DNA of 64,000 nt from a virus (lineage: Duplodnaviria; Caudoviricetes): IMG/VR virus record IMGVR_UViG_2597490202_000002, positions 21,372-85,371 of that record; one strand, written 5' to 3'. Both the position numbers and the translations under genes were made by a program. The notes beneath the pieces are model-generated. The model had not been told where the DNA came from and made no database searches. It was given only the letters and a program-made list of their open reading frames with translations. Of this stretch, positions 1-64,000 are shown one piece after another (the stretch's first letter is position 1; the number at the start of each line of letters is the position of its first letter).

Positions 1-855
1 ACAGCGAAAGCAAAGAAGCTAATTGAAGGTAAGCCCCTTATTGTAAGTGCAGGTATTTCAGAGAAGTATGCTCAAAGTGTCGTAAAAGCTCTTGCTGTAA
101 TGCACAAAGAAGCATTAAAAGGGGTTGAAGAAATCTACGAAAAATACGGACACGCCTATGCAAGTGATTCCGCTGGACAAGATGGGCTACCGAAAGGTGG
201 CTCTTTAATTTCTCAGCTCAGAATCTTTTTTAATGCGTTACTTAATAAGTACAACCCAATATTCAATTTGATTGCGAAGAAATCAACGGAAAAGATGGTT
301 GAGCAAACCTTAAAGAATACGAAAAGCACCTTAAATCTCAGTTTGAGAGAATTAGGGCAAGGGTTGGCGATTAAAAAAGATTATACGAGTGAGCGAGTGA
401 AAGATATTGCACAAGCAGCCACAATGGAAGCGGTAAGTTTAATTAAAACGATTCCGCAAAAACATTTAGGCGATGTGCAAAAAGTCTTAATGCACTCTAT
501 TTCAAGTGATGGGAAAGGTTATGCCGAGTTAAAGCCTTTTTTGCAAAAATTGTATAAAGGTAATGCAAGAAAAGCTCACTTGGTGGCAATCGATCAGACT
601 CGTAAAACTTACTTAAATATTCAAGCTGAGAATATGAAAAGTCTTGGCATCAAGAAATTTAAATGGGTTCATTCTGGTGGTGGTCGAGAGCCGAGAAAGC
701 TACATCAAGAGCTAAATGGGAAAGTATTCTCGTTTGACGATCCACCATACATTGGCGATATGTACGGTCAGAAGGTATATGGGCTTCCAGGGCATTTACC
801 GAATTGTGGTTGCTCTATGTCCGCAGTTTTCGATTTCGAGGTAGAAGATGATTAA
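1..855 (+). CDS. Minor head morphogenesis protein (SPP1 gp7/MuF family), 5' partial
   Basis: Frame open from base 1; C-terminal KFKWVHSGGG..PR..H..LNGKVF..PG..PNCGC motif. Confidence 0.85.
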   Translation, partial: TAKAKKLIEGKPLIVSAGISEKYAQSVVKALAVMHKEALKGVEEIYEKYGHAYASDSAGQDGLPKGGSLISQLRIFFNALLNKYNPIFNLIAKKSTEKMVEQTLKNTKSTLNLSLRELGQGLAIKKDYTSERVKDIAQAATMEAVSLIKTIPQKHLGDVQKVLMHSISSDGKGYAELKPFLQKLYKGNARKAHLVAIDQTRKTYLNIQAENMKSLGIKKFKWVHSGGGREPRKLHQELNGKVFSFDDPPYIGDMYGQKVYGLPGHLPNCGCSMSAVFDFEVEDD

Positions 856-964
856 AGTTACTAAATCACAAGCTCAAAGGATTGACAGGCTTTGTGCAAA
901 TGTTTTCGTCATGGATGATAAATGGATTGATGCTTTATATCAAAGGGTGTGTAAATGGCAATAG
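848..964 (+). pseudogene. 38-aa ORF MIKVTKSQAQRIDRLCANVFVMDDKWI..., probable truncated head-cargo gene
   Basis: Overlaps the gp7 stop and the protease start; leader resembles that of the 6239 ORF. Confidence 0.45.
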
Positions 965-2226
965 CACAAGATAAAAAAGAAGTTGATACAAATGGTTGGT
1001 TCGAAGTGAAAGACAACCCCCTCAGCAAAGAGGGGGTTTTTCTTTATCGGGGCAATCAAATTATTTTGCCTGATGGCTCAAGAGCCTCAAATACAGATGA
1101 TTTGATTCCCGTATATCGTCCAGCCGATGAACTTAGTAACCCTGAAGCAATAGACAGTTTTAAGCTCGTTCCTTGGGTGGATGAACATACTATGCTTGGG
1201 AGTGAAGAGTTGGGGCTTACGCCAGCAGAACGCAAAGGGGTAAGTGGAGTGGTTGGAGAGGATGTTTATTTTAAAGATGGTGTTCTCTACGGAAACATTA
1301 AGGCGTTTTCAGAAAATCTCGCTCGTAAGATCGAAAGCGGCAAAAAAGAGTTATCGCTTGGCTATCGTTGTAGCTATGAGCGAAGTTCTGGGGAATGGAA
1401 TGGGCAGAAGTACGATTACATTCAACGGAATTTACGAGGCAATCATTTAGCCCTTGTAGATAAAGGGCGAATGGGGGCAGAAGTGCGAGTTATGGACAGT
1501 CAAGAGACTGGCATTAGCTATGGCAATTTTATTTTTACTTGTGATTCATTGATGGAGAAAAACGAAATGAATTTAGAAGAACTTTTAAAGCAAGCGGTTG
1601 AAAAGTTTGGTGATTCTGCAACCGCATTGGCAGAAATTAAAAAATTACTGGATGAGCAAGGGCAAGATAATGAGGGAAATCAAGAGCCTCCAACGCCTCC
1701 TGCGACTGATGATGACGAAATGGGCGGTAATCCAGATGATGAACCACCAGCACAAGACGATGATGAGGATAAATTAGACAAGCTCTTATCCTTAGTTGAA
1801 AGTCTTGTTTCTCGTGTGGAAGCGTTAGAGGGTAATTCGAAATCAGAAGATGAAGATGATAACCAAGAAGAGCCACAAGAGAAGCCTAAAGTTGGTGATG
1901 AAGAAGAGAAAGGTGCTCAGGCAATGGATATGGCGGAAGTGACACGACAAGTTACAAAACGCTTAAACGAGCGTGATTCGATGTACAAAAAAGTTTCTCT
2001 ACATACAGGAGCTTTTGATGTATCTGCAATGGATTCTGCTGAGGCAGTTGCAGCGTATGCGTGTAAGAAGTTAAACCTTAAAACAGCAAAAGGTTTAGAG
2101 GTTGCAACAATTACAGGTTATATGGCAAATCGTGAGCCTGCAAACAAACAGCGTATTGTTTCAGGTCTGGATAAATCAGATGTAGTTAAGGGTAAAAACT
2201 TCTTAACTGGTCAAATCAATAAATAA
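955..2226 (+). CDS. Prohead protease/scaffold (DUF2213-like)
   Basis: KEGVFLYRG, ELSLGY, GNHLALVDKGRMG motifs; acidic linker; position before capsid genes. Confidence 0.85.
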   Translation: MAIAQDKKEVDTNGWFEVKDNPLSKEGVFLYRGNQIILPDGSRASNTDDLIPVYRPADELSNPEAIDSFKLVPWVDEHTMLGSEELGLTPAERKGVSGVVGEDVYFKDGVLYGNIKAFSENLARKIESGKKELSLGYRCSYERSSGEWNGQKYDYIQRNLRGNHLALVDKGRMGAEVRVMDSQETGISYGNFIFTCDSLMEKNEMNLEELLKQAVEKFGDSATALAEIKKLLDEQGQDNEGNQEPPTPPATDDDEMGGNPDDEPPAQDDDEDKLDKLLSLVESLVSRVEALEGNSKSEDEDDNQEEPQEKPKVGDEEEKGAQAMDMAEVTRQVTKRLNERDSMYKKVSLHTGAFDVSAMDSAEAVAAYACKKLNLKTAKGLEVATITGYMANREPANKQRIVSGLDKSDVVKGKNFLTGQINK

Positions 2227-2237
2227 GGTGGTAATTA

Positions 2238-2750
2238 ATGGCTTTTCAACAAAACGTAAACATTGAAATGGGTTTTGGTGTACCTGGCGACATTCACACA
2301 GACGGCCCAACACGAACAGAATCCTTGGTGGTTAATTCTGAAGGTGCTCAATTAAATCTTGTGGGTAGAGCGTTCACAAAAGATGCTAGCAAAAATGTAG
2401 CTAAAGTTGGTGGTGCGATTGAAAGTGGTCGAGTTTTTGCAGGTATCTTAGTGAACTCAAAGGCTTATGCTTTAACAGGATTATCTGGCAATCCATTAGC
2501 ACCAACGCTAGCGGTGGCAGATAACACTCAAGCCGATTTCTTAACGATGGGCGATGTCGTTGTTCAGGTTTCTACGCCTTGCAAAATTGGTGATTTAGTT
2601 GCTTACGATACCACTACAGGCGAATTATCAACAGTTGCTGTTGGTGGTTCTGCTTCTGGTGGTAAAGCATTAATTCCTAATGCGACGGTTTATCGCTTCC
2701 CTGTAACCTCTGGAAGTGGCGGTTTAACCGTTATTCGTCTTACAAACTAA
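2238..2750 (+). CDS. Capsid decoration/cement protein
   Basis: 170 aa between protease and major capsid; Gly/Val-rich. Confidence 0.7.
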   Translation: MAFQQNVNIEMGFGVPGDIHTDGPTRTESLVVNSEGAQLNLVGRAFTKDASKNVAKVGGAIESGRVFAGILVNSKAYALTGLSGNPLAPTLAVADNTQADFLTMGDVVVQVSTPCKIGDLVAYDTTTGELSTVAVGGSASGGKALIPNATVYRFPVTSGSGGLTVIRLTN

Positions 2751-2814
2751 CAAATAAAAGGACAGAATAAATGACAAAAAAATCAACTCAACACGGTTTT
2801 ATTTCTGGCCGTGC

Positions 2815-3783
2815 GACCCTATCCCAAATTCTGTGTAAACACCCATTTCAACTTAATGGTGATCGTCTAGGCGATCACCAAAATCAATCATAAATCGATT
2901 CATCGCCAGTTTCCAGTTCTGAATCGGCATTGTCCATTTTTTTGATGCATCTTTAATCGCAAGCCAAATCACTTTGAAAACTGAATCATCCGTCGGGAAT
3001 ACATTTCGTTTTTTAATCACGCGACGAATCACGCTATTAAGCGATTCCACGGCATTCGTGGTATAAATCGCTTTACGAATGTCAGCCGGATAATCAAAAA
3101 ATGTGGCAATATTTGCCCAGTTATCTTCCCAGCCTTTCGCCACAAGCGGGTATTTTGCCTGCCATTTTTGCGAAAGTGCGGTCAGATTTTCGCGAGCCTG
3201 TGCTTCCGTCGGGGCCTGATAAACCTGCTTTAAATCTGCGGTGACGGCTTTGTAATCTTTCCACGAAACGAATTTCAAGCTGTTACGCACTAAATGCACA
3301 ATGCAAAGCTGAATCTTCGTTTTAGGATAGACTGCATTGATGGCTTCCAGGAAGCCTTTTAAACCGTCTACACAGGCAATAAAAATGTCTTTTAAGCCTC
3401 GATTTTGAAGCTCTGTCAGCACATTTGCCCAGAACTTCGCACCTTCATTTTCAGCAATCCAATCACGGTCACGAGGCGTCTCAATTTCTATCTCACCTTC
3501 ATCACAAATGACGGTCTTAGATGTGTAACCGTTACGTGCATTTTTACCTTTTCTAGGCTGATGTTTTTCATAACCAAGATGGTCGGTCAGTTCACCATTT
3601 AACGCAGCCTCGACGGTGATTTTCTTGAGCATCCGTGAAAATTGATTGAGGTCTTCCGGTGTTTTTAGATTTTTGGCAAATTCCGCTGCCAAGGCGTGAA
3701 GTTGTTTTCGTTCATAATAAAATACCTGTGTCTGAATGTATTATCTCAGAAACAGGTATTTACACAAATTGTGGGAGAGGCTC
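2815..3783 (-). mobile_element. IS256-family element, internally deleted (969 bp), with 8-bp target duplication
   Basis: Imperfect IRs GACCCTATCCCAAATTCTGTGTAAA / GAGCCTCTCCCACAATTTGTGTAAA; TSD GGCCGTGC at 2807-2814 and 3784-3791. Confidence 0.92.
2853..3715 (-). pseudogene. IS256 (Mutator) transposase with 5' frameshift and in-frame internal deletion
   Basis: NARNG, TPRDRD joined directly to WIAENEGAKFW, DGLKGF, QLCIVH, YTTNAVES. Confidence 0.88.
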
Positions 3784-4893
3784 GGCCGTGCTTATGCTAA
3801 AGCATTACAAGAGCAACGTTCTGCAATCACTATGGATGCGGCAGATGTTGCACAATATGCAGCATTAAAAAACATTGGTATTGGCTTTTCTGATGCATTT
3901 TTAAGCCAAGCAAATGTTGCTTATGGTATGGACGATGTTCAGGGTGGGGTAACTGCTGGCTCGACAGGCTCTCCTATCCAGTTCTTGCAAGCATGGTTAC
4001 CAAGTTTTGTGCATGTAGCAACCGCACCTCGTCAGATCGATATCTTGACTGGTATTTCTACAGTAGGCGAATGGCACGATGAAGAAGTGGTGCAACCGAT
4101 TTTAGAAATGACCGGTAAGGCAGTTCCTTATGGTGATACAACACCAGTGCCATTAGTAGGGTACAACCTTAACTATGAACGCCGTACAATTCAACGTTTT
4201 GAGGCAGGTTTTGCAGTAGGTTCTTTAGAATCTGCTCGTGGTGCTGCTGCTCGTTTAGATGCGGCAAATACCAAACGTGCTTCTGCAATGTTGGCGTTAA
4301 ATATCATTCGTAATGATGTCGGTTTCTATGGTTACAATGATGGCAACTCTCGTACTTATGGTTTCTTAAACGATCCGTCTTTACCAGCATACAAAACAGT
4401 AGCTCAAGGTAAATCAGGTTCTACGAAATGGAATCAGAAGACCTTTGAAGAAATCACAGGCGATCTTACAACCGCATTTACTCAATTAGTTGCCCAATCA
4501 AAAGGATTAATTGATGCAATCAACACGCCAACAACATTGGCTCTTCCTGCGGGTCATGAAGTCATTTTAAATACCGTCAATGCGTTCGGTATGAGCGTGA
4601 AAAAATGGCTCAAGGATAATTACCCTAACTGCCGAACTGAAACCGCACCTCAATTAACTGGTGCAAATGGCGGCGTAGATTCATTCTACTTATACGCTGA
4701 AGAAATCGTAGGTGATACATCAGATGATGATCGTCGTGTTTGGATTCAAGCTGTTCCAGCTCAATTTATGGCATTAGGTGTCGATCCGCAAGGGAAGCGT
4801 ACCGTAGAGGACAACACAAATGCAACAGCTGGCGTAATGTGTAAACGTCCTTACGCAGTATATCGTGCATCAGGTATTTAACCTTAACCACTC

Positions 4894-4923
4894 AAGCCCA
4901 GTTAATTCTGGGCTTTAATTTTT
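4894..4923 (+). terminator. Rho-independent terminator after capsid gene
   Basis: AAGCCCAG..CTGGGCTT hairpin followed by T-rich tract. Confidence 0.65.
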
Positions 4924-4944
4924 AAAAACGAGAGGAAACAACAA

Positions 4945-5310
4945 ATGAATTACGTTTACAGCACTTTGACTTGTGATAACGCATATACGGTCTATGAAAA
5001 AACAACAGGGGGCTTAACTATCCCTAAAACCGAAGTGATTATTCACGGCGGAACAGGATTGGCAAATAAACATCTGATTACACCGCTTGGTACGGTTACA
5101 AAAGTAAGTGATGATGAACTTGCGATGTTAAAAACAAACCCAGTATTTATTGAACACGTTAAAAATGGCTTTCTAATCGTCCAAGAAGGCGGTAAAGCTG
5201 ACGATGCGGAAAAAGTAGCAAGTGATATGGCGGTAGATACTGGTAGCGCACCACTAACAGAGCAAGATGCCGAAAATACGGGTGTAAAAAAAGCGAAAAA
5301 AGGTAAATAA
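4945..5310 (+). CDS. Phage virion-region protein
   Basis: GAGG RBS; lies after the capsid gene. Confidence 0.7.
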   Translation: MNYVYSTLTCDNAYTVYEKTTGGLTIPKTEVIIHGGTGLANKHLITPLGTVTKVSDDELAMLKTNPVFIEHVKNGFLIVQEGGKADDAEKVASDMAVDTGSAPLTEQDAENTGVKKAKKGK

Positions 5311-5312
5311 AG

Positions 5313-5741
5313 ATGGATATTGCTACGTTCAGAAAAATGTTTCCTGCTTATTCTGATAGTCAAACTTTTAGCAATGAGATGATCGAAATGTGGCTGGACG
5401 TAGCAAATGTTCATCTCAAAAAAGGCTGGTCGTTAAGTGGTAAAACCTACGAACATGCCATTATGTTGATGTTGGCTCATCTTCTTCATAGTGTTGCGAA
5501 AACTTCAAGCGGTAATGCTGAATCAGGACCTGCTGGAATTGTGACATCTGCGACAGAGGGGAGTGTTAGTGTTTCTTTTGCAACACCTACGACAAAAGAT
5601 GCGTGGGAATTCTGGCTTGCATCATCGCCTTATGGATTGCAACTTTGGGCATTATTGCAACAGTTAGGAACTGGCGGTTTGTTTATTGGTGGTTTACCAG
5701 AGCGAAGTGCAGTTCGTAAGGTTGGCGGGGTGTTCTTATGA
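5313..5741 (+). CDS. Head-tail adaptor (DUF4054-like)
   Basis: FRKMFPAY, AHLL, SATEGSVSVSF, SSPYG..LW motifs. Confidence 0.8.
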   Translation: MDIATFRKMFPAYSDSQTFSNEMIEMWLDVANVHLKKGWSLSGKTYEHAIMLMLAHLLHSVAKTSSGNAESGPAGIVTSATEGSVSVSFATPTTKDAWEFWLASSPYGLQLWALLQQLGTGGLFIGGLPERSAVRKVGGVFL

Positions 5742-6238
5742 GTCGGGCGGATAAGTTTAGAAAGGCTTTGCAAGATAAGATCGACAAATTGAGTGCAGCC
5801 AACAACAAAGTCGCAAAAGTCGGTATTGTTGAACATCAACATTATGATGATAACACGCCAGTAGCTTATATTGCTTCAATTCATGAATATGGTTCTCCTA
5901 GCAATAACATCCCGCCACGTCCTTTTATGCGCCCAACAGTATCAGAGAAAAAAGGTGAGTGGGCGAAGATAGGTAAGCAAATTCTGCAAAATGGCGGTGA
6001 TGTCGATAGTATGCTTGAAATGGTTGGTTTAAGGGCTTCGGCTGATATTGTTGAAAAAATAAGTAATATTGATGTTCCTCCACTGGCAATTTCTACCAAA
6101 AAAGCCCGTAATCGTAAGGCTCACCAACAAACTGCCAAATATAACAAAAAGCCGAAAGCGGTGTCTATCAAACCTCTTGTAGATACTAAAGTATTAATCA
6201 GCTCAATCTCCCATATCGTGACAGATAAGGGGGATTAA
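5738..6238 (+). CDS. Neck/morphogenesis protein
   Basis: IHEYG..NIPPRPFMR and KPLVDT motifs. Confidence 0.8.
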   Translation: MSRADKFRKALQDKIDKLSAANNKVAKVGIVEHQHYDDNTPVAYIASIHEYGSPSNNIPPRPFMRPTVSEKKGEWAKIGKQILQNGGDVDSMLEMVGLRASADIVEKISNIDVPPLAISTKKARNRKAHQQTAKYNKKPKAVSIKPLVDTKVLISSISHIVTDKGD

Positions 6239-6796
6239 ATGCATTTTAGTCAAACTAATATCAAACGGATTGAAAGGCTATTGCTTTTATGTGCTTGTGA
6301 TAAAGATTGGGATGAAAGCAAACATCCTAGAGCTGAAAATGGTCAGTTTGGGAAAGGGGCTGGTTCAGCTAAGAAAAACTTGGATAAAGAGGCAACAAAA
6401 ATACCTAGCGTGACGGGTAAAGAGTTAGGTAACGCAAAAGACATTAAAGATCTGAGAACACGAGCAAGGCTTTATGCAATAGAACATTTCTCCGGAAAGA
6501 AGTTTGTTAATTTAAGTACAGGTAATGAAATTCAGGTCGGTGCTAGTGGTATAAAACATACTATATCGGGTGCAGCAGAGGATTTGATTAAAACGATCCC
6601 TGCCATACCTGAACTAATTGAAACAGCGACTTTAATGCATAAAAAGCAAGATAAAAGAGGCGATCCTAATGTTTTATCGGTTGAGATTTATAAAGCTGAA
6701 ATGAATGTTATGGGTAAAAATGCCAAAATGATATTAACAATCAAGCATTATAAAGATGGACGTAGGTATTATGATCATGGTTATATGCGAGAATAG
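6239..6796 (+). CDS. Inserted accessory protein: WDESKHPRAENGQF N-terminal motif plus LPD3-like domain
   Basis: KHPR..NGQF motif; N..TG..I.V...GIKH; C-terminal YYDH. Confidence 0.65.
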   Translation: MHFSQTNIKRIERLLLLCACDKDWDESKHPRAENGQFGKGAGSAKKNLDKEATKIPSVTGKELGNAKDIKDLRTRARLYAIEHFSGKKFVNLSTGNEIQVGASGIKHTISGAAEDLIKTIPAIPELIETATLMHKKQDKRGDPNVLSVEIYKAEMNVMGKNAKMILTIKHYKDGRRYYDHGYMRE

Positions 6797-6911
6797 AAGC
6801 AACGTAATAATCCAGCACCTTACCGCGTTCAAGTGCGGTACCTCTTAAATTATCACGCTGCTTCATTGGTTAAAATTATAGCTCTAATGATTATTTAATC
6901 AAGGATTTTAT

Positions 6912-7292
6912 ATGAACCTAAGATCTATTGCCAACCAACATATCACCACGGTAAACCCCAATATTCAGGCAACACTAAAACTAAACACAGGATATGAAAC
7001 AAGCGACACAGGAAAGCGAGTATCAAAGTTTGAAGAATTTCAGGTCAGCATTCAGGCTCAAAGTCTGAGTACGCAAGATTTATCTTTGTTTGATACGTTG
7101 GCACAACAAGGGCAAATGCTGAATGTGTATGTTTCAGGGCAAATCCACGCGCTAAGACGCATTTCAAATCAAGGTGCGGATAAGCTTGTTTTTAAAGCAT
7201 TTGGCGAAGAGAGCGAATCTGAATGGCTAATTAAATCCGTTTCTGAGAGCTTTCCTAACTGGTGTAAGGTGGTGGTATGGCGGCAGACATAA
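6912..7292 (+). CDS. Head closure/collar protein
   Basis: MNL.IA..I..VNP and WCKVVV motifs; gene order. Confidence 0.7.
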   Translation: MNLRSIANQHITTVNPNIQATLKLNTGYETSDTGKRVSKFEEFQVSIQAQSLSTQDLSLFDTLAQQGQMLNVYVSGQIHALRRISNQGADKLVFKAFGEESESEWLIKSVSESFPNWCKVVVWRQT

Positions 7293-7783
7293 CAACAACC
7301 CACGATGATATTTATAGAGAAGTCCGAGCTTATTTGCTTGGGCTTTTTTCTTTAGAAGGCGAGAGGGTGATAAGAGATTATAGCAATAATGTGCCTCTGC
7401 CGCACTCGCCTTTTATTTTGATGAACATCATTTACGAGCAATCGTTATCTACCAATGTTCACTCCTATGATGTTGAAAACGCATTAGCTTCTGTTATGCA
7501 AAGTGTAGAAGTGCAAATGCAAATAGATTTCTATGGGGAAACAAGCGGTCAAATGGCGAGGATTTTTTGCAATTTATGGCGAGATTATCACGCTTGCGAC
7601 AGGTTGGAAAAATGCCAGCCTCTTTATTGCGATGAACCACGCTATTTACCTTTTACTAACGAGGCGAGCGAGTATGAAGAAAGATATACAGTAACCGCAA
7701 GGCTTGCTTATAACCCTGTTGTTGTACACGCTCAAGATTTTATTACTAAACCAAACCCAAGCATTGAGCTTGGAAAACTATAA
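7277..7783 (+). CDS. Tail completion/terminator protein
   Basis: QIDFYG, LWRD, QPLY motifs; precedes sheath. Confidence 0.7.
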   Translation: MAADITTTHDDIYREVRAYLLGLFSLEGERVIRDYSNNVPLPHSPFILMNIIYEQSLSTNVHSYDVENALASVMQSVEVQMQIDFYGETSGQMARIFCNLWRDYHACDRLEKCQPLYCDEPRYLPFTNEASEYEERYTVTARLAYNPVVVHAQDFITKPNPSIELGKL

Positions 7784-7792
7784 GGAAAAACT

Positions 7793-9271
7793 ATGTTTCA
7801 ATCGATTCCAGCAAGTCAGATTGTGAATGTGAATCCGTCCGTATTGAGTTCTGGCGGCTCCCCACTTTCGATGAATGCCGTTTTCTTAAGTGAAAATGCG
7901 AATTTACCGACAGGTCGAGCGGTTTCATTTGCAACGGCGGATTCTGTAGGTGAATATTTCGGGTTTACTTCTGCGGAATATCAAGCGGCGGCAGTTTATT
8001 TTAAAGGGTTTGATGGTTCAACCATTAAACCTGGTACGTTAATTTTCTTTGCTTACAATAAAGCAATAGAAGGTGCATTCTTATTAGGTGCTTCTGTTAA
8101 ATCATTATCGTTAAATGAACTCAAGAAAATTAACGGAACACTCAGTGTAATTATTGACGGCAGTGAGAAAAAAGCAGATTCATTGAATTTAAGTGGTGCA
8201 AAAAGTTTCTCTAATGCAGCTGAGTTAATTGGTACGGCGTTAGGCTCTGTAACAGTGACTTTTGATAGTCAATTACAAGCATTCAAGGTTGCTTCTTCAA
8301 CGACTGGCACAACATCAACGATTGCGTTTGCAACAGGTGCAACTGCAGATGCTTTAGGGTTAAGTGAAAATGCAGGTGCTACGCTTTCACAAGGCTCAAA
8401 TACAACTACTCCGACAGAAACCATGCAAGCCGTGATTGGTTCAACGCTTAACTGGGCAACATTTACCACAATCACAGAGCCGACATTAGAGGAAAAATTA
8501 GAGTTTGCAAAATGGTCTAACAATCAGAATCAACGCTTCTTGTATGTTGGTTGGGGTAAAGAGGCTACTGCAACACAAACAGGCAATACAACAAGTTTTG
8601 GCGCGAAATTAAAAGAGTCTGAATATAGCGGTGCAACGGCTGTATATGGTGGTTTAGATAAAGCGGCATTCTTGTGTGGTACTGTGGCTTCAATTGATTT
8701 TACCGAGAAACAAGGGCGTATTACGCTTAAGTTTAAAGGTCAATCAGGATTAACCGCTGATGTTACCGATGCCACAATTGCTAAGAATTTAGAAGATAAT
8801 GGCTATAACTATTACGGTGCTTGGGCAACGGCTAATGACCGCTTCTTGTTCCTATCTCCAGGTCAGATTTCTGGGGAATGGAAATGGATCGACGCTTACA
8901 TTAACCAAATCCGCTTAAATAGCCAGCTCCAGTTAGCGATTATTACATTGCTAACCAGTGCAAAATCAGTCCCTTACAATGATATTGGTATTGCGTTGCA
9001 ACGTGCAGCGTGTAATGACCCAATTAATGAGGCATTGAACTTTGGTTCTATTCAAGTGGGTGTTTCGTTGAGCGAACAACAAAAAGCAATCATCAATAAC
9101 TACACGGGTGTTGATGCTGCTTCACAAGTAGAGGCCCAAGGCTATTATCTTTACATTGGTAAAGCGACAGCACAAACACGAGGAAACCGTGAATCATTCC
9201 CGATGAAGCTATTCTATACGGATGGCGGTAGTTTACATTCCGTAAATCTTGCTTCTATCAACGTTCAATAA
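7793..9271 (+). CDS. Tail sheath protein (DUF3383-like)
   Basis: SIPASQIVNVNP start, GYNYYG, YTDGGS end; 492 aa. Confidence 0.88.
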   Translation: MFQSIPASQIVNVNPSVLSSGGSPLSMNAVFLSENANLPTGRAVSFATADSVGEYFGFTSAEYQAAAVYFKGFDGSTIKPGTLIFFAYNKAIEGAFLLGASVKSLSLNELKKINGTLSVIIDGSEKKADSLNLSGAKSFSNAAELIGTALGSVTVTFDSQLQAFKVASSTTGTTSTIAFATGATADALGLSENAGATLSQGSNTTTPTETMQAVIGSTLNWATFTTITEPTLEEKLEFAKWSNNQNQRFLYVGWGKEATATQTGNTTSFGAKLKESEYSGATAVYGGLDKAAFLCGTVASIDFTEKQGRITLKFKGQSGLTADVTDATIAKNLEDNGYNYYGAWATANDRFLFLSPGQISGEWKWIDAYINQIRLNSQLQLAIITLLTSAKSVPYNDIGIALQRAACNDPINEALNFGSIQVGVSLSEQQKAIINNYTGVDAASQVEAQGYYLYIGKATAQTRGNRESFPMKLFYTDGGSLHSVNLASINVQ

Positions 9272-9338
9272 TGTAATTTAATCCATAAGGCGACTTATAT
9301 TTCAAGCAAATCGCCTTTTTCTTTTTGGAGAAAAAATA

Positions 9339-9782
9339 ATGCAAACAAATACCTCAAGAACAATTACCTCGGCAAATGCGGTGCTTTTAGCAAAAGCCGT
9401 TGGATATAGCCGTGGTTTCGTTCAGATTGAACAGTATGCGGCAGATAACGCATTTACGTTTAACCAAACGGCGGTAACAGAAACCACAATGGGCGTAGAT
9501 GGCTATCAGTCTGGTGGTTGGGTTCCTAGCGAAACCGATTTCAATATTGCACTTGCGGCAAATAGTCCGAGCCGTTCATTTTTCGATGGCGTAAAAGTAC
9601 ATATGCAAAACCAACAGGAGACCGTGCCTTTTGAGTTTGATGTTACGATTCCGTCAATTGGCAAACGATACACTGCTACAGGTTTTATGACTCAAGCCCA
9701 AAGCGGTACCAGCGCTAAAAAAGTCTTAGATTCTGCAACGTACAATTTCAAGATTGTGGTGAAAACAGAAGAAGATATTTAA
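9339..9782 (+). CDS. Tail tube protein
   Basis: TITSAN, MGVDG motifs; follows sheath. Confidence 0.8.
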   Translation: MQTNTSRTITSANAVLLAKAVGYSRGFVQIEQYAADNAFTFNQTAVTETTMGVDGYQSGGWVPSETDFNIALAANSPSRSFFDGVKVHMQNQQETVPFEFDVTIPSIGKRYTATGFMTQAQSGTSAKKVLDSATYNFKIVVKTEEDI

Positions 9783-9810
9783 CCGACTGACTAAAGTCGG
9801 TTTTTTATTG

Positions 9811-9890
9811 CTTACAAGATAGAAAAGTACATTCGAAAGCGGTGTTTACTCTCTCGCTCACCGTTTCTTGTAAGCATCTTAAAAGCGAGA
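9811..9890 (+). promoter_or_regulatory. Structured leader homologous to the antirepressor leader at 53236, without an ant gene
   Basis: CTTACAAGA..TCTTGTAAG stem and shared AAGATAGAAAAGTACA. Confidence 0.55.
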
Positions 9891-9902
9891 TTTAGAACCA
9901 AT

Positions 9903-10319
9903 ATGGAGAGAGAAAATGGCGTTAAAAACAAAAAAATCACAATTGAAAAAGGGCGTGATGCAGGTATTACATTCAAAATTACCGAAATGCCTATTGCGAA
10001 AGCGGACAAATGGGCGACAAAAGCCTTACTCGCTTTAATGAGTGGAGGCTTTCAAGTGCCAAATGCAAAAGAGGGTATGCTTGGTATTGCTAGAGTGGCT
10101 TTATCGGCATTAAGAGAAATCCCAGAAGAAAAGGCGTTGCCGTTACTTGATGAGCTAATGGACTGTGTGGAAATCGTCACCGAAAGCGGTGCGACTCGTG
10201 CACTCGATTTGTCGCTTGGCGATGTACAAGACATTACGACTTTATGGCTATTACGCAAAGAGGCGTTATCTCTCCATATTGATTTTTTGGAGCAAGAGCC
10301 TACCCCGATCTCGGAGTAG
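9903..10319 (+). CDS. Tail assembly chaperone; native start probably 9916, put out of frame by an A7 run
   Basis: GRDAG..F.ITEMP motif; between tube and tape measure. Confidence 0.75.
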   Translation: MERENGVKNKKITIEKGRDAGITFKITEMPIAKADKWATKALLALMSGGFQVPNAKEGMLGIARVALSALREIPEEKALPLLDELMDCVEIVTESGATRALDLSLGDVQDITTLWLLRKEALSLHIDFLEQEPTPISE

Positions 10320-10498
10320 GCAAAGGTGGTGATGCAGTCGAATATGTGAATCTAAGTCAAGTTGTGGGTGCGGTGGTGAGTAGCAAATTAGCCACTTACC
10401 ACGAATTACAAACCGTTTACGGCTTAGAGGATGCTTTAGATCTGCTCGAAGTATTTACCGTAGATTCATACAACAACAGGAAGGCAAATAATGGCTGA
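10283..10498 (+). CDS. -1 frameshift extension of tail chaperone (gpGT-like)
   Basis: Slippery T TTT TTG at 10283-10289; -1 frame encodes ..KLATYHELQTVYGLEDALDLLEV.. Confidence 0.72.
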   Translation, partial: FFGARAYPDLGVGKGGDAVEYVNLSQVVGAVVSSKLATYHELQTVYGLEDALDLLEVFTVDSYNNRKANNG

Positions 10499-12995
10499 TG
10501 TAATTGATACGCTTGCGATAGATATTGTTGCTAATGATAGCTTTACTGCGGTAGCAAAACCATTTCTCGCTTTGTTAGAGCGGATGGAGCAGGAACTTGA
10601 TAGCAATGCAAAAGCTCTGGATGAAGCAAATAAAAGCGTAGAAGGGCTATCTACAACCGTTGCTGAATTAAACGATGCCACAAGCGAAGTCTCAAAATCT
10701 CAGGATAAGCATACAAAAGCGCTAGAGAAAAACGAAAAACAATCCAAGAAAAACGAGAAAGCCGCTAAGAATCTTCTTGATGGTGTTCTTGGGTTTGGCA
10801 AGGCTCTTGGCGCTATCAGCACAATGATTATGGCTGGGATTGGGCTTGATCGTTTAGTTAAGCAAACTTCTCAAGCTAATCAAGAACTCGATTCAATGGC
10901 AAAAAACATTGGAATGAGTAGCCGTTCTCTCGCCTCTTGGCAAGGTGCTGCGGAAGCAATGGGCGGAAGTGCTAGCGGTATGGCTAACACGTTGATGGGG
11001 CTATCTGGTGCTTTAACTCGCTTTCAGGTAATGGGCGATGCTTCTGTTATTCCATTTTTTAATGCGTTAGGAGTCGCGCCTTTAGATGCTATGGGCAATA
11101 TCCGAAAACTTGAAGAGATTATGCTAGAGTTGGCGGATAAGTTCAGCAAAATGGATCGTGGCACAGCGCTTGTTATGGCGCAAGGGTTAGGCATTGATGA
11201 AGAAACGTTTAACACGCTTGCACAAGGCAAAGAAGCCTATCAAGAGATGCTTGCTTATCAGAGTAAAATCTACAAATCCAACCAAGACGATATTGAAACC
11301 TCTAAGAAGCTGAATAAATCCGTCTCAATGCTAAATCAGCAATTTGACGGACTAAAACTGATGATTGCAAATGCGGCGGCTCCAGCCTTATTAACCATTA
11401 GCGAATTAACCACAAAATTCTTTGAGTTTTTAAGCCGAAATGAAAACCTTGTGAAAGGCGTATTTATGGGAATAGCTGGTGCAATGACAGCAGTTCTCAT
11501 TCCTACATTGCTTTCAGGTGCAAAAGCCGCTTTAGCGTTTATGGCTCCGTTTTTACCTGCAATTCTACTTGTAGCTGCTTTGGCTGGTGTTTTCGGATTG
11601 CTCTATGATGACTATAAAAAATGGGCAGAGGGTGGTAATTCCCTGTTTAACTGGGGGGCTTTTATTAAGTGGTTTGATAAAGCTAATTTTTCCGTTCGCA
11701 GTTTAGTAGATGGTTTCACTTATTTATTAACAGAATATGAAGATTGGAATGCTTTAGCTGAAGATGGTAAGTCTTGGTTAAAACTTAAAGGTTTTATTGA
11801 TGAAAACGGTTTATCCGTTGGCTCGTTAGCAACAGGATTTAAAAACCTAGGGAAAGACATTGTTGAGTATCTAATGCCTGTATTTGATCGCCTTTTAGGG
11901 ATTTTGTACAAAATCATTACGCTTGACTTAGAAGGTGCTTGGGAGGAAGTAAAGAGCCTAGGTAGTGATAGCGTAGATTGGGTAACTCAAAAAACGAAAG
12001 ATGCTTGGGGAAGTATTCAAAACTGGTGGAATGGCGTGGAAGAGCGAGCTCCAGAAGCTTTTGATAAAGCCGCTCAAATTCAATCTAGTGATGAAGCCTC
12101 ATTAACTCAACAAAGTAAAAATGCTGGGTTTGTTGATACTAAGAAAGGATTTAGCAAAGGAAACTTTGTCTTTGAAGGGCAGAAATCAGCTAAGGGGCTA
12201 ACACAAGAAGAAACAGGAGCGTTAGCTGCTCAAATGGTCAAGCGTGAAAGCGGTGGAAACCTTAGAGCAGAAAATCAATATGGATATTTGGGATTATATC
12301 AGTTCGGTGCGGCAGCATTAGTTGATGCGGGGTTAATCGATGATGCTAAATATAGAGCAGCAGTAAGAAAATATGGTAAAGGGTTATCGAATGGCTCTGA
12401 TGCTGATGTTCACAAGGCATTTTTAGCGGATTCAAGTAACTGGACCATCAAAGGTGGTCGAGAGGCATTTTTGAGTAGTAAAGCCATTCAAGATAATGCA
12501 ATCGTAGCTCTTATGAATAAGAATGTGGGGTATTTAGGCTCTACTTATCAAGGTTCAGCAGAACATAAAGTTGGCTTATTGATGGCAGCTCACTTAAAAG
12601 GAGCAGGCGGAGCGAAAGCCTTCGCAAACTCTGGTATAGATAGTACAGATGGTAATGGAACAAAAATATCTGATTACTATAATACAGGTCAAAAGGCGAT
12701 TCAGTTAGCCAAACAACAAGGAAAATCAAACCAAAGCAAACCTATAGATTGGAATACGCCTGTTGGCGGATATATGGTAGCAACAGCCTTAAATGCAACA
12801 CAACAAGCAAGACAGACTATGCAAAATCTTGCTCAACCTCAAAACATCAACAGTAATCAACGTACAGAAGTTGTAATCAACGGTGGAGTTAATGTACACT
12901 CTAGTGCATCAACGATAACAGGGACTACTCAAGATGCCGTTAATGGTCTTAAAACGAGTATGTCGGGATTACAATTCAATACGGGATTAGTGTGA
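10491..12995 (+). CDS. Tape measure protein with C-terminal lysozyme/lytic transglycosylase-like domain
   Basis: 834 aa helical protein; KRESGG...LGLYQFG motif. Confidence 0.85.
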   Translation: MADVIDTLAIDIVANDSFTAVAKPFLALLERMEQELDSNAKALDEANKSVEGLSTTVAELNDATSEVSKSQDKHTKALEKNEKQSKKNEKAAKNLLDGVLGFGKALGAISTMIMAGIGLDRLVKQTSQANQELDSMAKNIGMSSRSLASWQGAAEAMGGSASGMANTLMGLSGALTRFQVMGDASVIPFFNALGVAPLDAMGNIRKLEEIMLELADKFSKMDRGTALVMAQGLGIDEETFNTLAQGKEAYQEMLAYQSKIYKSNQDDIETSKKLNKSVSMLNQQFDGLKLMIANAAAPALLTISELTTKFFEFLSRNENLVKGVFMGIAGAMTAVLIPTLLSGAKAALAFMAPFLPAILLVAALAGVFGLLYDDYKKWAEGGNSLFNWGAFIKWFDKANFSVRSLVDGFTYLLTEYEDWNALAEDGKSWLKLKGFIDENGLSVGSLATGFKNLGKDIVEYLMPVFDRLLGILYKIITLDLEGAWEEVKSLGSDSVDWVTQKTKDAWGSIQNWWNGVEERAPEAFDKAAQIQSSDEASLTQQSKNAGFVDTKKGFSKGNFVFEGQKSAKGLTQEETGALAAQMVKRESGGNLRAENQYGYLGLYQFGAAALVDAGLIDDAKYRAAVRKYGKGLSNGSDADVHKAFLADSSNWTIKGGREAFLSSKAIQDNAIVALMNKNVGYLGSTYQGSAEHKVGLLMAAHLKGAGGAKAFANSGIDSTDGNGTKISDYYNTGQKAIQLAKQQGKSNQSKPIDWNTPVGGYMVATALNATQQARQTMQNLAQPQNINSNQRTEVVINGGVNVHSSASTITGTTQDAVNGLKTSMSGLQFNTGLV

Positions 12996-13180
12996 TGAAA
13001 AAATTTTGTTTACCATTTATCTTGATGTCGGCTCCTATGCTATCTGTAGCTAATGAGTCATTGCTATTTTCTTGTGAATCGGATAAGAATAATAATGAAT
13101 TTAGGCTAATAGAGCATACAGACAAGCTAGAAGCCGAATATCAAGTTGTTAATAAGAAAAAGTGTTTCGGTTTTGATTAA
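12992..13180 (+). pseudogene. Signal-peptide protein, probably truncated
   Basis: MMKKFCLPFILMSAPMLSVA signal-like start; stop overlaps convergent toxin stop. Confidence 0.45.
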
Positions 13181-13455
13181 TGATAAATCTCTCTCCGATG
13201 CCCGATTTCTAAGGCGGTTATCAACAATTCGCCATTATCAATATGGCAAATAATGCGGTAATCGCCTACACGATAACGCCACATTCCAGATAAATCGCCA
13301 ACTAAACCTTTGCCCCGATCTCGTGGATTTTCTAGCGTAGCTAAGGTTTTAAGATAGCGGATAATTTGTTGAGCCTGTTGAGGATTTTTCTTAGCGAGTT
13401 TGGCTAATTGCTTTTTAGCGGTTTCCGCTAAGATGATGTTCCAAGTTAAGCTCAT
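13177..13455 (-). CDS. relE: Type II toxin, RelE/ParE family
   Basis: GKGL.GDL...WRYRVGDYRII....IGHRREIY. Confidence 0.9.
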   Translation of the reverse strand: MSLTWNIILAETAKKQLAKLAKKNPQQAQQIIRYLKTLATLENPRDRGKGLVGDLSGMWRYRVGDYRIICHIDNGELLITALEIGHRREIYH

Positions 13456-13660
13456 TCTCGACTTCCTCTAATGAATAGGTTTTTTCTTTACCTGAACGGA
13501 CACGCTCAAGAACCGCATTAGCTAAGAGTAAATCTTCTAAATCTTCCAAATAGGCTTCTAATGCCTCTTTGACATAAAAAGATTTTGCTCGCCCAGTTTG
13601 GACGGAGAGATGATCTAAGCGTTGTTGTAATTCGTCTGGTAGTCTTACGGTCAATGCCAT
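13415..13660 (-). CDS. Ribbon-helix-helix antitoxin (RelB-like)
   Basis: LTVRLP..RLD.L...TGR.KSFYV.EA; overlaps toxin gene. Confidence 0.85.
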   Translation of the reverse strand: MALTVRLPDELQQRLDHLSVQTGRAKSFYVKEALEAYLEDLEDLLLANAVLERVRSGKEKTYSLEEVENELNLEHHLSGNR

Positions 13661-13885
13661 AGTGTTATCCTCTTACATTAAGATGTTGGAGTAAGTATAG
13701 GGTGGTAATAATTGTAATACAAGTAATATGTGGTAACAGGTGGCAAATTAAACGACATTATTCCCCTCAATATTGCCAAAATTTTAACCATAACTAACCG
13801 CTTGCGACTTCGTGTTGCAAGTGGCTTTTGTTGTACCTGAAATTTAACCCGATCAGAAATGGTCGGGTTTTTTATTGGAGAAAAT

Positions 13886-14590
13886 ATGTGGAACTCAATC
13901 GGTGTGCCAAGTGTTCCTGGGCTACCCAAAAACATTGGTGATGCAGCCATAAAATTCGGTGGTGGCTTAGCGGTAAATATGTTCTTTGGTAACTATTGGG
14001 GCATATTTAACCAGAACGGAATACCGCTATTACTGGCTGATAACGTGAAATCCGTGAAGTATCAAACAAGATCGAAGATTTCTAATGCACCTTTAGAACA
14101 AGGCTCTTTTGCATCTTATAACAAGGTTATAGAGCCTTATACTGTTGATGTGATGATGACAAAAGGGAGTGGGGGCGTAGCAGAGCGGAGTGCATTTTTA
14201 GCCCTTGTTGATGCGTTTGCGAATAGCACGGATTTATATATGGTAATCACGCCCGAAGCCATTTACCCAAATTGCAACATTATTGGGTATGACTATGCAA
14301 GAGAAGCTGGCGATGGAGCAAGGCTGCTAAAAGTCAATTTACACTTGCAAGAAGTAAGAGAAGTTGAAGTGGAATACACGGAAACAGAAGCTCCGCAAGC
14401 GGAACCAACGCAAAACCAAGGCGAAGTTTCTGCAAAAGATGTTGGTTCTACTTCTGGCTCGAATAATTCTATCCTTTTAAAAGGAACTAAAAGCGTAGAA
14501 GAAAAAGGCTTTTGGGGAACAACGAGAGATTTAGCTGGAGATGTTGTAGAAGTGTTCAAAGAATCAATGGGTGGTACTAAATGGCATTAA
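13886..14590 (+). CDS. Baseplate/tail tube initiator protein
   Basis: GGAG RBS; PLEQGSFASYNKV motif. Confidence 0.75.
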   Translation: MWNSIGVPSVPGLPKNIGDAAIKFGGGLAVNMFFGNYWGIFNQNGIPLLLADNVKSVKYQTRSKISNAPLEQGSFASYNKVIEPYTVDVMMTKGSGGVAERSAFLALVDAFANSTDLYMVITPEAIYPNCNIIGYDYAREAGDGARLLKVNLHLQEVREVEVEYTETEAPQAEPTQNQGEVSAKDVGSTSGSNNSILLKGTKSVEEKGFWGTTRDLAGDVVEVFKESMGGTKWH

Positions 14591-14889
14591 AGATTTATGA
14601 AGTACCAGTTAAAAATATCCCTAATCAATCGTTATCGGTGGTTGTTGGTGGCGTTGGCTTTGATATTGAACTTAATACAAGGCTGAATGAAGAGCTTTAT
14701 ATATCTTTAAAAGCAAATGGTAAATCTATCTTGAATAACAGAATTTGCCGAGATCGCACGCCTTTAATTAGTGTGGAGTATCTTAATGTTGGCAATGTAA
14801 ATCTTGCTTTTTTCGATACGCAAGGCAAACAAAATCCACATTACCAAGCGTTAGGAACAAGATATAAGTTGATTTTTGTGGAGCGGTAA
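14581..14889 (+). CDS. Baseplate plug-like protein
   Basis: IPNQS and LGTRYKL motifs; gene order. Confidence 0.7.
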   Translation: MALKIYEVPVKNIPNQSLSVVVGGVGFDIELNTRLNEELYISLKANGKSILNNRICRDRTPLISVEYLNVGNVNLAFFDTQGKQNPHYQALGTRYKLIFVER

Positions 14890-14890
14890 G

Positions 14891-15778
14891 ATGGGGAGTT
14901 TTACTGTTAAAAAGTTAAGGGTAACGATAGCACTCGGACAGAAAGAGCTTAATTTTGATGATAAGAATAATACGATTGTTGCAGAAAATTTAAGGGTATC
15001 TGCCACAATACAATCAGGAAATGGTGCTATACAACCTAACGCGAAGATTATGATTTATGGTTTAAGCCAAAATGTAATGAATCGTATATCGAAAATATCG
15101 TGGAATATAAAACAAGAAAAGCTGAATTCTATCAAGTTAGAGGCAAGTTCTGATGGTGGGCAAACTTACACGACCGTTTATTTTGGCACAATTACGTTTG
15201 CTTATCCTAACTATGGCTCAGCGCCTGAGGTTATCTTGACGGTAGATTCTGTTACCGCAATGAATCATCAAATTTTACCGGCAAAACCTTTAAGTTTTAA
15301 AGGCGAGGTTGATGTTGCAGGCGTTATCTCTGAAATATGCAAATCAATGGATATGCGCTTTGAGAATAGTGGCGTTACCGCAAAAGTAAGTAACGCATAT
15401 TTGCCCCAAACAGCATTAGAGAAAATTACAGAGCTTTGTAAAGCAGTAGATGCCACTGTGACTTTAGATGTTAATACAATTGCTATTACTCCAAGAGGGC
15501 AACCTCGGAATATAAAAGTCCCGATCATCTCTCCTCAAACTGGTTTAATTGGTTATCCAACACCGACACTACAAGGGGTTAGTTTGCAATGTTTATTTGA
15601 TCCGTTAATCAAACATAACGGGCAAATAGAGATTAGGAATAGCCTGATTGAATCAACAAACGGGCGATGGCGAATATATGGCTTAACGCATTACCTAGAA
15701 AGTGAAATCGCTGGTGGTAGATGGTTTAGTGCTATTGATGCATCAAGATTAGATGCGGGGGTGAAAATTGCAAAATAA
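14891..15778 (+). CDS. Baseplate hub protein
   Basis: IYGLS and TGLIGYP motifs; gene order. Confidence 0.75.
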   Translation: MGSFTVKKLRVTIALGQKELNFDDKNNTIVAENLRVSATIQSGNGAIQPNAKIMIYGLSQNVMNRISKISWNIKQEKLNSIKLEASSDGGQTYTTVYFGTITFAYPNYGSAPEVILTVDSVTAMNHQILPAKPLSFKGEVDVAGVISEICKSMDMRFENSGVTAKVSNAYLPQTALEKITELCKAVDATVTLDVNTIAITPRGQPRNIKVPIISPQTGLIGYPTPTLQGVSLQCLFDPLIKHNGQIEIRNSLIESTNGRWRIYGLTHYLESEIAGGRWFSAIDASRLDAGVKIAK

Positions 15779-16427
15779 ATTCGGACAAATGACGGAAGAA
15801 CAAAGTAGCGGAGGAGTTGGCGAGCTTGGTTTTATTGTCAGCAGCTTAATCAACCGCATACAAACCGTTACTTTAGTGCAAGTTAAAGCGGTAAATGCGA
15901 CAGGTGTCGCACCGGTCGGAACGGTAGATGTTCAACCAATGGTCGCACAGCTTGACGGGGAAGGTAAGGCTCATGCTCACGGTGTTATTCATAACATCCC
16001 TTATTTCCGATTACAAGGTGGTAGCAATGCGGTTGTTATCGATCCGAAAGTCGGGGATATCGGCATGTGTGGGTTTTGTAGTCGAGATATTTCCTCAGTA
16101 AAAGCCAATAAAGCACCATCAACGCCGCAAAGTTTGCGTAAGTTTGATTATGCGGACGGCTTATATTTTGGTGGATTTTTAAATGGCGTACCTGAGCAAT
16201 ACATCTTCTTTAAAGATTCAGGGATTGATGTTGTCGCAACAGGTGAGGTTTATATCAAAGGCTCATCAATCAAGCTTGATGCACCAGTTGAGACTACATC
16301 AACCATTCAAGCTAAGGGTGATATTACTGATAATGCAAGCTCTGGTGGTAAATCAATGGCTAGTATGCGCCAATCTCACAATAATCACACTCACGGCGGT
16401 GGGTCAAAACCAGATACAAAGGTATAA
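15768..16427 (+). CDS. Baseplate spike (gpV/gp138-like)
   Basis: OB-fold-like N-terminus, P.VGDIG, C-terminal HNNHTH. Confidence 0.82.
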   Translation: MQNKFGQMTEEQSSGGVGELGFIVSSLINRIQTVTLVQVKAVNATGVAPVGTVDVQPMVAQLDGEGKAHAHGVIHNIPYFRLQGGSNAVVIDPKVGDIGMCGFCSRDISSVKANKAPSTPQSLRKFDYADGLYFGGFLNGVPEQYIFFKDSGIDVVATGEVYIKGSSIKLDAPVETTSTIQAKGDITDNASSGGKSMASMRQSHNNHTHGGGSKPDTKV

Positions 16428-16430
16428 GTA

Positions 16431-16781
16431 ATGGACACGATATTTTTAAACCCTGAAATATGGGACTTAATGTTAGATGATGAAGGGAATATAGCTTATG
16501 CAAAAGACCCTTATGCAAAGGCTCAAGATGTTGCGAGTGCCATTAAGCTCTTTAAAGGTGAGCTTTACTATGATAAGGCAAAAGGTATCCCTTATTTTGA
16601 GGAAACGTTAGGCAAGAAACAATCTCTTGCGTTGTATCAATATCGGTTAGAGAAAGCAGCATTATCTGTACCTGAAGTTGTTTCGGCAAAAGCCATTATT
16701 CAAAGCAATGTGGATAGAACAATAACAGGGGCGATCAAGTTCACTGATGATAAAGGAAGAAAAGTAGAGGTTAATTTATGA
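16431..16781 (+). CDS. Baseplate wedge/sheath initiator
   Basis: LFKGELYYD..GIPY motif. Confidence 0.72.
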   Translation: MDTIFLNPEIWDLMLDDEGNIAYAKDPYAKAQDVASAIKLFKGELYYDKAKGIPYFEETLGKKQSLALYQYRLEKAALSVPEVVSAKAIIQSNVDRTITGAIKFTDDKGRKVEVNL

Positions 16782-17965
16782 CAAATGTACCAAACATACA
16801 ATTTACGCCTCAAGGGTTAATTTTGCCTACAGAGCAAGAAATTTTAAACGGTGTTTTAGCGGATTTTAATGTCGCTTTCGGTGGAAACCTTAATAGAAAC
16901 TTGGAAACCCCACAAGGTCAATTGGCAAGCTCCATCGCGGCGATTATTGCAGATAAAAATAATCAAATTGCTTGGTTGGTAAATAACCTGGACCCTGATT
17001 ATTCGGAAGGGTTTATGCAAGATGCGATAGGTAAACTCTATTTTATTAAGCGGAAAGGGCAGATTAACTCAACAGTTGAATGTACTTTTTATGGACTTCC
17101 AGGAATAACGATTCCAAAGGGATTTATTGTTAAAGACGAAAATAATAATGACTGGGTATTAGATCAAGAGATCAGTATATTGAGTTCTGGTCAAGTTGTC
17201 GGAAATCTTACAGCAAAAGGTATATATTCAGCTGCTGCTAATAGTGTAAATAAAATTCATCAGTCAATCTTAGGATTGGATAGAGTTGATAATCATAGCC
17301 CTGCTATTACAGGAACAGAAAAAGAAAGTGGTTCGGAATTTGCAGAACGTTATAAAAAAAGTGTAGCGAAAAATTCTTTAGGAATGCCTGCTTCTGTTTA
17401 TTCTAATGTGGCTTCATTAGATGGTGTTGTTGATTGTTATGTTATTGATAATCCTAAAAGCACAGAAACAAGAATAGGAATAACAAATAAAGTGTTAGAG
17501 CCTCATAGTGTTTATGTTGCGGTATTAGGTGGAAATGATCAGGAAATAGCAAAAACTATATGGAGATATGCTGGAAATGGGTGTGATTTTACTGGTGACA
17601 CAACAGTGAATGTAGAAGATGATAGTTATACAGTTCCTAGACCAGTGTATGAGATAAAATTTATGCGACCCAATTTGACCCCTATTTATTTTCAAGTGAA
17701 GTTGCGAACAGGTTCAGTTATAGGAAGTGCGGAACTAGTTAAATCTACAATAAAAAATACTTTCGATAAGCAAAATCGTAGGAAAATTGGCTCAACGCTT
17801 TACGCCATTGAATTTGTTTCTGATGTTGTTAATGCTTTACCTAAAGATCACCTGCTGGATATAAAAATAGGGAAAAGCAAATCTGTATATGCGGATTCAA
17901 TCGAATTGGGAATAGATCAATATCCAACACTCACGGAGTCAAATATTAGTGTGGTGTTTATATGA
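16778..17965 (+). CDS. Baseplate J-like wedge protein
   Basis: ETPQGQL, G...ES..F..R, PHSVYV motifs. Confidence 0.85.
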   Translation: MTNVPNIQFTPQGLILPTEQEILNGVLADFNVAFGGNLNRNLETPQGQLASSIAAIIADKNNQIAWLVNNLDPDYSEGFMQDAIGKLYFIKRKGQINSTVECTFYGLPGITIPKGFIVKDENNNDWVLDQEISILSSGQVVGNLTAKGIYSAAANSVNKIHQSILGLDRVDNHSPAITGTEKESGSEFAERYKKSVAKNSLGMPASVYSNVASLDGVVDCYVIDNPKSTETRIGITNKVLEPHSVYVAVLGGNDQEIAKTIWRYAGNGCDFTGDTTVNVEDDSYTVPRPVYEIKFMRPNLTPIYFQVKLRTGSVIGSAELVKSTIKNTFDKQNRRKIGSTLYAIEFVSDVVNALPKDHLLDIKIGKSKSVYADSIELGIDQYPTLTESNISVVFI

Positions 17966-18579
17966 TACAGCTAGAAAAAACAATTATTAGCCAATATGCA
18001 AATAGTCCGATCATAACTAGTCTGCTGAAGAATATTAATGAAAATCTAGATCCGAGAGTTGATATAGAGGGATTTTATAATTTAATTTGGAATCTTGATA
18101 CAGCTAGAGGTATAGGACTTGATATTTGGGGGAAAATCGTTGGCATAAATAGAAATATACAAGTTGATGAGAAAAATCAGTTTGTTAGCTCAACTTTAGC
18201 AACAGAAGATTTAAAGGATTTTGCTGTTGGTACTCGACATCTAATGAATGATGAAATGTATAGAGCAATGATATTTTTCAAAGCAATGAGTAATACTATT
18301 TATGCAACAGCTCCCCATATAAATAAATTAGTGTCCAGTCTTTTTGAAAAGAGAGGAAGGGCTTATTTCATTAAGAATGGGACAATGATGGCGAGATATG
18401 TGTTTGATTTTAATCTTACACCTATTGAAAAAGCTGTCATTATAAGTACGGATTTATTACCTAGACCTACAGGTGTTTTAGTTGATTTCTATGAACCAGA
18501 TATAAGGAATGCATTTGGTTTTAATGAAGCAGGTATGGCGCCTTTTGGGCAAGGTGCTTTTTATATAGGTGATAGATAG
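17962..18579 (+). CDS. Baseplate wedge subunit (DUF2612-like)
   Basis: SQYANSP, TARG.GLDIWG, PRPTGV motifs. Confidence 0.82.
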   Translation: MIQLEKTIISQYANSPIITSLLKNINENLDPRVDIEGFYNLIWNLDTARGIGLDIWGKIVGINRNIQVDEKNQFVSSTLATEDLKDFAVGTRHLMNDEMYRAMIFFKAMSNTIYATAPHINKLVSSLFEKRGRAYFIKNGTMMARYVFDFNLTPIEKAVIISTDLLPRPTGVLVDFYEPDIRNAFGFNEAGMAPFGQGAFYIGDR

Positions 18580-18641
18580 ATTAATTAATGAGTAATACAA
18601 GCCTGTGAATTTATTTCACAGGCTTTTTTATTGGAGTAAAT

Positions 18642-20807
18642 ATGGCACAACCAAAATTATTATCAAAAATTTGGGCTAGTTTAGGACTTAAAACGGATAT
18701 TCCTGAAACTAGAACTAGAGATTTGGCACAAAGTGCTGCTACATACGAGGAGGGCTTTCCTCAGATCACAATGACCCCAATCACACAAGGGGGAAAAGCA
18801 CCATCTGGTAAAGATATGAACGGTATATTAAGAGATATTACGGAGCATATCGTTTACCAAAACAAAGGTGGAAAATATCTGTTCGATGCTTCTTTTGCAG
18901 AGAAAATTGGTGGATATGAGAAAGGGGCTGTATTGATTACTAATGATTTTACTAAATTTATGGTTAGTTTAGTGAATCAAAATAAAGTTAATTTTAATAC
19001 CTCAAACTATCAAGGCAGTTGGGCTGTCATTGCTACAATTGATTTGGTTAAATTTATCACACCAAAAAGTATAACAGCAACGAGTACAAATACTACTGAC
19101 AGTACAGGACATTCTCACGCAATTGACACGGCAACCACATCTCGCAAAGGAATTACCCAACTCACCAACGACACAGGGCTAGACTCTGAGTCACTGGCAT
19201 TAACCGCAAAAGCAGGTAAAGCTATTGCTCAGTCTGTGGCACAGTTGCAACTTAGTACAACGAATGCACTCAATCAAAAAGTCAATAAAACGGATATCAG
19301 TAACGCTGTCAATTCAACATCTCAAACTACGGTGGCATCGTCGCAAGCGGTCAAAACGGCTTATGATTTAGCTAACAGTAAATACACGGCTCAAGATGCC
19401 AGCCCAACCCAAAAGGGCTTGGTGCAACTCGCCAATAACTTAACCACCAATGATGCTACAAAGGCGTTGACGGCAGCACAGGGAAAAATCTTAAAAGATG
19501 AGATTGATGGGATTGAGATTGGGGGGCGGAATTTAATTAAAAATTCTCGTCTATTAAACGACACTACCCACTGGAATGTAATTGGTGGAAGGGATGTTAG
19601 AAATGGAATCGCAGTTTTAAAAAGTTTAGATACATCGAGCCAATGGTGCTGGAGACAAACTTTTGATTTGCCTGAGAAGCAATATACATTTAGTGCTGAG
19701 GTCAAACCCGAAAGAACTGCGTTTTATCTCCATCTGTACAATGGGAAGAGCTGGGTTAATTTTCATGCAAGAAATTTGACTCCAGGCATATGGCAAAAAA
19801 TATCGATTACCTTCGTTAGTGCGATAAGAAACATTTCATTCATTAATCCAGGTGAAGGACTTGTAGAATTACAAAATCCTATGCTTGTCGAAGGCAATAG
19901 AGCTATGACTTGGGCTCCAGCGCCCGAAGATTTAACCGAAGAAGCGCTTAATAGTGCCCGTCAAAACTATGTTGCCAAAGCTGGGGACACAATGACAGGT
20001 AATCTCATGATTAACCATGCAGTTTCTCACGTTAAAGGGCAACGAAATAGCGTTGATACTTGGTATGTGGGTAATGAAAGTGGGAGTAATCAAGATGTTA
20101 TATTAAATTCTTATGTCCATCATACCTACATTAAATTGAAACAAGACAGAGTTGAATCGAACAAACCTATCTATCGAGGCAATCACCTCGTGTTTGACGA
20201 AGGAAATTTGCTTCCCGTTCGACAGATTGATTTGCGTTCTATTGCTAATGGGCAAATATCTTTCCAAGATGCTACGCCTGCGCAGTTACCGCTTGGAGCT
20301 TTCGTGGGGCTATCTAAAAAATCTCACTTGAATGGTGCGGGCGATGGCTGGATGATGATTAACAAAGGCTGGCCAGATAACTCAGGAGTATTTGCTTGCA
20401 ATCGTATTGGTATTTCGGGCGATAGAATACGCTTCCAAACTGCAAATAATCTTAATGCTTGGGGGAATGTAATTGAGCTGGCCAATCTCAGTGATTTTAT
20501 CTATCAAAAAATCGGCAATTTTGAAATTCGCAAATACCCTGATGGGATGATGATTCAAACCTATTTTTATGATGTAAATGATTTGAAAGAATGGGGAGAA
20601 AAGCAATTTACTTGGGCTGTCGCTTTTGCTGATAAACCTATGGTGATACCTAAAGTGGAGCATACCTATGGTATAAACAGCGATGTTGGTAGTGCTATTA
20701 TGAGAAAAAGCACCAATGCTGTTTGTTATTATAAATTATATGAACACCACAGTGAGGATCAAGGTGACTGTCGAGTACAATTTTTAGGTATTGGTCGCTG
20801 GAAATAG
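18642..20807 (+). CDS. Tail fibre protein
   Basis: GFP.ITM.P...GG..P.G.DMNG start; A(T/S)..KG..QL fibre repeats; gp53-like end FLGIGRWK. Confidence 0.88.
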   Translation: MAQPKLLSKIWASLGLKTDIPETRTRDLAQSAATYEEGFPQITMTPITQGGKAPSGKDMNGILRDITEHIVYQNKGGKYLFDASFAEKIGGYEKGAVLITNDFTKFMVSLVNQNKVNFNTSNYQGSWAVIATIDLVKFITPKSITATSTNTTDSTGHSHAIDTATTSRKGITQLTNDTGLDSESLALTAKAGKAIAQSVAQLQLSTTNALNQKVNKTDISNAVNSTSQTTVASSQAVKTAYDLANSKYTAQDASPTQKGLVQLANNLTTNDATKALTAAQGKILKDEIDGIEIGGRNLIKNSRLLNDTTHWNVIGGRDVRNGIAVLKSLDTSSQWCWRQTFDLPEKQYTFSAEVKPERTAFYLHLYNGKSWVNFHARNLTPGIWQKISITFVSAIRNISFINPGEGLVELQNPMLVEGNRAMTWAPAPEDLTEEALNSARQNYVAKAGDTMTGNLMINHAVSHVKGQRNSVDTWYVGNESGSNQDVILNSYVHHTYIKLKQDRVESNKPIYRGNHLVFDEGNLLPVRQIDLRSIANGQISFQDATPAQLPLGAFVGLSKKSHLNGAGDGWMMINKGWPDNSGVFACNRIGISGDRIRFQTANNLNAWGNVIELANLSDFIYQKIGNFEIRKYPDGMMIQTYFYDVNDLKEWGEKQFTWAVAFADKPMVIPKVEHTYGINSDVGSAIMRKSTNAVCYYKLYEHHSEDQGDCRVQFLGIGRWK

Positions 20808-20816
20808 GAGAATACA

Positions 20817-21383
20817 ATGACACTTTATTACAAAAACGGCTTTTATGACGACAGCCACGGCGGCTTTGTACCAGAGGGCGCTTGTGAAATTTCGGCAGAA
20901 ACCTACCGCTTGTTACTTGAAGGGCAAGCTCAAGGTAAGCTAATCATTGCCGATGATGAAGGGAATCCGATTTTAAGTGAGCCACCGCCGATACCTATTG
21001 AAGAACAACGCCAGCAAGTCCGCAACGCCATCAACACCCTGCGAGATAAGAAAATCAACGGCGGTGTTTATGTGCCAGCGATTGACAAATGGATTGACAC
21101 AGACGCAACAGCAGAGCGTAACATCTTGTCTGTCAAAGCGACTTTTGACTTATTCGGAGACCAAGAAATTCCTTGGACTTTTGCGGATAATTCGGTGGCA
21201 ATGATTAACAAAGAAAAATTGTTAGTCATTTGGCAGGTGTTAATGGAAGCCAAGACTGGCAATCACGCTAATGCCTTGAAGCATAAGGCGATGGTGGAGC
21301 AAGTAGAAAATCCGCTTGAATATGATTATTCGGATGGGTGGACGCAGACTTATGAGGAATTTGCAGGAGCTGCGAATGGATAA
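20817..21383 (+). CDS. Tail fibre assembly protein (DUF4376-like)
   Basis: GFYD..LLEGQAQGK.I; WTFADNS. Confidence 0.78.
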   Translation: MTLYYKNGFYDDSHGGFVPEGACEISAETYRLLLEGQAQGKLIIADDEGNPILSEPPPIPIEEQRQQVRNAINTLRDKKINGGVYVPAIDKWIDTDATAERNILSVKATFDLFGDQEIPWTFADNSVAMINKEKLLVIWQVLMEAKTGNHANALKHKAMVEQVENPLEYDYSDGWTQTYEEFAGAANG

Positions 21384-21837
21384 AATCTACCTTGCACTTT
21401 ACAAAGGCAATGCCAAAAACTGGCAAGCCCGTTTGGAAGATTGGCTGATTCGCAAAGCAACCAAAGGGCAATACTCGCATTGTGAGATTGCAATACATAA
21501 AAGTCGAATTTTCGACCATTATCACCAAGAAGAATGGTTTGAGTGTTATAGCTCAAGCCTCCGTGATGGTGGTGTGCGTTGCAAAATTATCAACGTATCT
21601 GACCGCTCTAAGTGGGATTTGGTTGAGCTACCAAATGTGACAGAGGCTCAAATTAGATTTTACTTTGAAATAACCAAAGGTAAAAAGTATGACCTTTGGG
21701 GAGCATTGGGTGTAGTGCTTGGATTTAAGCAACGTGGAGAACGGTTCTTTTGCTCTGAATGGTGTTTTAATGCGATTTTTAATAGCGAACAGGGCTGGCG
21801 ATTTAGTCCGAATCAGTTGGCTATTTTATTAAAATAA
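21376..21837 (+). CDS. Permuted papain-like (His before Cys) phage protein
   Basis: YSHCEI, KYD and FCSEW motifs. Confidence 0.6.
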   Translation: MDKIYLALYKGNAKNWQARLEDWLIRKATKGQYSHCEIAIHKSRIFDHYHQEEWFECYSSSLRDGGVRCKIINVSDRSKWDLVELPNVTEAQIRFYFEITKGKKYDLWGALGVVLGFKQRGERFFCSEWCFNAIFNSEQGWRFSPNQLAILLK

Positions 21838-22015
21838 AAGCCTCCATTGTGGAGGCTTGTTTCCAGACTTGCGAGTTAGATCGCAAAATAATTTCTTAGA
21901 TTAATTTTTGGGTATTATGATTGATATTACTTCATAATCAACCATTTAACAAATGGTATTAAAATCAACATGTTACTCTTTTAAATCTATTCCAGCTAGT
22001 TAAGCTATTCTCAAG

Positions 22016-22315
22016 TTAATACAACATTTCGCTATAAAGCTCTTTAGGTTCATAGCCGATATTAAATCTAATTTGATTATTAGCTTTTGCGATTTCGAGT
22101 GCTTCTCTTCTATCTACAAAACGACTGAAATTGGTTAAAAATCCCTGTTCTTTTTTCCGCCATTCATCGTATTCCATATTTTCCTTGATGAGTCTGAATG
22201 TTTGGTCATAATGCCTTATAGACGGGATAATTATTTCAATACTTGGGTCAGTAATGTTGAATAGTTTTATTGCCGCACATACGACTAATTCCAGATGCTT
22301 TTCAGGTGATTTCAT
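22016..22315 (-). CDS. Hypothetical phage protein
   Basis: VCAAI..RH..EQGFLTN..RFVDR.EA..IA..LYSE; coupled to MazG-like gene. Confidence 0.7.
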   Translation of the reverse strand: MKSPEKHLELVVCAAIKLFNITDPSIEIIIPSIRHYDQTFRLIKENMEYDEWRKKEQGFLTNFSRFVDRREALEIAKANNQIRFNIGYEPKELYSEMLY

Positions 22316-22821
22316 AAATCTTCCTCCTTAACAAACACGCCATCAATCATTTTGCCTTTTCTGTCTTTGATTTGGTCGTAGGCAAATCGAGTGCAATCAA
22401 TAATGTCAATCTCTTTGGCTCGGCAATACCGCATTAGGTTGTAAAAAATCATATTTACTGATTCTGGGTACACTTTTTCTGCTTCAGGAACGCCGTAGTC
22501 AGAAAGAAAACCAAGAAAACGTAATATCCAAAAGAGATGTTCGTCTGCGTTGAAAACGTTATCTTCCTCGTAGATGTAATCTGAATCTAGGTAGGTGTCA
22601 TAAAGCGTTTCTTCAATGTTGAGCATTTTGCACAGATTAGTTAATACCACGACACTATCGCCCACGCTATCACGGATTTTGTCAGTGTCGTTTTTGTTAT
22701 GCCCGCTGAATAGCTCACCGACTTCTTCAGAAAGCTTAAAGATTTGTTTTTGTACGGTTGATCCGTTGATGATATTACGGTCTTCCGCCCATTGTTCGAT
22801 TTGTTGGATAAGTTGTTTCAT
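22312..22821 (-). CDS. MazG-like nucleotide pyrophosphohydrolase
   Basis: WA.DR, KL.EE.GEL, D..GD..V.L, AY..IKDRKG...DG.FVK. Confidence 0.82.
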   Translation of the reverse strand: MKQLIQQIEQWAEDRNIINGSTVQKQIFKLSEEVGELFSGHNKNDTDKIRDSVGDSVVVLTNLCKMLNIEETLYDTYLDSDYIYEEDNVFNADEHLFWILRFLGFLSDYGVPEAEKVYPESVNMIFYNLMRYCRAKEIDIIDCTRFAYDQIKDRKGKMIDGVFVKEEDL

Positions 22822-22871
22822 TTGGTTTTCTCCATAAAATAAAACCGCCCATAAAGAGCGGTTGGTTGTGG

Positions 22872-23076
22872 TTAAAAGTTTGCTAATCGTTGTTGATTAA
22901 GCTGGGGTAGGGCTTGCTCAATGAATGGGTCAAGCCATACGTTAAATTCGTGTGCGATGTCGTAGCCCTTGGCGACAATCTCGTTTTTCAGAGCCACTAA
23001 CAATATGAAGATCCGTTAGAGAATAAAGATTTTCGTAAGTACGAATAGATGTTTTTAGAATGGTTAAGTTTGACAT
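22872..23076 (-). pseudogene. Antirepressor (KilA-N-like) remnant with large internal deletion
   Basis: MSNLTILKTSIRTYENLYSLTDLH..SG fused out of frame to a C-terminal fragment. Confidence 0.65.
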
Positions 23077-23079
23077 ATT

Positions 23080-23300
23080 ATGCCCCTTGATTTTCAGTTA
23101 GTCTTTCGATCAACCTTAGTAGGGTTGATCGGGCTTCAACTACCAAATCAAGCTGGCGGAGCTTATTTCCCGAAGGTATTTTATTAGGCTCTCTCGACCC
23201 GACCACTGAAATCCTCAGATCTGAGGAATTACAAATTTTAGGCATAAAAAAACCGCTTTTATTGTCGGAGCGAGAAACCGACTTGATTTAGTAGTGCGGT
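23080..23300 (-). ncRNA. C4-like antisense RNA locus with target boxes, copy 1
   Basis: Core near-identical to 33530-33740; complementary AAATCAAG/CTTGATTT boxes; upstream of ant remnant. Confidence 0.6.
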
Positions 23301-23301
23301 T

Positions 23302-23331
23302 ATCTTAATCCGAAAGGGCGGTTTTTGTCAA
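23302..23331 (-). promoter_or_regulatory. Cassette promoter A (TTGACA-18-TAAGAT)
   Basis: One of seven related promoters. Confidence 0.7.
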
Positions 23332-23337
23332 TAGGAT

Positions 23338-24618
23338 TTACTCGTCCATCAAGTCTTTTGTTTTTTGTGGAATATCTTTAACTTGTCCTTTAATTCCATC
23401 AATCGCTTTATCTAAGCGTTTTCCTACACCGTCTATAATGGTTTCAAGTGGTGTAGAGTTTAAATCTCGCTCAAATACTTTTGTTGGATTTGAACCTAAA
23501 TTATCAACTGCAATTTGTAATAATTGCTCTTCTAATTCAGGAGACTGCTCTTGTACTTGTTTACGGTAACCTTCAAATGCCATTGCAGAAGAGTATTTAT
23601 AGCCATAATCTTCACGCAAGCGGAATAAATAGGCCCGTTCTTTCGATTTAATCCAAGCGACAATTAAGAATGGCAAGGATATAGCTGATTTGGCAAAGAA
23701 TTGCACCCAATCAAATTGGGTGTGAATTTGCCCTTCGGGTAAGGCGTGGGTAATTAAACTTGAATTAAATCCCCATAATGAAATGCCTGCGGTGATAATA
23801 AGTGCTCCAATTAGAAAACCGTCTGCCCATTTCATCTTTGTGTTAATGTCGTCCATTTGTTTTTTGAAAGAACCTGCCATACTTGCTCGGTTGGCATCAT
23901 CGATGATTTCTTGAATATCTTGTTTCTGTTTATTGAATAATTTAATCATTTCTTCAATCTCCTTATGGTATTGCTCTATTTTGGGTTTATTGGTTTCAAC
24001 CGTGCTTGCAAAGGTGGTGATCTTAGCAAGGTTACTTTCAGCCGTTTTGGCAAAAGTGGCAATATCAACACAGTGTTCGTCTGCTGTGCTATACCATTCT
24101 GCAATATCGTCAGTTTGAACTTTTGCTGCTTTGTAGGACTTTTCGAGTGCTGAGAGACTGGTTTGTAACTTTTCAAATTCAGCCTTATCTTTGGTAAGTT
24201 GATTTTCTAAGGCAATATGTTCAGTAAGATTTGCTTTAATTTTCGTAATATCGGCTGAGATAGCTTGGCGTTCTTCTTCTGTTCGGAATTCACCTTTAAC
24301 TTCAATAAGGTAGGTTTCTTTTATTAAGCGTTTGAATGCGATGAGATAACCAATAAAGCGAGTTTCTTCGTTACTGCGCCATTCTGTTTTTGTTGTTAAT
24401 TTCGATATATTGTTAATAAGTGTTAGAGCGCGTCTTTTAAAAAAGGCAATTTCAATGGGGTTATTTATTTCAGTAAATTTATCTATTTGATTATAAATAG
24501 TTTCAATTTCATTAAGTATATTGGCGAGTGTAATTGTTTTTAAAAAAACATAATCATTATTGAATTCCTGTTCAATTTGATGTTTTAATTTTGTTAATGC
24601 TGTTTTAATTGTTTTCAT
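23338..24618 (-). CDS. Coiled-coil protein with two C-terminal TM helices, accessory
   Basis: Long heptad region, two hydrophobic segments, EDYGYK..AMAFEGY. Confidence 0.8.
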   Translation of the reverse strand: MKTIKTALTKLKHQIEQEFNNDYVFLKTITLANILNEIETIYNQIDKFTEINNPIEIAFFKRRALTLINNISKLTTKTEWRSNEETRFIGYLIAFKRLIKETYLIEVKGEFRTEEERQAISADITKIKANLTEHIALENQLTKDKAEFEKLQTSLSALEKSYKAAKVQTDDIAEWYSTADEHCVDIATFAKTAESNLAKITTFASTVETNKPKIEQYHKEIEEMIKLFNKQKQDIQEIIDDANRASMAGSFKKQMDDINTKMKWADGFLIGALIITAGISLWGFNSSLITHALPEGQIHTQFDWVQFFAKSAISLPFLIVAWIKSKERAYLFRLREDYGYKYSSAMAFEGYRKQVQEQSPELEEQLLQIAVDNLGSNPTKVFERDLNSTPLETIIDGVGKRLDKAIDGIKGQVKDIPQKTKDLMDE

Positions 24619-24639
24619 TTCATATTTCCCTGAAATTCA

Positions 24640-24709
24640 GATACAAAAAAAGCCGTTGGTGGACGGCTTGGATTGGGATAATGTTAAGCTGAATTGGGGG
24701 CGGTGTCAA
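24640..24709 (-). promoter_or_regulatory. Cassette promoter B (TTGACA-17-TAACAT) with leader terminator
   Basis: AAGCCGT..ACGGCTT hairpin plus T-run between promoter and gene. Confidence 0.65.
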
Positions 24710-24738
24710 TATGGAATAAAAAAGCCTACGAGGTAGGC

Positions 24739-25146
24739 TTATTCATTCTCTTGTTGTTGCTTTTCTAAAACACTTGCTTTGCCTCGTCCAAATCCTGCCC
24801 AGTAACCAGCAAGTAATGCACCACCGATTTTTAGCATTTCTAATGCAAAATCTGTTTTATCTGTGTACATTGCAATAACCACAATAATTGTGATAACAAC
24901 AACACCTACACCAATTAAGATATGGCGTTGTGAATGAAGTTTAGAAACTGCAGTAATTTGTTGAGTGCGATCGCCTTTTTGAGCTTCAATACTTGCGAGT
25001 GCAATTTTCTCATTAGATTCAATGCGTTTCCGTTCAAGCTCTAATTCCTTTTCTTTTACAGCCTGATTCGCTTGTTGAACCTTCACAAGATCTCGCATTG
25101 TAGCAAGAAGTTGTGCGTCCGTTGGTTGTGGGTTTTTATTATTCAT
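24739..25146 (-). CDS. Coiled-coil two-TM membrane protein
   Basis: TAATG-coupled to the upstream 64-aa ORF; two hydrophobic helices. Confidence 0.75.
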   Translation of the reverse strand: MNNKNPQPTDAQLLATMRDLVKVQQANQAVKEKELELERKRIESNEKIALASIEAQKGDRTQQITAVSKLHSQRHILIGVGVVVITIIVVIAMYTDKTDFALEMLKIGGALLAGYWAGFGRGKASVLEKQQQENE

Positions 25147-25340
25147 TAACGTACTGGACAAAGCTGTGGCGTTTTATAAGTGATTTGGAATGAACCATAA
25201 CCACCAGAGCCAATTTTAGGTGGAACAAAAGTAACATTCTGGATGTTGTTACTTACTGTGGATTTTCTCGCTTCGTTTAAGTACTGTTTCGCTGAAACGT
25301 TGCGAACCTTTTTAGGTACAAGCAGTGGCGTTTTAGTCAT
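25146..25340 (-). CDS. 64-aa basic protein
   Basis: AAGGT RBS; FVPPKIGSGGYGSF; coupled to downstream gene. Confidence 0.65.
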   Translation of the reverse strand: MTKTPLLVPKKVRNVSAKQYLNEARKSTVSNNIQNVTFVPPKIGSGGYGSFQITYKTPQLCPVR

Positions 25341-25442
25341 ATGAAATACCTTGTTTGAGTGATGAAAATCCCTTGTGAAATAAGGATTTTATATAAAAAA
25401 ACACATTGAGGTGGTTGTAAACTTTCTGTTGAAAGCACGGCT

Positions 25443-25471
25443 ATCTTAATCCGAAGGGGGGCGGTTGTCAA
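25443..25471 (-). promoter_or_regulatory. Cassette promoter C (TTGACA-17-TAAGAT)
   Basis: One of seven related promoters. Confidence 0.7.
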
Positions 25472-25505
25472 ATACAAAAGCCTGCGGAAATAGCAAGCTT
25501 TGTGG

Positions 25506-26060
25506 TTATTGTTTGGGTTTATCTTCGTCAATCCATTTTTCTGCAAGCCATTCAAACTCACAAAACAGTTTATTGTTGTTATTTTTAATACGACGCAATT
25601 CCATAATATAGGGTTTCAACGTATTCCAGTCAGTGATTACGCTACTTTTACTCATTCGTTTATAAACGGCTTCATCAAATAAATTCTCTTTGATGCCAAC
25701 ACAAATAAATTCAATCGAGTTGAGAATATCAAGTACGATGAAATTTTGTCGATTTGTTTCATCTGTTGCTTCTGCATGTTTTTCGAGGGAGCAAGCTAAG
25801 CTCGTGAAGTTTAGCCCCCCATCACGCATTTTCATATAAGATTTTCGGCGTTTGCGGTAATAGGCATTATTGCTATTGCTGATAAGTAATTCGATAGTTG
25901 CTTTTTGTTTGTGCTGTTTTCGTAATTCTTTCAGTTGTGACCACGCAAAATAGGCTAGGTAACCTGTGAATAAACAAGTTCCTAGCCCTACAAGCAGATT
26001 AATATCAAAGTTAAAGTTACTAAAATATACCAGCATTTCATTGGTGGTAGGTTGAGGCAT
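25506..26060 (-). CDS. Membrane-anchored DUF4760-like protein
   Basis: N-terminal TM; ILN..EF...GI....FDE..YKRM......DW..LKPYI..LR...F.EFEWLA..W. Confidence 0.72.
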   Translation of the reverse strand: MPQPTTNEMLVYFSNFNFDINLLVGLGTCLFTGYLAYFAWSQLKELRKQHKQKATIELLISNSNNAYYRKRRKSYMKMRDGGLNFTSLACSLEKHAEATDETNRQNFIVLDILNSIEFICVGIKENLFDEAVYKRMSKSSVITDWNTLKPYIMELRRIKNNNNKLFCEFEWLAEKWIDEDKPKQ

Positions 26061-26122
26061 TAAACTTCCCATCCTTCATTTAGTGAAAAACCGTCCCAAC
26101 CTTCGTTAATTGATTTAGACAT
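26060..26122 (-). CDS. 20-aa peptide MSKSINEGWDGFSLNEGWEV
   Basis: AGGAG 7 nt upstream; TAATG overlap with next gene; NEGW twice. Confidence 0.6.
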   Translation of the reverse strand: MSKSINEGWDGFSLNEGWEV

Positions 26123-26227
26123 TTCATTACTCCTAATTTAAAACTAAAATACACAAAAAAAGCCTGCAAATGCAAGCCCTGTCACGTTCCGTATTTTAAA
26201 AAAGCACTTTCTGTTGAAAGTGGGGGT

Positions 26228-26256
26228 ATCTTAAATTAAAGGGCGGTGGGTGTCAA
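26228..26256 (-). promoter_or_regulatory. Cassette promoter D (TTGACA-17-TAAGAT)
   Basis: One of seven related promoters; abuts stop at 26257. Confidence 0.7.
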
Positions 26257-27054
26257 TTAGATTTTATTCATCGAACCATTGAGTTTCAGAATTTTATAAA
26301 TAACAGGCTCTTCTTCGATATATTCAACCAATACATCCACCAAGAAGATTTTGTGATAAGGGTATTCTTCGTTGATGATCATGGTGTCTTTAAGTGATTT
26401 ATCTTCAAATCGCACTCTTACTGGCTTTGATGAAATCGCAGGGATAATGGCTCTGTCGTGAGCTTTGCTTTGAGCGTCTGCGGTGGACGACCAATAAAGC
26501 GTGGTGTTTCGTAAGGTATTTTCTTCACGCTCTTTGAGGAGTTTCAATTCTCGGTTAATGTTATTTTGAGCTAGCCCTGCCATTGCATTGTCGGCGTGTA
26601 GATGAATATGCACATCGCCTTGATTATTCGATACTTGTAGATTGAATTGTGCTTTGGGGTCGATAGCGATAGGTTCTAAAATATTATTGGCATTTTTTAA
26701 CATTGCCGGTGTAAGTCGTTCAGGCTTTTCGCCTTTATTCATTGCCCAGTCTAAAATCATTTTGAGATGTCCTCCAAATTCGAGAATGGCATTACCCTGT
26801 TCAATTATCGGGTAGGTGCTTGAAACCAGTGCGGCAAGCTCAACAAGGAAACAGCCTTGTGTGATTTTTTCCACATAAATATGCTGTTCGCAAGGCTCAA
26901 TTTCAATTTTGTTGTCTTGGATAAATTGGCGGTATTCTGCAGCTATCCCTTCCATACTTTGGCAAAAGGTAGAGAGTTGTAGCGGTTCACTGTTATCAAT
27001 TTCGATGAGTAGTTTCATATTTTTGTCTATTGTGTAATGTGTTTCAGCTACCAT
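26257..27054 (-). CDS. Hypothetical accessory protein (~265 aa)
   Basis: Long ORF with GAGGT RBS and its own promoter. Confidence 0.8.
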   Translation of the reverse strand: MVAETHYTIDKNMKLLIEIDNSEPLQLSTFCQSMEGIAAEYRQFIQDNKIEIEPCEQHIYVEKITQGCFLVELAALVSSTYPIIEQGNAILEFGGHLKMILDWAMNKGEKPERLTPAMLKNANNILEPIAIDPKAQFNLQVSNNQGDVHIHLHADNAMAGLAQNNINRELKLLKEREENTLRNTTLYWSSTADAQSKAHDRAIIPAISSKPVRVRFEDKSLKDTMIINEEYPYHKIFLVDVLVEYIEEEPVIYKILKLNGSMNKI

Positions 27055-27072
27055 ACCGCACCTCAAATTTTG

Positions 27073-27142
27073 GATACAAAAAAAGCCGTGTTAGACGGCT
27101 TAGATTGAGATAATGTTAAACTGAAAGGGCGGTGGGTGTCAA
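27073..27142 (-). promoter_or_regulatory. Cassette promoter E (TTGACA-18-TAACAT) with leader terminator
   Basis: Same layout as promoter B. Confidence 0.65.
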
Positions 27143-27284
27143 ATACAAAAACATTAATTATTTTAGTTTAACCTTAAAAATATCTTGATTATTTATTTGG
27201 TTTAACCTAAAATATGCTTGTTTTCGGAATGGTTCTGAAAATGAGAAGCCCAGCTTTCACTGGGCCACTAAATGGAGCTAGGAT

Positions 27285-27356
27285 ATGAAGATTTTCAGAG
27301 TTCTAATCCTAGTTACCGTAGTATTACTCACCTGTTGTTCAGGTACGGTAGTTTAA
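27285..27356 (+). CDS. 23-aa hydrophobic peptide MKIFRVLILVTVVLLTCCSGTVV (Ibs-like candidate toxin)
   Basis: GGAG RBS; promoter TTGATT-17-TAAAAT at 27185-27213; antisense promoter at 27431-27403. Confidence 0.55.
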   Translation: MKIFRVLILVTVVLLTCCSGTVV

Positions 27357-27443
27357 GGTAACTCCTGAAGGGGGAAGGTCGGATGTCCCCCTGACGGCTC
27401 CAACTATAAGCCTTTTGGCTTAAAAGATCAACAAGGAATTTCT

Positions 27444-27662
27444 ATGCAAACTGAAAAACGCTCTCGTGGTCGCCCAAAATCTGGTTTAACTCTTCAGGAA
27501 CTGCAAGCAAGAAGCGAAGCTAAGCGTGGGGTTAAGCTCAAAGGCTTTAAACTTCATCAAGAAACGATTGAGCTTATTGAACGCCTTGCCGAGCAACACG
27601 GTATTTCACAAACACAGGTGATTGTGCAAGCGGTTGAGTTATTTAATCAGAAAGGGGCGTAA
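27444..27662 (+). CDS. Ribbon-helix-helix-like DNA-binding protein
   Basis: RGRP; K.KGFKL...IE.LA...GISQ..VI.QAV; paralog of 29156. Confidence 0.72.
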   Translation: MQTEKRSRGRPKSGLTLQELQARSEAKRGVKLKGFKLHQETIELIERLAEQHGISQTQVIVQAVELFNQKGA

Positions 27663-27805
27663 TGCCCTTTATTCTTTCATTAGCGCCATCCAAAATAGAG
27701 TTTTCCCTAGTTTTTGTTTGACTACACTTAATTTCAGGTTGATGATGCTGAGAATTAAGCATAAACACGTTAATGAAATCAACCAGCTCATCTGCCTAGT
27801 CCCCA

Positions 27806-28069
27806 TTAAAAATTAAACCCCTGCCCGTGTGTTACGACCTTTTCGATTTCTTCGTAGCGGCGGACGTTAAATTTCTCAAACTCTAATACTTTGACTAGGC
27901 TTTCTGCTTTAGCCTTGAGTTGTTCGAGTTCTTGCTGTTGTTTGAAATTCTGTGCGACAAGTTCTGAAATGTGTTCGTTTGCTCGAATAACGGCAAGGGC
28001 TTGCCGTGAGCAGAGTGTTATATAATAGTTTAACTGCTTACGCAGTTTGAAAGGATTGAGGGTTTTCAT
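27806..28069 (-). CDS. Hypothetical coiled-coil phage protein
   Basis: AAGGA RBS; in early leftward operon. Confidence 0.6.
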   Translation of the reverse strand: MKTLNPFKLRKQLNYYITLCSRQALAVIRANEHISELVAQNFKQQQELEQLKAKAESLVKVLEFEKFNVRRYEEIEKVVTHGQGFNF

Positions 28070-28092
28070 AGTGGTTCCTTTGGTCAATCGAG

Positions 28093-28812
28093 TTAGTTAA
28101 GAATTCTACTTTGAGCAACTTCGATCAGTAGTTTGTATTCGTGATGGGTCTTGTCATCGTGGACTTCTTTTGATTTTGATAAAAACTCGTCCACCGTGCC
28201 TGTAAAGCAACCACGAGTAACAATTAACCCAAATTTTCCATTAAAGACCGTAAGCGTTCCATTTTCTGAGCCTACATTACTTGCCCAAAAAATCATTTTG
28301 CGTTCAGAGATAACTGCAAAAGATCTCACCCGAGCATCACCGAACACCCGAGCGATATCGTACACCCGAGCATCACCGCACACCCCAGCGTTACCGTACA
28401 CGCAAGCGTCACCGTACACCCGAGCATCACCGAACACCCAAGCGTTACCGAACACCCAAGCCTTACCGTACACCCCAGCGTTACCGTACACGCAAGCGTT
28501 ACCGAACACCCAAGCCTTACCGTACACCCGAGCATTACCGTACACCCGAGCATTACCGTACACCCAAGCATTATCGTACACCCCAGCGTTACCGTACACG
28601 CAAGCGTCACCGCACACCCGAGCATTATCGTACACCCAAGCATTACCGCTATGATCTAAATTCTTTTCGGTTTCGATATAACCGCCTAATTGGCCTGCTC
28701 CAACTAAACCAAATGTAATAAGTGCTTTAATTCGATAGAGCGTTCTGCCTAAATGTTCTACTGTGTCATCTTTGAGTAGTTCGTATTTCTTTTGTGTAGT
28801 TTGTTCTGTCAT
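28093..28812 (-). CDS. Hexapeptide-repeat (left-handed beta-helix-like) phage protein
   Basis: LYRIKAL..GGYIE.E.NL, GNA.VY repeats, RGCF.GT. Confidence 0.82.
   Translation of the reverse strand: MTEQTTQKKYELLKDDTVEHLGRTLYRIKALITFGLVGAGQLGGYIETEKNLDHSGNAWVYDNARVCGDACVYGNAGVYDNAWVYGNARVYGNARVYGKAWVFGNACVYGNAGVYGKAWVFGNAWVFGDARVYGDACVYGNAGVCGDARVYDIARVFGDARVRSFAVISERKMIFWASNVGSENGTLTVFNGKFGLIVTRGCFTGTVDEFLSKSKEVHDDKTHHEYKLLIEVAQSRILN
28328..28650 (-). repeat. 18-bp tandem repeat, about 18 degenerate units, coding GNAxV(Y/F)
   Basis: Repeating ACCGTACACCCGAGCATT-type units. Confidence 0.9.
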
Positions 28813-29031
28813 TTTTAATTTCCTTGCAATAAAAAACCGCCTGTATTGCTACAAGCGGTTGGTTTTCGTGAAAATGTTGCAATAAAAAAGCCACCGTAAA
28901 AACGATGGCTTTTCTTAAAACTTCTTGAGTTTGTCAGTACACTAATCTATAATGCACTTGTTTTCAGCAATGGTGCTGAAAACGAGCTGGGTCCGACCTT
29001 AAATCTAACCCAACTTTTGGAGGGATAACAT

Positions 29032-29091
29032 ATGCTTTACCGCATTATCCTAGTTATCATTCTCTTAGTAATTAGCTTGCCGGCTTACTAA
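29032..29091 (+). CDS. 19-aa Ibs-like type I toxin peptide MLYRIILVIILLVISLPAY
   Basis: GGAGG RBS; resembles IbsC pattern; promoter TTGAGT-17-TATAAT at 28925-28953; antisense promoter at 29168-29140. Confidence 0.7.
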   Translation: MLYRIILVIILLVISLPAY

Positions 29092-29155
29092 GTTGAATGA
29101 ACTAAGCAGGGGGAGAAATCTCCCTGCTCTTCAAAACTGATATTAAGGATTTATT

Positions 29156-29344
29156 ATGGCATTGTCAAGAAGTGAGATTGTGGCTCGCAGTGATGCAAAA
29201 AAGGGGATGCAAGCCAAAACCTATAAACTTCCGCAAGCGTTGGTGGCTGAAATTGAGTTGTTAGCCAAACAGTGCGGTATCTCTCAAGGATTGTTAATTG
29301 CTCAAGCCGTTGAGCTGTTTAAGCAATCGCAGAAAGGGGCGTAA
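29156..29344 (+). CDS. Ribbon-helix-helix-like DNA-binding protein
   Basis: ARSDAKKG..KTYKL..IE.LA...GISQ..I.QAVELF. Confidence 0.72.
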   Translation: MALSRSEIVARSDAKKGMQAKTYKLPQALVAEIELLAKQCGISQGLLIAQAVELFKQSQKGA

Positions 29345-29385
29345 TGCCCTTTATTAAAACGCCCTCAAAACTAAGGGCGTTGCCA

Positions 29386-30000
29386 TTAATTCACTTTCAA
29401 CGCCTTCAGCGTTTCAATAAATTGCGGAATGTACTTATCAAAGGCTTTCATCAACACAGGATCGGGGTTTTCGGTGTGGATAAAAAGCGTTTGTTTTTGA
29501 TATTCAGGGCAGTAGCTGACAAAATCCCAACTGTCATAACCCGTAACCCATAAGGCGACTTGTACCTGTATGATGTACTCGCTGGGTACCACGCCCTCAA
29601 TGATATATTTGATGTGGGTTTTCATTTTGGGGCATTTGATTTCTAAGCCTTTTCGTAAGGTTGGGATAAGTCCATCGGGGCTTACCATCATATCTTTGTC
29701 GGCATTGCGATATACACCACCAACCTGAACAACATCATTGCCTGTGGCGAACTCATACGCCATTCTTGCTTGTTCTTCAAGCTGATTACCTCGCAACATA
29801 TCGCTGGATTTAAAGCCTTCTGTTAAGCCCTCAATGCTTTCTGCGACCAGTTCGGCAAGGTAGCTTGTCCACGCACTTGATTTTTTACCGCTTGGGGTGA
29901 CGATATTTGACACCCCTGTTGCAGTAGGAATACCTAATCGTGCGGTGAGCCATTCTTCTGTGCCTTGCTCACAGTTGAGTGTGATTAGGTTTTCTATCAT
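29386..30000 (-). CDS. exo: Lambda exonuclease/YqaJ family
   Basis: QGT.EW..R.G..TA, SPDGL, LEIKCP, Y..QVQ. Confidence 0.9.
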   Translation of the reverse strand: MIENLITLNCEQGTEEWLTARLGIPTATGVSNIVTPSGKKSSAWTSYLAELVAESIEGLTEGFKSSDMLRGNQLEEQARMAYEFATGNDVVQVGGVYRNADKDMMVSPDGLIPTLRKGLEIKCPKMKTHIKYIIEGVVPSEYIIQVQVALWVTGYDSWDFVSYCPEYQKQTLFIHTENPDPVLMKAFDKYIPQFIETLKALKVN

Positions 30001-30863
30001 AACGGTATATTTTCCCCTAGGTTTTCGCTTTGTGCATGTGATTTATCAACACGCTCATTCAAGATTTTGATTAAATGTTCAGCTTTGTCTTTCGGTAGTT
30101 GATCAAGGCTGTTTACACCATAGTACGCAATAGCTTTGGCGACATCGGTTTGTGTAATTTGGATAAGTTGATCGAGTTGTTGGCGTTGTTCATCAGTGAT
30201 CCTAACAACGCCATCTACATCGATTACGGTTTGTTGTGGTGAAGCTGGATTAATAGGCTCTTCAGTTATCTCATCAGCAGTGATTACACCGCCCAATTCA
30301 TCAGGAAATGCTTTACGCAATGCACCCGCTTCAGCACATTTAGCAAGCTGCCCTCGAGGGCGTTTCGTCCACATTGAATTAACTTTATATTTTCCTGTTC
30401 GTTGTTTGCCTTCCCATATTTCTGTTATTGCACAGGCTTCAGTAAAATACTCAGTATGAGAAAATGCACAGCGTTCACCATTAACAAAACGATAAACAGT
30501 TACTTTGCACCATTCAGGAGCATTCACACCAAGATATTCTATAGTATCGCCAAATACAGGATCATCTTGCCCTGCCATTTGCCTGGTACGAAATGCTGTA
30601 ATTCGTTGTTCATAAATACCCGGCATAATTACATCACGCCATTTTTTTTCTCCTGTTTTTGCATCCGTTACGCTCATTGGCACAATATGACAAGGTTTCT
30701 TGAGAATATCCATTTTACGAGCCTTGCAATAATCAATCGCAAGTAAAATACTTTCGTCTTTCGCACCAGGGAAAATGCTGTTTTGTAATGTACTCCATAC
30801 TGCGTGGTCTATGCCACGTTCAGAAAGTGCGGTTTGAATGTTGGATGGTAAGTTTGTTGTCAT
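29997..30863 (-). CDS. bet: Single-strand annealing recombinase Bet
   Basis: YCKAR..D..KKP.HIVP; MW.KRP..QL.KCAEA.ALRKAFP. Confidence 0.9.
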   Translation of the reverse strand: MTTNLPSNIQTALSERGIDHAVWSTLQNSIFPGAKDESILLAIDYCKARKMDILKKPCHIVPMSVTDAKTGEKKWRDVIMPGIYEQRITAFRTRQMAGQDDPVFGDTIEYLGVNAPEWCKVTVYRFVNGERCAFSHTEYFTEACAITEIWEGKQRTGKYKVNSMWTKRPRGQLAKCAEAGALRKAFPDELGGVITADEITEEPINPASPQQTVIDVDGVVRITDEQRQQLDQLIQITQTDVAKAIAYYGVNSLDQLPKDKAEHLIKILNERVDKSHAQSENLGENIPL

Positions 30864-30872
30864 AATTTATCC

Positions 30873-31805
30873 TTATTTTGCTTTATTAAGTGAAACACAA
30901 TCCCCAAACTTCGCTTTAAGCTCACGAGCAATATTAACAGCTTGGGATTGAATGGTTTGATTTAATCGAATGGTTATCACAAAATCCCCTAAAGGCTCTG
31001 TGGTTTCCGTTTTTGCAAAATCCTGTGGATTTTCGACCGCTTGTTGCTGTGCCATTTCATCTGCAATAGCTTTTGCCTCCGCTTGAACTTTTTCCGCCTC
31101 AGCTTTTGCTTTAGCCTCTTGTTCTGCCTTGGCTTTAATTTCCGCCTCTCTCTGTTCTTCTTCGGCAATGCGTTGCTGAATGATTGGCTCTAACTCATCA
31201 TCTCCTGCAATCAACATTAACCAGTCTTTAAACAGGTATTCGTAATGAATTGGAATGAGCTTTCTGCGTGCAGAAATTCGAGCTGCCTCTGCTCCGATTT
31301 CTGCGGTAATGGCGGTTTCTTCGGCGTTCACCGCACTTGTTAAAGTTGCCAGTGTACTTCTACGTTTAGTCGCATCTTCAAGGCGTTTTTTGATATTTTC
31401 CTTTGGAATATTACGCTCAAGGGCAAGCGATACATCGCTTTCGTGACTGCCTTTGATTGTTAAAATTCGTTCAAAGGCTTGAGAGATAATACTTTCTTTA
31501 ATCTCTGCTTTTCGGTTTTTGACCACTTTTTCACGGTTTAAACGTTCTTGTCTGAAACGTTCAGCGATTTGTTCTGCTGTCGAAATTAACTCTGCGATTT
31601 CTCCGCTATGCGTTTGTTCAATCGCTGTGCGGATTTTATCTTCAATTTCTTTAAGCTCTTTCACTTCGCTATCTGCCTTAGCAAAATCGTCATCGGTTTC
31701 AAAGGTGGTCGTGAGCGTTGCAAGGTAGGCGTTAGCTTGTTCTTCAAAGGTTTTGATGTTGGTTGAAAGGACTTTGCTTTCGGTGGATAGAATTAGGTCT
31801 AGCAT
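30873..31805 (-). CDS. Coiled-coil protein associated with recombination genes
   Basis: 310-aa ORF directly upstream of bet. Confidence 0.78.
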   Translation of the reverse strand: MLDLILSTESKVLSTNIKTFEEQANAYLATLTTTFETDDDFAKADSEVKELKEIEDKIRTAIEQTHSGEIAELISTAEQIAERFRQERLNREKVVKNRKAEIKESIISQAFERILTIKGSHESDVSLALERNIPKENIKKRLEDATKRRSTLATLTSAVNAEETAITAEIGAEAARISARRKLIPIHYEYLFKDWLMLIAGDDELEPIIQQRIAEEEQREAEIKAKAEQEAKAKAEAEKVQAEAKAIADEMAQQQAVENPQDFAKTETTEPLGDFVITIRLNQTIQSQAVNIARELKAKFGDCVSLNKAK

Positions 31806-31819
31806 TTTAAAATCTCTCT

Positions 31820-31957
31820 TTAGTCAATAAAATGATTAATATCAGGGTCTTTACAAGCTTTTGCATAACGTTTCCAGACGGGCAAGTCTGTGTCATCGTC
31901 ATCATCCCTGTCGTATTCGTAATTTTCTTTTGCGATAGCTCGTTCAAGGTCGTCCAT
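31820..31957 (-). CDS. 45-aa acidic protein MDDLERAIAKENYEYDRDDDDD...
   Basis: AGGAG upstream; fills the operon gap. Confidence 0.5.
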   Translation of the reverse strand: MDDLERAIAKENYEYDRDDDDDTDLPVWKRYAKACKDPDINHFID

Positions 31958-32483
31958 TCTGTTGCTCCTGTGTTTTCTTCACCATTTCCGCTAATGCTCC
32001 GAACATCTGCGGTTCAAGTACAATCGTGTTGGCGTTGGCTCTTCTGTCTAGCATTAGGCGGACATTGCCGTTTTTATCTACGAGATAGCCATTTAAGCCG
32101 TAAGGGGTAAATGGTTTTCGTTTGGGCTGTGATGGCTTCGGCTTCGGCTCAACTTGTTCTGTTGGTGCTGTTTCAATCTCAACTTGTTCTGTTGGTGCTG
32201 TTTGCTCAACCTGCTCCGCTTCGATAATTGTTCCTTTTAGCCCAACTTTTTTAGTTTGCTCAATTACAATCGGGATATGCCCTTTGATTTCAGGGTAGTG
32301 AGGGATAGCTCTTTTACCGACTAAGCCTTTTTGACTGTTATATCTATCAATGGCTTTGTTTAAATTTCGGATAGCAAGAATTTCCGATGTCATTGGTACG
32401 CCTTGAAACTCTAGATGTTTATCCACCCACATTTCACCGAAGTATTTTTTATTTGGGTTTTGTAAAATTTGAAGTTTGATCAT
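31944..32483 (-). CDS. Hypothetical early protein
   Basis: Coupled ORF with duplicated TAPTEQVE. Confidence 0.7.
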   Translation of the reverse strand: MIKLQILQNPNKKYFGEMWVDKHLEFQGVPMTSEILAIRNLNKAIDRYNSQKGLVGKRAIPHYPEIKGHIPIVIEQTKKVGLKGTIIEAEQVEQTAPTEQVEIETAPTEQVEPKPKPSQPKRKPFTPYGLNGYLVDKNGNVRLMLDRRANANTIVLEPQMFGALAEMVKKTQEQQNGRP

Positions 32484-32800
32484 CTTTTTGCTCCTACAAT
32501 CAGTTTGTTAAGTTGGTTTTGGTTATGTTGTTTAATCAGCTTCACATCTTCACCTGTAACGTTATCAGGCGGTGGAAGATGTAGAGCTAATGCGTTGTAA
32601 TTTACCTCTTCAGGGGTGATTTCAGCTTGTTTGAAGTCATCTTCCGTCCAAATCTTTTCTGCTTGGAAATTGCTTTCTACGGGCAGAGTAGAGACAAGCT
32701 CAGGCTCTTCACAGCCAGTTAAACTTCCGCCTGTCACAAAGGCGATAAGCAAGGCACCGAGTAGGTATTTCAGGTTGAGTTTTTTGATAAGTGTCTTCAT
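32480..32800 (-). CDS. Putative lipoprotein
   Basis: Basic-hydrophobic N-terminus and LTGC lipobox. Confidence 0.6.
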   Translation of the reverse strand: MKTLIKKLNLKYLLGALLIAFVTGGSLTGCEEPELVSTLPVESNFQAEKIWTEDDFKQAEITPEEVNYNALALHLPPPDNVTGEDVKLIKQHNQNQLNKLIVGAKR

Positions 32801-32882
32801 TTTTTATTCCTTTTGTTGAATTTTGGGTGTGAGAAACCACCGCAGGCTTTCGGGGAAAGTGCGGTGGGGTTGGGTTTTGGGT

Positions 32883-33527
32883 TTAATTAAGTTTTAATCG
32901 TGATTTGATACGCTCAAATTCAATCGGGTTACTTTCCTTAAACGGTTCGATAAGGCGTTTAAGGATTGGTAAGTTTTCATCAATGAGGCGTTTGTACTCT
33001 CGATGATGGCTGTACACCGCAGGGTGGAAGTTTGAGCCGATGGCTGCTAGGGGTTGTTCGAGTTCGCCTAGTAGGTCGTTCATATTGCGGTGTGAGATAA
33101 GTAACCAAACGAGGCTGTAGATTTCCGCACCGGTAAACGATGCCGGATAGCGGACTTCGGGTTTTACAAGCGGTTGGTTTTGTTGTTCATTTTGCAAAAT
33201 TTCACGGTCGAGAATATCCAGCACCCATTTGCGGAACTCTTTGGCGACTTTGGTTCGGGCGAACATTGCGATTAGGTGACAACCACGCAGACTGAAAATT
33301 CTCTGCTCAATTTGGCGGTTAGAACCGTTAATGCCATTCGTAGTCAAATTGACTACGGTTGTCATATCGGCAGTAAATTCATCAGCATTTCTTTCATAAA
33401 TTTTAGCAATAGAATTAGTATGTTGATATTGTAAAGCTAATGCTAAATCACTTGATGAAATATAAGTTTGGTTGTTACGTTGGATCGCAGTTAATGCTAC
33501 GTTTTGGAAAGTAAGTTGATTTGACAT
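32883..33527 (-). CDS. Antirepressor (BRO-like N-terminus, P22 Ant-like C-terminus)
   Basis: RIFSLRGCHLIAMFART.VAKEFRKWVLDILD. Confidence 0.85.
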   Translation of the reverse strand: MSNQLTFQNVALTAIQRNNQTYISSSDLALALQYQHTNSIAKIYERNADEFTADMTTVVNLTTNGINGSNRQIEQRIFSLRGCHLIAMFARTKVAKEFRKWVLDILDREILQNEQQNQPLVKPEVRYPASFTGAEIYSLVWLLISHRNMNDLLGELEQPLAAIGSNFHPAVYSHHREYKRLIDENLPILKRLIEPFKESNPIEFERIKSRLKLN

Positions 33528-33529
33528 AA

Positions 33530-33740
33530 TTTTGTACCTTTCGTTTTAGTTCAGTAGTCGATCACTTAGTAGGTGATCGGGCTTCAACTACCAACGAAAG
33601 ATGGCGGAGCTTATTTCCACAAGGGTATTGTATTAGGCTCTCTCGACCCGATCATAACTGATCGCTACCTAAATTTTAGGTACAAAAAAAACCGCTTTGT
33701 ATCGGAGCGAGTAACCGACTTTCGTTGTGTAGTGCGGTTA
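33530..33740 (-). ncRNA. C4-like antisense RNA locus with target boxes, copy 2
   Basis: Same core as copy 1 with boxes AACGAAAG/CTTTCGTT. Confidence 0.6.
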
Positions 33741-33769
33741 TCTTAATCCGAAGTAGCGGTTTTTGTCAA
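33740..33769 (-). promoter_or_regulatory. Cassette promoter F (TTGACA-18-TAAGAT)
   Basis: One of seven related promoters. Confidence 0.7.
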
Positions 33770-33775
33770 TGGGAT

Positions 33776-34489
33776 TTACTCTGTTTCCGAGATTTTAAAT
33801 TGAACAGCAACGAGAGAGTAATCATCAATAGGTGATTTCTCTATTCTTTTTTGTAAGGTTGCTGAAAATTTCACAATGCTATTCATCGTTTTTTCAGAGA
33901 AGCGTGGGCGATGTTCCCAAAAATGATGAGCACCGTCTGACATAATGTAGATGGAGACCTCATTATTCTCATCCTTAATTTCTGACATCGGAATAAAGAA
34001 TTCATCTGGTTTCATTTCGACTTGTGTAGAAATTGCCGTGGTGATGACATTTTTTCCTGATAGCTCTTTTAATTCTTTCTTTGTATAGATTTTTTCATCA
34101 AATAACTTTTGATGAGTTGTGTGATCTTTCGTTTTTTGGCGAAGTTTATTACCTTGCTTTATATATAGACGACAGTCACCAATATGCCCTATGCACAATC
34201 CTTCTTGTGTTAAATAACCAAATGTTAAGGTTGTAGATGCTTGGTTATATTCTGGGTCAAGTTTTTTAATTTCAGCCAAACTAGCGGAAAATACATTATT
34301 GTAAGCTAGTTCTAGGTTTTTGATCGCGATTCTGGAGGCAATTTCTCCGCCTTTGTATCCTCCAACACCATCAGCCACTGCAAATAAGTAACCGTTATTG
34401 TGTTTAGTGCAAGATAGAATATGATCTTGATTTTGCCGTATTTGTTCTTTTGGAAAAGAGAATGATGCACTAGCAATTAAGTTAATCAT
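33776..34489 (-). CDS. PP2C/PPM-family protein phosphatase
   Basis: NQD, VADGVGG, GDCRLY, DHT, SDG, DDYS motifs. Confidence 0.92.
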   Translation of the reverse strand: MINLIASASFSFPKEQIRQNQDHILSCTKHNNGYLFAVADGVGGYKGGEIASRIAIKNLELAYNNVFSASLAEIKKLDPEYNQASTTLTFGYLTQEGLCIGHIGDCRLYIKQGNKLRQKTKDHTTHQKLFDEKIYTKKELKELSGKNVITTAISTQVEMKPDEFFIPMSEIKDENNEVSIYIMSDGAHHFWEHRPRFSEKTMNSIVKFSATLQKRIEKSPIDDYSLVAVQFKISETE

Positions 34490-34493
34490 TGAA

Positions 34494-35252
34494 TTATTCC
34501 CCCATCAAATGATTTATATCATTAATAATTTCTTGCACTGACATATACCTATCTTTAGGTTTTCTAGCTGTACATTTTTGCATGATTTTATCATATTTAG
34601 AGTCTAGCTGTAATTCTTCCATTACAACACCGATAGCAAAAATATCAGATTGTATTGAATAATCACCGCCACTTAAAATTTCTGGCGACATATACTGTGA
34701 TGTCCCCATTTTTTGTCCAATTTGCGTAAGAGCAGTAGATGCACTATTTAGATTTTTGATTAATCCAAAATCTGAGAGCTTATATTCTCCATTTGGATAT
34801 TTTAGAATGTTTTCAGGTTTTATATCTCTGTGAAGGAACCCTTTTTTATGGAGATAATTCAGTCCAGATAGCACCATTTTCAATATATTCAATTTGTCTG
34901 AATAACTAAGTCTTTGAGAACTATCCAAATAGCTGTTTTTCTCAAGCGTATCTGCTAAACTTTCTTCTGCAAGTTCCATAATAAACCAAGGCTGTTCTCC
35001 AAGAGAATACATACAAATATGGACAATATTACTATGAAAACATTCTGCTTGATATATTACTTCTCTCTTGAAACGTTCTTTATATTCATCAAGTTCTTGT
35101 GAATTTTGTACTCTAGGTGAAAAATGCTTTCGTGCGAATTCTTTAGATATTGTTTTTGATTTATTATAGACGGCAACTCTTTCTACCGTTCCAAAACTAC
35201 CATTACCAATTTTATCGACAGGCTTTATCCAATAATTTCTAAATTCTTCCAT
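34494..35252 (-). CDS. Hanks-type Ser/Thr protein kinase
   Basis: GNGSFG, HRDIKPEN, DFG, GT..YMSPE, DIFAIG. Confidence 0.95.
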   Translation of the reverse strand: MEEFRNYWIKPVDKIGNGSFGTVERVAVYNKSKTISKEFARKHFSPRVQNSQELDEYKERFKREVIYQAECFHSNIVHICMYSLGEQPWFIMELAEESLADTLEKNSYLDSSQRLSYSDKLNILKMVLSGLNYLHKKGFLHRDIKPENILKYPNGEYKLSDFGLIKNLNSASTALTQIGQKMGTSQYMSPEILSGGDYSIQSDIFAIGVVMEELQLDSKYDKIMQKCTARKPKDRYMSVQEIINDINHLMGE

Positions 35253-35270
35253 ACGTTTTCCTTCAGAGCA

Positions 35271-35342
35271 GATACAAAAAAAGCCGTTGGTAGACGGCTT
35301 GAAAGTACAGTTATCTTAATCCGAATGGGCCGTAGGCGTCAA
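35271..35342 (-). promoter_or_regulatory. Cassette promoter G (TTGACG-18-TAAGAT) with leader terminator
   Basis: Same AAGCCGT..ACGGCTT hairpin as B and E. Confidence 0.65.
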
Positions 35343-35384
35343 TCCCACAGACTGAAATCCCCTTGTTTAGCGGGTGATTTTTCG

Positions 35385-36026
35385 TTAAGCCCAAAGCAAT
35401 TCAGCCAATCGCACTTTTTCTTTAAATTCATTGACGGATTTTTTAGCGTACGTCAATGAATAAGAATGTTCTCGTTTTTCAGGGAATTTTTTTAGGTCCG
35501 AATGTTTGTCTTCTGCCTCTTTTAGCTTATGTTTGAAATACTCAAGACTTTCAGGCATGGATAAATCAATTTTTTCAGCCATGGATTCCCAGTATGCAAT
35601 TTTATCGGCATAACTTTCGGCTTTTTTCATTTCTTCAACAGCCTTATCCATTCTTTTAGCATTACGTTCAATCAAAGCTCTGTGTCGTTTTTCGCTGTGA
35701 TGTCCGATTTTTATTGGCTCAGCAAGACTTAAAAAGTCACGCCCCTCATTAGCCGCCTCACAATATTGATTACTGCGTTTTGCGGCGTTATCAGCATATT
35801 CTTGATAACGTTGTGCTTTCGCTGTGGCTCGAGCTTGACTATCCAACCCATCACAACGCACAAAAGAGTAAAAATAAAATCCCCCTTGTTGTTTAACGAG
35901 GTTGTGTATTTCAACCTCTGTTTCATTGCCGTATTTACTTGTCACGGTAATAATTTCGTTCTTTTCGTGCTGCTCTTGGCATTTTGCTAAAAATACGTTT
36001 GGGCAGAACTTTGCATATGTATTCAT
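35385..36026 (-). CDS. DUF3560-like phage protein
   Basis: EPIKIGHHSEKRHR motif. Confidence 0.82.
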   Translation of the reverse strand: MNTYAKFCPNVFLAKCQEQHEKNEIITVTSKYGNETEVEIHNLVKQQGGFYFYSFVRCDGLDSQARATAKAQRYQEYADNAAKRSNQYCEAANEGRDFLSLAEPIKIGHHSEKRHRALIERNAKRMDKAVEEMKKAESYADKIAYWESMAEKIDLSMPESLEYFKHKLKEAEDKHSDLKKFPEKREHSYSLTYAKKSVNEFKEKVRLAELLWA

Positions 36027-36203
36027 TTTTTTACCTCAAAAAAACACCCACCTGTTACAGTGGGCTAACGTAGCGGATCATCATTATGATTACGGGTGTT
36101 TTAAGTGCTTACCGCATACACTTTTGTTTGTTGCCATTCAGAACCGCTCTCCAAGACAATCAAGGAGAAAATTGTCTAGTGTTAGCAAGAGAACGGTTTT
36201 GAA

Positions 36204-36280
36204 TGGCGACCGCAGAGAGACTCGAACTCTCAACCTACTGCTTAGAAGGCAGTTGCTCTATCCGATTGAGCTATGCGGTC
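36204..36280 (-). tRNA. tRNA-Arg(UCU)
   Basis: Cloverleaf GACCGCA/TGCGGTC, anticodon loop CTTCTAA, TTCGAGT T-loop, encoded CCA. Confidence 0.93.
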
Positions 36281-36443
36281 GATTTTACTTGCGTTTGTGC
36301 TACCTGATTCACTGCCAGTGCTTAACCTTTCCACAAGTAATCACACCGCTTGAGCTATGGCTTTCACATAGCTTGTTGATACCATCTCACCTTTGGCAAG
36401 CGGTGCGTTTTTGTCTAAATTGTGTCGAGATGAAATAATGGAA

Positions 36444-36665
36444 TTAGCCGCCTTTTTGGAGTAATCTACGCATTAACCTTGCTATTTTTGAAAGCGGGTT
36501 TTCAGGGATATATACTGAAAGATGTATCTCGCCATCAACGGTCGCTTGGGACATTGCTTTGACTTTTTCTTGCGCCTCTTCAAATGAGTTGGCATAAACT
36601 TCTGTTGCCCACTTCTTTCCGCCGAAGCTATAAGAAACAGCATAGCATTTCATTTTTTCTTGCAT
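36444..36665 (-). CDS. Hypothetical phage protein
   Basis: Y.VSY.F.GKKW...VYA.SFEEA...V.AM..A..DG. Confidence 0.65.
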   Translation of the reverse strand: MQEKMKCYAVSYSFGGKKWATEVYANSFEEAQEKVKAMSQATVDGEIHLSVYIPENPLSKIARLMRRLLQKGG

Positions 36666-36679
36666 AAGGAGTTACCTCT

Positions 36680-36865
36680 ATGTATTTTCAAATTTTCCAA
36701 GGTGTTAATGGTCAGTGGTATTGGCGATTGTGTCGCGTTTTGTCTAGTGGCTTGATTGATATTATTGCAACAAGCCATCAAGCCTATTCAGATAAATCTG
36801 TTTGTGAAATTGATATTATGAATGTCAAACTCACAAATGCTACAACGCCAATTCGTTATATTTAA
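36680..36865 (+). CDS. YegP/DUF1508-like protein
   Basis: FQIF...GQWYWRL...IIA.S...Y; AGGAG RBS. Confidence 0.75.
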   Translation: MYFQIFQGVNGQWYWRLCRVLSSGLIDIIATSHQAYSDKSVCEIDIMNVKLTNATTPIRYI

Positions 36866-36890
36866 CCTTAAGTCCTGTTAGAGCAGGGCT

Positions 36891-37178
36891 TTAAATCCGT
36901 ATCAACTCCCGACAACTACGTCTGATTTTCTCTTTGGCTCGAACTGTTGTTGGTTTGATTTTGCCTTTGTTGCAAGCGTAATTTGCAATATCAATCATTT
37001 TTTTGCTTGGTCTTTCAAGGCAGGCTATATCTACTCTTGAAAGGGTGTTAGCGGTCTGTTTTTTGCGATTTTTTGCGAACATTCTCGCTAGTCTGCCAGC
37101 TTTACCCGTTGTGCGAACTTCTGCTTTTTCGCAGTATTTGTTGCTTGTTGGGTTACGTTCGATAATGATTTTAGTCAT
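36891..37178 (-). CDS. Basic protein in lambda N position (candidate antiterminator)
   Basis: First gene after pL and boxA; Arg/Lys-rich; GAGG RBS. Confidence 0.5.
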   Translation of the reverse strand: MTKIIIERNPTSNKYCEKAEVRTTGKAGRLARMFAKNRKKQTANTLSRVDIACLERPSKKMIDIANYACNKGKIKPTTVRAKEKIRRSCRELIRI

Positions 37179-37379
37179 TGCCGTGTCCTCTGTTTGTTGC
37201 CATTCATAGCGACACTTGTCTAACATTTCCTTTCCGATCTCAATTCGTTGTAGATAAATCCGCATTGATGTGAGATGTTCCAGTTCTCTGTAAATGTCGC
37301 TATGAATAGCAATTCCTGTTTGCCTCAGCCCCACTGGTACAGGCGACCAACCTTGTTTGGTGATGTGGGTTATTCGTGT

Positions 37380-37491
37380 TGTTAAAGAGCATTGAGCCGT
37401 AGCTCGTTTTGATGGGTGTATAATACACTATGTATTTTATAAGTAAATACCAAATGTATTATTTTTCGCAATAAAAAATACAAAATGTATT
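37380..37491 (-). promoter_or_regulatory. oL: three AATAC-N5-GTATT operators plus boxA GCTCTTTAACA
   Basis: Palindromes at 37422, 37446 and 37477; boxA at 37380-37390. Confidence 0.78.
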
Positions 37492-37699
37492 TAATTGATT
37501 GATTTTAAAGGAAAATAAATTTTGTGAAGTGTGTTTGATTGCTTGTTTTTTAATCATTTTCTTGGTGTCAGGAAGATGTTTTTGCAAAAAAATGATGGAA
37601 TGTTACCGCTTGTTGTGAGTGTTAGGTGGGGGTAGTTAGTGTAGTATGGAGTAGTTAGTAGTAGATTTTAGGCAAAAGAAAACCGCCACAAATGGCGGT

Positions 37700-38170
37700 T
37701 TAGGTCTGTTCTTCTTTCATTACTTTCTCTGCGATGTCAAAAATTAATTTTTGAATGGTGAGGAAGTTGATAATGAAGTAAATTAAGCTAATCAAAGAAA
37801 ACAACAATGCGACAGTTTCTGGATTGAATATTATTGTAAGTTCAATCGCAGAAAGCGTATGGCTATGAACAATCTGACTTATTAAGAAGGTGATTGTTGC
37901 TAGTGAGAAATACATCAAAAAGCTATTTCTTACATTTGCGATGTTTTCTTTGACCCGTTTAAATATCTGTGGATTTTTAATGGCACTTGGATTAAAGGTA
38001 CAAACGATCCCCATTCCAATAGAAAACATAATGCCAGATAATGTGTAAATGGTGGGCACAACAGCCTTATACACACCTTCTTCGGGTGTGTATAAGGAAG
38101 ATAGAACCAATGCACCTACTAATGTAGTAAGGCTAACGACAATCCATTTAATTTTTACCTGCATTTTCAA
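37700..38170 (-). CDS. Four-TM membrane protein in rexB position
   Basis: Four hydrophobic segments; overlaps upstream gene. Confidence 0.78.
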   Translation of the reverse strand: MKMQVKIKWIVVSLTTLVGALVLSSLYTPEEGVYKAVVPTIYTLSGIMFSIGMGIVCTFNPSAIKNPQIFKRVKENIANVRNSFLMYFSLATITFLISQIVHSHTLSAIELTIIFNPETVALLFSLISLIYFIINFLTIQKLIFDIAEKVMKEEQT

Positions 38171-39095
38171 GTTCTTTTATAAAAAGCTCCATTTGTTGGA
38201 AAAGTGTCTGTTCGTTTAGTTTTCCCGTATCTGTGGTATCTACTTCGACCTGTTTTGTTCTTTGAAGTTCACTGCCAGTTACCGATGTACCATTACGAGT
38301 TTTGAATGAGATATTATCTAAATCAGACACAGGTTTCAACATTGCTGAAAAAACTTTCTTAATCTGATCTGGTGAGTTTTTGGTCGGTTTCTTAATTTGT
38401 ATAAGTAACTTAGCGGAAACAAGTTGACTGAAATCAATATCATCAAAATCTTCGGCATCGACAAAGAATTCTTTGATATGTTCAACTGCAAGGTGAGTAA
38501 TATCTTTAAACCGAGAAACCATTGATGACCCTGAATTGTCTTGTTGCGTTGCATCAAGATTTACACTGTTATCGTTATTAGGATCTTGAATAACAAAGGA
38601 TCGAATATTACTTAAATCATATTCTTCTTTTAGTTCAATCACAGGATTGAGTTCGATTAATTCATTTAGTAGCCAGTTTAGGTAGGTTTGTAAGCGTGTA
38701 ATCGTCGTTCTTCCTGGTAAATTTGTTACTACAAAACGATTGGAAAGTAAAAAATAGTAGTGGTTTTTATAGATGGCACTGGTATTAAGTTTTGTATTGA
38801 GTAAATCGCTGATCGAAAAATTGGCTTTTTGAAAGAGCTTTTCATCAATATGCTGCACATTATCCCCTGGTGCAATCCGTAGCATTGTGGCAAAAACCAA
38901 TTGGTCTTTCTCTGTATTGAAGTGAGAGATTAAATCTTCTTCTTTTTTCGGGTCATCTTCACTTAACAGCATTCTTCTTTCATTGCTCGATTGTGAATTA
39001 TCGAGTTTCTGCTTTAATAAAACCGCAATTTGAAGAGGTTTGCTCACTGTGTTATTTACAATTTCAAAGGCTCTAAGTTTTACTTGTTTGTTCAT
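38148..39095 (-). CDS. Soluble 315-aa protein in rexA position
   Basis: Directly downstream of cI on the same strand. Confidence 0.8.
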   Translation of the reverse strand: MNKQVKLRAFEIVNNTVSKPLQIAVLLKQKLDNSQSSNERRMLLSEDDPKKEEDLISHFNTEKDQLVFATMLRIAPGDNVQHIDEKLFQKANFSISDLLNTKLNTSAIYKNHYYFLLSNRFVVTNLPGRTTITRLQTYLNWLLNELIELNPVIELKEEYDLSNIRSFVIQDPNNDNSVNLDATQQDNSGSSMVSRFKDITHLAVEHIKEFFVDAEDFDDIDFSQLVSAKLLIQIKKPTKNSPDQIKKVFSAMLKPVSDLDNISFKTRNGTSVTGSELQRTKQVEVDTTDTGKLNEQTLFQQMELFIKELENAGKN

Positions 39096-39134
39096 TTTTT
39101 CTTCCCATCATCTACCAATAAAATTCAACAGTTG

Positions 39135-39788
39135 CTACAAGTAGCTTCTATGCTCAACCGCTACGCCTATAATACGAATGTCTTGTTTCATTGAACTGAG
39201 AGTTGGGAAATCTTGATTTAATGGCACTAGCTCAAAATGTGGATTGCCTGATGGTGATAACTCTCCAAGTTCACGATAACGTTTTAAGGTCGCTTCGCCA
39301 TTGCCATTTACTGCTGCAACAAAATCGCCAGGATGTGGGCGTTTTCTGACATCAATCAACACTAAATCCCCTTCGCTGAATTTAGGCTCCATAGACATTC
39401 CTGACACTCGTAAAAAAAACGCATTTGGACCTGCGTCAATTTCTGTATCAATATAGTCATAGCCTTCTGAGTCTCTAAAATCATAAGTTTCTGTCCACAT
39501 ACCAGCTTGAATAGAGCTAACAAGAGGATAAGCTCGAGATTTTTTTACAGAAGTTGGGGTTATATTTGGATCGAAATCCTCAATAGTACCATCACCATTT
39601 AAGATAACCTTATTCACTCCTGTTAGATTTATCATTTGAGCAACTTCATTTACATTAGGCATTCTTCTTCCTGTAAGCCAATGACCAATAGCTCCCTGAG
39701 TCTTCCCCATTGATTCTGCAATATCATCTTGTCTTAGATTTTGCTCTTGCATTTTTTCACGTACATATTGGTTCCATTGTTTTTTCAT
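39135..39788 (-). CDS. cI: CI-like repressor (HTH plus S24 peptidase)
   Basis: HTH; QAG cleavage site; V.G.SM.P and T.KR catalytic motifs. Confidence 0.93.
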   Translation of the reverse strand: MKKQWNQYVREKMQEQNLRQDDIAESMGKTQGAIGHWLTGRRMPNVNEVAQMINLTGVNKVILNGDGTIEDFDPNITPTSVKKSRAYPLVSSIQAGMWTETYDFRDSEGYDYIDTEIDAGPNAFFLRVSGMSMEPKFSEGDLVLIDVRKRPHPGDFVAAVNGNGEATLKRYRELGELSPSGNPHFELVPLNQDFPTLSSMKQDIRIIGVAVEHRSYL

Positions 39789-39820
39789 ACTACACCCACC
39801 TGAACAAAAATTAACTAATT

Positions 39821-39895
39821 ATTACTTACCGTATTAAATATTCAAAATACAAAAAGTATTTTGTTTTTGACTTTATAAAATACCTTATGTATTAT
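39821..39895 (+). promoter_or_regulatory. oR: three A(A/T)TAC-N5-GTATT operators overlapping pR (TTGACT-17-TATTAT)
   Basis: Palindromes at 39821, 39846 and 39879 match the oL consensus. Confidence 0.8.
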
Positions 39896-39923
39896 TAATG
39901 CATTTTTAATACAGGAGCTAAAA

Positions 39924-40130
39924 ATGAACAGAATTTCTGAGTTCAGAAAAGCTGCCAACCTTACTCAAGTCGAAATCGCTAAATTGATCAATAAAACTCA
40001 AGGTGCTTTTGGTCATTACGAAACTGGCTTGAGAGAGCCGTCACTTAGTACAGCAAAAAAGATTGTGCGAGTACTTAATGAACACGGTGTTGCTTGTTCT
40101 TTAGACGACGTTTTCCCTGTTGGCAGTTAA
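39924..40130 (+). CDS. cro: Cro-like repressor
   Basis: HTH protein divergent from cI. Confidence 0.88.
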   Translation: MNRISEFRKAANLTQVEIAKLINKTQGAFGHYETGLREPSLSTAKKIVRVLNEHGVACSLDDVFPVGS

Positions 40131-40150
40131 TTTACCCAAAGGAGTGCGCA

Positions 40151-40426
40151 ATGGCACGCAATGAATTAAGCAAGTCTGCAATGAAGAATGCGGACTTAAT
40201 CAGACAGAAGGCATCAGAGACGAAAGATGCTCAAGCGGCAGAATATGTTGGTGTAGATGCATCAACGATTTGTCGTTTTAAGGCAGAACATTTAGACAAA
40301 TTCTGTGCTTACCTTGATTTTTTAGAATTGGAAGTATCAGAGAAAGGTTTAAATCGTTTGACAGACAGTGAACTGGATGCCCTCAAGCTATTTGCAGAGA
40401 AGGGCGTTCATGCTATTGGAAAATAA
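40151..40426 (+). CDS. cII: CII-like regulator
   Basis: AE.VGVD.STI.R HTH; follows cro. Confidence 0.75.
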   Translation: MARNELSKSAMKNADLIRQKASETKDAQAAEYVGVDASTICRFKAEHLDKFCAYLDFLELEVSEKGLNRLTDSELDALKLFAEKGVHAIGK

Positions 40427-40469
40427 AAACCCACGCTGCAACGTGGGTTAGTTACGGAGGTTTTCACTT

Positions 40470-40652
40470 ATGAATGAACATCATACCGAGTTGCATTCTA
40501 GCGAAAAATCGTCCTTTTGGCAAGAGATGGAGTATCGAAAGCGATGTTATGCCGAACTAGAGCGTCGTAATTTTGCAGGTAACGTGGACTATGACGAGAT
40601 TTTTAACCAGATTGATAAGGATTTAAGCGATGAATGCAGTAGTAAAAGTTAA
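40470..40652 (+). CDS. Hypothetical protein
   Basis: GGAGG RBS; overlaps replication gene. Confidence 0.55.
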   Translation: MNEHHTELHSSEKSSFWQEMEYRKRCYAELERRNFAGNVDYDEIFNQIDKDLSDECSSKS

Positions 40653-41520
40653 AGAAACACCGATTTTTAAGTTAGGCGAAAACAGACAATCACAAGAGGC
40701 TAGGAAAGTGAGTGTTGATGATGGATTTACGGCAATTCCAAATGAGCTTCTAAAGGCAATTTTACGCTCAAAAGTATTGGGCTGGAAAGGCTCTTACTTG
40801 TTGGCAACCATTCTTAAAACGCTTTCTTGGCATAAAGAAAGTGATTGGTTTACTCACTCTCAAGTCTGCGAAATGATGGGCATTGAACCAACAAAATATC
40901 ATGTCAATCAACTTTCAGCAGCACGTAAAGAGCTTATCAAAGAGCAAGTCTTATTTGAAGATGGTAAAAAAACGGGTGTAAATCTAGATGTTTTTAACTG
41001 GGAAATGGTGAATCCCGAAAAAGTAGGGAGTTCCCGAAATAATAGGGAATTAGTTCCCGAAATTGTAGGGAATAAGTATCCCGAAAAAGTAGGGAACACA
41101 AAAGAAACTATTACAAAAGAAAAAATAAATAATACCCCCTTACCCCCTAAAGGGGAATCGGCTATCGCCGATGAACAACCGCAAGCGGTGAAATGTGAAC
41201 AACATTCTGCAAAACCAGAAAAGATTAAATCACCGCCTATGGACTATCAGGCGGTAGCTGATTTGTATAACCAAGCTAATCAGAATTCGGGTTCAAGATT
41301 GCCGATGGTGGAAAAAATCAATGATGCTCGTCGGAAAGGGATTAAAAAATTAATGGCTGAGCTTAGAGAGCCAAGTTTGGAATGTGCTGAGCTGTATTTC
41401 AATGCGTTGTTTGCAAGCCTGCGGCCGTTTCATACGGGTGAAAATGGCGGTTGGGTGGCTAATTTTGATTGGGCAATTCGCCCTGCGACGGTGCTGAAAG
41501 TTCGTGAAGGAGCGTTGTGA
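40630..41520 (+). CDS. Replication initiator (lambda O-like)
   Basis: DDGFT.IPN.L, W.K..DW; internal iterons; W.ANFDW. Confidence 0.85.
   Translation: MNAVVKVKETPIFKLGENRQSQEARKVSVDDGFTAIPNELLKAILRSKVLGWKGSYLLATILKTLSWHKESDWFTHSQVCEMMGIEPTKYHVNQLSAARKELIKEQVLFEDGKKTGVNLDVFNWEMVNPEKVGSSRNNRELVPEIVGNKYPEKVGNTKETITKEKINNTPLPPKGESAIADEQPQAVKCEQHSAKPEKIKSPPMDYQAVADLYNQANQNSGSRLPMVEKINDARRKGIKKLMAELREPSLECAELYFNALFASLRPFHTGENGGWVANFDWAIRPATVLKVREGAL
41013..41096 (+). repeat. Four replication-origin iterons TCCCGAAA-N3-TAGGGA
   Basis: Four direct repeats inside the O-like gene, followed by an A-rich tract. Confidence 0.85.
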
Positions 41521-42875
41521 TGTCTGAAAATCTGCGAAAAATCACTTACGAGGTCGAGGTAAGTACCGTTGGTTCTCTGTTGAATGGTGGATTGACGGCT
41601 CAGGCGAGAGAGGTGTTGAGTTGGTTAAAACCTGAGATGTTTTTGACGTTCAAGCTAGGTGAAATCTATTCAAACATTCAACGCCAAGCGAGCAAGGATA
41701 ATCTGATTGATATGTTGTTACTGAGTTCTGAGTACGGTGTTCAGCTTGCCGATATGGCGGAAACCATAAAATCAGTGGTGTCTGCATCAAACTTAACGGG
41801 ATATGCTACGAAGGTTTTTAATTTCTATCAGCGTAGAGAAGTGTTGAAAGTACTTGTGAGCCTTGCTGGTGAGTTGAATTTAGCTCGTGATGAACAGTTA
41901 GATGCGATTGCAACAAAGGGCGTTGAGCATATTTCTGCGTTGCTGAATAAGAGTGCGAGTGTTGCACCTGCGGGAATGGGGAGTTTGCTTGATGGCTATT
42001 ATCAACTACTGCAAGACAGGCATAAACCTGAATTTAAACAGCGTTTGTTGTTTACTGGTATTCAAGCCTTGGATGACATTTTGCAAGGCATTGATGAAAC
42101 CGATATTTGTGTCGTTGGTGGGCGGTCTGGTAATGGTAAAACCGAAACGGCAATTACGTTTACGAAAAACATTTTAGAGCAAGGTGGTTCGGTGTTGTTT
42201 TTCTCTCTTGAGATGAGCAGACAACAAATTATGGATCGTCTGATTGCCAGTGCAAGCGGTGTTAATTCTGCAAAACTTCGTAATCCTGAATGGTTGAGTG
42301 ATGAAGATTTTGCTCGAATGAGTGAGGCTACAAGTGTGATGAAAGATCAAAAGCTCTTTGTGGTGGATAAAGGAGCTTTGTCTGTTGAAGAGATTACGGC
42401 GATCACAGAAAGGCATTTGGCTGAGCATAAAAAGTTAAATGCAGTGGTGGTTGATTATATTGGTTTGGTTAATCATGGGGCGTTAGATGGGCGAGTGAAC
42501 CGTACTTATCAGATCGGAGAAACCGTAGAGCGATTAAAGGCATTTTCTAAACAAGTTCACGTCCCGTTTATTTTACTTTCGCAGTTAAGCCGAGATGCAG
42601 AGGGTTCTACCCCAAATAATGCAAACTTGAGTGATTCCAAGGCGTTAGAGAATGTTGCAAGCCAAATCATTATGGTTCACAACCAGCGAGATAAGGAAAC
42701 AAATGAACCTGCGAGATATACGCATTGGATTGTGACAAAGAACCGTAACGGCAAGGTTGGGACTGCTTATGTTGAGTTCCAAAATGGACGATTTATTGAA
42801 TGTGATCAGGCATTGGCTTGGGAATCTTTCCAGAAGAAAAATGAACAACAGAGAAGAGCGAATAAGGGGTTTTAG
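41517..42875 (+). CDS. Phage DnaB-like replicative helicase
   Basis: GRSGNGKT, FSLEMS, VVDYIGL, LSQLSR, KNRNG. Confidence 0.92.
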   Translation: MMSENLRKITYEVEVSTVGSLLNGGLTAQAREVLSWLKPEMFLTFKLGEIYSNIQRQASKDNLIDMLLLSSEYGVQLADMAETIKSVVSASNLTGYATKVFNFYQRREVLKVLVSLAGELNLARDEQLDAIATKGVEHISALLNKSASVAPAGMGSLLDGYYQLLQDRHKPEFKQRLLFTGIQALDDILQGIDETDICVVGGRSGNGKTETAITFTKNILEQGGSVLFFSLEMSRQQIMDRLIASASGVNSAKLRNPEWLSDEDFARMSEATSVMKDQKLFVVDKGALSVEEITAITERHLAEHKKLNAVVVDYIGLVNHGALDGRVNRTYQIGETVERLKAFSKQVHVPFILLSQLSRDAEGSTPNNANLSDSKALENVASQIIMVHNQRDKETNEPARYTHWIVTKNRNGKVGTAYVEFQNGRFIECDQALAWESFQKKNEQQRRANKGF

Positions 42876-42952
42876 GTGAGTTTGGATTTTATTAAGAAGG
42901 TAGGTGGGTATTTTAGAAAAGAGCAGGTTGGTAGGTAAGGAGGTTGGTAGGT

Positions 42953-43381
42953 ATGGAGCATAAGCAAAAATACTTTTTACGCACTGAGCAAATCAAAAAC
43001 AATGCCCTTGAATTTGTGAAAGCGTTGCCGATAGATGAGAAAAAGCCGTTAGTGATTGATGTGAAGCCTATTACTCGTAACCTTGAGCAAAATGCCAAAT
43101 TCCACGCAATGTGCGGCGATATTGCTAAACAGGTGCAATTTAACGGCGAATGGCTACCGCTTGAAGCGTGGAAGGTTCTTTTAATTTCTGCTCACGCAGA
43201 AGCAACGAAAGAAGGCTCTCGTTTGGTAACAGGTTTAGAGGGTGAATTAGTGAATATCCGTGAAAGCACTGCTGACATGAGCGTAAAACGAATGGCAAGT
43301 TTAATCGAATATGCAACTTCGTGGGGTGTTTCTAATGGGGTGCATTTTAATGACAGATGGAATTTTTGGGGGGTGAAATGA
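42953..43381 (+). CDS. ninB: NinB/Orf recombination protein
   Basis: RNLEQNAKFHAM..DIA.Q; ST..MS......LIE. Confidence 0.85.
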   Translation: MEHKQKYFLRTEQIKNNALEFVKALPIDEKKPLVIDVKPITRNLEQNAKFHAMCGDIAKQVQFNGEWLPLEAWKVLLISAHAEATKEGSRLVTGLEGELVNIRESTADMSVKRMASLIEYATSWGVSNGVHFNDRWNFWGVK

Positions 43382-43731
43382 TGGAAATTAAATCTTTTTC
43401 TTTTGGAAAATTAATTGCGGATTTAGCTATTGTTGGTGGCTTTGTTTATTCGCACTTGTATCTCACGGATAGTGCAGTAGTAAATGTTTATATTTGGGCT
43501 TTCTGGGCATTTTCTATTTTAACTTTAATGTCTGCGTTTATTAAGCCCACTAAGTTTTTGTTCACGGAAAACAGAGCCAAGCAAATGATTATAAGTGAGT
43601 TAACTATTAGCTTGGTCTTGGTTTATTTTGGGTATCCAGTATTAGCTACGGTCGGTTTTATATCAACTCTTGCTTATGCTGGCTGTAGAACTGTAAAGAA
43701 CAACAAGAAAACAGGTAAACACAATGAGTAG
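43378..43731 (+). CDS. Hypothetical membrane protein
   Basis: Several hydrophobic segments. Confidence 0.6.
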   Translation: MMEIKSFSFGKLIADLAIVGGFVYSHLYLTDSAVVNVYIWAFWAFSILTLMSAFIKPTKFLFTENRAKQMIISELTISLVLVYFGYPVLATVGFISTLAYAGCRTVKNNKKTGKHNE

Positions 43732-43904
43732 TTACTTCTGCCCAAACTGCCAATCAATTCTTAAAGACTGGCGTAGGTTTTCTGAAAAAGTCAGAGATTG
43801 ATAAGGTAAAACCGTTTGAATGTACTGGCTTGAAGTGCACTAAGCGGTGGAGTGAGGAAGAATTGGAGGCATTTAATGATAAAGCCGAAAGTGAAAAAGC
43901 GTAA
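43724..43904 (+). pseudogene. Small zinc-ribbon ORF frameshifted in an A5 run
   Basis: CPNC in one frame and CTGLKC..RW in the next. Confidence 0.4.
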
Positions 43905-44445
43905 ATGCAAATGCTGTGGTGGTGAGTTTAAGTCTGCGGATAGCTTTAGAAAATGGTGTAGTGCTGAATGTGGTGTGAAACTTGCCAAAATAGCCCAAGA
44001 GAAAGCTCGTCAGAAAGCCATAGAAAAGCGAAATCGAGAAGAAAGGGCAAAGATTAAAGCAACGAGAGAACGCTTAAAATCTCGTTCTGAATGGCTTAAA
44101 GACGCTCAGGCTGTTTTTAATGAATACATTCGTTTACGAGATAAAGATGAGCCTTGTATTTCGTGTCAGCGTTTTCATCAAGGGCAGTATCACGCAGGGC
44201 ATTATCGCACGGTAAAAGCGATGCCAGAGCTGAGATTTAATGAGGACAATGTTCATAAACAATGTAGTGCTTGTAACAATCATTTGAGCGGAAATATCAC
44301 AGAATACCGTATCAACCTTGTACGTAAAATCGGGGCAGAGCGAGTAGAAGCATTGGAAAGCTATCACCCTCCTGTGAAGTGGTCGGCTGAGGATTGTAAG
44401 GAAATTATTAAAACGTATAGGGCGAAGATTAAGGGGTTGAAATGA
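43876..44445 (+). CDS. ninG: NinG/Rap endonuclease
   Basis: FNEYIRLRD..PCISC, AGHY, LRFNEDN.H.QC..CN. Confidence 0.9.
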   Translation: MIKPKVKKRKCKCCGGEFKSADSFRKWCSAECGVKLAKIAQEKARQKAIEKRNREERAKIKATRERLKSRSEWLKDAQAVFNEYIRLRDKDEPCISCQRFHQGQYHAGHYRTVKAMPELRFNEDNVHKQCSACNNHLSGNITEYRINLVRKIGAERVEALESYHPPVKWSAEDCKEIIKTYRAKIKGLK

Positions 44446-44819
44446 TTAGATTGCATATCAGCATTGACGATATTCTACGCGTTTGGGTCCGTCGTTGGGC
44501 TTCTCATCGTGGGTGTCGTGGTTATCCATCATTACAATCTTTTATGCGTGAGGCAACTGCTCAAATTACAAAGTATAGTATTGATGAACTGTCAGAGGAA
44601 CAGTATCTTAAGCTAGATGAAGCTGTGATGACATTACACGATTTGAATTTGGAAGCCTATCAGGTGCTAATGGCGGTGTTTTTACAGGGGCAGGATAAGA
44701 AGAATATTTGTCTTGAAATGCAGATCTCACCGAGAACCTATGACAACCGTTTACGCACCGCACGAGATTTTATGGAAGGGGCGGTATTTGGCTCGGGGTT
44801 GATTAGACTGAAGTTTTAG
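44442..44819 (+). CDS. Late antiterminator Q-like
   Basis: Follows ninG and precedes pR'; C-terminal HTH with ..A.DFMEG. Confidence 0.7.
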   Translation: MIRLHISIDDILRVWVRRWASHRGCRGYPSLQSFMREATAQITKYSIDELSEEQYLKLDEAVMTLHDLNLEAYQVLMAVFLQGQDKKNICLEMQISPRTYDNRLRTARDFMEGAVFGSGLIRLKF

Positions 44820-44827
44820 GCGTATTG

Positions 44828-45046
44828 CTACGCCTGATGTTGCCGATAAATTTCACAAAGTTTTTTAATGGCTTCGGCTTTCGTTCCACCGATTTCAGCA
44901 AGTACTGACGCAAATTCGTCCGCAATAGGCGTTTCCATACGCACAGAAAATTGCTTAACCTTGCCTTCAGCAAGCATACGTTTGTTATATTCGTTCGCAG
45001 TTTTAGAACGAAGTTTGCGAGAATGTTCAGTCATTGAATTTGCCAT
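44828..45046 (-). CDS. Small DNA-binding (RHH-like) protein
   Basis: YNK....KQFSVRM...F...L..IGG.K.EAIK.L. Confidence 0.65.
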   Translation of the reverse strand: MANSMTEHSRKLRSKTANEYNKRMLAEGKVKQFSVRMETPIADEFASVLAEIGGTKAEAIKKLCEIYRQHQA

Positions 45047-45134
45047 AGTTACCTACTTGATTTTTTAAAACGTTGGTTGTATAGTTTAGGAACTGCCTAG
45101 CAGTGGGGGCAACCACCGCTAGGACTTTATCTGA

Positions 45135-45197
45135 TTAGTAAGCTGATGAGCTTAACACAATCAGAATTAAGAAGATGATGATTTGATAGGTTTTCAT
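45135..45197 (-). CDS. 20-aa Ibs-like peptide MKTYQIIIFLILIVLSSSAY
   Basis: AGGA RBS; promoter TTGATA-17-TATAAT at 45300-45272; antisense promoter at 45057-45085. Confidence 0.68.
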   Translation of the reverse strand: MKTYQIIIFLILIVLSSSAY

Positions 45198-45342
45198 CGT
45201 CTTAGTTCCTATTTTTAGTTGAGCGGTGAAAGCCGCTCTTCTTATTTCCGCCCTATTGCGAAAACAAATATATTATAATTTACAAATAATAATTTATCAA
45301 GAATTATTTGTAAGTTTTCAGATTTTCATTCAAGGTTATCAA

Positions 45343-45519
45343 ATGTTTAACTTCAGAAAACAAAAGCAACAAGTTGAGCTAATTGAGCAATTACAAGCAG
45401 AAATTGAGGAACTAAAAGCAGAAAACTACCGCTTGAGAGATTTGCTTTCAAGAGAGTGGCAAGAAAAACGCCGTTTTATGAAGATGATAAACGGCAAAAA
45501 GAAAATTGCCACAGATTAA
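45343..45519 (+). CDS. Small coiled-coil protein
   Basis: MFNFRKQK..; AAGGT RBS. Confidence 0.45.
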   Translation: MFNFRKQKQQVELIEQLQAEIEELKAENYRLRDLLSREWQEKRRFMKMINGKKKIATD

Positions 45520-45571
45520 TCAACAACGATTATCTGTGAAGTCGTGTGAATTTTAATTGTTCAAAAAGTGA

Positions 45572-45684
45572 TTGACGTCGTGCGAGAAAAGTAGTACATT
45601 TCAGCTATGCTTGCAACTCGTACAAGCGAGAGAAAGCGAAATGATTTTGTAGCCCTGATCGGAAACGGTCGGGGCTTTTTGTTT
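45572..45684 (+). promoter_or_regulatory. Late promoter pR' (TTGACG-17-TACATT) with terminator tR'
   Basis: Hairpin AGCCCTGATC..GGTCGGGGCT plus T-run at 45651-45684. Confidence 0.62.
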
Positions 45685-45900
45685 GGGGGTTAGGATGGAA
45701 CAACGAGATATTCTGTTAAAAAACGGTGAAGTAGTTCAAGAAAAATCTCAATGTCACTATGCCGCTGGCTGGCCATCTCGACGTATATCAGACTGCGTTC
45801 CTCACTTCCAAAATAGGAAAATTTATCCATTTGCCGGCAATAATGACGTACCACAAGATTAAACATATCTAGTGGTACTGAGTAAATTTGATAAAGGTTA

Positions 45901-46464
45901 TCACAATGGTAGAACTAAATATTGCGTTAAAAAATGCCGCAGAGCTTTATGGTGAAAATCGACCATTTGTCGATCCTGAAAGTGGAACTCTAACCCTAGC
46001 AGGTTGCGAAGCTCTAAGTCGTCTTGGTATTGGATTTTCCGAAAGTAGACTTGAACCTGATCTTTTAGATAAGTTGCGTAAGAATCTCGCTGCTCTTTAG
46101 TAAAACCTGTTGTGAGTTTTTCTATGAAAAAAAGGTGAAGATCCTTTTCGAGTTGAACTAAGAAGTTAAAGTTATTTGCAATTTTGGCATCTTTAAATGT
46201 GAATTCAATATAAGAGAAATGGCTATTATCATATTTTCCTATCCAGTGAGAACAACCTAGTGTGATAAAGGGGCTATCAGGCTTGTTAAGTTCAATAAGT
46301 GTGGTTTTAAGTTCTGGTAGTTGAGCAATTTCTAGGATTTCATCTATTTTTTCAGGATGATTAACTAAATCAATTCCACCTGCATTTGGTGTTGGATTTT
46401 GGCAATCTTCAGATCCATTTGATGGTCGATATGGAAATTTGGTATAACCTTCACGAAAGTACAT
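45901..46464 (-). CDS. Hypothetical moron protein
   Basis: 187 aa, GAGG RBS, opposite to the late operon. Confidence 0.7.
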   Translation of the reverse strand: MYFREGYTKFPYRPSNGSEDCQNPTPNAGGIDLVNHPEKIDEILEIAQLPELKTTLIELNKPDSPFITLGCSHWIGKYDNSHFSYIEFTFKDAKIANNFNFLVQLEKDLHLFFIEKLTTGFTKEQRDSYATYLKDQVQVYFRKIQYQDDLELRNLLGLEFHFQDRQMVDFHHKALRHFLTQYLVLPL

Positions 46465-46577
46465 AATTTAATCCTCTGCTAGTTTATTTGTTGGGGAACA
46501 ATATTCTAGCAGTTTTTTTAACCAAGCTCAGTCTTTACGGACTGGGCTTTTTTATTGCCTGATATGAGGGCTAAGGT

Positions 46578-46853
46578 ATGAAAAATGTTATGAGAGATAT
46601 GGGAACACAGACGTATATTTGGTCTGGATTTAGTGGGATTATTGCGTGGTTGAGTGAGCAACAGAATTTAATGATTTTAAGTCTTGCGATTGGTATTGTG
46701 ACGGCGTGTGCGAACTTGTATCAACGCTGTGACGAAGGTAAGGCGAAGCGTCGTGAACGTGAGCGAGCCGAAGAAGCTCATCAAATCAGAATGCAGATTT
46801 ATCGGGTAAGGGCAGAGAGGTTAAGTAATGAGCAAGCTAAAAACACTAGGTAA
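46578..46853 (+). CDS. Holin
   Basis: Hydrophobic helices and charged C-terminus; precedes endolysin. Confidence 0.78.
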   Translation: MKNVMRDMGTQTYIWSGFSGIIAWLSEQQNLMILSLAIGIVTACANLYQRCDEGKAKRRERERAEEAHQIRMQIYRVRAERLSNEQAKNTR

Positions 46854-47373
46854 AGTTGGCGGTGGGGTTTGTTTTGTCAGTGCCATTATTGCGGTGTTGA
46901 ATACAGATTTTCACGGTCAATTTCGTACAAGTCAGCAAGGGCTTGAAATTATCGGTGATGCGGAAGGTTGTAAGCGTGAGCCTTATTTGTGTCCTGCAAA
47001 TGTGCTTACCGTTGGCATTGGTTCAACGGAAGCGTCAAGCGGTAAGATTGAAAGAAAAGTTTACACGGACAAAGAGATTGCAGAGCGTTGGTTGGTTGAT
47101 ATTCAGCACGCAGAAAAATGCGTGAACCGTTACGCAAATGGTGGTGATATTCCGCAATCGGTGTTTGATGTTGCTACTTCGCTGACGTTTAATGCTGGGT
47201 GTGGCACGGTGAGTAAATCGACGTTCTTTCGTAAAATCAAATCAGGCGATTATGTTGGTGCCTGTAATGAGTTGCCTAAATGGGTTTATTCAGGTGGCAA
47301 GAAGTTACGAGGGTTAGAAATCCGTCGTGAGAAAGAGAAGGCGTTATGTTTAGCTGGGTTAATAAAATCTTAA
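46828..47373 (+). CDS. SAR-type endolysin (GH24 lysozyme)
   Basis: N-terminal anchor; EG....Y.C....T.G.G; FN.G; GL..RR..E. Confidence 0.92.
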   Translation: MSKLKTLGKVGGGVCFVSAIIAVLNTDFHGQFRTSQQGLEIIGDAEGCKREPYLCPANVLTVGIGSTEASSGKIERKVYTDKEIAERWLVDIQHAEKCVNRYANGGDIPQSVFDVATSLTFNAGCGTVSKSTFFRKIKSGDYVGACNELPKWVYSGGKKLRGLEIRREKEKALCLAGLIKS

Positions 47374-47690
47374 TGGCACTGATTTTGGGCTTGTGTGTGT
47401 GGCTATGGGGTCAGTCACAGAGGATAGATAGCTTGAAAGCCGAGAACCAAACACAAGCCCAAACTATTGAGCAACAGCAAAAAGCAAACAATAAGCTGAC
47501 AATGCAACTGCAACAAGAGCGACAAGCGGTGGAATATCAGCAAAGTATTGCAAATAAACTACGAAAGCAGGTGGAGCAGAGTAATGAACAGATTAAAGCT
47601 ATTTTACAGAAAGAGCCGTGCGGCGTTACTGCTTTGCCTCGTCCTGTTGTCGATGAGCTTAAGCGGTTGCACAGCAAAGACAAAGATTGA
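47346..47690 (+). CDS. i-spanin (Rz-like)
   Basis: N-terminal TM plus coiled coil. Confidence 0.8.
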   Translation: MFSWVNKILMALILGLCVWLWGQSQRIDSLKAENQTQAQTIEQQQKANNKLTMQLQQERQAVEYQQSIANKLRKQVEQSNEQIKAILQKEPCGVTALPRPVVDELKRLHSKDKD

Positions 47691-47868
47691 GTATTTATAT
47701 CCTCCGCAAGCCTTTTTGGTGCCGTGTGAGCGGTCAGAGTTTGGTGGCACAACCTATGGTGATGCTATCGAGTATCTCGTTAAGGTGATGGGAGAGCGTG
47801 ACTTGTGTGCGGGTCAGATTGATAGCATTAGAGAGTGGCAAGCACGAACTAAGCAAGGGTTTAAATAG
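47584..47868 (+). CDS. o-spanin (Rz1-like lipoprotein)
   Basis: LSGC lipobox; overlaps Rz. Confidence 0.75.
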   Translation: MNRLKLFYRKSRAALLLCLVLLSMSLSGCTAKTKIEYLYPPQAFLVPCERSEFGGTTYGDAIEYLVKVMGERDLCAGQIDSIREWQARTKQGFK

Positions 47869-48017
47869 CTGATTAACGTTTGTGTCACGGTAGAGAGCGG
47901 TCAGATGATCGCTCTTTTATTTTATGTAAATCAAATGCTACATAATTTGCGTATGGGTTTTGGGATTGTTGGATAAATCCCCGAGAAAATACGCAAGTGA
48001 TGTAATTTATATATAAC

Positions 48018-48119
48018 AAAACCCCGATCACTGCAAATGATCGGGGTTTTTCATTACCCATTAAAGCCGAATGAGTAACGATTTATGGAGATTATGACAG
48101 TTTTAACCGTAACCATCAA
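48018..48119 (-). ncRNA. Candidate antisense sRNA (TTGATG-17-CATAAT promoter, terminator 48018-48052)
   Basis: Promoter and perfect hairpin face each other about 70 nt apart. Confidence 0.45.
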
Positions 48120-48129
48120 GGAGATACTT

Positions 48130-48240
48130 ATGGAATATGGTTTATGGCAAATAAGCCTTGCAGTAACACTACCTATTTTAGCGTTTGTTTCACCAAAGCT
48201 AATTAATGCCATTGCTAATTTATTGAATGTTTTGAAATAA
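48130..48240 (+). CDS. 36-aa hydrophobic peptide MEYGLWQISLAVTLPILAFVSPKLINAIANLLNVLK
   Basis: AAGGAG RBS. Confidence 0.55.
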   Translation: MEYGLWQISLAVTLPILAFVSPKLINAIANLLNVLK

Positions 48241-48255
48241 AAAGGATTAACCACG

Positions 48256-48708
48256 ATGACGAAGAAAGACGAGGTTAAATCCACGTCTAAAGGTCGTGGG
48301 TTAACACCTAAGCAAGAAAAATTCTGCCAGCTTTATATTGAGCTTGGCAATGCGAGTGAGGCTTATCGGCAGGCTTACGATTGTTCAAAAATGAGTAATG
48401 AAACAATCAATACGAAAGCTAAAGAACTACTGAAGAACGGTCCGATTACGGTCCGATTGGATGAGTTAAGAAGTTCTCATCAACAACGTCATAACATTAC
48501 CGTTGATAACTTGTTAGGCAAGCTAGAGCGTATCTATAACGAGGCGATGGAGCGTGATACCCCTCAATTCTCATCTGCGGTAAATGCGGTAATGGGACAA
48601 GCTAAACTTTTAGGCTTTGACAAACAGGTTATCGATCATACAAACTCTGACGGCTCACTTCGCCCTACGGTTATTGAGTTGGTGGCACCAAATGAAAATA
48701 CAGCTTAA
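48256..48708 (+). CDS. Terminase small subunit
   Basis: LTPKQEKFC..Y...NAS.AY..AY. Confidence 0.9.
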   Translation: MTKKDEVKSTSKGRGLTPKQEKFCQLYIELGNASEAYRQAYDCSKMSNETINTKAKELLKNGPITVRLDELRSSHQQRHNITVDNLLGKLERIYNEAMERDTPQFSSAVNAVMGQAKLLGFDKQVIDHTNSDGSLRPTVIELVAPNENTA

Positions 48709-49927
48709 TCTTCCTCCTAAACTGATACCGGTGTTTACACAGCAGAATGTGCGTTATCGTGGTGCTTATGGTGGTCGTGGTTCGGCAAAAACACGCACTT
48801 TTGCCAAGATGACTGCGGTTGTTGCATATCAACGGGCAATGCAAGGCGAAAGCGGTGTGATTTTATGCGGTCGTGAGTTTATGAACTCGTTGGAAGATTC
48901 ATCATTAGAAGAGATTAAGCAAGCCATTCAAAGTGAACCGTGGTTAGCAAATTTTTTTGATGTTGGTGAGAAATATGTACGCACAAAGTGCGGTCGAATT
49001 TCCTATATTTTTACAGGTTTACGGCACAATCTTGACAGTATTAAATCAAAAGCACGGATTTTACTTGCGTGGATTGATGAAGCAGAAAGCGTGAGCGAAA
49101 TGGCTTGGCGGAAACTTCTGCCTACGGTGCGTGAAAACGGTTCGGAAATTTGGTTAACGTGGAACCCTGAAAAGAAAGGTTCGGCAACGGATTTACGCTT
49201 TAGGCAACATCAAGACGAAAGTATGGCGATTGTTGAGATGAATTATAGCGATAATCCGTGGTTTCCTGATGTATTAGAGCAAGAACGCTTAAGGGATAAA
49301 GCCCGTTTAGATGATGCGACTTATCGTTGGATTTGGGAGGGGGATTATCTTGAAGAAAGCGAGGCTCAAGTCTTTAGAGGAAAATACCAAGAGCTTGAGT
49401 TTAAGCCTTTACCTGATTTTGAAGGTCCTTATCACGGGTTGGATTTCGGTTTTGCTCACGACCCAACCGCAGCGATTAAATGCTGGGTGTTTAATGATGA
49501 ATTGTATATTGAATATGAGGCTGGCAAAGTTGGGTTAGAGCTTGATGATACAGCCACATTTTTGCAGAAAGGTATTGCTGGCATTGAGCAGTATGTGATA
49601 CGAGCAGATTCAGCAAGACCTGAGTCTATCAGCTATTTAAAGCGACACGGCTTGCCTCGTATTGATGGCGTTTCAAAATGGAAAGGGAGTGTTGAAGATG
49701 GGATTGCTCATATTAAATCCTATAAGAAAATCTACATTCACCCACGCTGTCAGCAAACCTTGAATGAATTTCGTTTGTATAGCTATAAAACCGACCGCTT
49801 GTCTGGCGATGTGTTGCCAACATTAGTTGATGCCCATAACCACTATATTGATGCGTTGCGGTATGCGCTTAATCCTCGTATTCAGCGGAAAGGGGATTTT
49901 AGCCAAAATCCACTTAAACTTTACTAA
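48692..49927 (+). CDS. Terminase large subunit (PBSX-like)
   Basis: GGRGSAKT, WIDEAE, TWNP, GLDFG, NHYIDALRY. Confidence 0.93.
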   Translation: MKIQLNLPPKLIPVFTQQNVRYRGAYGGRGSAKTRTFAKMTAVVAYQRAMQGESGVILCGREFMNSLEDSSLEEIKQAIQSEPWLANFFDVGEKYVRTKCGRISYIFTGLRHNLDSIKSKARILLAWIDEAESVSEMAWRKLLPTVRENGSEIWLTWNPEKKGSATDLRFRQHQDESMAIVEMNYSDNPWFPDVLEQERLRDKARLDDATYRWIWEGDYLEESEAQVFRGKYQELEFKPLPDFEGPYHGLDFGFAHDPTAAIKCWVFNDELYIEYEAGKVGLELDDTATFLQKGIAGIEQYVIRADSARPESISYLKRHGLPRIDGVSKWKGSVEDGIAHIKSYKKIYIHPRCQQTLNEFRLYSYKTDRLSGDVLPTLVDAHNHYIDALRYALNPRIQRKGDFSQNPLKLY

Positions 49928-49936
49928 GGATAATTT

Positions 49937-51334
49937 ATGTCTGATGTTTCTATTGTTATGCGTGAAATCAGGGCGTTGAATGAAAAAGGTGTGATGATTG
50001 ATGATTTGCTTGGCGGAACAAAAACAATGCGACAAGCAGGGAAAAAATACCTTTATCAATTCAGTCTTGAGGAAGAAGAGGCTTATAAAAACAGACTTAA
50101 CCGCTCAACGCTTTATCCTGCTTTATCGGAAACGCTCTACCAAATGACAGGTAGAGTTTTTTTTGAGCCGATTACGACAAATAACGTTCACGATAAATTA
50201 AAGCAAGATATTTTGCCTGATGTGGATTTAGAGGGAAATAATGTCGATGTATTTTCTTCTCGTTGGTTTAATGCAGGTTTAACTTACGGCGTGGCATGGT
50301 GCTTGGTGGATTACACTCGTACTGAGAATGTTCGTACCATTGCCGATGAGAAAGCCGTTAATGCTCGTCCTTATTTTATTTTGATTAAGCCTAAAAATGT
50401 TTTGGGATTTAAAACGGATAAAATCAAAGGGAAACGACAAATCACGCAGTTTCGCTATATGGAAGATGTTGCGGTAGATGATGGCGAATTTGGCACGAAG
50501 ATTGAGAAGATTATTTATGTGTATGAAATCGGTCGTATGCGTAAGTACAAAAAGGCAGATGGTCAATGGACGCTGATTGATGATGTGCAACTTCTGGCTC
50601 AAAATCGACCGCTTGAAATTGTGCCTGTTGTACCGTTTATTACGAAAGAAAGTGGAGTGCTTGCGTTAGGCGAACCACCGTTGCTTGAATTGGCTTATCT
50701 GAATATTAAGCACTGGCAATCACAATCCGATCAGGACAACATTTTAAATACCGCTCGTGTGCCGTTATTAGGGATTTTCTCCGATACTGAAGTCAATAAG
50801 CTACAAGTTGGTGGCAGTGCGTTACATTTACCCGCAGGTTCTCAGGTTGCTTATATCGAACATTCAGGTAATGCGATTAACGCAGGGCAAGAGAGTTTGA
50901 AAGAGTTGGAAAGCCAAATGCGTGTTGCCGGGGCGAAACTCTTAGATAAAACCGTGTTAGCAATGACAGACAGTCAAGCCAAAGAAGAGCAAGGCAAAGA
51001 AATCAGTTTATTGCGACTGTATGCGAATAAATTTGAAGATGCGTTAGATTTAGCCTTGGAATATGTTGGGTTGTGGTTGGGTATTGATGATGTCGGTAAG
51101 GTGGAAATTAGCGGTAACATTGATGACGATCTCGATCCAAATGCCTCGATGGATATGGTCATTAAAATGCAACAAGCAGGCACACTTTCAAAACAAACCG
51201 TCTTTAATGAGGCGAAACGTCGTGGGTTGATTAGCGATAATGTGGAATGGGAAGATGAACAGGCTCGCTTAAATGAAGAAGGGGTAGATTATGGCCTTGA
51301 GTTCGCAGGACAAACCGAAACAAAGCCTGAATAG
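49937..51334 (+). CDS. Portal protein (DUF4055-like)
   Basis: GT..MR..G..YL; PPLL.LA.LN..HWQ. Confidence 0.85.
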   Translation: MSDVSIVMREIRALNEKGVMIDDLLGGTKTMRQAGKKYLYQFSLEEEEAYKNRLNRSTLYPALSETLYQMTGRVFFEPITTNNVHDKLKQDILPDVDLEGNNVDVFSSRWFNAGLTYGVAWCLVDYTRTENVRTIADEKAVNARPYFILIKPKNVLGFKTDKIKGKRQITQFRYMEDVAVDDGEFGTKIEKIIYVYEIGRMRKYKKADGQWTLIDDVQLLAQNRPLEIVPVVPFITKESGVLALGEPPLLELAYLNIKHWQSQSDQDNILNTARVPLLGIFSDTEVNKLQVGGSALHLPAGSQVAYIEHSGNAINAGQESLKELESQMRVAGAKLLDKTVLAMTDSQAKEEQGKEISLLRLYANKFEDALDLALEYVGLWLGIDDVGKVEISGNIDDDLDPNASMDMVIKMQQAGTLSKQTVFNEAKRRGLISDNVEWEDEQARLNEEGVDYGLEFAGQTETKPE

Positions 51335-53075
51335 TCGTATTGCATACGCATTAACTGATCGCAAAATTCTGCATTTTCGTTATGATGCACATCTTAGACA
51401 GCAGGTAATGAAACGGCTAAGTAAAACACAACGTGAGTTGCTCAATCGTTTAGCGGCCGCAGGTGTGGATGCTTTACCTAAAAAGCAATTAGACACACTG
51501 CTTAAGGAGCTTAAGCAAGAAGTGGCAAAAGTCTATCAAGAAATGACCGCTTACACGCAAGACGAGTTAAGCGGTTTTTTCACGGCGGAAACCCAACATA
51601 TTCATCAGCTTTACAATGATGAAGTCGGCTTTGATTTTTTTAATCAGGTGCCTGAATATAAGCAAAAAGCGAATAAAACCGCAACGATTATTGCAGGTTC
51701 GCCTTTAGAAGACTGGTGGGCAAAGCAAGGCAATGATTTTGCCTTTAAGTTTGAGGGAATTATTCGCCAAGGGTTGTTAGATGGTCAACAAACAAGTCAA
51801 ATGATTAGTGATGTTAAGCATTTAATGAATACGTCTCGCAGACACGCTGAAACCTTAGTGATTACTGCGGTAGCGAAAGTGGCAGATAATGCTCATCAAG
51901 CCTTAAGAGATGAAAACCTTGATATTTTGGCAGGAGAAAAACACCTTTCTACATTAGACACTCGAACATCAACCGTATGTCAATTAAGAGATGGGTTAAT
52001 GTGGGATTTAGATAAAAAGCCGATAGACCACGATGTACCTTATCAACGACCGCCTTTGCACCCACGTTGCCGCAGTATTTTACAGCTTGTAACCAAGAGC
52101 TGGAAAGAGCTTGGGATTGATGGTGTAGATGAAATGCCATCAAGCACGAGAGCAAGCCAAGATGGCCCTGTATCAGAGCAGATTAACTACGAAAATTGGT
52201 TGAAAAGCAAATCGCCTGAGCAACAAGATCAGGTATTGGGCAAAGGTAAGGCGGATTTATGGCGTAGAGGCGTGATTACTTTTGCGGATATGTTGGATCA
52301 GAGTGGGAGACCGTTGACTTTGGCAAATTTAAATGCAAAATTTAATACTCAAGATGGAGTAATAAAACAAATGCGTTCAAATTGGTCAGACGATTTTCCC
52401 GATACAGTTATAGATAGAAAATTAGGTGATGCAACATCTCACCCTCTTTATGAATTAGCCAAGAGAGGGGATATTGATGCGGCTTACCATTTGGCAAAAG
52501 ATCTTGTTTCAGATGAAGCAATTGAGAAATTGCGTAAAATCATCGCTGGTCGGAATGTTATTATTGTTCCAGTTCACGCTGAAGAAGCTGTTGGTAGAAA
52601 TATGATTCCTGTAGCAACTGCTACAGTGCTAGCGAAGAAATTGAATGTAAAAGTCGATCTTTCCATTGTTCAAGCAACTAAGGTTTCTAGAACAGCAGGT
52701 GATGGTTGGCATAGATTGATTTATTCCCCTGCATTTGATGGAGAATATCCTAAAGGTCAACTGGCTATTATTCTCGATGATACTCAAACGCAAGGCGGTA
52801 CATTAGCCAGCCTTAAAGGGTATATTGAGCAACAAAATGGCAAAGTTGTTGGTGCTTATGCTTTGACAGGAAAACAATATTCTGTACAATTACGACTATC
52901 TAAAGAAACACTGAATCAATTGAGGGAAAAGTATGGCAGTATTGAATATTGGTGGACGGCAGAATTTGGCTATGACTTCTCAAAACTCACAGAATGGGAA
53001 GCGAGATTTATCCTCAATTCACGTAAGACAGCTGACGAAGTCAGAAATACAATCATTGCGAGAAAGCAAGCGTGA
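51291..53075 (+). CDS. MuF/SPP1 gp7 head protein with C-terminal phosphoribosyltransferase-like domain
   Basis: TLD.RTS..C, PPLHPRCRS; C-terminal IILDDTQTQGGT PRPP-type motif. Confidence 0.82.
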   Translation: MALSSQDKPKQSLNSRIAYALTDRKILHFRYDAHLRQQVMKRLSKTQRELLNRLAAAGVDALPKKQLDTLLKELKQEVAKVYQEMTAYTQDELSGFFTAETQHIHQLYNDEVGFDFFNQVPEYKQKANKTATIIAGSPLEDWWAKQGNDFAFKFEGIIRQGLLDGQQTSQMISDVKHLMNTSRRHAETLVITAVAKVADNAHQALRDENLDILAGEKHLSTLDTRTSTVCQLRDGLMWDLDKKPIDHDVPYQRPPLHPRCRSILQLVTKSWKELGIDGVDEMPSSTRASQDGPVSEQINYENWLKSKSPEQQDQVLGKGKADLWRRGVITFADMLDQSGRPLTLANLNAKFNTQDGVIKQMRSNWSDDFPDTVIDRKLGDATSHPLYELAKRGDIDAAYHLAKDLVSDEAIEKLRKIIAGRNVIIVPVHAEEAVGRNMIPVATATVLAKKLNVKVDLSIVQATKVSRTAGDGWHRLIYSPAFDGEYPKGQLAIILDDTQTQGGTLASLKGYIEQQNGKVVGAYALTGKQYSVQLRLSKETLNQLREKYGSIEYWWTAEFGYDFSKLTEWEARFILNSRKTADEVRNTIIARKQA

Positions 53076-53235
53076 AGCCTATGAAAGAATGATGAAATTA
53101 GATTAAGCACTAGGTATTAATGCTTATTTCTAAACCAAACAATTTTTCTACTAACCTAGCCTAAGTGCTAGGTTTTTTTATACCTAAATTTCAACTAAAC
53201 CGCTTATACAGCAATGTGTAAGCGGTTTTTTATTG

Positions 53236-53320
53236 CCTGTAAGATAGAAAAGTACACTCGACAAGTAGCGTTTGTGTCTCCCACTCGCTATTTCTTACAG
53301 GTTTCTTTTTAGTGGGAAGA
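53236..53320 (+). promoter_or_regulatory. Structured antirepressor leader
   Basis: CCTGTAAGA..TCTTACAGG stem; loop TCCCACT complementary to AGTGGGA near the RBS. Confidence 0.55.
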
Positions 53321-53335
53321 AACTAGGAGGCATTT

Positions 53336-53857
53336 ATGCAAGCATTAAAAGCAAAATTCTTTGGTTCAGAAATTTTAGTCATCAATCATAACAGCAAGCC
53401 TTATGTGCCGATGAAACAGATTGTAGAAAATATCGGTTTAGTCTGGCACGCACAATTCGAGCGATTACAGCGCAATGAGGTTCTTTCGCAAGGTATTCGT
53501 GTTATACGAATACCTTCAAATGGTGGTGAACAAGAAGCGGTTTGTTTACCATTGCACTATCTCAATGGGTGGCTATTTGGGGTCAAAGTTTCCAAAGTTA
53601 AGCCAGAATTAAAAGAGAAACTTATTCGTTATCAAAAAGAATGTTATGAAGTGCTTTGGGATTACTGGACTACGGGCGTAGCGAAGTGGGATGAAATTCG
53701 ACAACGGCGAGAAGTTCTAGAAGAAAATGAAAACGCATCAAAAAAACGCGCAAGCGAAGCAGGACGAGCATTACAAAAACGAAAATTAGAAAAGCATACT
53801 TATGAAATTGGTATAGCACGGCTAGATAGAATGGAACAGTTATTACTTGATATTTAA
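53336..53857 (+). CDS. Antirepressor (P22 Ant N-terminal domain)
   Basis: PYVPMK.IVE.IGL.W..Q; CLPL..LNGWLF; YQ.ECY.VL.DYW. Confidence 0.88.
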   Translation: MQALKAKFFGSEILVINHNSKPYVPMKQIVENIGLVWHAQFERLQRNEVLSQGIRVIRIPSNGGEQEAVCLPLHYLNGWLFGVKVSKVKPELKEKLIRYQKECYEVLWDYWTTGVAKWDEIRQRREVLEENENASKKRASEAGRALQKRKLEKHTYEIGIARLDRMEQLLLDI

Positions 53858-53981
53858 GGTGTGATTATAACGATTGCACCTTTTTTATTACCTGAAACCT
53901 AACCGCACTTTCGCAAGATCGTGCGGTTTTTATTATCCACGTTTCGGAAGAAACACAAACTTACTTAGGAAGGAAATCCAA

Positions 53982-54740
53982 ATGAAATTAAAACTTGATG
54001 AAAAAGGCAATGTTGTGGTTGTAGATGGTAAACCTGTGTATACCCACGATGACGGGAAGGAAATCCCTTTTGATGCACCGCAAGCAATGCAAAAAATTTC
54101 TTCGCTCAATGCTGAAAACAAACAACACCGTGAGGCTAAAGAAAAAGCGGAAGCAGAACTCAAAAAGTTTGACGGAATTGATGATGTGGCAAAAGCAAAA
54201 GAGGCCTTAAAAACGGTGGAAAATCTTGATGCTAAAAAACTGATTGATGCAGGTGAAGCGGAAAAGGTTAAACAAGAAGTGATTAAGGGCTATGAGCAAA
54301 AACTGGCAGATGCCAAAGCGTTAGCAGAGAAAGTACAAGGGCAGTTACATACTGAGTTAATTGGAGGTTCGTTTGCTCGCTCTAAGTTTGTCACAGAGAA
54401 ATTGGCAATGCCTGTTGATGTGGCTCAAGCGTTCTTTGGTAAGCATTTTAGCATTGATGAAAACGGTGCAATTTTGGCAAAAGATGCGCTTGGCAACGAA
54501 ATTTTCAGTCGAGTGAAACCAGGGCAACGTGCGGATTTTGAAGAGGCGTTAGAGGCTTTAGTGGATGCTTACCCTAACAAAGATTCTATTCTAAAAGGCT
54601 CTGGCTCAAGCGGTGGTGGCGGTGGTGCTGGCTCTCCCGCTGGCAAACAATTTAAACGTAGCCAAATGACCCCTGAAGAGATGAACAAGTTTATTCAGGA
54701 ACACGGTCGTGAGGCATATCTTAATCTACCTAAAGAATAA
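53982..54740 (+). CDS. Capsid scaffolding protein
   Basis: MKLKLDE.G.V, coiled coil, Gly-rich tail; precedes capsid. Confidence 0.78.
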   Translation: MKLKLDEKGNVVVVDGKPVYTHDDGKEIPFDAPQAMQKISSLNAENKQHREAKEKAEAELKKFDGIDDVAKAKEALKTVENLDAKKLIDAGEAEKVKQEVIKGYEQKLADAKALAEKVQGQLHTELIGGSFARSKFVTEKLAMPVDVAQAFFGKHFSIDENGAILAKDALGNEIFSRVKPGQRADFEEALEALVDAYPNKDSILKGSGSSGGGGGAGSPAGKQFKRSQMTPEEMNKFIQEHGREAYLNLPKE

Positions 54741-54751
54741 AGGAAAACATT

Positions 54752-55690
54752 ATGGCAACAGGCTTAAACAAAGATGTGATTATCTACAATGAACTGGCTC
54801 AAACTGCATATTTAGAGCGTATTCAAGATAATCTTAATGTATTTAATGCTGCTTCAAACGGCTGCATTTTATTGCAAGATGAGAATATCCAAGGCGATTT
54901 TCGCAAACAATCTTTTTACAAAATCGGTGGTTCTTTGGAACATCGTGATGTAAATAGTAATGGCGCGGTTGAGAATAAAACCATTGCGATGGGTGAAATG
55001 GTTGGCGTGAAAATTCCGTTTAAATACGGCCCTTATGCAATTACGGAAGAGGCAATGAAACGCCGAGCGAGAAGCACGGAGGAGTTTTCTATCCTTATTG
55101 GCCAAGACTATGCGGATGCATTATTAGACGGTTATTTTAAATACTTGACTGCTGGTGCAATGGCGGCAATTGGGACGAATGGTGATATGAAAGCCTCGGC
55201 GTCTATTGCAACCGATCACAAAAAAGTATTGACCAAAGGGATGCGTAAGTTTGGGGATAAATTTGGGCGAATTGGTTTATGGGTGATGGACTCTGCTGTC
55301 TATTTTGATCTGATTGATGATGCAATTACAAATAAAGTATTTGAATCGGAAGACCAGATTATTTATGGCGGTTTACCGGCAACAATGGGCAAGCCTGTGT
55401 TAGTAACGGATAAAGCCAAAGCTAACACCATTTTAGGCTTACAAGCCGGAGCAATTACTATCACGAATTCGCAATTACCGGGTTTCCGAGCTTATGACAT
55501 TAACAGTGAAGAAAACTTAGCGATTGGTATTCGTGCGGAAGGCACATTTAACCTTGATGTTTTAGGTTATTCGTACAAAGAAAGTGCGGGAGCGAACCCT
55601 AACCTTTCGACCATTGGCACGGAAGCAAGTTGGCAAAAATATGCGACCAGCAATAAAAATACGGCTGGCGTGTTAATTGAATTAAGCTAA
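54752..55690 (+). CDS. Major capsid protein
   Basis: 312 aa after scaffold; VFN.AS.G.I.L, WVM.S, G.PVLVTD. Confidence 0.82.
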   Translation: MATGLNKDVIIYNELAQTAYLERIQDNLNVFNAASNGCILLQDENIQGDFRKQSFYKIGGSLEHRDVNSNGAVENKTIAMGEMVGVKIPFKYGPYAITEEAMKRRARSTEEFSILIGQDYADALLDGYFKYLTAGAMAAIGTNGDMKASASIATDHKKVLTKGMRKFGDKFGRIGLWVMDSAVYFDLIDDAITNKVFESEDQIIYGGLPATMGKPVLVTDKAKANTILGLQAGAITITNSQLPGFRAYDINSEENLAIGIRAEGTFNLDVLGYSYKESAGANPNLSTIGTEASWQKYATSNKNTAGVLIELS

Positions 55691-55775
55691 CTAAGTTAAG
55701 TGAATATAAAAGCGGTGCGTTTTTGCAAAAAATTAACAAAATCGTACCGCTTTTTATGTTGAGAAGGAGTAATCA

Positions 55776-56037
55776 ATGCAATTAATTTATACAACGCAAA
55801 CCACAGGATTTGAACCGCATAAACATTACCGAAATCCGCTGTATTTTGAAAAAGCAGAAAGTAAGGTGACCGATGTGGTGATTTATGGGGATTTTCCTAA
55901 GATTGCACAAGCGTATCAATCCTTAGGGGTTAAGGTTCAATGGGTTGATGAACAATCTGATAAAAAACCATTAGACAAGATGACCGTGCCAGAATTAACC
56001 ACCGCACTTAAAGCCTTAAATGTGGAAATTCCGCAAG
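55776..56037 (+). pseudogene. Post-capsid protein with HeH/LEM-like motif, truncated by IS110
   Basis: KMTV.EL..AL....VEIP then reads into IS sequence. Confidence 0.65.
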
Positions 56038-56059
56038 ATACCATAAGACACAACAAATT

Positions 56060-57046
56060 TTATTTCATAAATGTGTCTAAATTAAATGCTGTCTGTTTTT
56101 GCAAAACAGCCTGTGCAATAGTGACTAATTTACGCATTAAAGCCGTGATAATCACCATTTTAGGTTTGCCGCATTCAAGCAATCGCAGCACAAACGAGCG
56201 ATATACGCTGTTTTTGTAGCTGCCAAAGGCAAAGTTCATTGCAGGGCAAAAGAGTGCCTTACGAATGTCGGATTGCCCGATTTTTGAAATACCAATAACG
56301 GTATTTAAACTTTTCCCCGAACTTTTAATCATCGGGGTTAAACCTGCAAAAGTGGCGGCTGCTTTCGCGTTTTTAAAACGATTTCCATCACCTAAATGGG
56401 CAATCAGTTGAACGGCGGTTGCAAAGCCAATAGCAGGAATAGTGCAAAGTAATTTTACATTGTTTTTCAATGTATTATCTGCATTAATGCACTGTTTAAT
56501 TGTTTTTTCCAAAGCCTTAATTTGCGCTTTGATGAAGGCAATCATCTGCTGTGTTGAAGCAATGCAATCGCTGTCAAGCAACATTGTTAGCCGTGTTTTT
56601 TCTTGTGCCAACTGTTTTTTCAGGTGGTCAAGTTGGCGATTTTTACGCAACAATTCCCGTTGAGCAGGTGAAATTGGCTGATAAATCGGTAATTTATGAC
56701 GCTTTTCATCGGCATAATCAGCAAGCATTTTTGCGTCGATTTTGTCGGTTTTAGAGCGTAAATTATCGGTTTTCGTGAAATTTGCACTGCATTTAGGGTT
56801 AATCACGCTAACGGTGATTTGCTGTTGGAACAGAAAATCTGCCAAAGCTTCGTGATAAATATTGGTGGCTTCCATCACGCAGTGAAAAGTTTCACCAAAT
56901 GTATTGAGCCATTGCATAAGTGATTGAAATCCTTCTGGATTATTTTTAAACACTTTATGCTTATGTTTGCCATTTTGTAATTTAATGGCAACATCAAATT
57001 TAGCTTTGGCAATATCAATGCCAACGTAATATAATGGGTTATCCAT
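56060..57046 (-). CDS. IS110 DEDD recombinase
   Basis: GIDIAK, MEAT, KTDKIDA, AGL.P...SG. Confidence 0.95.
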   Translation of the reverse strand: MDNPLYYVGIDIAKAKFDVAIKLQNGKHKHKVFKNNPEGFQSLMQWLNTFGETFHCVMEATNIYHEALADFLFQQQITVSVINPKCSANFTKTDNLRSKTDKIDAKMLADYADEKRHKLPIYQPISPAQRELLRKNRQLDHLKKQLAQEKTRLTMLLDSDCIASTQQMIAFIKAQIKALEKTIKQCINADNTLKNNVKLLCTIPAIGFATAVQLIAHLGDGNRFKNAKAAATFAGLTPMIKSSGKSLNTVIGISKIGQSDIRKALFCPAMNFAFGSYKNSVYRSFVLRLLECGKPKMVIITALMRKLVTIAQAVLQKQTAFNLDTFMK

Positions 57047-57054
57047 TTGACCTC

Positions 57055-57228
57055 CAAACCTTGTGAATGCGGGCTACGGAAAACGTGCCTGAGATACCAT
57101 TCGGGGTGATAGTGGATGAGAAAGTAGGCTTATATCTACACTACGTGCTTAATGGCACAAGGGGCGAAGCAACTCTACTTTCTCTATAACCCCATTATGA
57201 AGGTACTCGTAATGGGGTTTCCTTTTGC
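57055..57228 (-). ncRNA. Predicted bridge RNA
   Basis: 5' hairpin; GAGAAAGTAG/CTACTTTCTC-closed target loop; donor guide ATGGTATCT. Confidence 0.7.
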
Positions 57229-57253
57229 CCATATTCTAATACAAGGGGGTAAT

Positions 57254-57376
57254 ATGTTAGTTTCACTTATCGATTTTTTAGGTTGGCTGATATTGATTAG
57301 TGTTATATATGTATTCATTGCAGAAATATTTGAATTTTTTAAAGTGCTAATCAAAGCTGTCTATGATCTTTTTTAA
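57254..57376 (+). CDS. 40-aa hydrophobic peptide
   Basis: MLVSLIDFLGWLILISVIYVFIA..; RBS coincides with the IS110 target. Confidence 0.4.
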   Translation: MLVSLIDFLGWLILISVIYVFIAEIFEFFKVLIKAVYDLF

Positions 57377-57416
57377 AACCTAAAGCGGTCACATTTGACC
57401 GCTTTTTTGCAAATAG

Positions 57417-57878
57417 CTAACCATCAGCCAACGCCTTAATCACAAAATTTTCAATCATTTCAATATCTTCATCGGTAAAGCCTAACAACTCACGCTGATC
57501 GTATTTCACCTTCCAATTTGCACTTCTCACCACTCGACCTTTTAACCCGTACTGGTGAATTTGTGCAATATGTGCGTCACTGCCACTGTAACCCAACTCG
57601 ATATTATCCCCAGCGGTTCTTAACTTCATAAATCGGGCTGACTTCAATTTTAAGAACATTGCATTTTGTTTAATCTTTCCCTTGCGTTTCTTACGTTGTA
57701 CTTTGCGTGGCGTGTACGACGAGCCGTCAGGATTTTGCTGTGCGGTAATACGTCTGCGTTGGCTACGAGCCAATTCACGCCCGATTTGTTGATATAGCAA
57801 CCGTCGCCGTGGTTTGCTGATATTTTTGAGCAACGCATTAAACGCTGATTTAACTTTGATAATGTCGTCTGTCGCCAT
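57417..57878 (-). CDS. P2 gpS-like tail completion protein
   Basis: RI.AQ.NPDG..Y.PRK; IA..HQYG; RELLG. Confidence 0.88.
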   Translation of the reverse strand: MATDDIIKVKSAFNALLKNISKPRRRLLYQQIGRELARSQRRRITAQQNPDGSSYTPRKVQRKKRKGKIKQNAMFLKLKSARFMKLRTAGDNIELGYSGSDAHIAQIHQYGLKGRVVRSANWKVKYDQRELLGFTDEDIEMIENFVIKALADG

Positions 57879-58353
57879 TATTCCATCGCTCCCATTCGCT
57901 CATACACCTGTTCCCCTTTCACAAAATAGTCAGCCGTTCCAGAGGTTGCCATTCGGTCGGCTGTGGCTCTTCGGCGTGGTGAACTTGGTAATGATCGCCT
58001 TCTTGTTTGACAATAACACGCTCGGTCAGTGGGATTTTGATGTAAATATCGTGGGTGGCGTTGTTGTTTGGGTCAATTTCAAAGGTGATACTGTCCTGTT
58101 TGTTGGGATTGGTCATCAGCTCCGATTGTTGCAAGCGGATAAATTCCATCACAGGCACAAACAGTAAATCAGGGTGTTCAGGGAAATCTTCCACCACAAT
58201 TTCTAAGTCGTAGAGATATTGGTAGCTAAGTGATGTCGCCCCTGTCGCCCAGATTTTGCCGTTGGCATAGTAAATCTGTAATTGCTCAGGTTTTTTCGCA
58301 AAATAAGGAATGGTTTTGGTGAGCAGGTCACGCAATTTGTCTGGTTTAATCAT
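57878..58353 (-). pseudogene. P2 gpR-like tail completion protein with 3' frameshift
   Basis: MIKP..LR, Y.YDL, LTERV.V; stop at 57919, alternative frame runs to TAATG at 57878. Confidence 0.75.
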
Positions 58354-58568
58354 TTGCGATAGCCTTTTTGTTTGTATTCATAAATTTGTTGGCAATCAAT
58401 GCAACGGGTGCAACCTTGCACGTTTTGGCGACGGGCTTCGGGAATTGGTTCGTCGCAATCTTCGCAATGGGTCAGGCTACAAGCGGTCGGTTTGTTGCGA
58501 AGTTTTGCAAGGGCAAACTCTCTTTCTTTTTCGGCAAGCTCATTGGCTCGGTCAATTTGGTCTTTCAT
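58350..58568 (-). CDS. TraR/DksA C4 zinc-finger protein
   Basis: D.IDRA; CEDC.EPIPEARR....GC.RC.DCQ. Confidence 0.88.
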   Translation of the reverse strand: MKDQIDRANELAEKEREFALAKLRNKPTACSLTHCEDCDEPIPEARRQNVQGCTRCIDCQQIYEYKQKGYRK

Positions 58569-58680
58569 CGCTTTTTCTCGTTGAGTTAAATAGCGATATT
58601 GTGAGTAAGTAGCAAAGGTGGGGCGAATGGTTGTGGGTGTGGATTTGGGGGTAACAAAAAAGCGACTAGTGTCGCTTTAT

Positions 58681-59100
58681 TTAACTGACAATATTTCGAT
58701 AATAGAAAAATTGTTCTGCAATGTGTCGGAAATGTTTCATTATTACACGATGATTTTCTTCTCGTTGAGCTGCAATTTTATGGGCTAATGGTTCAGGTAA
58801 AATGGTAATAAGTAAATAATCTGAGCCATCTTCAACATACACAAGACAAGTATCACTCGTTCGGCGTTGCCCTGTTTGCCAATGTTTATCCCAATTTATT
58901 TTATCAAGGATATTAATAACGGGAACAAGATGAACGTGTCTTAATCCTGATTGAATAGGGGTATAAAACCCATCTTTGCCAAAATGATAGCTACTATTTT
59001 CGCCATTTTGTTTCCAATATTTAAACTGTTCAATAAAGAATTGTTTATCTTCTTCATCGGAAAATGCCATATTGAAGAGTTGCGTATATGCAACATTCAT
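58681..59100 (-). CDS. YafO-like type II toxin
   Basis: FGKD, LRHVHL, RRTSD..LVY, P.AH motifs. Confidence 0.78.
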   Translation of the reverse strand: MNVAYTQLFNMAFSDEEDKQFFIEQFKYWKQNGENSSYHFGKDGFYTPIQSGLRHVHLVPVINILDKINWDKHWQTGQRRTSDTCLVYVEDGSDYLLITILPEPLAHKIAAQREENHRVIMKHFRHIAEQFFYYRNIVS

Positions 59101-59294
59101 TTAATCAGCACCATTGCTCGCATTAGACTTTCTTCTGTCATTTGCTGTGCATAACGTTCAACATTCGCAAACACTTTATATTCTTGTGGGCTGAGTGCTG
59201 GCACTTCACGCAATGGCTTTTGGTGTGTTTCAACCACTGCAAATACTGCATTATGCGGCACTTGCGCCATAGGTTGAGCTTGTAAAATAATCAT
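59097..59294 (-). CDS. 65-aa putative antitoxin
   Basis: GGAG RBS; ATGA overlap with toxin; promoter TTGACA-17-TAGGAT at 59356-59328. Confidence 0.6.
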   Translation of the reverse strand: MIILQAQPMAQVPHNAVFAVVETHQKPLREVPALSPQEYKVFANVERYAQQMTEESLMRAMVLIK

Positions 59295-59352
59295 TGTTTT
59301 TCTCCGCTTTGTAAAGGGAATAGTTGGATCCTAACGTTGAATAAGAAAATTG

Positions 59353-59547
59353 TCAATTTACGACCAAAAGCCTTGATTGGTCGGGACTTTGCGTTCTAAC
59401 ATTTTGATTTGATTGTTTTAATTGCTGTTGTAGTACCAACAGAGCATTTTTTTGAATTTCTTCTTTGGTTTTACCGACAATTCGTGTGCCACCGACTTGT
59501 TTTGTGCGATCAACAATTTCACGAATATAAGGTGCATTTTTATTCAT
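59353..59547 (-). CDS. 64-aa hypothetical moron protein
   Basis: GGAGG RBS and its own TTGACA promoter. Confidence 0.55.
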   Translation of the reverse strand: MNKNAPYIREIVDRTKQVGGTRIVGKTKEEIQKNALLVLQQQLKQSNQNVRTQSPDQSRLLVVN

Positions 59548-59646
59548 ATTGCCCCTCCATTACATAGAAAACGTACAATATATTTTGCATTGTCGGCTTT
59601 TTATTTTCATCTGTCAATAAAAAGCCCCGACTAGTCGGGGCAATCA

Positions 59647-59937
59647 TTATTCTGTAATACGTTTATTATAACCTTCCACACACGCTTCCCAGCCTTGAAT
59701 TTCAACCTGACAAAGCTCAATGGTCGTTAAACTTTGGTCGAGAGATTTTGCAAGATCAGCGTTGGTTTTTATCTCGAACTTGGGGCTGTGGCACTGCTTT
59801 ATTTGGGGGCAAAGGAGCGGAATTGGCTTTACTGTTCGATACTGTATCGCTTCTTTGGTTGAGCAACCGACTAACGCCAGTAGGCACAGGCTGATAACTC
59901 CAAGATTGATTGTTTTCCAGTTCAAGTAAGATTTCAT
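59647..59937 (-). CDS. lysC: o-spanin (LysC-like lipoprotein)
   Basis: LVGC lipobox; CP...C...TN.DL; overlaps lysB. Confidence 0.8.
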   Translation of the reverse strand: MKSYLNWKTINLGVISLCLLALVGCSTKEAIQYRTVKPIPLLCPQIKQCHSPKFEIKTNADLAKSLDQSLTTIELCQVEIQGWEACVEGYNKRITE

Positions 59938-60223
59938 TGGTGCGTTTCTCCGCTTGGGTGAGCTTAGTTAAAATTTGTTGATGTAATTTATCCACCTGCT
60001 TTTGATACTGCAGAATATGTTGGTTTGCCTGTTCTAGCCGGTTGGCTAGGCTTTGGTTATCCGCTCGCACTAAAGCAATTTCTTCTTGTTTGGATTGGTT
60101 GTCCGCCTGCAGTGTTTTGCGTTCATAACAGAGAAAGGCATTAATGCAGACACCAATCAGCAAGGCGATAATCATCGCTTTGCCAAAACTTTTCTCAATC
60201 ATACCGCTTATAATGCTAAACAT
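59756..60223 (-). CDS. lysB: i-spanin (LysB-like)
   Basis: TM plus coiled coil; W...PVP..V.RLL. Confidence 0.8.
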   Translation of the reverse strand: MFSIISGMIEKSFGKAMIIALLIGVCINAFLCYERKTLQADNQSKQEEIALVRADNQSLANRLEQANQHILQYQKQVDKLHQQILTKLTQAEKRTNEILLELENNQSWSYQPVPTGVSRLLNQRSDTVSNSKANSAPLPPNKAVPQPQVRDKNQR

Positions 60224-60732
60224 AGTGCTTTTTCCTTTTCTCGTCTGATTTCTAAACCACGCAGTTTTTTGCCATTGGCATAGACCCAACGGCTAAACTG
60301 TTCACACATTGCAGGGCTGTAACCTTGATTGGCGAGTTTGAACAAGGTCGAATGTCGCATTGTTCCGCAACCTGCATTGAAGGTAATTGATGTCAATGCG
60401 TCAAACGCTCCTTGTGGCATTTTTTTGCCGTTGGCGTAGCGGTTTACGCACCGTTCCGCTTCGGCTAAATCTTTTGCCCAGCGGTCAGCAATTTCTTTGT
60501 CGCTGTAAATTTTGCGTTCAATCTTACCGCTTGTGGCTTCGGTTGAACCAATGCCGACGGTGAGTACATTCGCAGGGCAAACATAAGGATCTCGTCTGCA
60601 CCCTTCAGTGTTGCCGATAATGTCTAAGCCTTTTGGACTGGTGCGGATTTCAGGGTGATTAAGCTGTACTAAGCCGATAATTGCACCGATACCGCAGACC
60701 ATCGCTCCGCCGAATTTAAGATTTTTGTTCAT
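60208..60732 (-). CDS. Endolysin (GH24 lysozyme)
   Basis: Same catalytic motifs as the 46828 gene. Confidence 0.92.
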   Translation of the reverse strand: MNKNLKFGGAMVCGIGAIIGLVQLNHPEIRTSPKGLDIIGNTEGCRRDPYVCPANVLTVGIGSTEATSGKIERKIYSDKEIADRWAKDLAEAERCVNRYANGKKMPQGAFDALTSITFNAGCGTMRHSTLFKLANQGYSPAMCEQFSRWVYANGKKLRGLEIRREKEKALCLAL

Positions 60733-60863
60733 CGTCTAAAATGTCCTTTAAGTTGATTTTATAACGCTCAAGGGCTTTTTCTTTCAGTTTGATTTCTCGG
60801 TCTTTGTAGTACCAATTCATCAATAGGGTAAACAAGCCGAATAAAATCCCCATTATTACGCCC
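60716..60863 (-). pseudogene. Holin 3' remnant; gpL, gpX and holin 5' end deleted
   Basis: GILFGLFT.L.NWYYK.RE joined about 25 nt after the gpM stop. Confidence 0.7.
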
Positions 60864-60887
60864 CGTCGGCTGCGTGGTTTGCTCGGT

Positions 60888-61541
60888 TTAGTCGGTGTCG
60901 GCTTGGTTTAACTGCTTCTGAAGTTTTTTAACACTGCCTTGCACACCGATGTTTAAATTCAGTTCTAATGCCCGTTCTAAGTAGCTGAGTGCCGTTTCAG
61001 GCTGTGTCGTTTCAAGTAGCAAGCCGATTTCACGGTAGAGCCTTGCTCGACTTTCGTCTGGCATATCTTTCTCTTTGGTGAGTTCGTCCACTCGTAACAA
61101 GTAGCTCACTTCAAACGGCTTTTGCACCTTCTGGGCTTTTTTCGCTGCGTCAGCAAACTCTTCAGCAAGCATTGAGCAAAGCGAACGACTAAAGCCGTCA
61201 GGCAATGTCAGGTCTTGATGAATGGCGTAATCGGCAATTTGTAAAGCAAGGTGATACTCGCCACAATCCACCGACCATACTTGCCACGTCATCAGTACAT
61301 TGTCCTGTTTGCCGTTGCCCGCACTCAATGCCCCTTCAATCCACGGCAAATAGTGGTGAAGAATGCTTTTTTTATAACTGGCTCGCTGTTCCATTGAGGC
61401 AATGGCTTTCAGGTCTTTTTTATGACGAGCCAGCAAATAAAGCATTTTTTCGTATTCGTCGAGGTTTTCTAGTTGAGCTTGCTCAGAAGATTGAGCAAGC
61501 TCCGCAGTTACTCGCAAATAGTGGGCTTGAGTTGGTCGCAT
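60888..61541 (-). CDS. P2 gpM-like terminase small subunit
   Basis: LK.I.S.E, Y.PW, QD.VL, DMPDE.RA.L. Confidence 0.88.
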   Translation of the reverse strand: MRPTQAHYLRVTAELAQSSEQAQLENLDEYEKMLYLLARHKKDLKAIASMEQRASYKKSILHHYLPWIEGALSAGNGKQDNVLMTWQVWSVDCGEYHLALQIADYAIHQDLTLPDGFSRSLCSMLAEEFADAAKKAQKVQKPFEVSYLLRVDELTKEKDMPDESRARLYREIGLLLETTQPETALSYLERALELNLNIGVQGSVKKLQKQLNQADTD

Positions 61542-61744
61542 TAACCGCCTACTCCAGTAGTATCAGGTGAACCAAGCATACTAATGTTTTTCAACAGGGC
61601 GACTTGTGCATAATTTTCGACAACGAAATCATCGTTAGAAGAAACGAAATTTTTACCCGTAAAAATGTGGTTGTAATCCACACCGTTGTCTTGTGCTACA
61701 CCTGCAAGGTAAGTGTTAAATTTGGTCGCTGTTTCTTTTCTCAT
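61541..61744 (-). pseudogene. P2 gpN major capsid with most of the gene deleted in frame
   Basis: N-terminus MRKET..KFN.Y joined to C-terminal SSNDDFVVE.Y. Confidence 0.8.
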
Positions 61745-61756
61745 ATTCTGTCCTTT

Positions 61757-62571
61757 TTAGAAAACACGTTCATTATTTAATTCACCACCCGTAATTTCAG
61801 GGCGTGGCGTGTAGCCGTGTTCTGGCTCACTGCCGATAACATCAACACGGCTTTGTAAAGCGGTGAGATCGGCGGATAATTTTTCAAAATCTGCACGCAA
61901 TGCGACTTTTTCCGCTTCGGCTTGTTTTAGCTTCTCTTCTAGCTCTGTAAATTTTCCGCTAAAAGCAACTGTGCCTGTTCATGTTCAGCAAAACGTGCTT
62001 CAACATCGGCTTTATGTTGGGCGGTGTCGGCTTTTTCTTTACTAAACATCGCTTTCATTTTTTCAAAGAATGACACTGGCTCTTCTGCAAAGGTAAGCGA
62101 ACATTCCACCGCTTCAGTGGTAAAGATTTCGCCTTGCTGTTCACCATTTTTCGTTGTGAAAGAGAGATATTGGGTGCCTAAGCTTGCTGGCGTGTCAGTC
62201 ACCGCTAAACCTGTCAAATAGGCTTTGCCTGTTTTGGCAAAATTGGTGCGGACTTCGATTGAGGTGTAAACCTTCTGCTTACTCTTCACTAACTCGACTA
62301 ATTCATCCGTTGGCTCAATTTGTGCATAAAGCTGTAATTTGCCTTCGTCATTCTCTTCTGCCTTAACGGCTAACACATCACCGTAGCATTTTGAATGGGC
62401 AAGTTCAGGGTCGAACCAAAACAAGTGAAAATGTTCAAGGTTGATACGAGCGCCGTAGGTTTTCGGGTCGTACGTTTCGGCAATATCAGAAAGCCACTGG
62501 CGTTCGATCTGACGACCGTCCACCGTTGCTCCTTCTGTGGCTACCACAAACCAGTTGGATTTTTTCGGCAT
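61757..62571 (-). pseudogene. P2 gpO scaffold/protease, frameshifted near 61960
   Basis: ATEGATVDGR, ARINLEH, AYLTGLAVTDTPASLGT; C-terminal PRP..TG in another frame. Confidence 0.82.
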
Positions 62572-62738
62572 AAATGCTTCCTCGAAATGAGAATGTTCAA
62601 AATTGCCGATATGGTGATTGGATTTTCAAACAGGTGCAAAGCGTTGCGGTTGTTAAGCAGGATTTAACAAAGGGGACTGTTCTACAAACGCCGTCCGTTT
62701 CATAACAATAGCCATATTTTCAACGATGACGCAAAACA

Positions 62739-63087
62739 ATGACGGATATTGCAACAAACCAAGCGGAACAGACCGCTTTAATTAATATGAATACCCACCG
62801 TGAAGCACAATTAAAGTATTGGGCTGGCTATTCACTCACGGAAATTGCCAAAATGCTTAACATTCCCGTGTCCACTATCGCCAGCTGGAAGAAACGGGAA
62901 AAATGGGACGAAGCACCTTTGTTTGAACGTGTGAGCGGTAATATTGAGAGCCGTTATATGTTGCTGTTACAAAAGGACGTTAAAACAGGGTACGATTTTA
63001 AAGAGTTGGATTTTTTAATGCACCGCCGAGAGTAGAAGGCGGTGATTATCGTGTGTTGCATACGGATACTTTTCCTGCTCGGCGGTA
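62739..63087 (+). pseudogene. P2 gpP terminase ATPase, N-terminal fragment plus a distal fragment
   Basis: YW.G....IA..L....T..SWK.RE.WD; then VEGGDYRVL fragment. Confidence 0.78.
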
Positions 63088-63145
63088 ATGTACCTCTTGC
63101 ATTTTGCATTGTGCGAGCTTGCACAAACATCAAGGTCAAATGTTC

Positions 63146-64000
63146 TGTAGAAGATCAGACTTGATCTGACAAATCATTATAAAAATGAGAGTTTCCCGTT
63201 TAGAATATGAGTGTCTAAAATTCAATCTAAACAAAAAAGGAAACTCTCATGTTTTATTACTTACAATCCGCTCATTAAACACAAGACTGGTTTACTCAAT
63301 TTAGCAGAAGAGCTCGGAAACATTTCTCAAGCTTGTAAAGCGATGGGAATGAGCCGAGATACATTCTATCGCTATCAACAAGCCGTAGAGCAAGGCGGTG
63401 TTGAAGCATTACTTAATCAAACTCGTCGGGTACCGAATATCAAAAATCGAGTAGACGAGCACATTGAGCAAGCTGTTGTAAAATTTGCCTTAGATTTTCC
63501 GGCTTACTTATCAGCAAACATTTGTTGATACTTATAGCAAGGTTGCTTTTGCAAAGCTCTACACAATAAAAACCGCAATTGCCGCTGCAGATATGCTCAA
63601 TGATAAAGTCCTACCGTTCTTTGAAGCCCAAGGATTACCGATGTTGCGTATTCTCACCGACCGTGGCAGTGAATATTGTGGCAAAGTGGAAAATCACGAT
63701 TATGAGCTTTATTTAGCGATAAATGACATAGAGCATACTAAAACGAAAGTGAAGCATCCACAGACGAATGGTATCTGTGAACGTTTCCATAAGACTATCT
63801 TACAAGAATTTTACCAAGTCGCATTTAGGAAGAAAATATATACGGATTTAGCGACATTACAAGCTGATTTAGATGAGTGGTTAATGTATTATAATCACCA
63901 TCGAACACATCAAGGAAAAATGTGCTGTGGCAGAACTCCGATGGCAACATTACTTGATGGAAAAGGGATTTGGGCAGAAAAGAATTTAAGCTCAAATTAA
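63146..64000 (+). mobile_element. IS481-family element with frameshifted, internally deleted transposase; right end outside window
   Basis: TGT start; GNISQACK, LTDRGSEY, PQTNGICERF, YN..R.H. Confidence 0.85.

Follow-up and report, generated by a model that had tools for sequence, protein, structure and literature searches.

Three candidate cassettes of a hydrophobic peptide, an antisense RNA and an RHH repressor in a Caudoviricetes provirus

The window, i.e., the whole 64,000-nucleotide stretch of the Caudoviricetes record IMGVR_UViG_2597490202_000002 analyzed here, contains three loci in which a short hydrophobic peptide ORF, a convergent promoter and a small RHH gene follow one another. 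Are these loci toxin-antitoxin cassettes, and if so, what does an RHH protein do in them?

Layout of the three loci

The three-part layout could be read from the sequence at all three loci. The sense and convergent promoters with 17-bp spacers, the peptides and the RHH-like genes listed in a preliminary description of this DNA were all found, at the same positions or at most one base away (Table 1). The leader is conserved across the alignment of loci 1, 2 and 3. A fourth copy of the cassette lies in the same provirus record outside the window, and the complete layout was found again in many further genomes. Operator-like repeats reported to overlap the sense promoters are also present, one of them starting at 45280 rather than 45279, but the operator appears to consist chiefly of a palindrome within the spacer of the promoter. 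The repeat GTTTAACCT was counted 3 times in the window versus 0.73 expected.

Table 1. Coordinates of the features of the three loci in the window; antisense RNAs and operators are predictions.
Locus	Feature	Position	Strand	Remarks
1	Sense promoter TTGATT-17-TAAAAT	27185-27213	+	-35 27185-27190; -10 27208-27213
1	Repeats GTTTAACCT	27166 and 27200	+	Promoter and repeats span 27166..27213
1	Proposed operator GGTTTAACC		+	Second GTTTAACCT repeat, in promoter spacer; Q/TAGG-like operator class
1	Leader	27220..27266	+	5' terminal hairpin 27220-27242; second hairpin 27247-27266, a terminator when read antisense
1	Peptide MKIFRVLILVTVVLLTCCSGTVV	27285-27353 (ORF 27285..27356)	+	23 aa; 'CSGTV' class; lipobox-like LTCC
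1	Predicted antisense unit	27240..27431	-	Promoter TTGATC-17-TATAGT 27431-27403; RNA ~27396 to 27240; predicted 5' start, GC hairpin 27370-27391; predicted 3' end, antisense-strand terminator 27266-27247
1	Type A RHH gene	27444-27662	+	72 aa; RGRPK N-terminal extension; phrog_3887, E 3.6e-30
1	RHH terminator	27652-27670	+	
2	Sense promoter TTGAGT-17-TATAAT	28925-28953	+	
2	Proposed operator TCAGTACACTAA	28934-28945	+	In promoter spacer
2	Leader and peptide ORF	28960..29091	+	5' hairpin 28960-28983
2	Ibs-like peptide MLYRIILVIILLVISLPAY	29032-29088 (ORF 29032-29091)	+	19 aa
2	Predicted Sib-like antisense unit	28972..29168	-	Promoter TTGACA-17-TAATAT 29168-29140; RNA ~29133 to 28975
2	Type A RHH gene	29156-29344	+	62 aa
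2	RHH terminator	29334-29352	+	
3	Sense promoter TTGATA-17-TATAAT	45300-45272	-	
3	Inverted repeat TTACAAATAAT	45280-45290 and 45303-45313	-	Flanks sense promoter; promoter and repeats span 45272..45313
3	Leader and peptide ORF	45135..45265	-	5' hairpin 45265-45244
3	Ibs-like peptide MKTYQIIIFLILIVLSSSAY	45197-45138 (ORF 45197-45135)	-	20 aa
3	Predicted Sib-like antisense unit	45057..45252	+	Promoter TTGATT-17-TATAGT 45057-45085; RNA ~45092 to 45250; antisense-strand terminator 45221-45238
3	Type B RHH gene	44828-45046	-	72 aa; phrog_27481, E 2e-44

With a probability of roughly three in four, we read each locus as a bicistronic toxin-RHH operon that is autorepressed by its RHH protein, with a convergent antisense RNA silencing it, making it a self-contained three-component prophage accessory cassette. 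A near-consensus sigma-70 promoter would drive one mRNA carrying a stabilizing 5' hairpin, the ORF of a hydrophobic membrane peptide (Ibs-type at loci 2 and 3, of another class at locus 1) and then the RHH gene. The convergent promoter, located in the interval from the stop codon of the peptide to the start of the RHH gene, would give rise to a Sib-type antisense RNA of ~155 nt that spans the entire peptide ORF and its ribosome-binding site, ends at the terminator in the sense leader and blocks peptide synthesis. The RHH protein, presumably a dimer, would bind the 12- to 16-bp spacer palindrome, reading the outer half-sites with its extra N-terminal helix, and repress its own operon, so that toxin mRNA would be held below the level of the antisense RNA.

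Peptides and antisense RNAs

The peptides had been described as Ibs-like at all three loci. This held for loci 2 and 3, where they are hydrophobic and end in ...AY; the locus 1 peptide belongs to the 'CSGTV' class, whose members also occur upstream of RHH genes in modules L106, L112, L113, L214 and L215, and its C terminus is not Ibs-like. None of the peptides amenable to testing matched the Pfam family Ibs_toxin (PF13956). The full Rfam model SIB_RNA (RF00113) matched the antisense strand of locus 2 (29017-29168; 44.5 bits, E = 7e-7) and locus 3 (45057-45215; 32.7 bits, E = 1.3e-4), both below the gathering score of 56, and no Rfam family matched the antisense strand of locus 1. The folding z-scores of the predicted antisense RNAs were -3.46, -4.18 and -5.30 for loci 1, 2 and 3, respectively.

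An antisense promoter was located between the peptide and RHH gene in 81 of 87 unique modules (type A, 59 of 64; type B, 22 of 23), and a sense-strand promoter in this interval was found in none of the 87. The RF00113 matches and the antisense promoters lend computational support to the proposed Ibs-like type I system with a cis-antisense RNA, as does the missing sense promoter to the proposed cotranscription of RHH gene and peptide. By sequence, we class loci 2 and 3 as type I toxin-antitoxin cassettes of the Ibs/Sib kind, in which the peptide may be toxic and would be silenced by the antisense RNA.

We evaluated how common these cassettes are in 151 Pasteurellaceae genomes. Ninety-one Sib-like matches were detected in 54 genomes, 89 of them with an Ibs-like peptide. 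An RHH gene was found downstream of 60 (type A, 46; type B, 14); the remaining 31 were orphan loci. Conversely, a check set beforehand asked whether RHH homologues mostly lack the upstream peptide: 100 of 104 strong RHH matches in these genomes had a small hydrophobic ORF upstream (77 of 79 for type A and 23 of 25 for type B, one of the 23 being partial at a contig end). The same was true of 78 of 79 testable loci in IMG/VR. In Escherichia coli, ibs/sib loci with 60-80% DNA identity to the RHH-linked cassette L157 were present in all 5426 complete genomes, and a DNA search found the RHH-linked form in only 1 of the 5426.

Transcription of a homologous cassette in another species was strong and uneven. 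Contigs from two RNA-seq runs, which show neither the strand nor a single transcript, had a depth of ~2200 on one unitig for the RHH gene together with the intergenic region, and of 2800-4800 across the peptide ORF, with 140-520 in the flanks; the depth of the sense leader was 7-10 times below that of the ORFs. The two raw-read runs contained no reads.

The abundance of the RHH mRNA region in these contigs would also suit a small ORF that is mainly a leader peptide, with the RHH protein as the payload acting on another target and the antisense RNA controlling it through leader translation, in the manner of plasmid replication operons under antisense control. The peptide class, moreover, is exchangeable while RHH and operator stay, and the locus 1 RHH protein weakly matches (E = 0.004, far under the cut-off) an NCBIfam family of plasmid replication regulatory proteins. 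We nevertheless consider this arrangement unlikely. Direct translational coupling is unlikely because the peptide stop lies 18-139 nt (mostly 59-111 nt) ahead of the RHH start, and the predicted antisense RNA leaves the RHH ribosome-binding site uncovered. Elsewhere in the window, the operator sequences turned up no more often than chance would allow, and therefore no second RHH target was seen. Finally, the locus 2 and locus 3 peptides group with Ibs/Sib cassettes, which also occur with no RHH gene, and the DNA identity between RHH-linked cassettes and E. coli ibs/sib loci is 77-81%.

RHH proteins and their candidate operators

The RHH genes are of two related types, A and B (hhalign, E = 3e-6), each encoding an extra N-terminal helix. 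The AlphaFold2 model of type A (pLDDT 89) had CopG as its best Foldseek match (TM 0.86, rmsd 0.7 Å over 41 columns), and the type B profile matched NikR and CopG (E = 6-7e-4); a Pfam RHH_1 match was under its cut-off. Arc chains and the omega repressor were among the fold matches. The RHH fold suggested earlier was thus confirmed by model, Foldseek and profile comparisons.

RHH proteins are common among type II antitoxins, and MazE, ParD, VapB and RelB chains were among the fold and profile matches. An RHH protein that acts as a type II antitoxin, neutralizing the peptide by direct action whether or not it also binds DNA, would fit these matches but appears very improbable, given that the proteins are only 57-80 aa long and lack a C-terminal toxin-binding extension, that the additional part they do have is an N-terminal helix co-varying with DNA and that one RHH type is found with unrelated peptide classes.

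The candidate operator is a palindrome of 12-16 bp in the spacer of the toxin promoter. Across 64 unique modules, its half-site followed the RHH residue at profile column 9: TCGG..CCGA accompanied K in 9 of 9 modules, TGTA..TACA accompanied N in 11 of 12, TTAG or TTGG accompanied V in 23 of 24, and TAGG/TAGT accompanied Q in 13 of 19. The purity of the operator classes, which were defined after the first data set had been viewed and include related, nonindependent modules, was reached by 0 of 10000 permutations. The Mantel correlation was 0.485. Sequences fetched later, partly close relatives of the first set, mostly upheld this code: it fitted all 10 order-level loci (by visual judgment), 1 E. 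coli prophage and 32 of 39 new IMG/VR pairs, with 7 of 39 outside the regex classes. Avoidance of similar operators within one genome was looked for and not found.

Might this co-variation reflect common descent of linked DNA, the RHH protein being a passenger on an ordinary Ibs/Sib transcript and the palindromes being occupied by a different factor, if by any? Operator distance also tracks that of the intervening DNA (r = 0.46), individual palindromes are often nonsignificant versus shuffles of these AT-rich regions, and the orphan Sib-like loci do without RHH. However, the partial Mantel correlation remained 0.39 once the intervening DNA was controlled for (p <= 0.0005). The signal was strongest in the N-terminal helix, where columns 6, 9, 10 and 13 sit in the type A model, and not in the remainder of the protein. 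The peptide cassette that separates operator from RHH is itself shuffled: one RHH/operator pair occurs with differing peptide classes (L104 and L046; L110 and L112), and an identical peptide occurs with differing RHH/operator pairs. These results, the later-fetched sequences and the retention of the upstream peptide at nearly all RHH genes make a passenger role improbable. The co-variation provides computational support for RHH autoregulation, in which the protein would bind the palindrome and repress the operon.

Comparison with known systems

The cassettes resemble E. coli ibs/sib (RF00113, PF13956) in their hydrophobic peptide of 18-20 aa, with the ...AY end at loci 2 and 3, and in the convergent promoter for a cis-antisense RNA across the entire ORF, the arrangement given for Ibs/Sib in the T1TAdb account (PMC8594479). 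They differ in the cotranscribed downstream RHH gene, the palindromic operator in the toxin promoter and their prophage accessory positions; in addition, the locus 1 peptide is non-Ibs, and the present scores are under curated cut-offs.

The copG-repB operon of plasmid pMV158 is controlled both by a repressor and by an antisense RNA, RNA II. There, as here, an RHH repressor is cotranscribed with the gene it controls, and it represses the operon promoter (PMC2724298); CopG is also the best structural match of type A. In pMV158, however, the RHH gene comes first and a replication initiator is controlled. In the present cassettes, the peptide ORF precedes the RHH gene and is the part spanned by the antisense RNA, a replication gene is absent and the RHH protein has an extra N-terminal helix. 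The immI region of phage P22 (arc, ant and sar RNA) combines the RHH autorepressor Arc with an antisense RNA from an intra-operon promoter on one transcript. This joint action of a phage RHH autorepressor and a small antisense RNA is the likeness; P22 controls an antirepressor rather than a small membrane peptide, and gene order and antisense target differ.

A toxin-antitoxin pair with a third, dedicated transcriptional repressor also occurs in the tripartite type II system omega-epsilon-zeta, where this repressor is an RHH protein. SmuATR is likewise a tripartite type II system with a separate repressor (PMC11951105). The antitoxin is a protein in both systems and an antisense RNA here. Transcription of the type I toxin gene of tisB/istR-1 is likewise under protein control, by LexA, besides its RNA antitoxin (PMC11951105); LexA is a global host repressor, unlike the dedicated same-operon repressor proposed here.

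Ibs homologues in Pasteurellales have been known since 2010 (PMC2887945). We found no published description of the three-part layout of toxin peptide, antisense RNA and RHH repressor. New here are the spacer palindrome in the toxin promoter and the co-variation of its half-site with residues of the RHH N-terminal helix. For the proviruses that carry it, the cassette may serve in prophage addiction or phage exclusion.

Layout of the cassettes and their peptides

Three loci in the window (loci 1 to 3) had been described as sharing a sense promoter, a hairpin leader, a small hydrophobic peptide, a convergent promoter and a small ribbon-helix-helix (RHH)-like gene, and all of these parts were found at each locus with their positions unchanged. 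In the promoter scan, every locus had a sense promoter resembling the sigma-70 consensus with a 17-bp spacer. The predicted mRNA has one hairpin at its 5' end, followed by a second leader hairpin, a Shine-Dalgarno sequence, a hydrophobic ORF of 19 to 23 aa, a GC-rich hairpin, a convergent promoter also with a 17-bp spacer, and an ORF of 62 to 72 aa ending at a terminator. Read on the antisense strand, the second leader hairpin precedes a T-run and was called as a terminator by the scan at loci 1 and 3; at locus 2, the folded antisense RNA has a 3' stem with a U-rich stretch after it. Because the convergent promoter is paired with this terminator-like hairpin, antisense RNAs of about 155 to 160 nt are predicted from sequence at all three loci, where they would span the entire peptide ORF and its ribosome-binding site. 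Their predicted folds are far more stable than those of shuffled sequences, with z-scores of -3.5, -4.2 and -5.3 for loci 1, 2 and 3, respectively.

The window covers bases 21372-85371 of a provirus record of 85371 bp, and the same record carries a fourth cassette outside the window, with an Ibs-like peptide (MFKYIILVIILLLWSLPVY), a 30.7-bit match to RF00113 (Rfam SIB_RNA) and a 63-aa RHH protein of type A (one of two related classes, A and B, of downstream RHH proteins). The spacer of its promoter contains the palindrome TTCGGTGCACCGAA. A Q-like gene directly precedes this cassette, as it does locus 3. The prophage also contains a tRNA gene and a gene for a protein with tandem repeats; a Mannheimia phage homologue of the latter is annotated as a polymer-forming cytoskeletal protein, and the repeat DNA is 68 to 78% identical to phages of Streptococcus, Vibrio, Aeromonas and others.

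Coordinates of the cassettes and of other features in the prophage and in related genomes
Feature	Coordinates	Strand	Remarks
Locus 1, cassette	window 27166-27670	+	type A RHH
Locus 1, peptide	window 27285-27353		same class at L112, L113 and L214 (loci from other genomes)
Locus 2, cassette	window 28925-29352	+	type A RHH
Locus 3, cassette	window 44828-45313	-	type B RHH
Fourth cassette	G000:C1:13985-14130; L003 1322-1760		same record, outside the window
tRNA gene	window 36207-36280	-	Rfam tRNA, 72.9 bits
Repeat protein	window 28093-28812	-	239 aa, mostly about 20 tandem 'GNAxVYG'-like repeats; repeat DNA 28326-28643
Adapter-flanked unitigs	L144 1288-1382		88 and 37 nt; homologous cassette in genome G042
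Cassette in E. coli D53-1 prophage	L165 4086-4387		NZ_CM161506.1; between tRNA genes with a KilA-N gene and holin

The reading that we favor, with a probability of roughly three in four, is that the peptide and the RHH gene form one toxin-RHH operon, in which the RHH protein would repress the operon promoter and a Sib-type antisense RNA would silence the peptide ORF.

An Ibs-like peptide had been proposed for all three loci. This holds for loci 2 and 3, whose peptides (19 and 20 aa) end in PAY and SAY, and does not hold for locus 1, whose 23-aa peptide has a different C-terminus. The antisense strand matched RF00113 at locus 2 (44.5 bits, E = 7e-7) and locus 3 (32.7 bits, E = 1.3e-4), both below the gathering score of 56, and both matches cover all 147 model positions, the promoter part included; the antisense strand of locus 1 had no match to this model. 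Pfam Ibs_toxin (PF13956) was searched with the peptides of loci 1 and 3 and a related 22-aa peptide; the first two had no match and the third scored 11.8 bits against a cut-off of 27, sequences this short scoring little. Protein-family searches with the peptides returned nothing usable.

Peptides like that of locus 1 recur as a class of their own with the C-terminus C(C)SGT/AV(IS), the 'CSGTV' class, which replaces Ibs upstream of type A RHH genes, and the idea that the locus 1 peptide is a decayed Ibs was therefore rejected. Peptides of this class contain a lipobox-like L-[TA]-[CS]-C motif; processing, if any, would leave a lipidated peptide of 6 or 7 residues.

E. coli ibs/sib loci share 60 to 80% DNA identity with the ibs/sib part of a cassette that has an RHH gene and comes from a 4.4-Mb genome in the same GTDB order. 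Loci matching that cassette, annotated as Ibs family toxin, occur in 5,426 of 5,426 complete E. coli genomes. Ibs toxicity was reportedly described in the original E. coli work. For Salmonella IbsA, growth arrest is reported in an abstract. From this family membership, we infer that the peptides studied here would be toxic.

Conservation of the three-part layout

A search of 151 sampled Pasteurellaceae species genomes with RF00113 yielded 91 matches at E ≤ 0.01, spread over 54 genomes, none reaching the gathering score (best, 55.6). An Ibs-like peptide was encoded on the opposite strand of 89 of these matches, the other two (L065 and L093) being doubtful. The gene directly downstream was of type A in 46 cases, of type B in 14 and of neither type in 31, so Ibs/Sib loci lacking an RHH gene also exist. 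Most of these orphan loci adjoin a tRNA-like sequence. Two of them, L045 and L050, have in the promoter spacer the near-palindrome TTCGGTGTGTCGAA, which resembles one class of operator described below (TCGG); judging by sequence, it may be a remnant left after loss of the RHH gene.

We also approached the layout from the RHH side, since the preliminary description would lose its footing if RHH homologues mostly lacked the upstream peptide. Scores of the type A profile were two-peaked, with 79 matches at 64 to 112 bits and the remainder at or below 36 bits. By coordinate comparison, 46 of the 79 coincided with Sib matches. Among the remaining 33, a small hydrophobic ORF lay 18 to 111 nt upstream in 31: 25 were Ibs-like (including nine identical copies in one genome), three were of the 'CSGTV' class and three of another class. 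In the two loci that lack a peptide, the start of the RHH gene is truncated or odd. The type B profile had 25 matches at 102 to 133 bits, the next best scoring 46; 14 were at Sib matches, and the other 11 had a peptide in nine cases (one partial, at a contig end) and none in two. Altogether, 100 of 104 RHH genes were accompanied by a peptide. Given this conservation, a chance ORF or promoter pattern was rejected.

The layout extends beyond this sample. Of 148 relatives in IMG/VR, 80 were kept, and a peptide was present in 78 of the 79 that had upstream DNA. In a phage collection, type A was found in 15 Mannheimia phage records only, and type B in none. Strong type A matches occurred in 22 of 401 genomes sampled at the order level; among 11 such loci examined, ten had the full layout and one (L159) had no intact RHH frame. 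An E. coli prophage carries the layout between an antitermination gene and a holin gene, with an annotated Ibs family toxin beside a ribbon-helix-helix domain-containing protein. Strain D53-1, the host of this prophage, is the only one of 5,426 complete E. coli genomes in which a DNA query covered both the Ibs and RHH genes. In one 2.9-Mb genome (G032), nine identical cassettes (L124-L132), each pairing the peptide MNVRLAIIIILLVGLTVSLPAY with a type A RHH, are spread over nine different contigs, which suggests that the cassette rides a multicopy element there. In the phage records examined, the peptides and the antisense RNA are unannotated.

Promoters were scanned in the 140 nt following the peptide stop codon (score ≥ 11.5) in 87 unique modules, 64 of type A and 23 of type B. 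A promoter on the antisense strand was found in 81 modules (59 of type A and 22 of type B), its -10 end lying a median of 48 to 49 nt past the peptide stop. A sense-strand promoter was found in the same interval in 0 of 87, and at loci 1 to 3 no T-run follows the hairpin that comes after the peptide. Hence no separate promoter for the RHH gene is apparent, and transcription of this gene should start at the toxin promoter.

RHH proteins and their putative operators

The downstream proteins of loci 1 and 2 and of the fourth cassette are of type A (phrog_3887, 'transcriptional regulator'), and that of locus 3 is of type B (phrog_27481, function unknown in the PHROG annotation). Pfam RHH_1 (PF01402) scored 16.0 bits at locus 1 and 15.6 bits at locus 2 against a cut-off of 20.5, with no match at locus 3; an NCBIfam search of the RHH proteins found no family above its cut-off. 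The type A model (pLDDT 89) consists of an N-terminal helix (residues 5-15), an extended segment (16-26) and two further helices (27-40 and 44-60). Its best structural match in Foldseek was CopG (TM 0.86; rmsd 0.7 Å over 41 columns), the E-values being weak, as a protein of this size would be expected to give. In the type B model (pLDDT 82), the elements come in the same order and the first helix is longer. Foldseek returned only weak rows for it (a TCP domain and ParD2), and the type B profile matched the RHH domain of NikR and CopG at E = 6-7e-4. The two profiles aligned to each other over 58 columns (hhalign E = 3e-6). Models and profile matches thus support the strand-helix-turn-helix fold suspected for these genes, and both types are RHH proteins that carry an additional helix at the N-terminus.

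The 3' part of the toxin promoter spacer contains a palindrome of 12 to 16 bp in RHH-linked cassettes, which we propose as the operator. Among the 64 unique type A modules, the operator half-site tracks the residue at column 9 of the type A profile. Lysine goes with TCGG..CCGA (fit in 9/9), asparagine with TGTA..TACA (11/12), valine with TTAG..CTAA (16 modules) or TTGG..CCAA (7 modules; fit in 23/24), and glutamine with TAGG/TAGT..CTA (13/19). All seven TTGG operators occur with asparagine at columns 10 and 13. Columns 6, 9, 10 and 13 lie on one helix of the type A model. The observed class purity was reached by 0 of 10,000 permutations. The 17 columns at the N-terminus gave the best correlation with operator distance (Mantel r = 0.485), and the partial correlation controlling for the DNA between the operator and the RHH gene was 0.39 (p ≤ 0.0005). 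For single promoters, palindrome significance against mononucleotide shuffles was mostly weak, and we therefore based the argument on where the palindromes lie and on how they co-vary with the protein. The operator palindromes and this co-variation lead us to infer that the RHH proteins would dimerize and bind repeated DNA sites.

Since the classes were defined after viewing the 64-module set, they were applied unchanged to later sequences, which are often relatives of the first set, so that the check is not fully independent. By eye, 10 of 10 order-level loci fit the classes, as does the operator of the E. coli prophage (TAGGTGTACCTA, with DIQ). Among new IMG/VR pairs whose promoter was called confidently, 32 of 39 fit, and two of the seven misfits have the expected palindrome with one base changed. 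The pairing of EIVNRSD with TTAG at L190 versus EIVNRSN with TTGG points to column 13 as a putative reader of the third base. In type B promoters, palindromes include the -10 hexamer or flank the -35, as at locus 3.

The peptide cassette between the operator and the RHH gene has been shuffled: L104 and L046 have a common RHH and operator with unrelated peptides, as do L110 and L112, and one peptide sequence was found with several RHH/operator classes. The RHH gene might be a passenger, and the co-variation of RHH and operator, together with the linkage of RHH genes to peptides (100/104), makes that improbable. Shuffling also bears on the idea that the RHH is a direct protein antitoxin, which we regard as very improbable; the RHH proteins, of 57 to 80 aa, have no C-terminal extension that could bind a toxin. 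A type II antitoxin was rejected, there being no partner ORF and the RHH genes ending at terminators.

Elsewhere in the window, further copies of the window operators are no more frequent than chance predicts, which fits a dedicated autoregulator, and the location of the site in a 17-bp spacer between consensus hexamers fits repression. Were the small ORF a leader peptide, both its spacing and the absence of another operator would be hard to accommodate, and we consider this account as improbable as a passenger RHH. Avoidance of similar operators by co-resident cassettes found no support, with three or fewer mismatches in 3 of 46 same-genome pairs versus 3.6% of 1,784 others.

Transcription and relation to known systems

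RNA depth was taken from a homologous cassette (L144) in a genome other than that of the window, G042, using two 2023 RNA-seq runs kept as contigs. The RHH protein of this cassette is identical to gp36 of Mannheimia phage vB_MhS_1152AP2. Depth was about 2,200 over the RHH gene and intergenic region (one unitig), 2,800 to 4,800 over the peptide ORF, 330 to 700 over the sense leader and 140 to 520 upstream; left of the RHH terminator region, there was none. An 88-nt unitig over the peptide ORF had adapter letters at both ends in both runs. The cassette thus shows strong, uneven transcription with abundant short RNA species over the ORF; the contigs are strandless and do not imply a single transcript. 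A simple operon model does not explain the low depth of the sense leader unless processing removes it. Adapter-flanked unitigs have ends 7 and 14 nt before the start codon, with the Shine-Dalgarno sequence between them, and these ends, on strandless contigs, could mark a processing site. Two raw-read runs (X13 and X14) had 0 reads on the cassette and speak neither for nor against transcription.

Ibs homologues of Pasteurellales have been published: one in Haemophilus influenzae 86-028NP and seven in Haemophilus somnus 2336 (PMC2887945). We found no paper linking ibs/sib with an RHH gene, in a search that did not cover the supplementary tables and trees of PMC2887945, where Pasteurellales loci are listed. 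The consulted passages of PMC2887945, PMC8594479, PMC5367252, PMC10204968, PMC4986893 and PMC11951105 do not mention an RHH gene beside ibs/sib. Ibs/Sib is already known; what is new is the putative dedicated repressor and its operator. Where type I toxin promoters are under protein control in the sections consulted of PMC11951105, the regulator belongs to the host, e.g., LexA, whereas here a dedicated repressor gene lies within the cassette. Most prophage-borne Ibs/Sib loci of Pasteurellaceae have this gene, as do further genomes from the same GTDB order, one E. coli prophage among them.

More tentatively, and at well under even odds, RHH-linked cassettes may constitute a distinct and widespread class of toxin switch with three components. 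In such a switch, a strong toxin promoter would be restrained jointly by a labile dedicated repressor and an antisense RNA; prophage loss or phage shut-off of host expression would derepress it, and transcription through the antisense promoter would free the membrane peptide. Through the N-terminal helix added to the RHH core, the repressors would recognize DNA by a simple code (K, N, V or Q at column 9; N versus D/E at column 13). If so, orthogonal pairs of repressor and operator could be designed from this code.

Annotation overlooks most such units. If the repressor works as proposed, the cassettes would add a transcriptional layer to type I systems, provide naturally occurring pairs of small repressors and operators whose specificity follows a readable pattern, and offer a route to asking what triggers toxins in lysogens.
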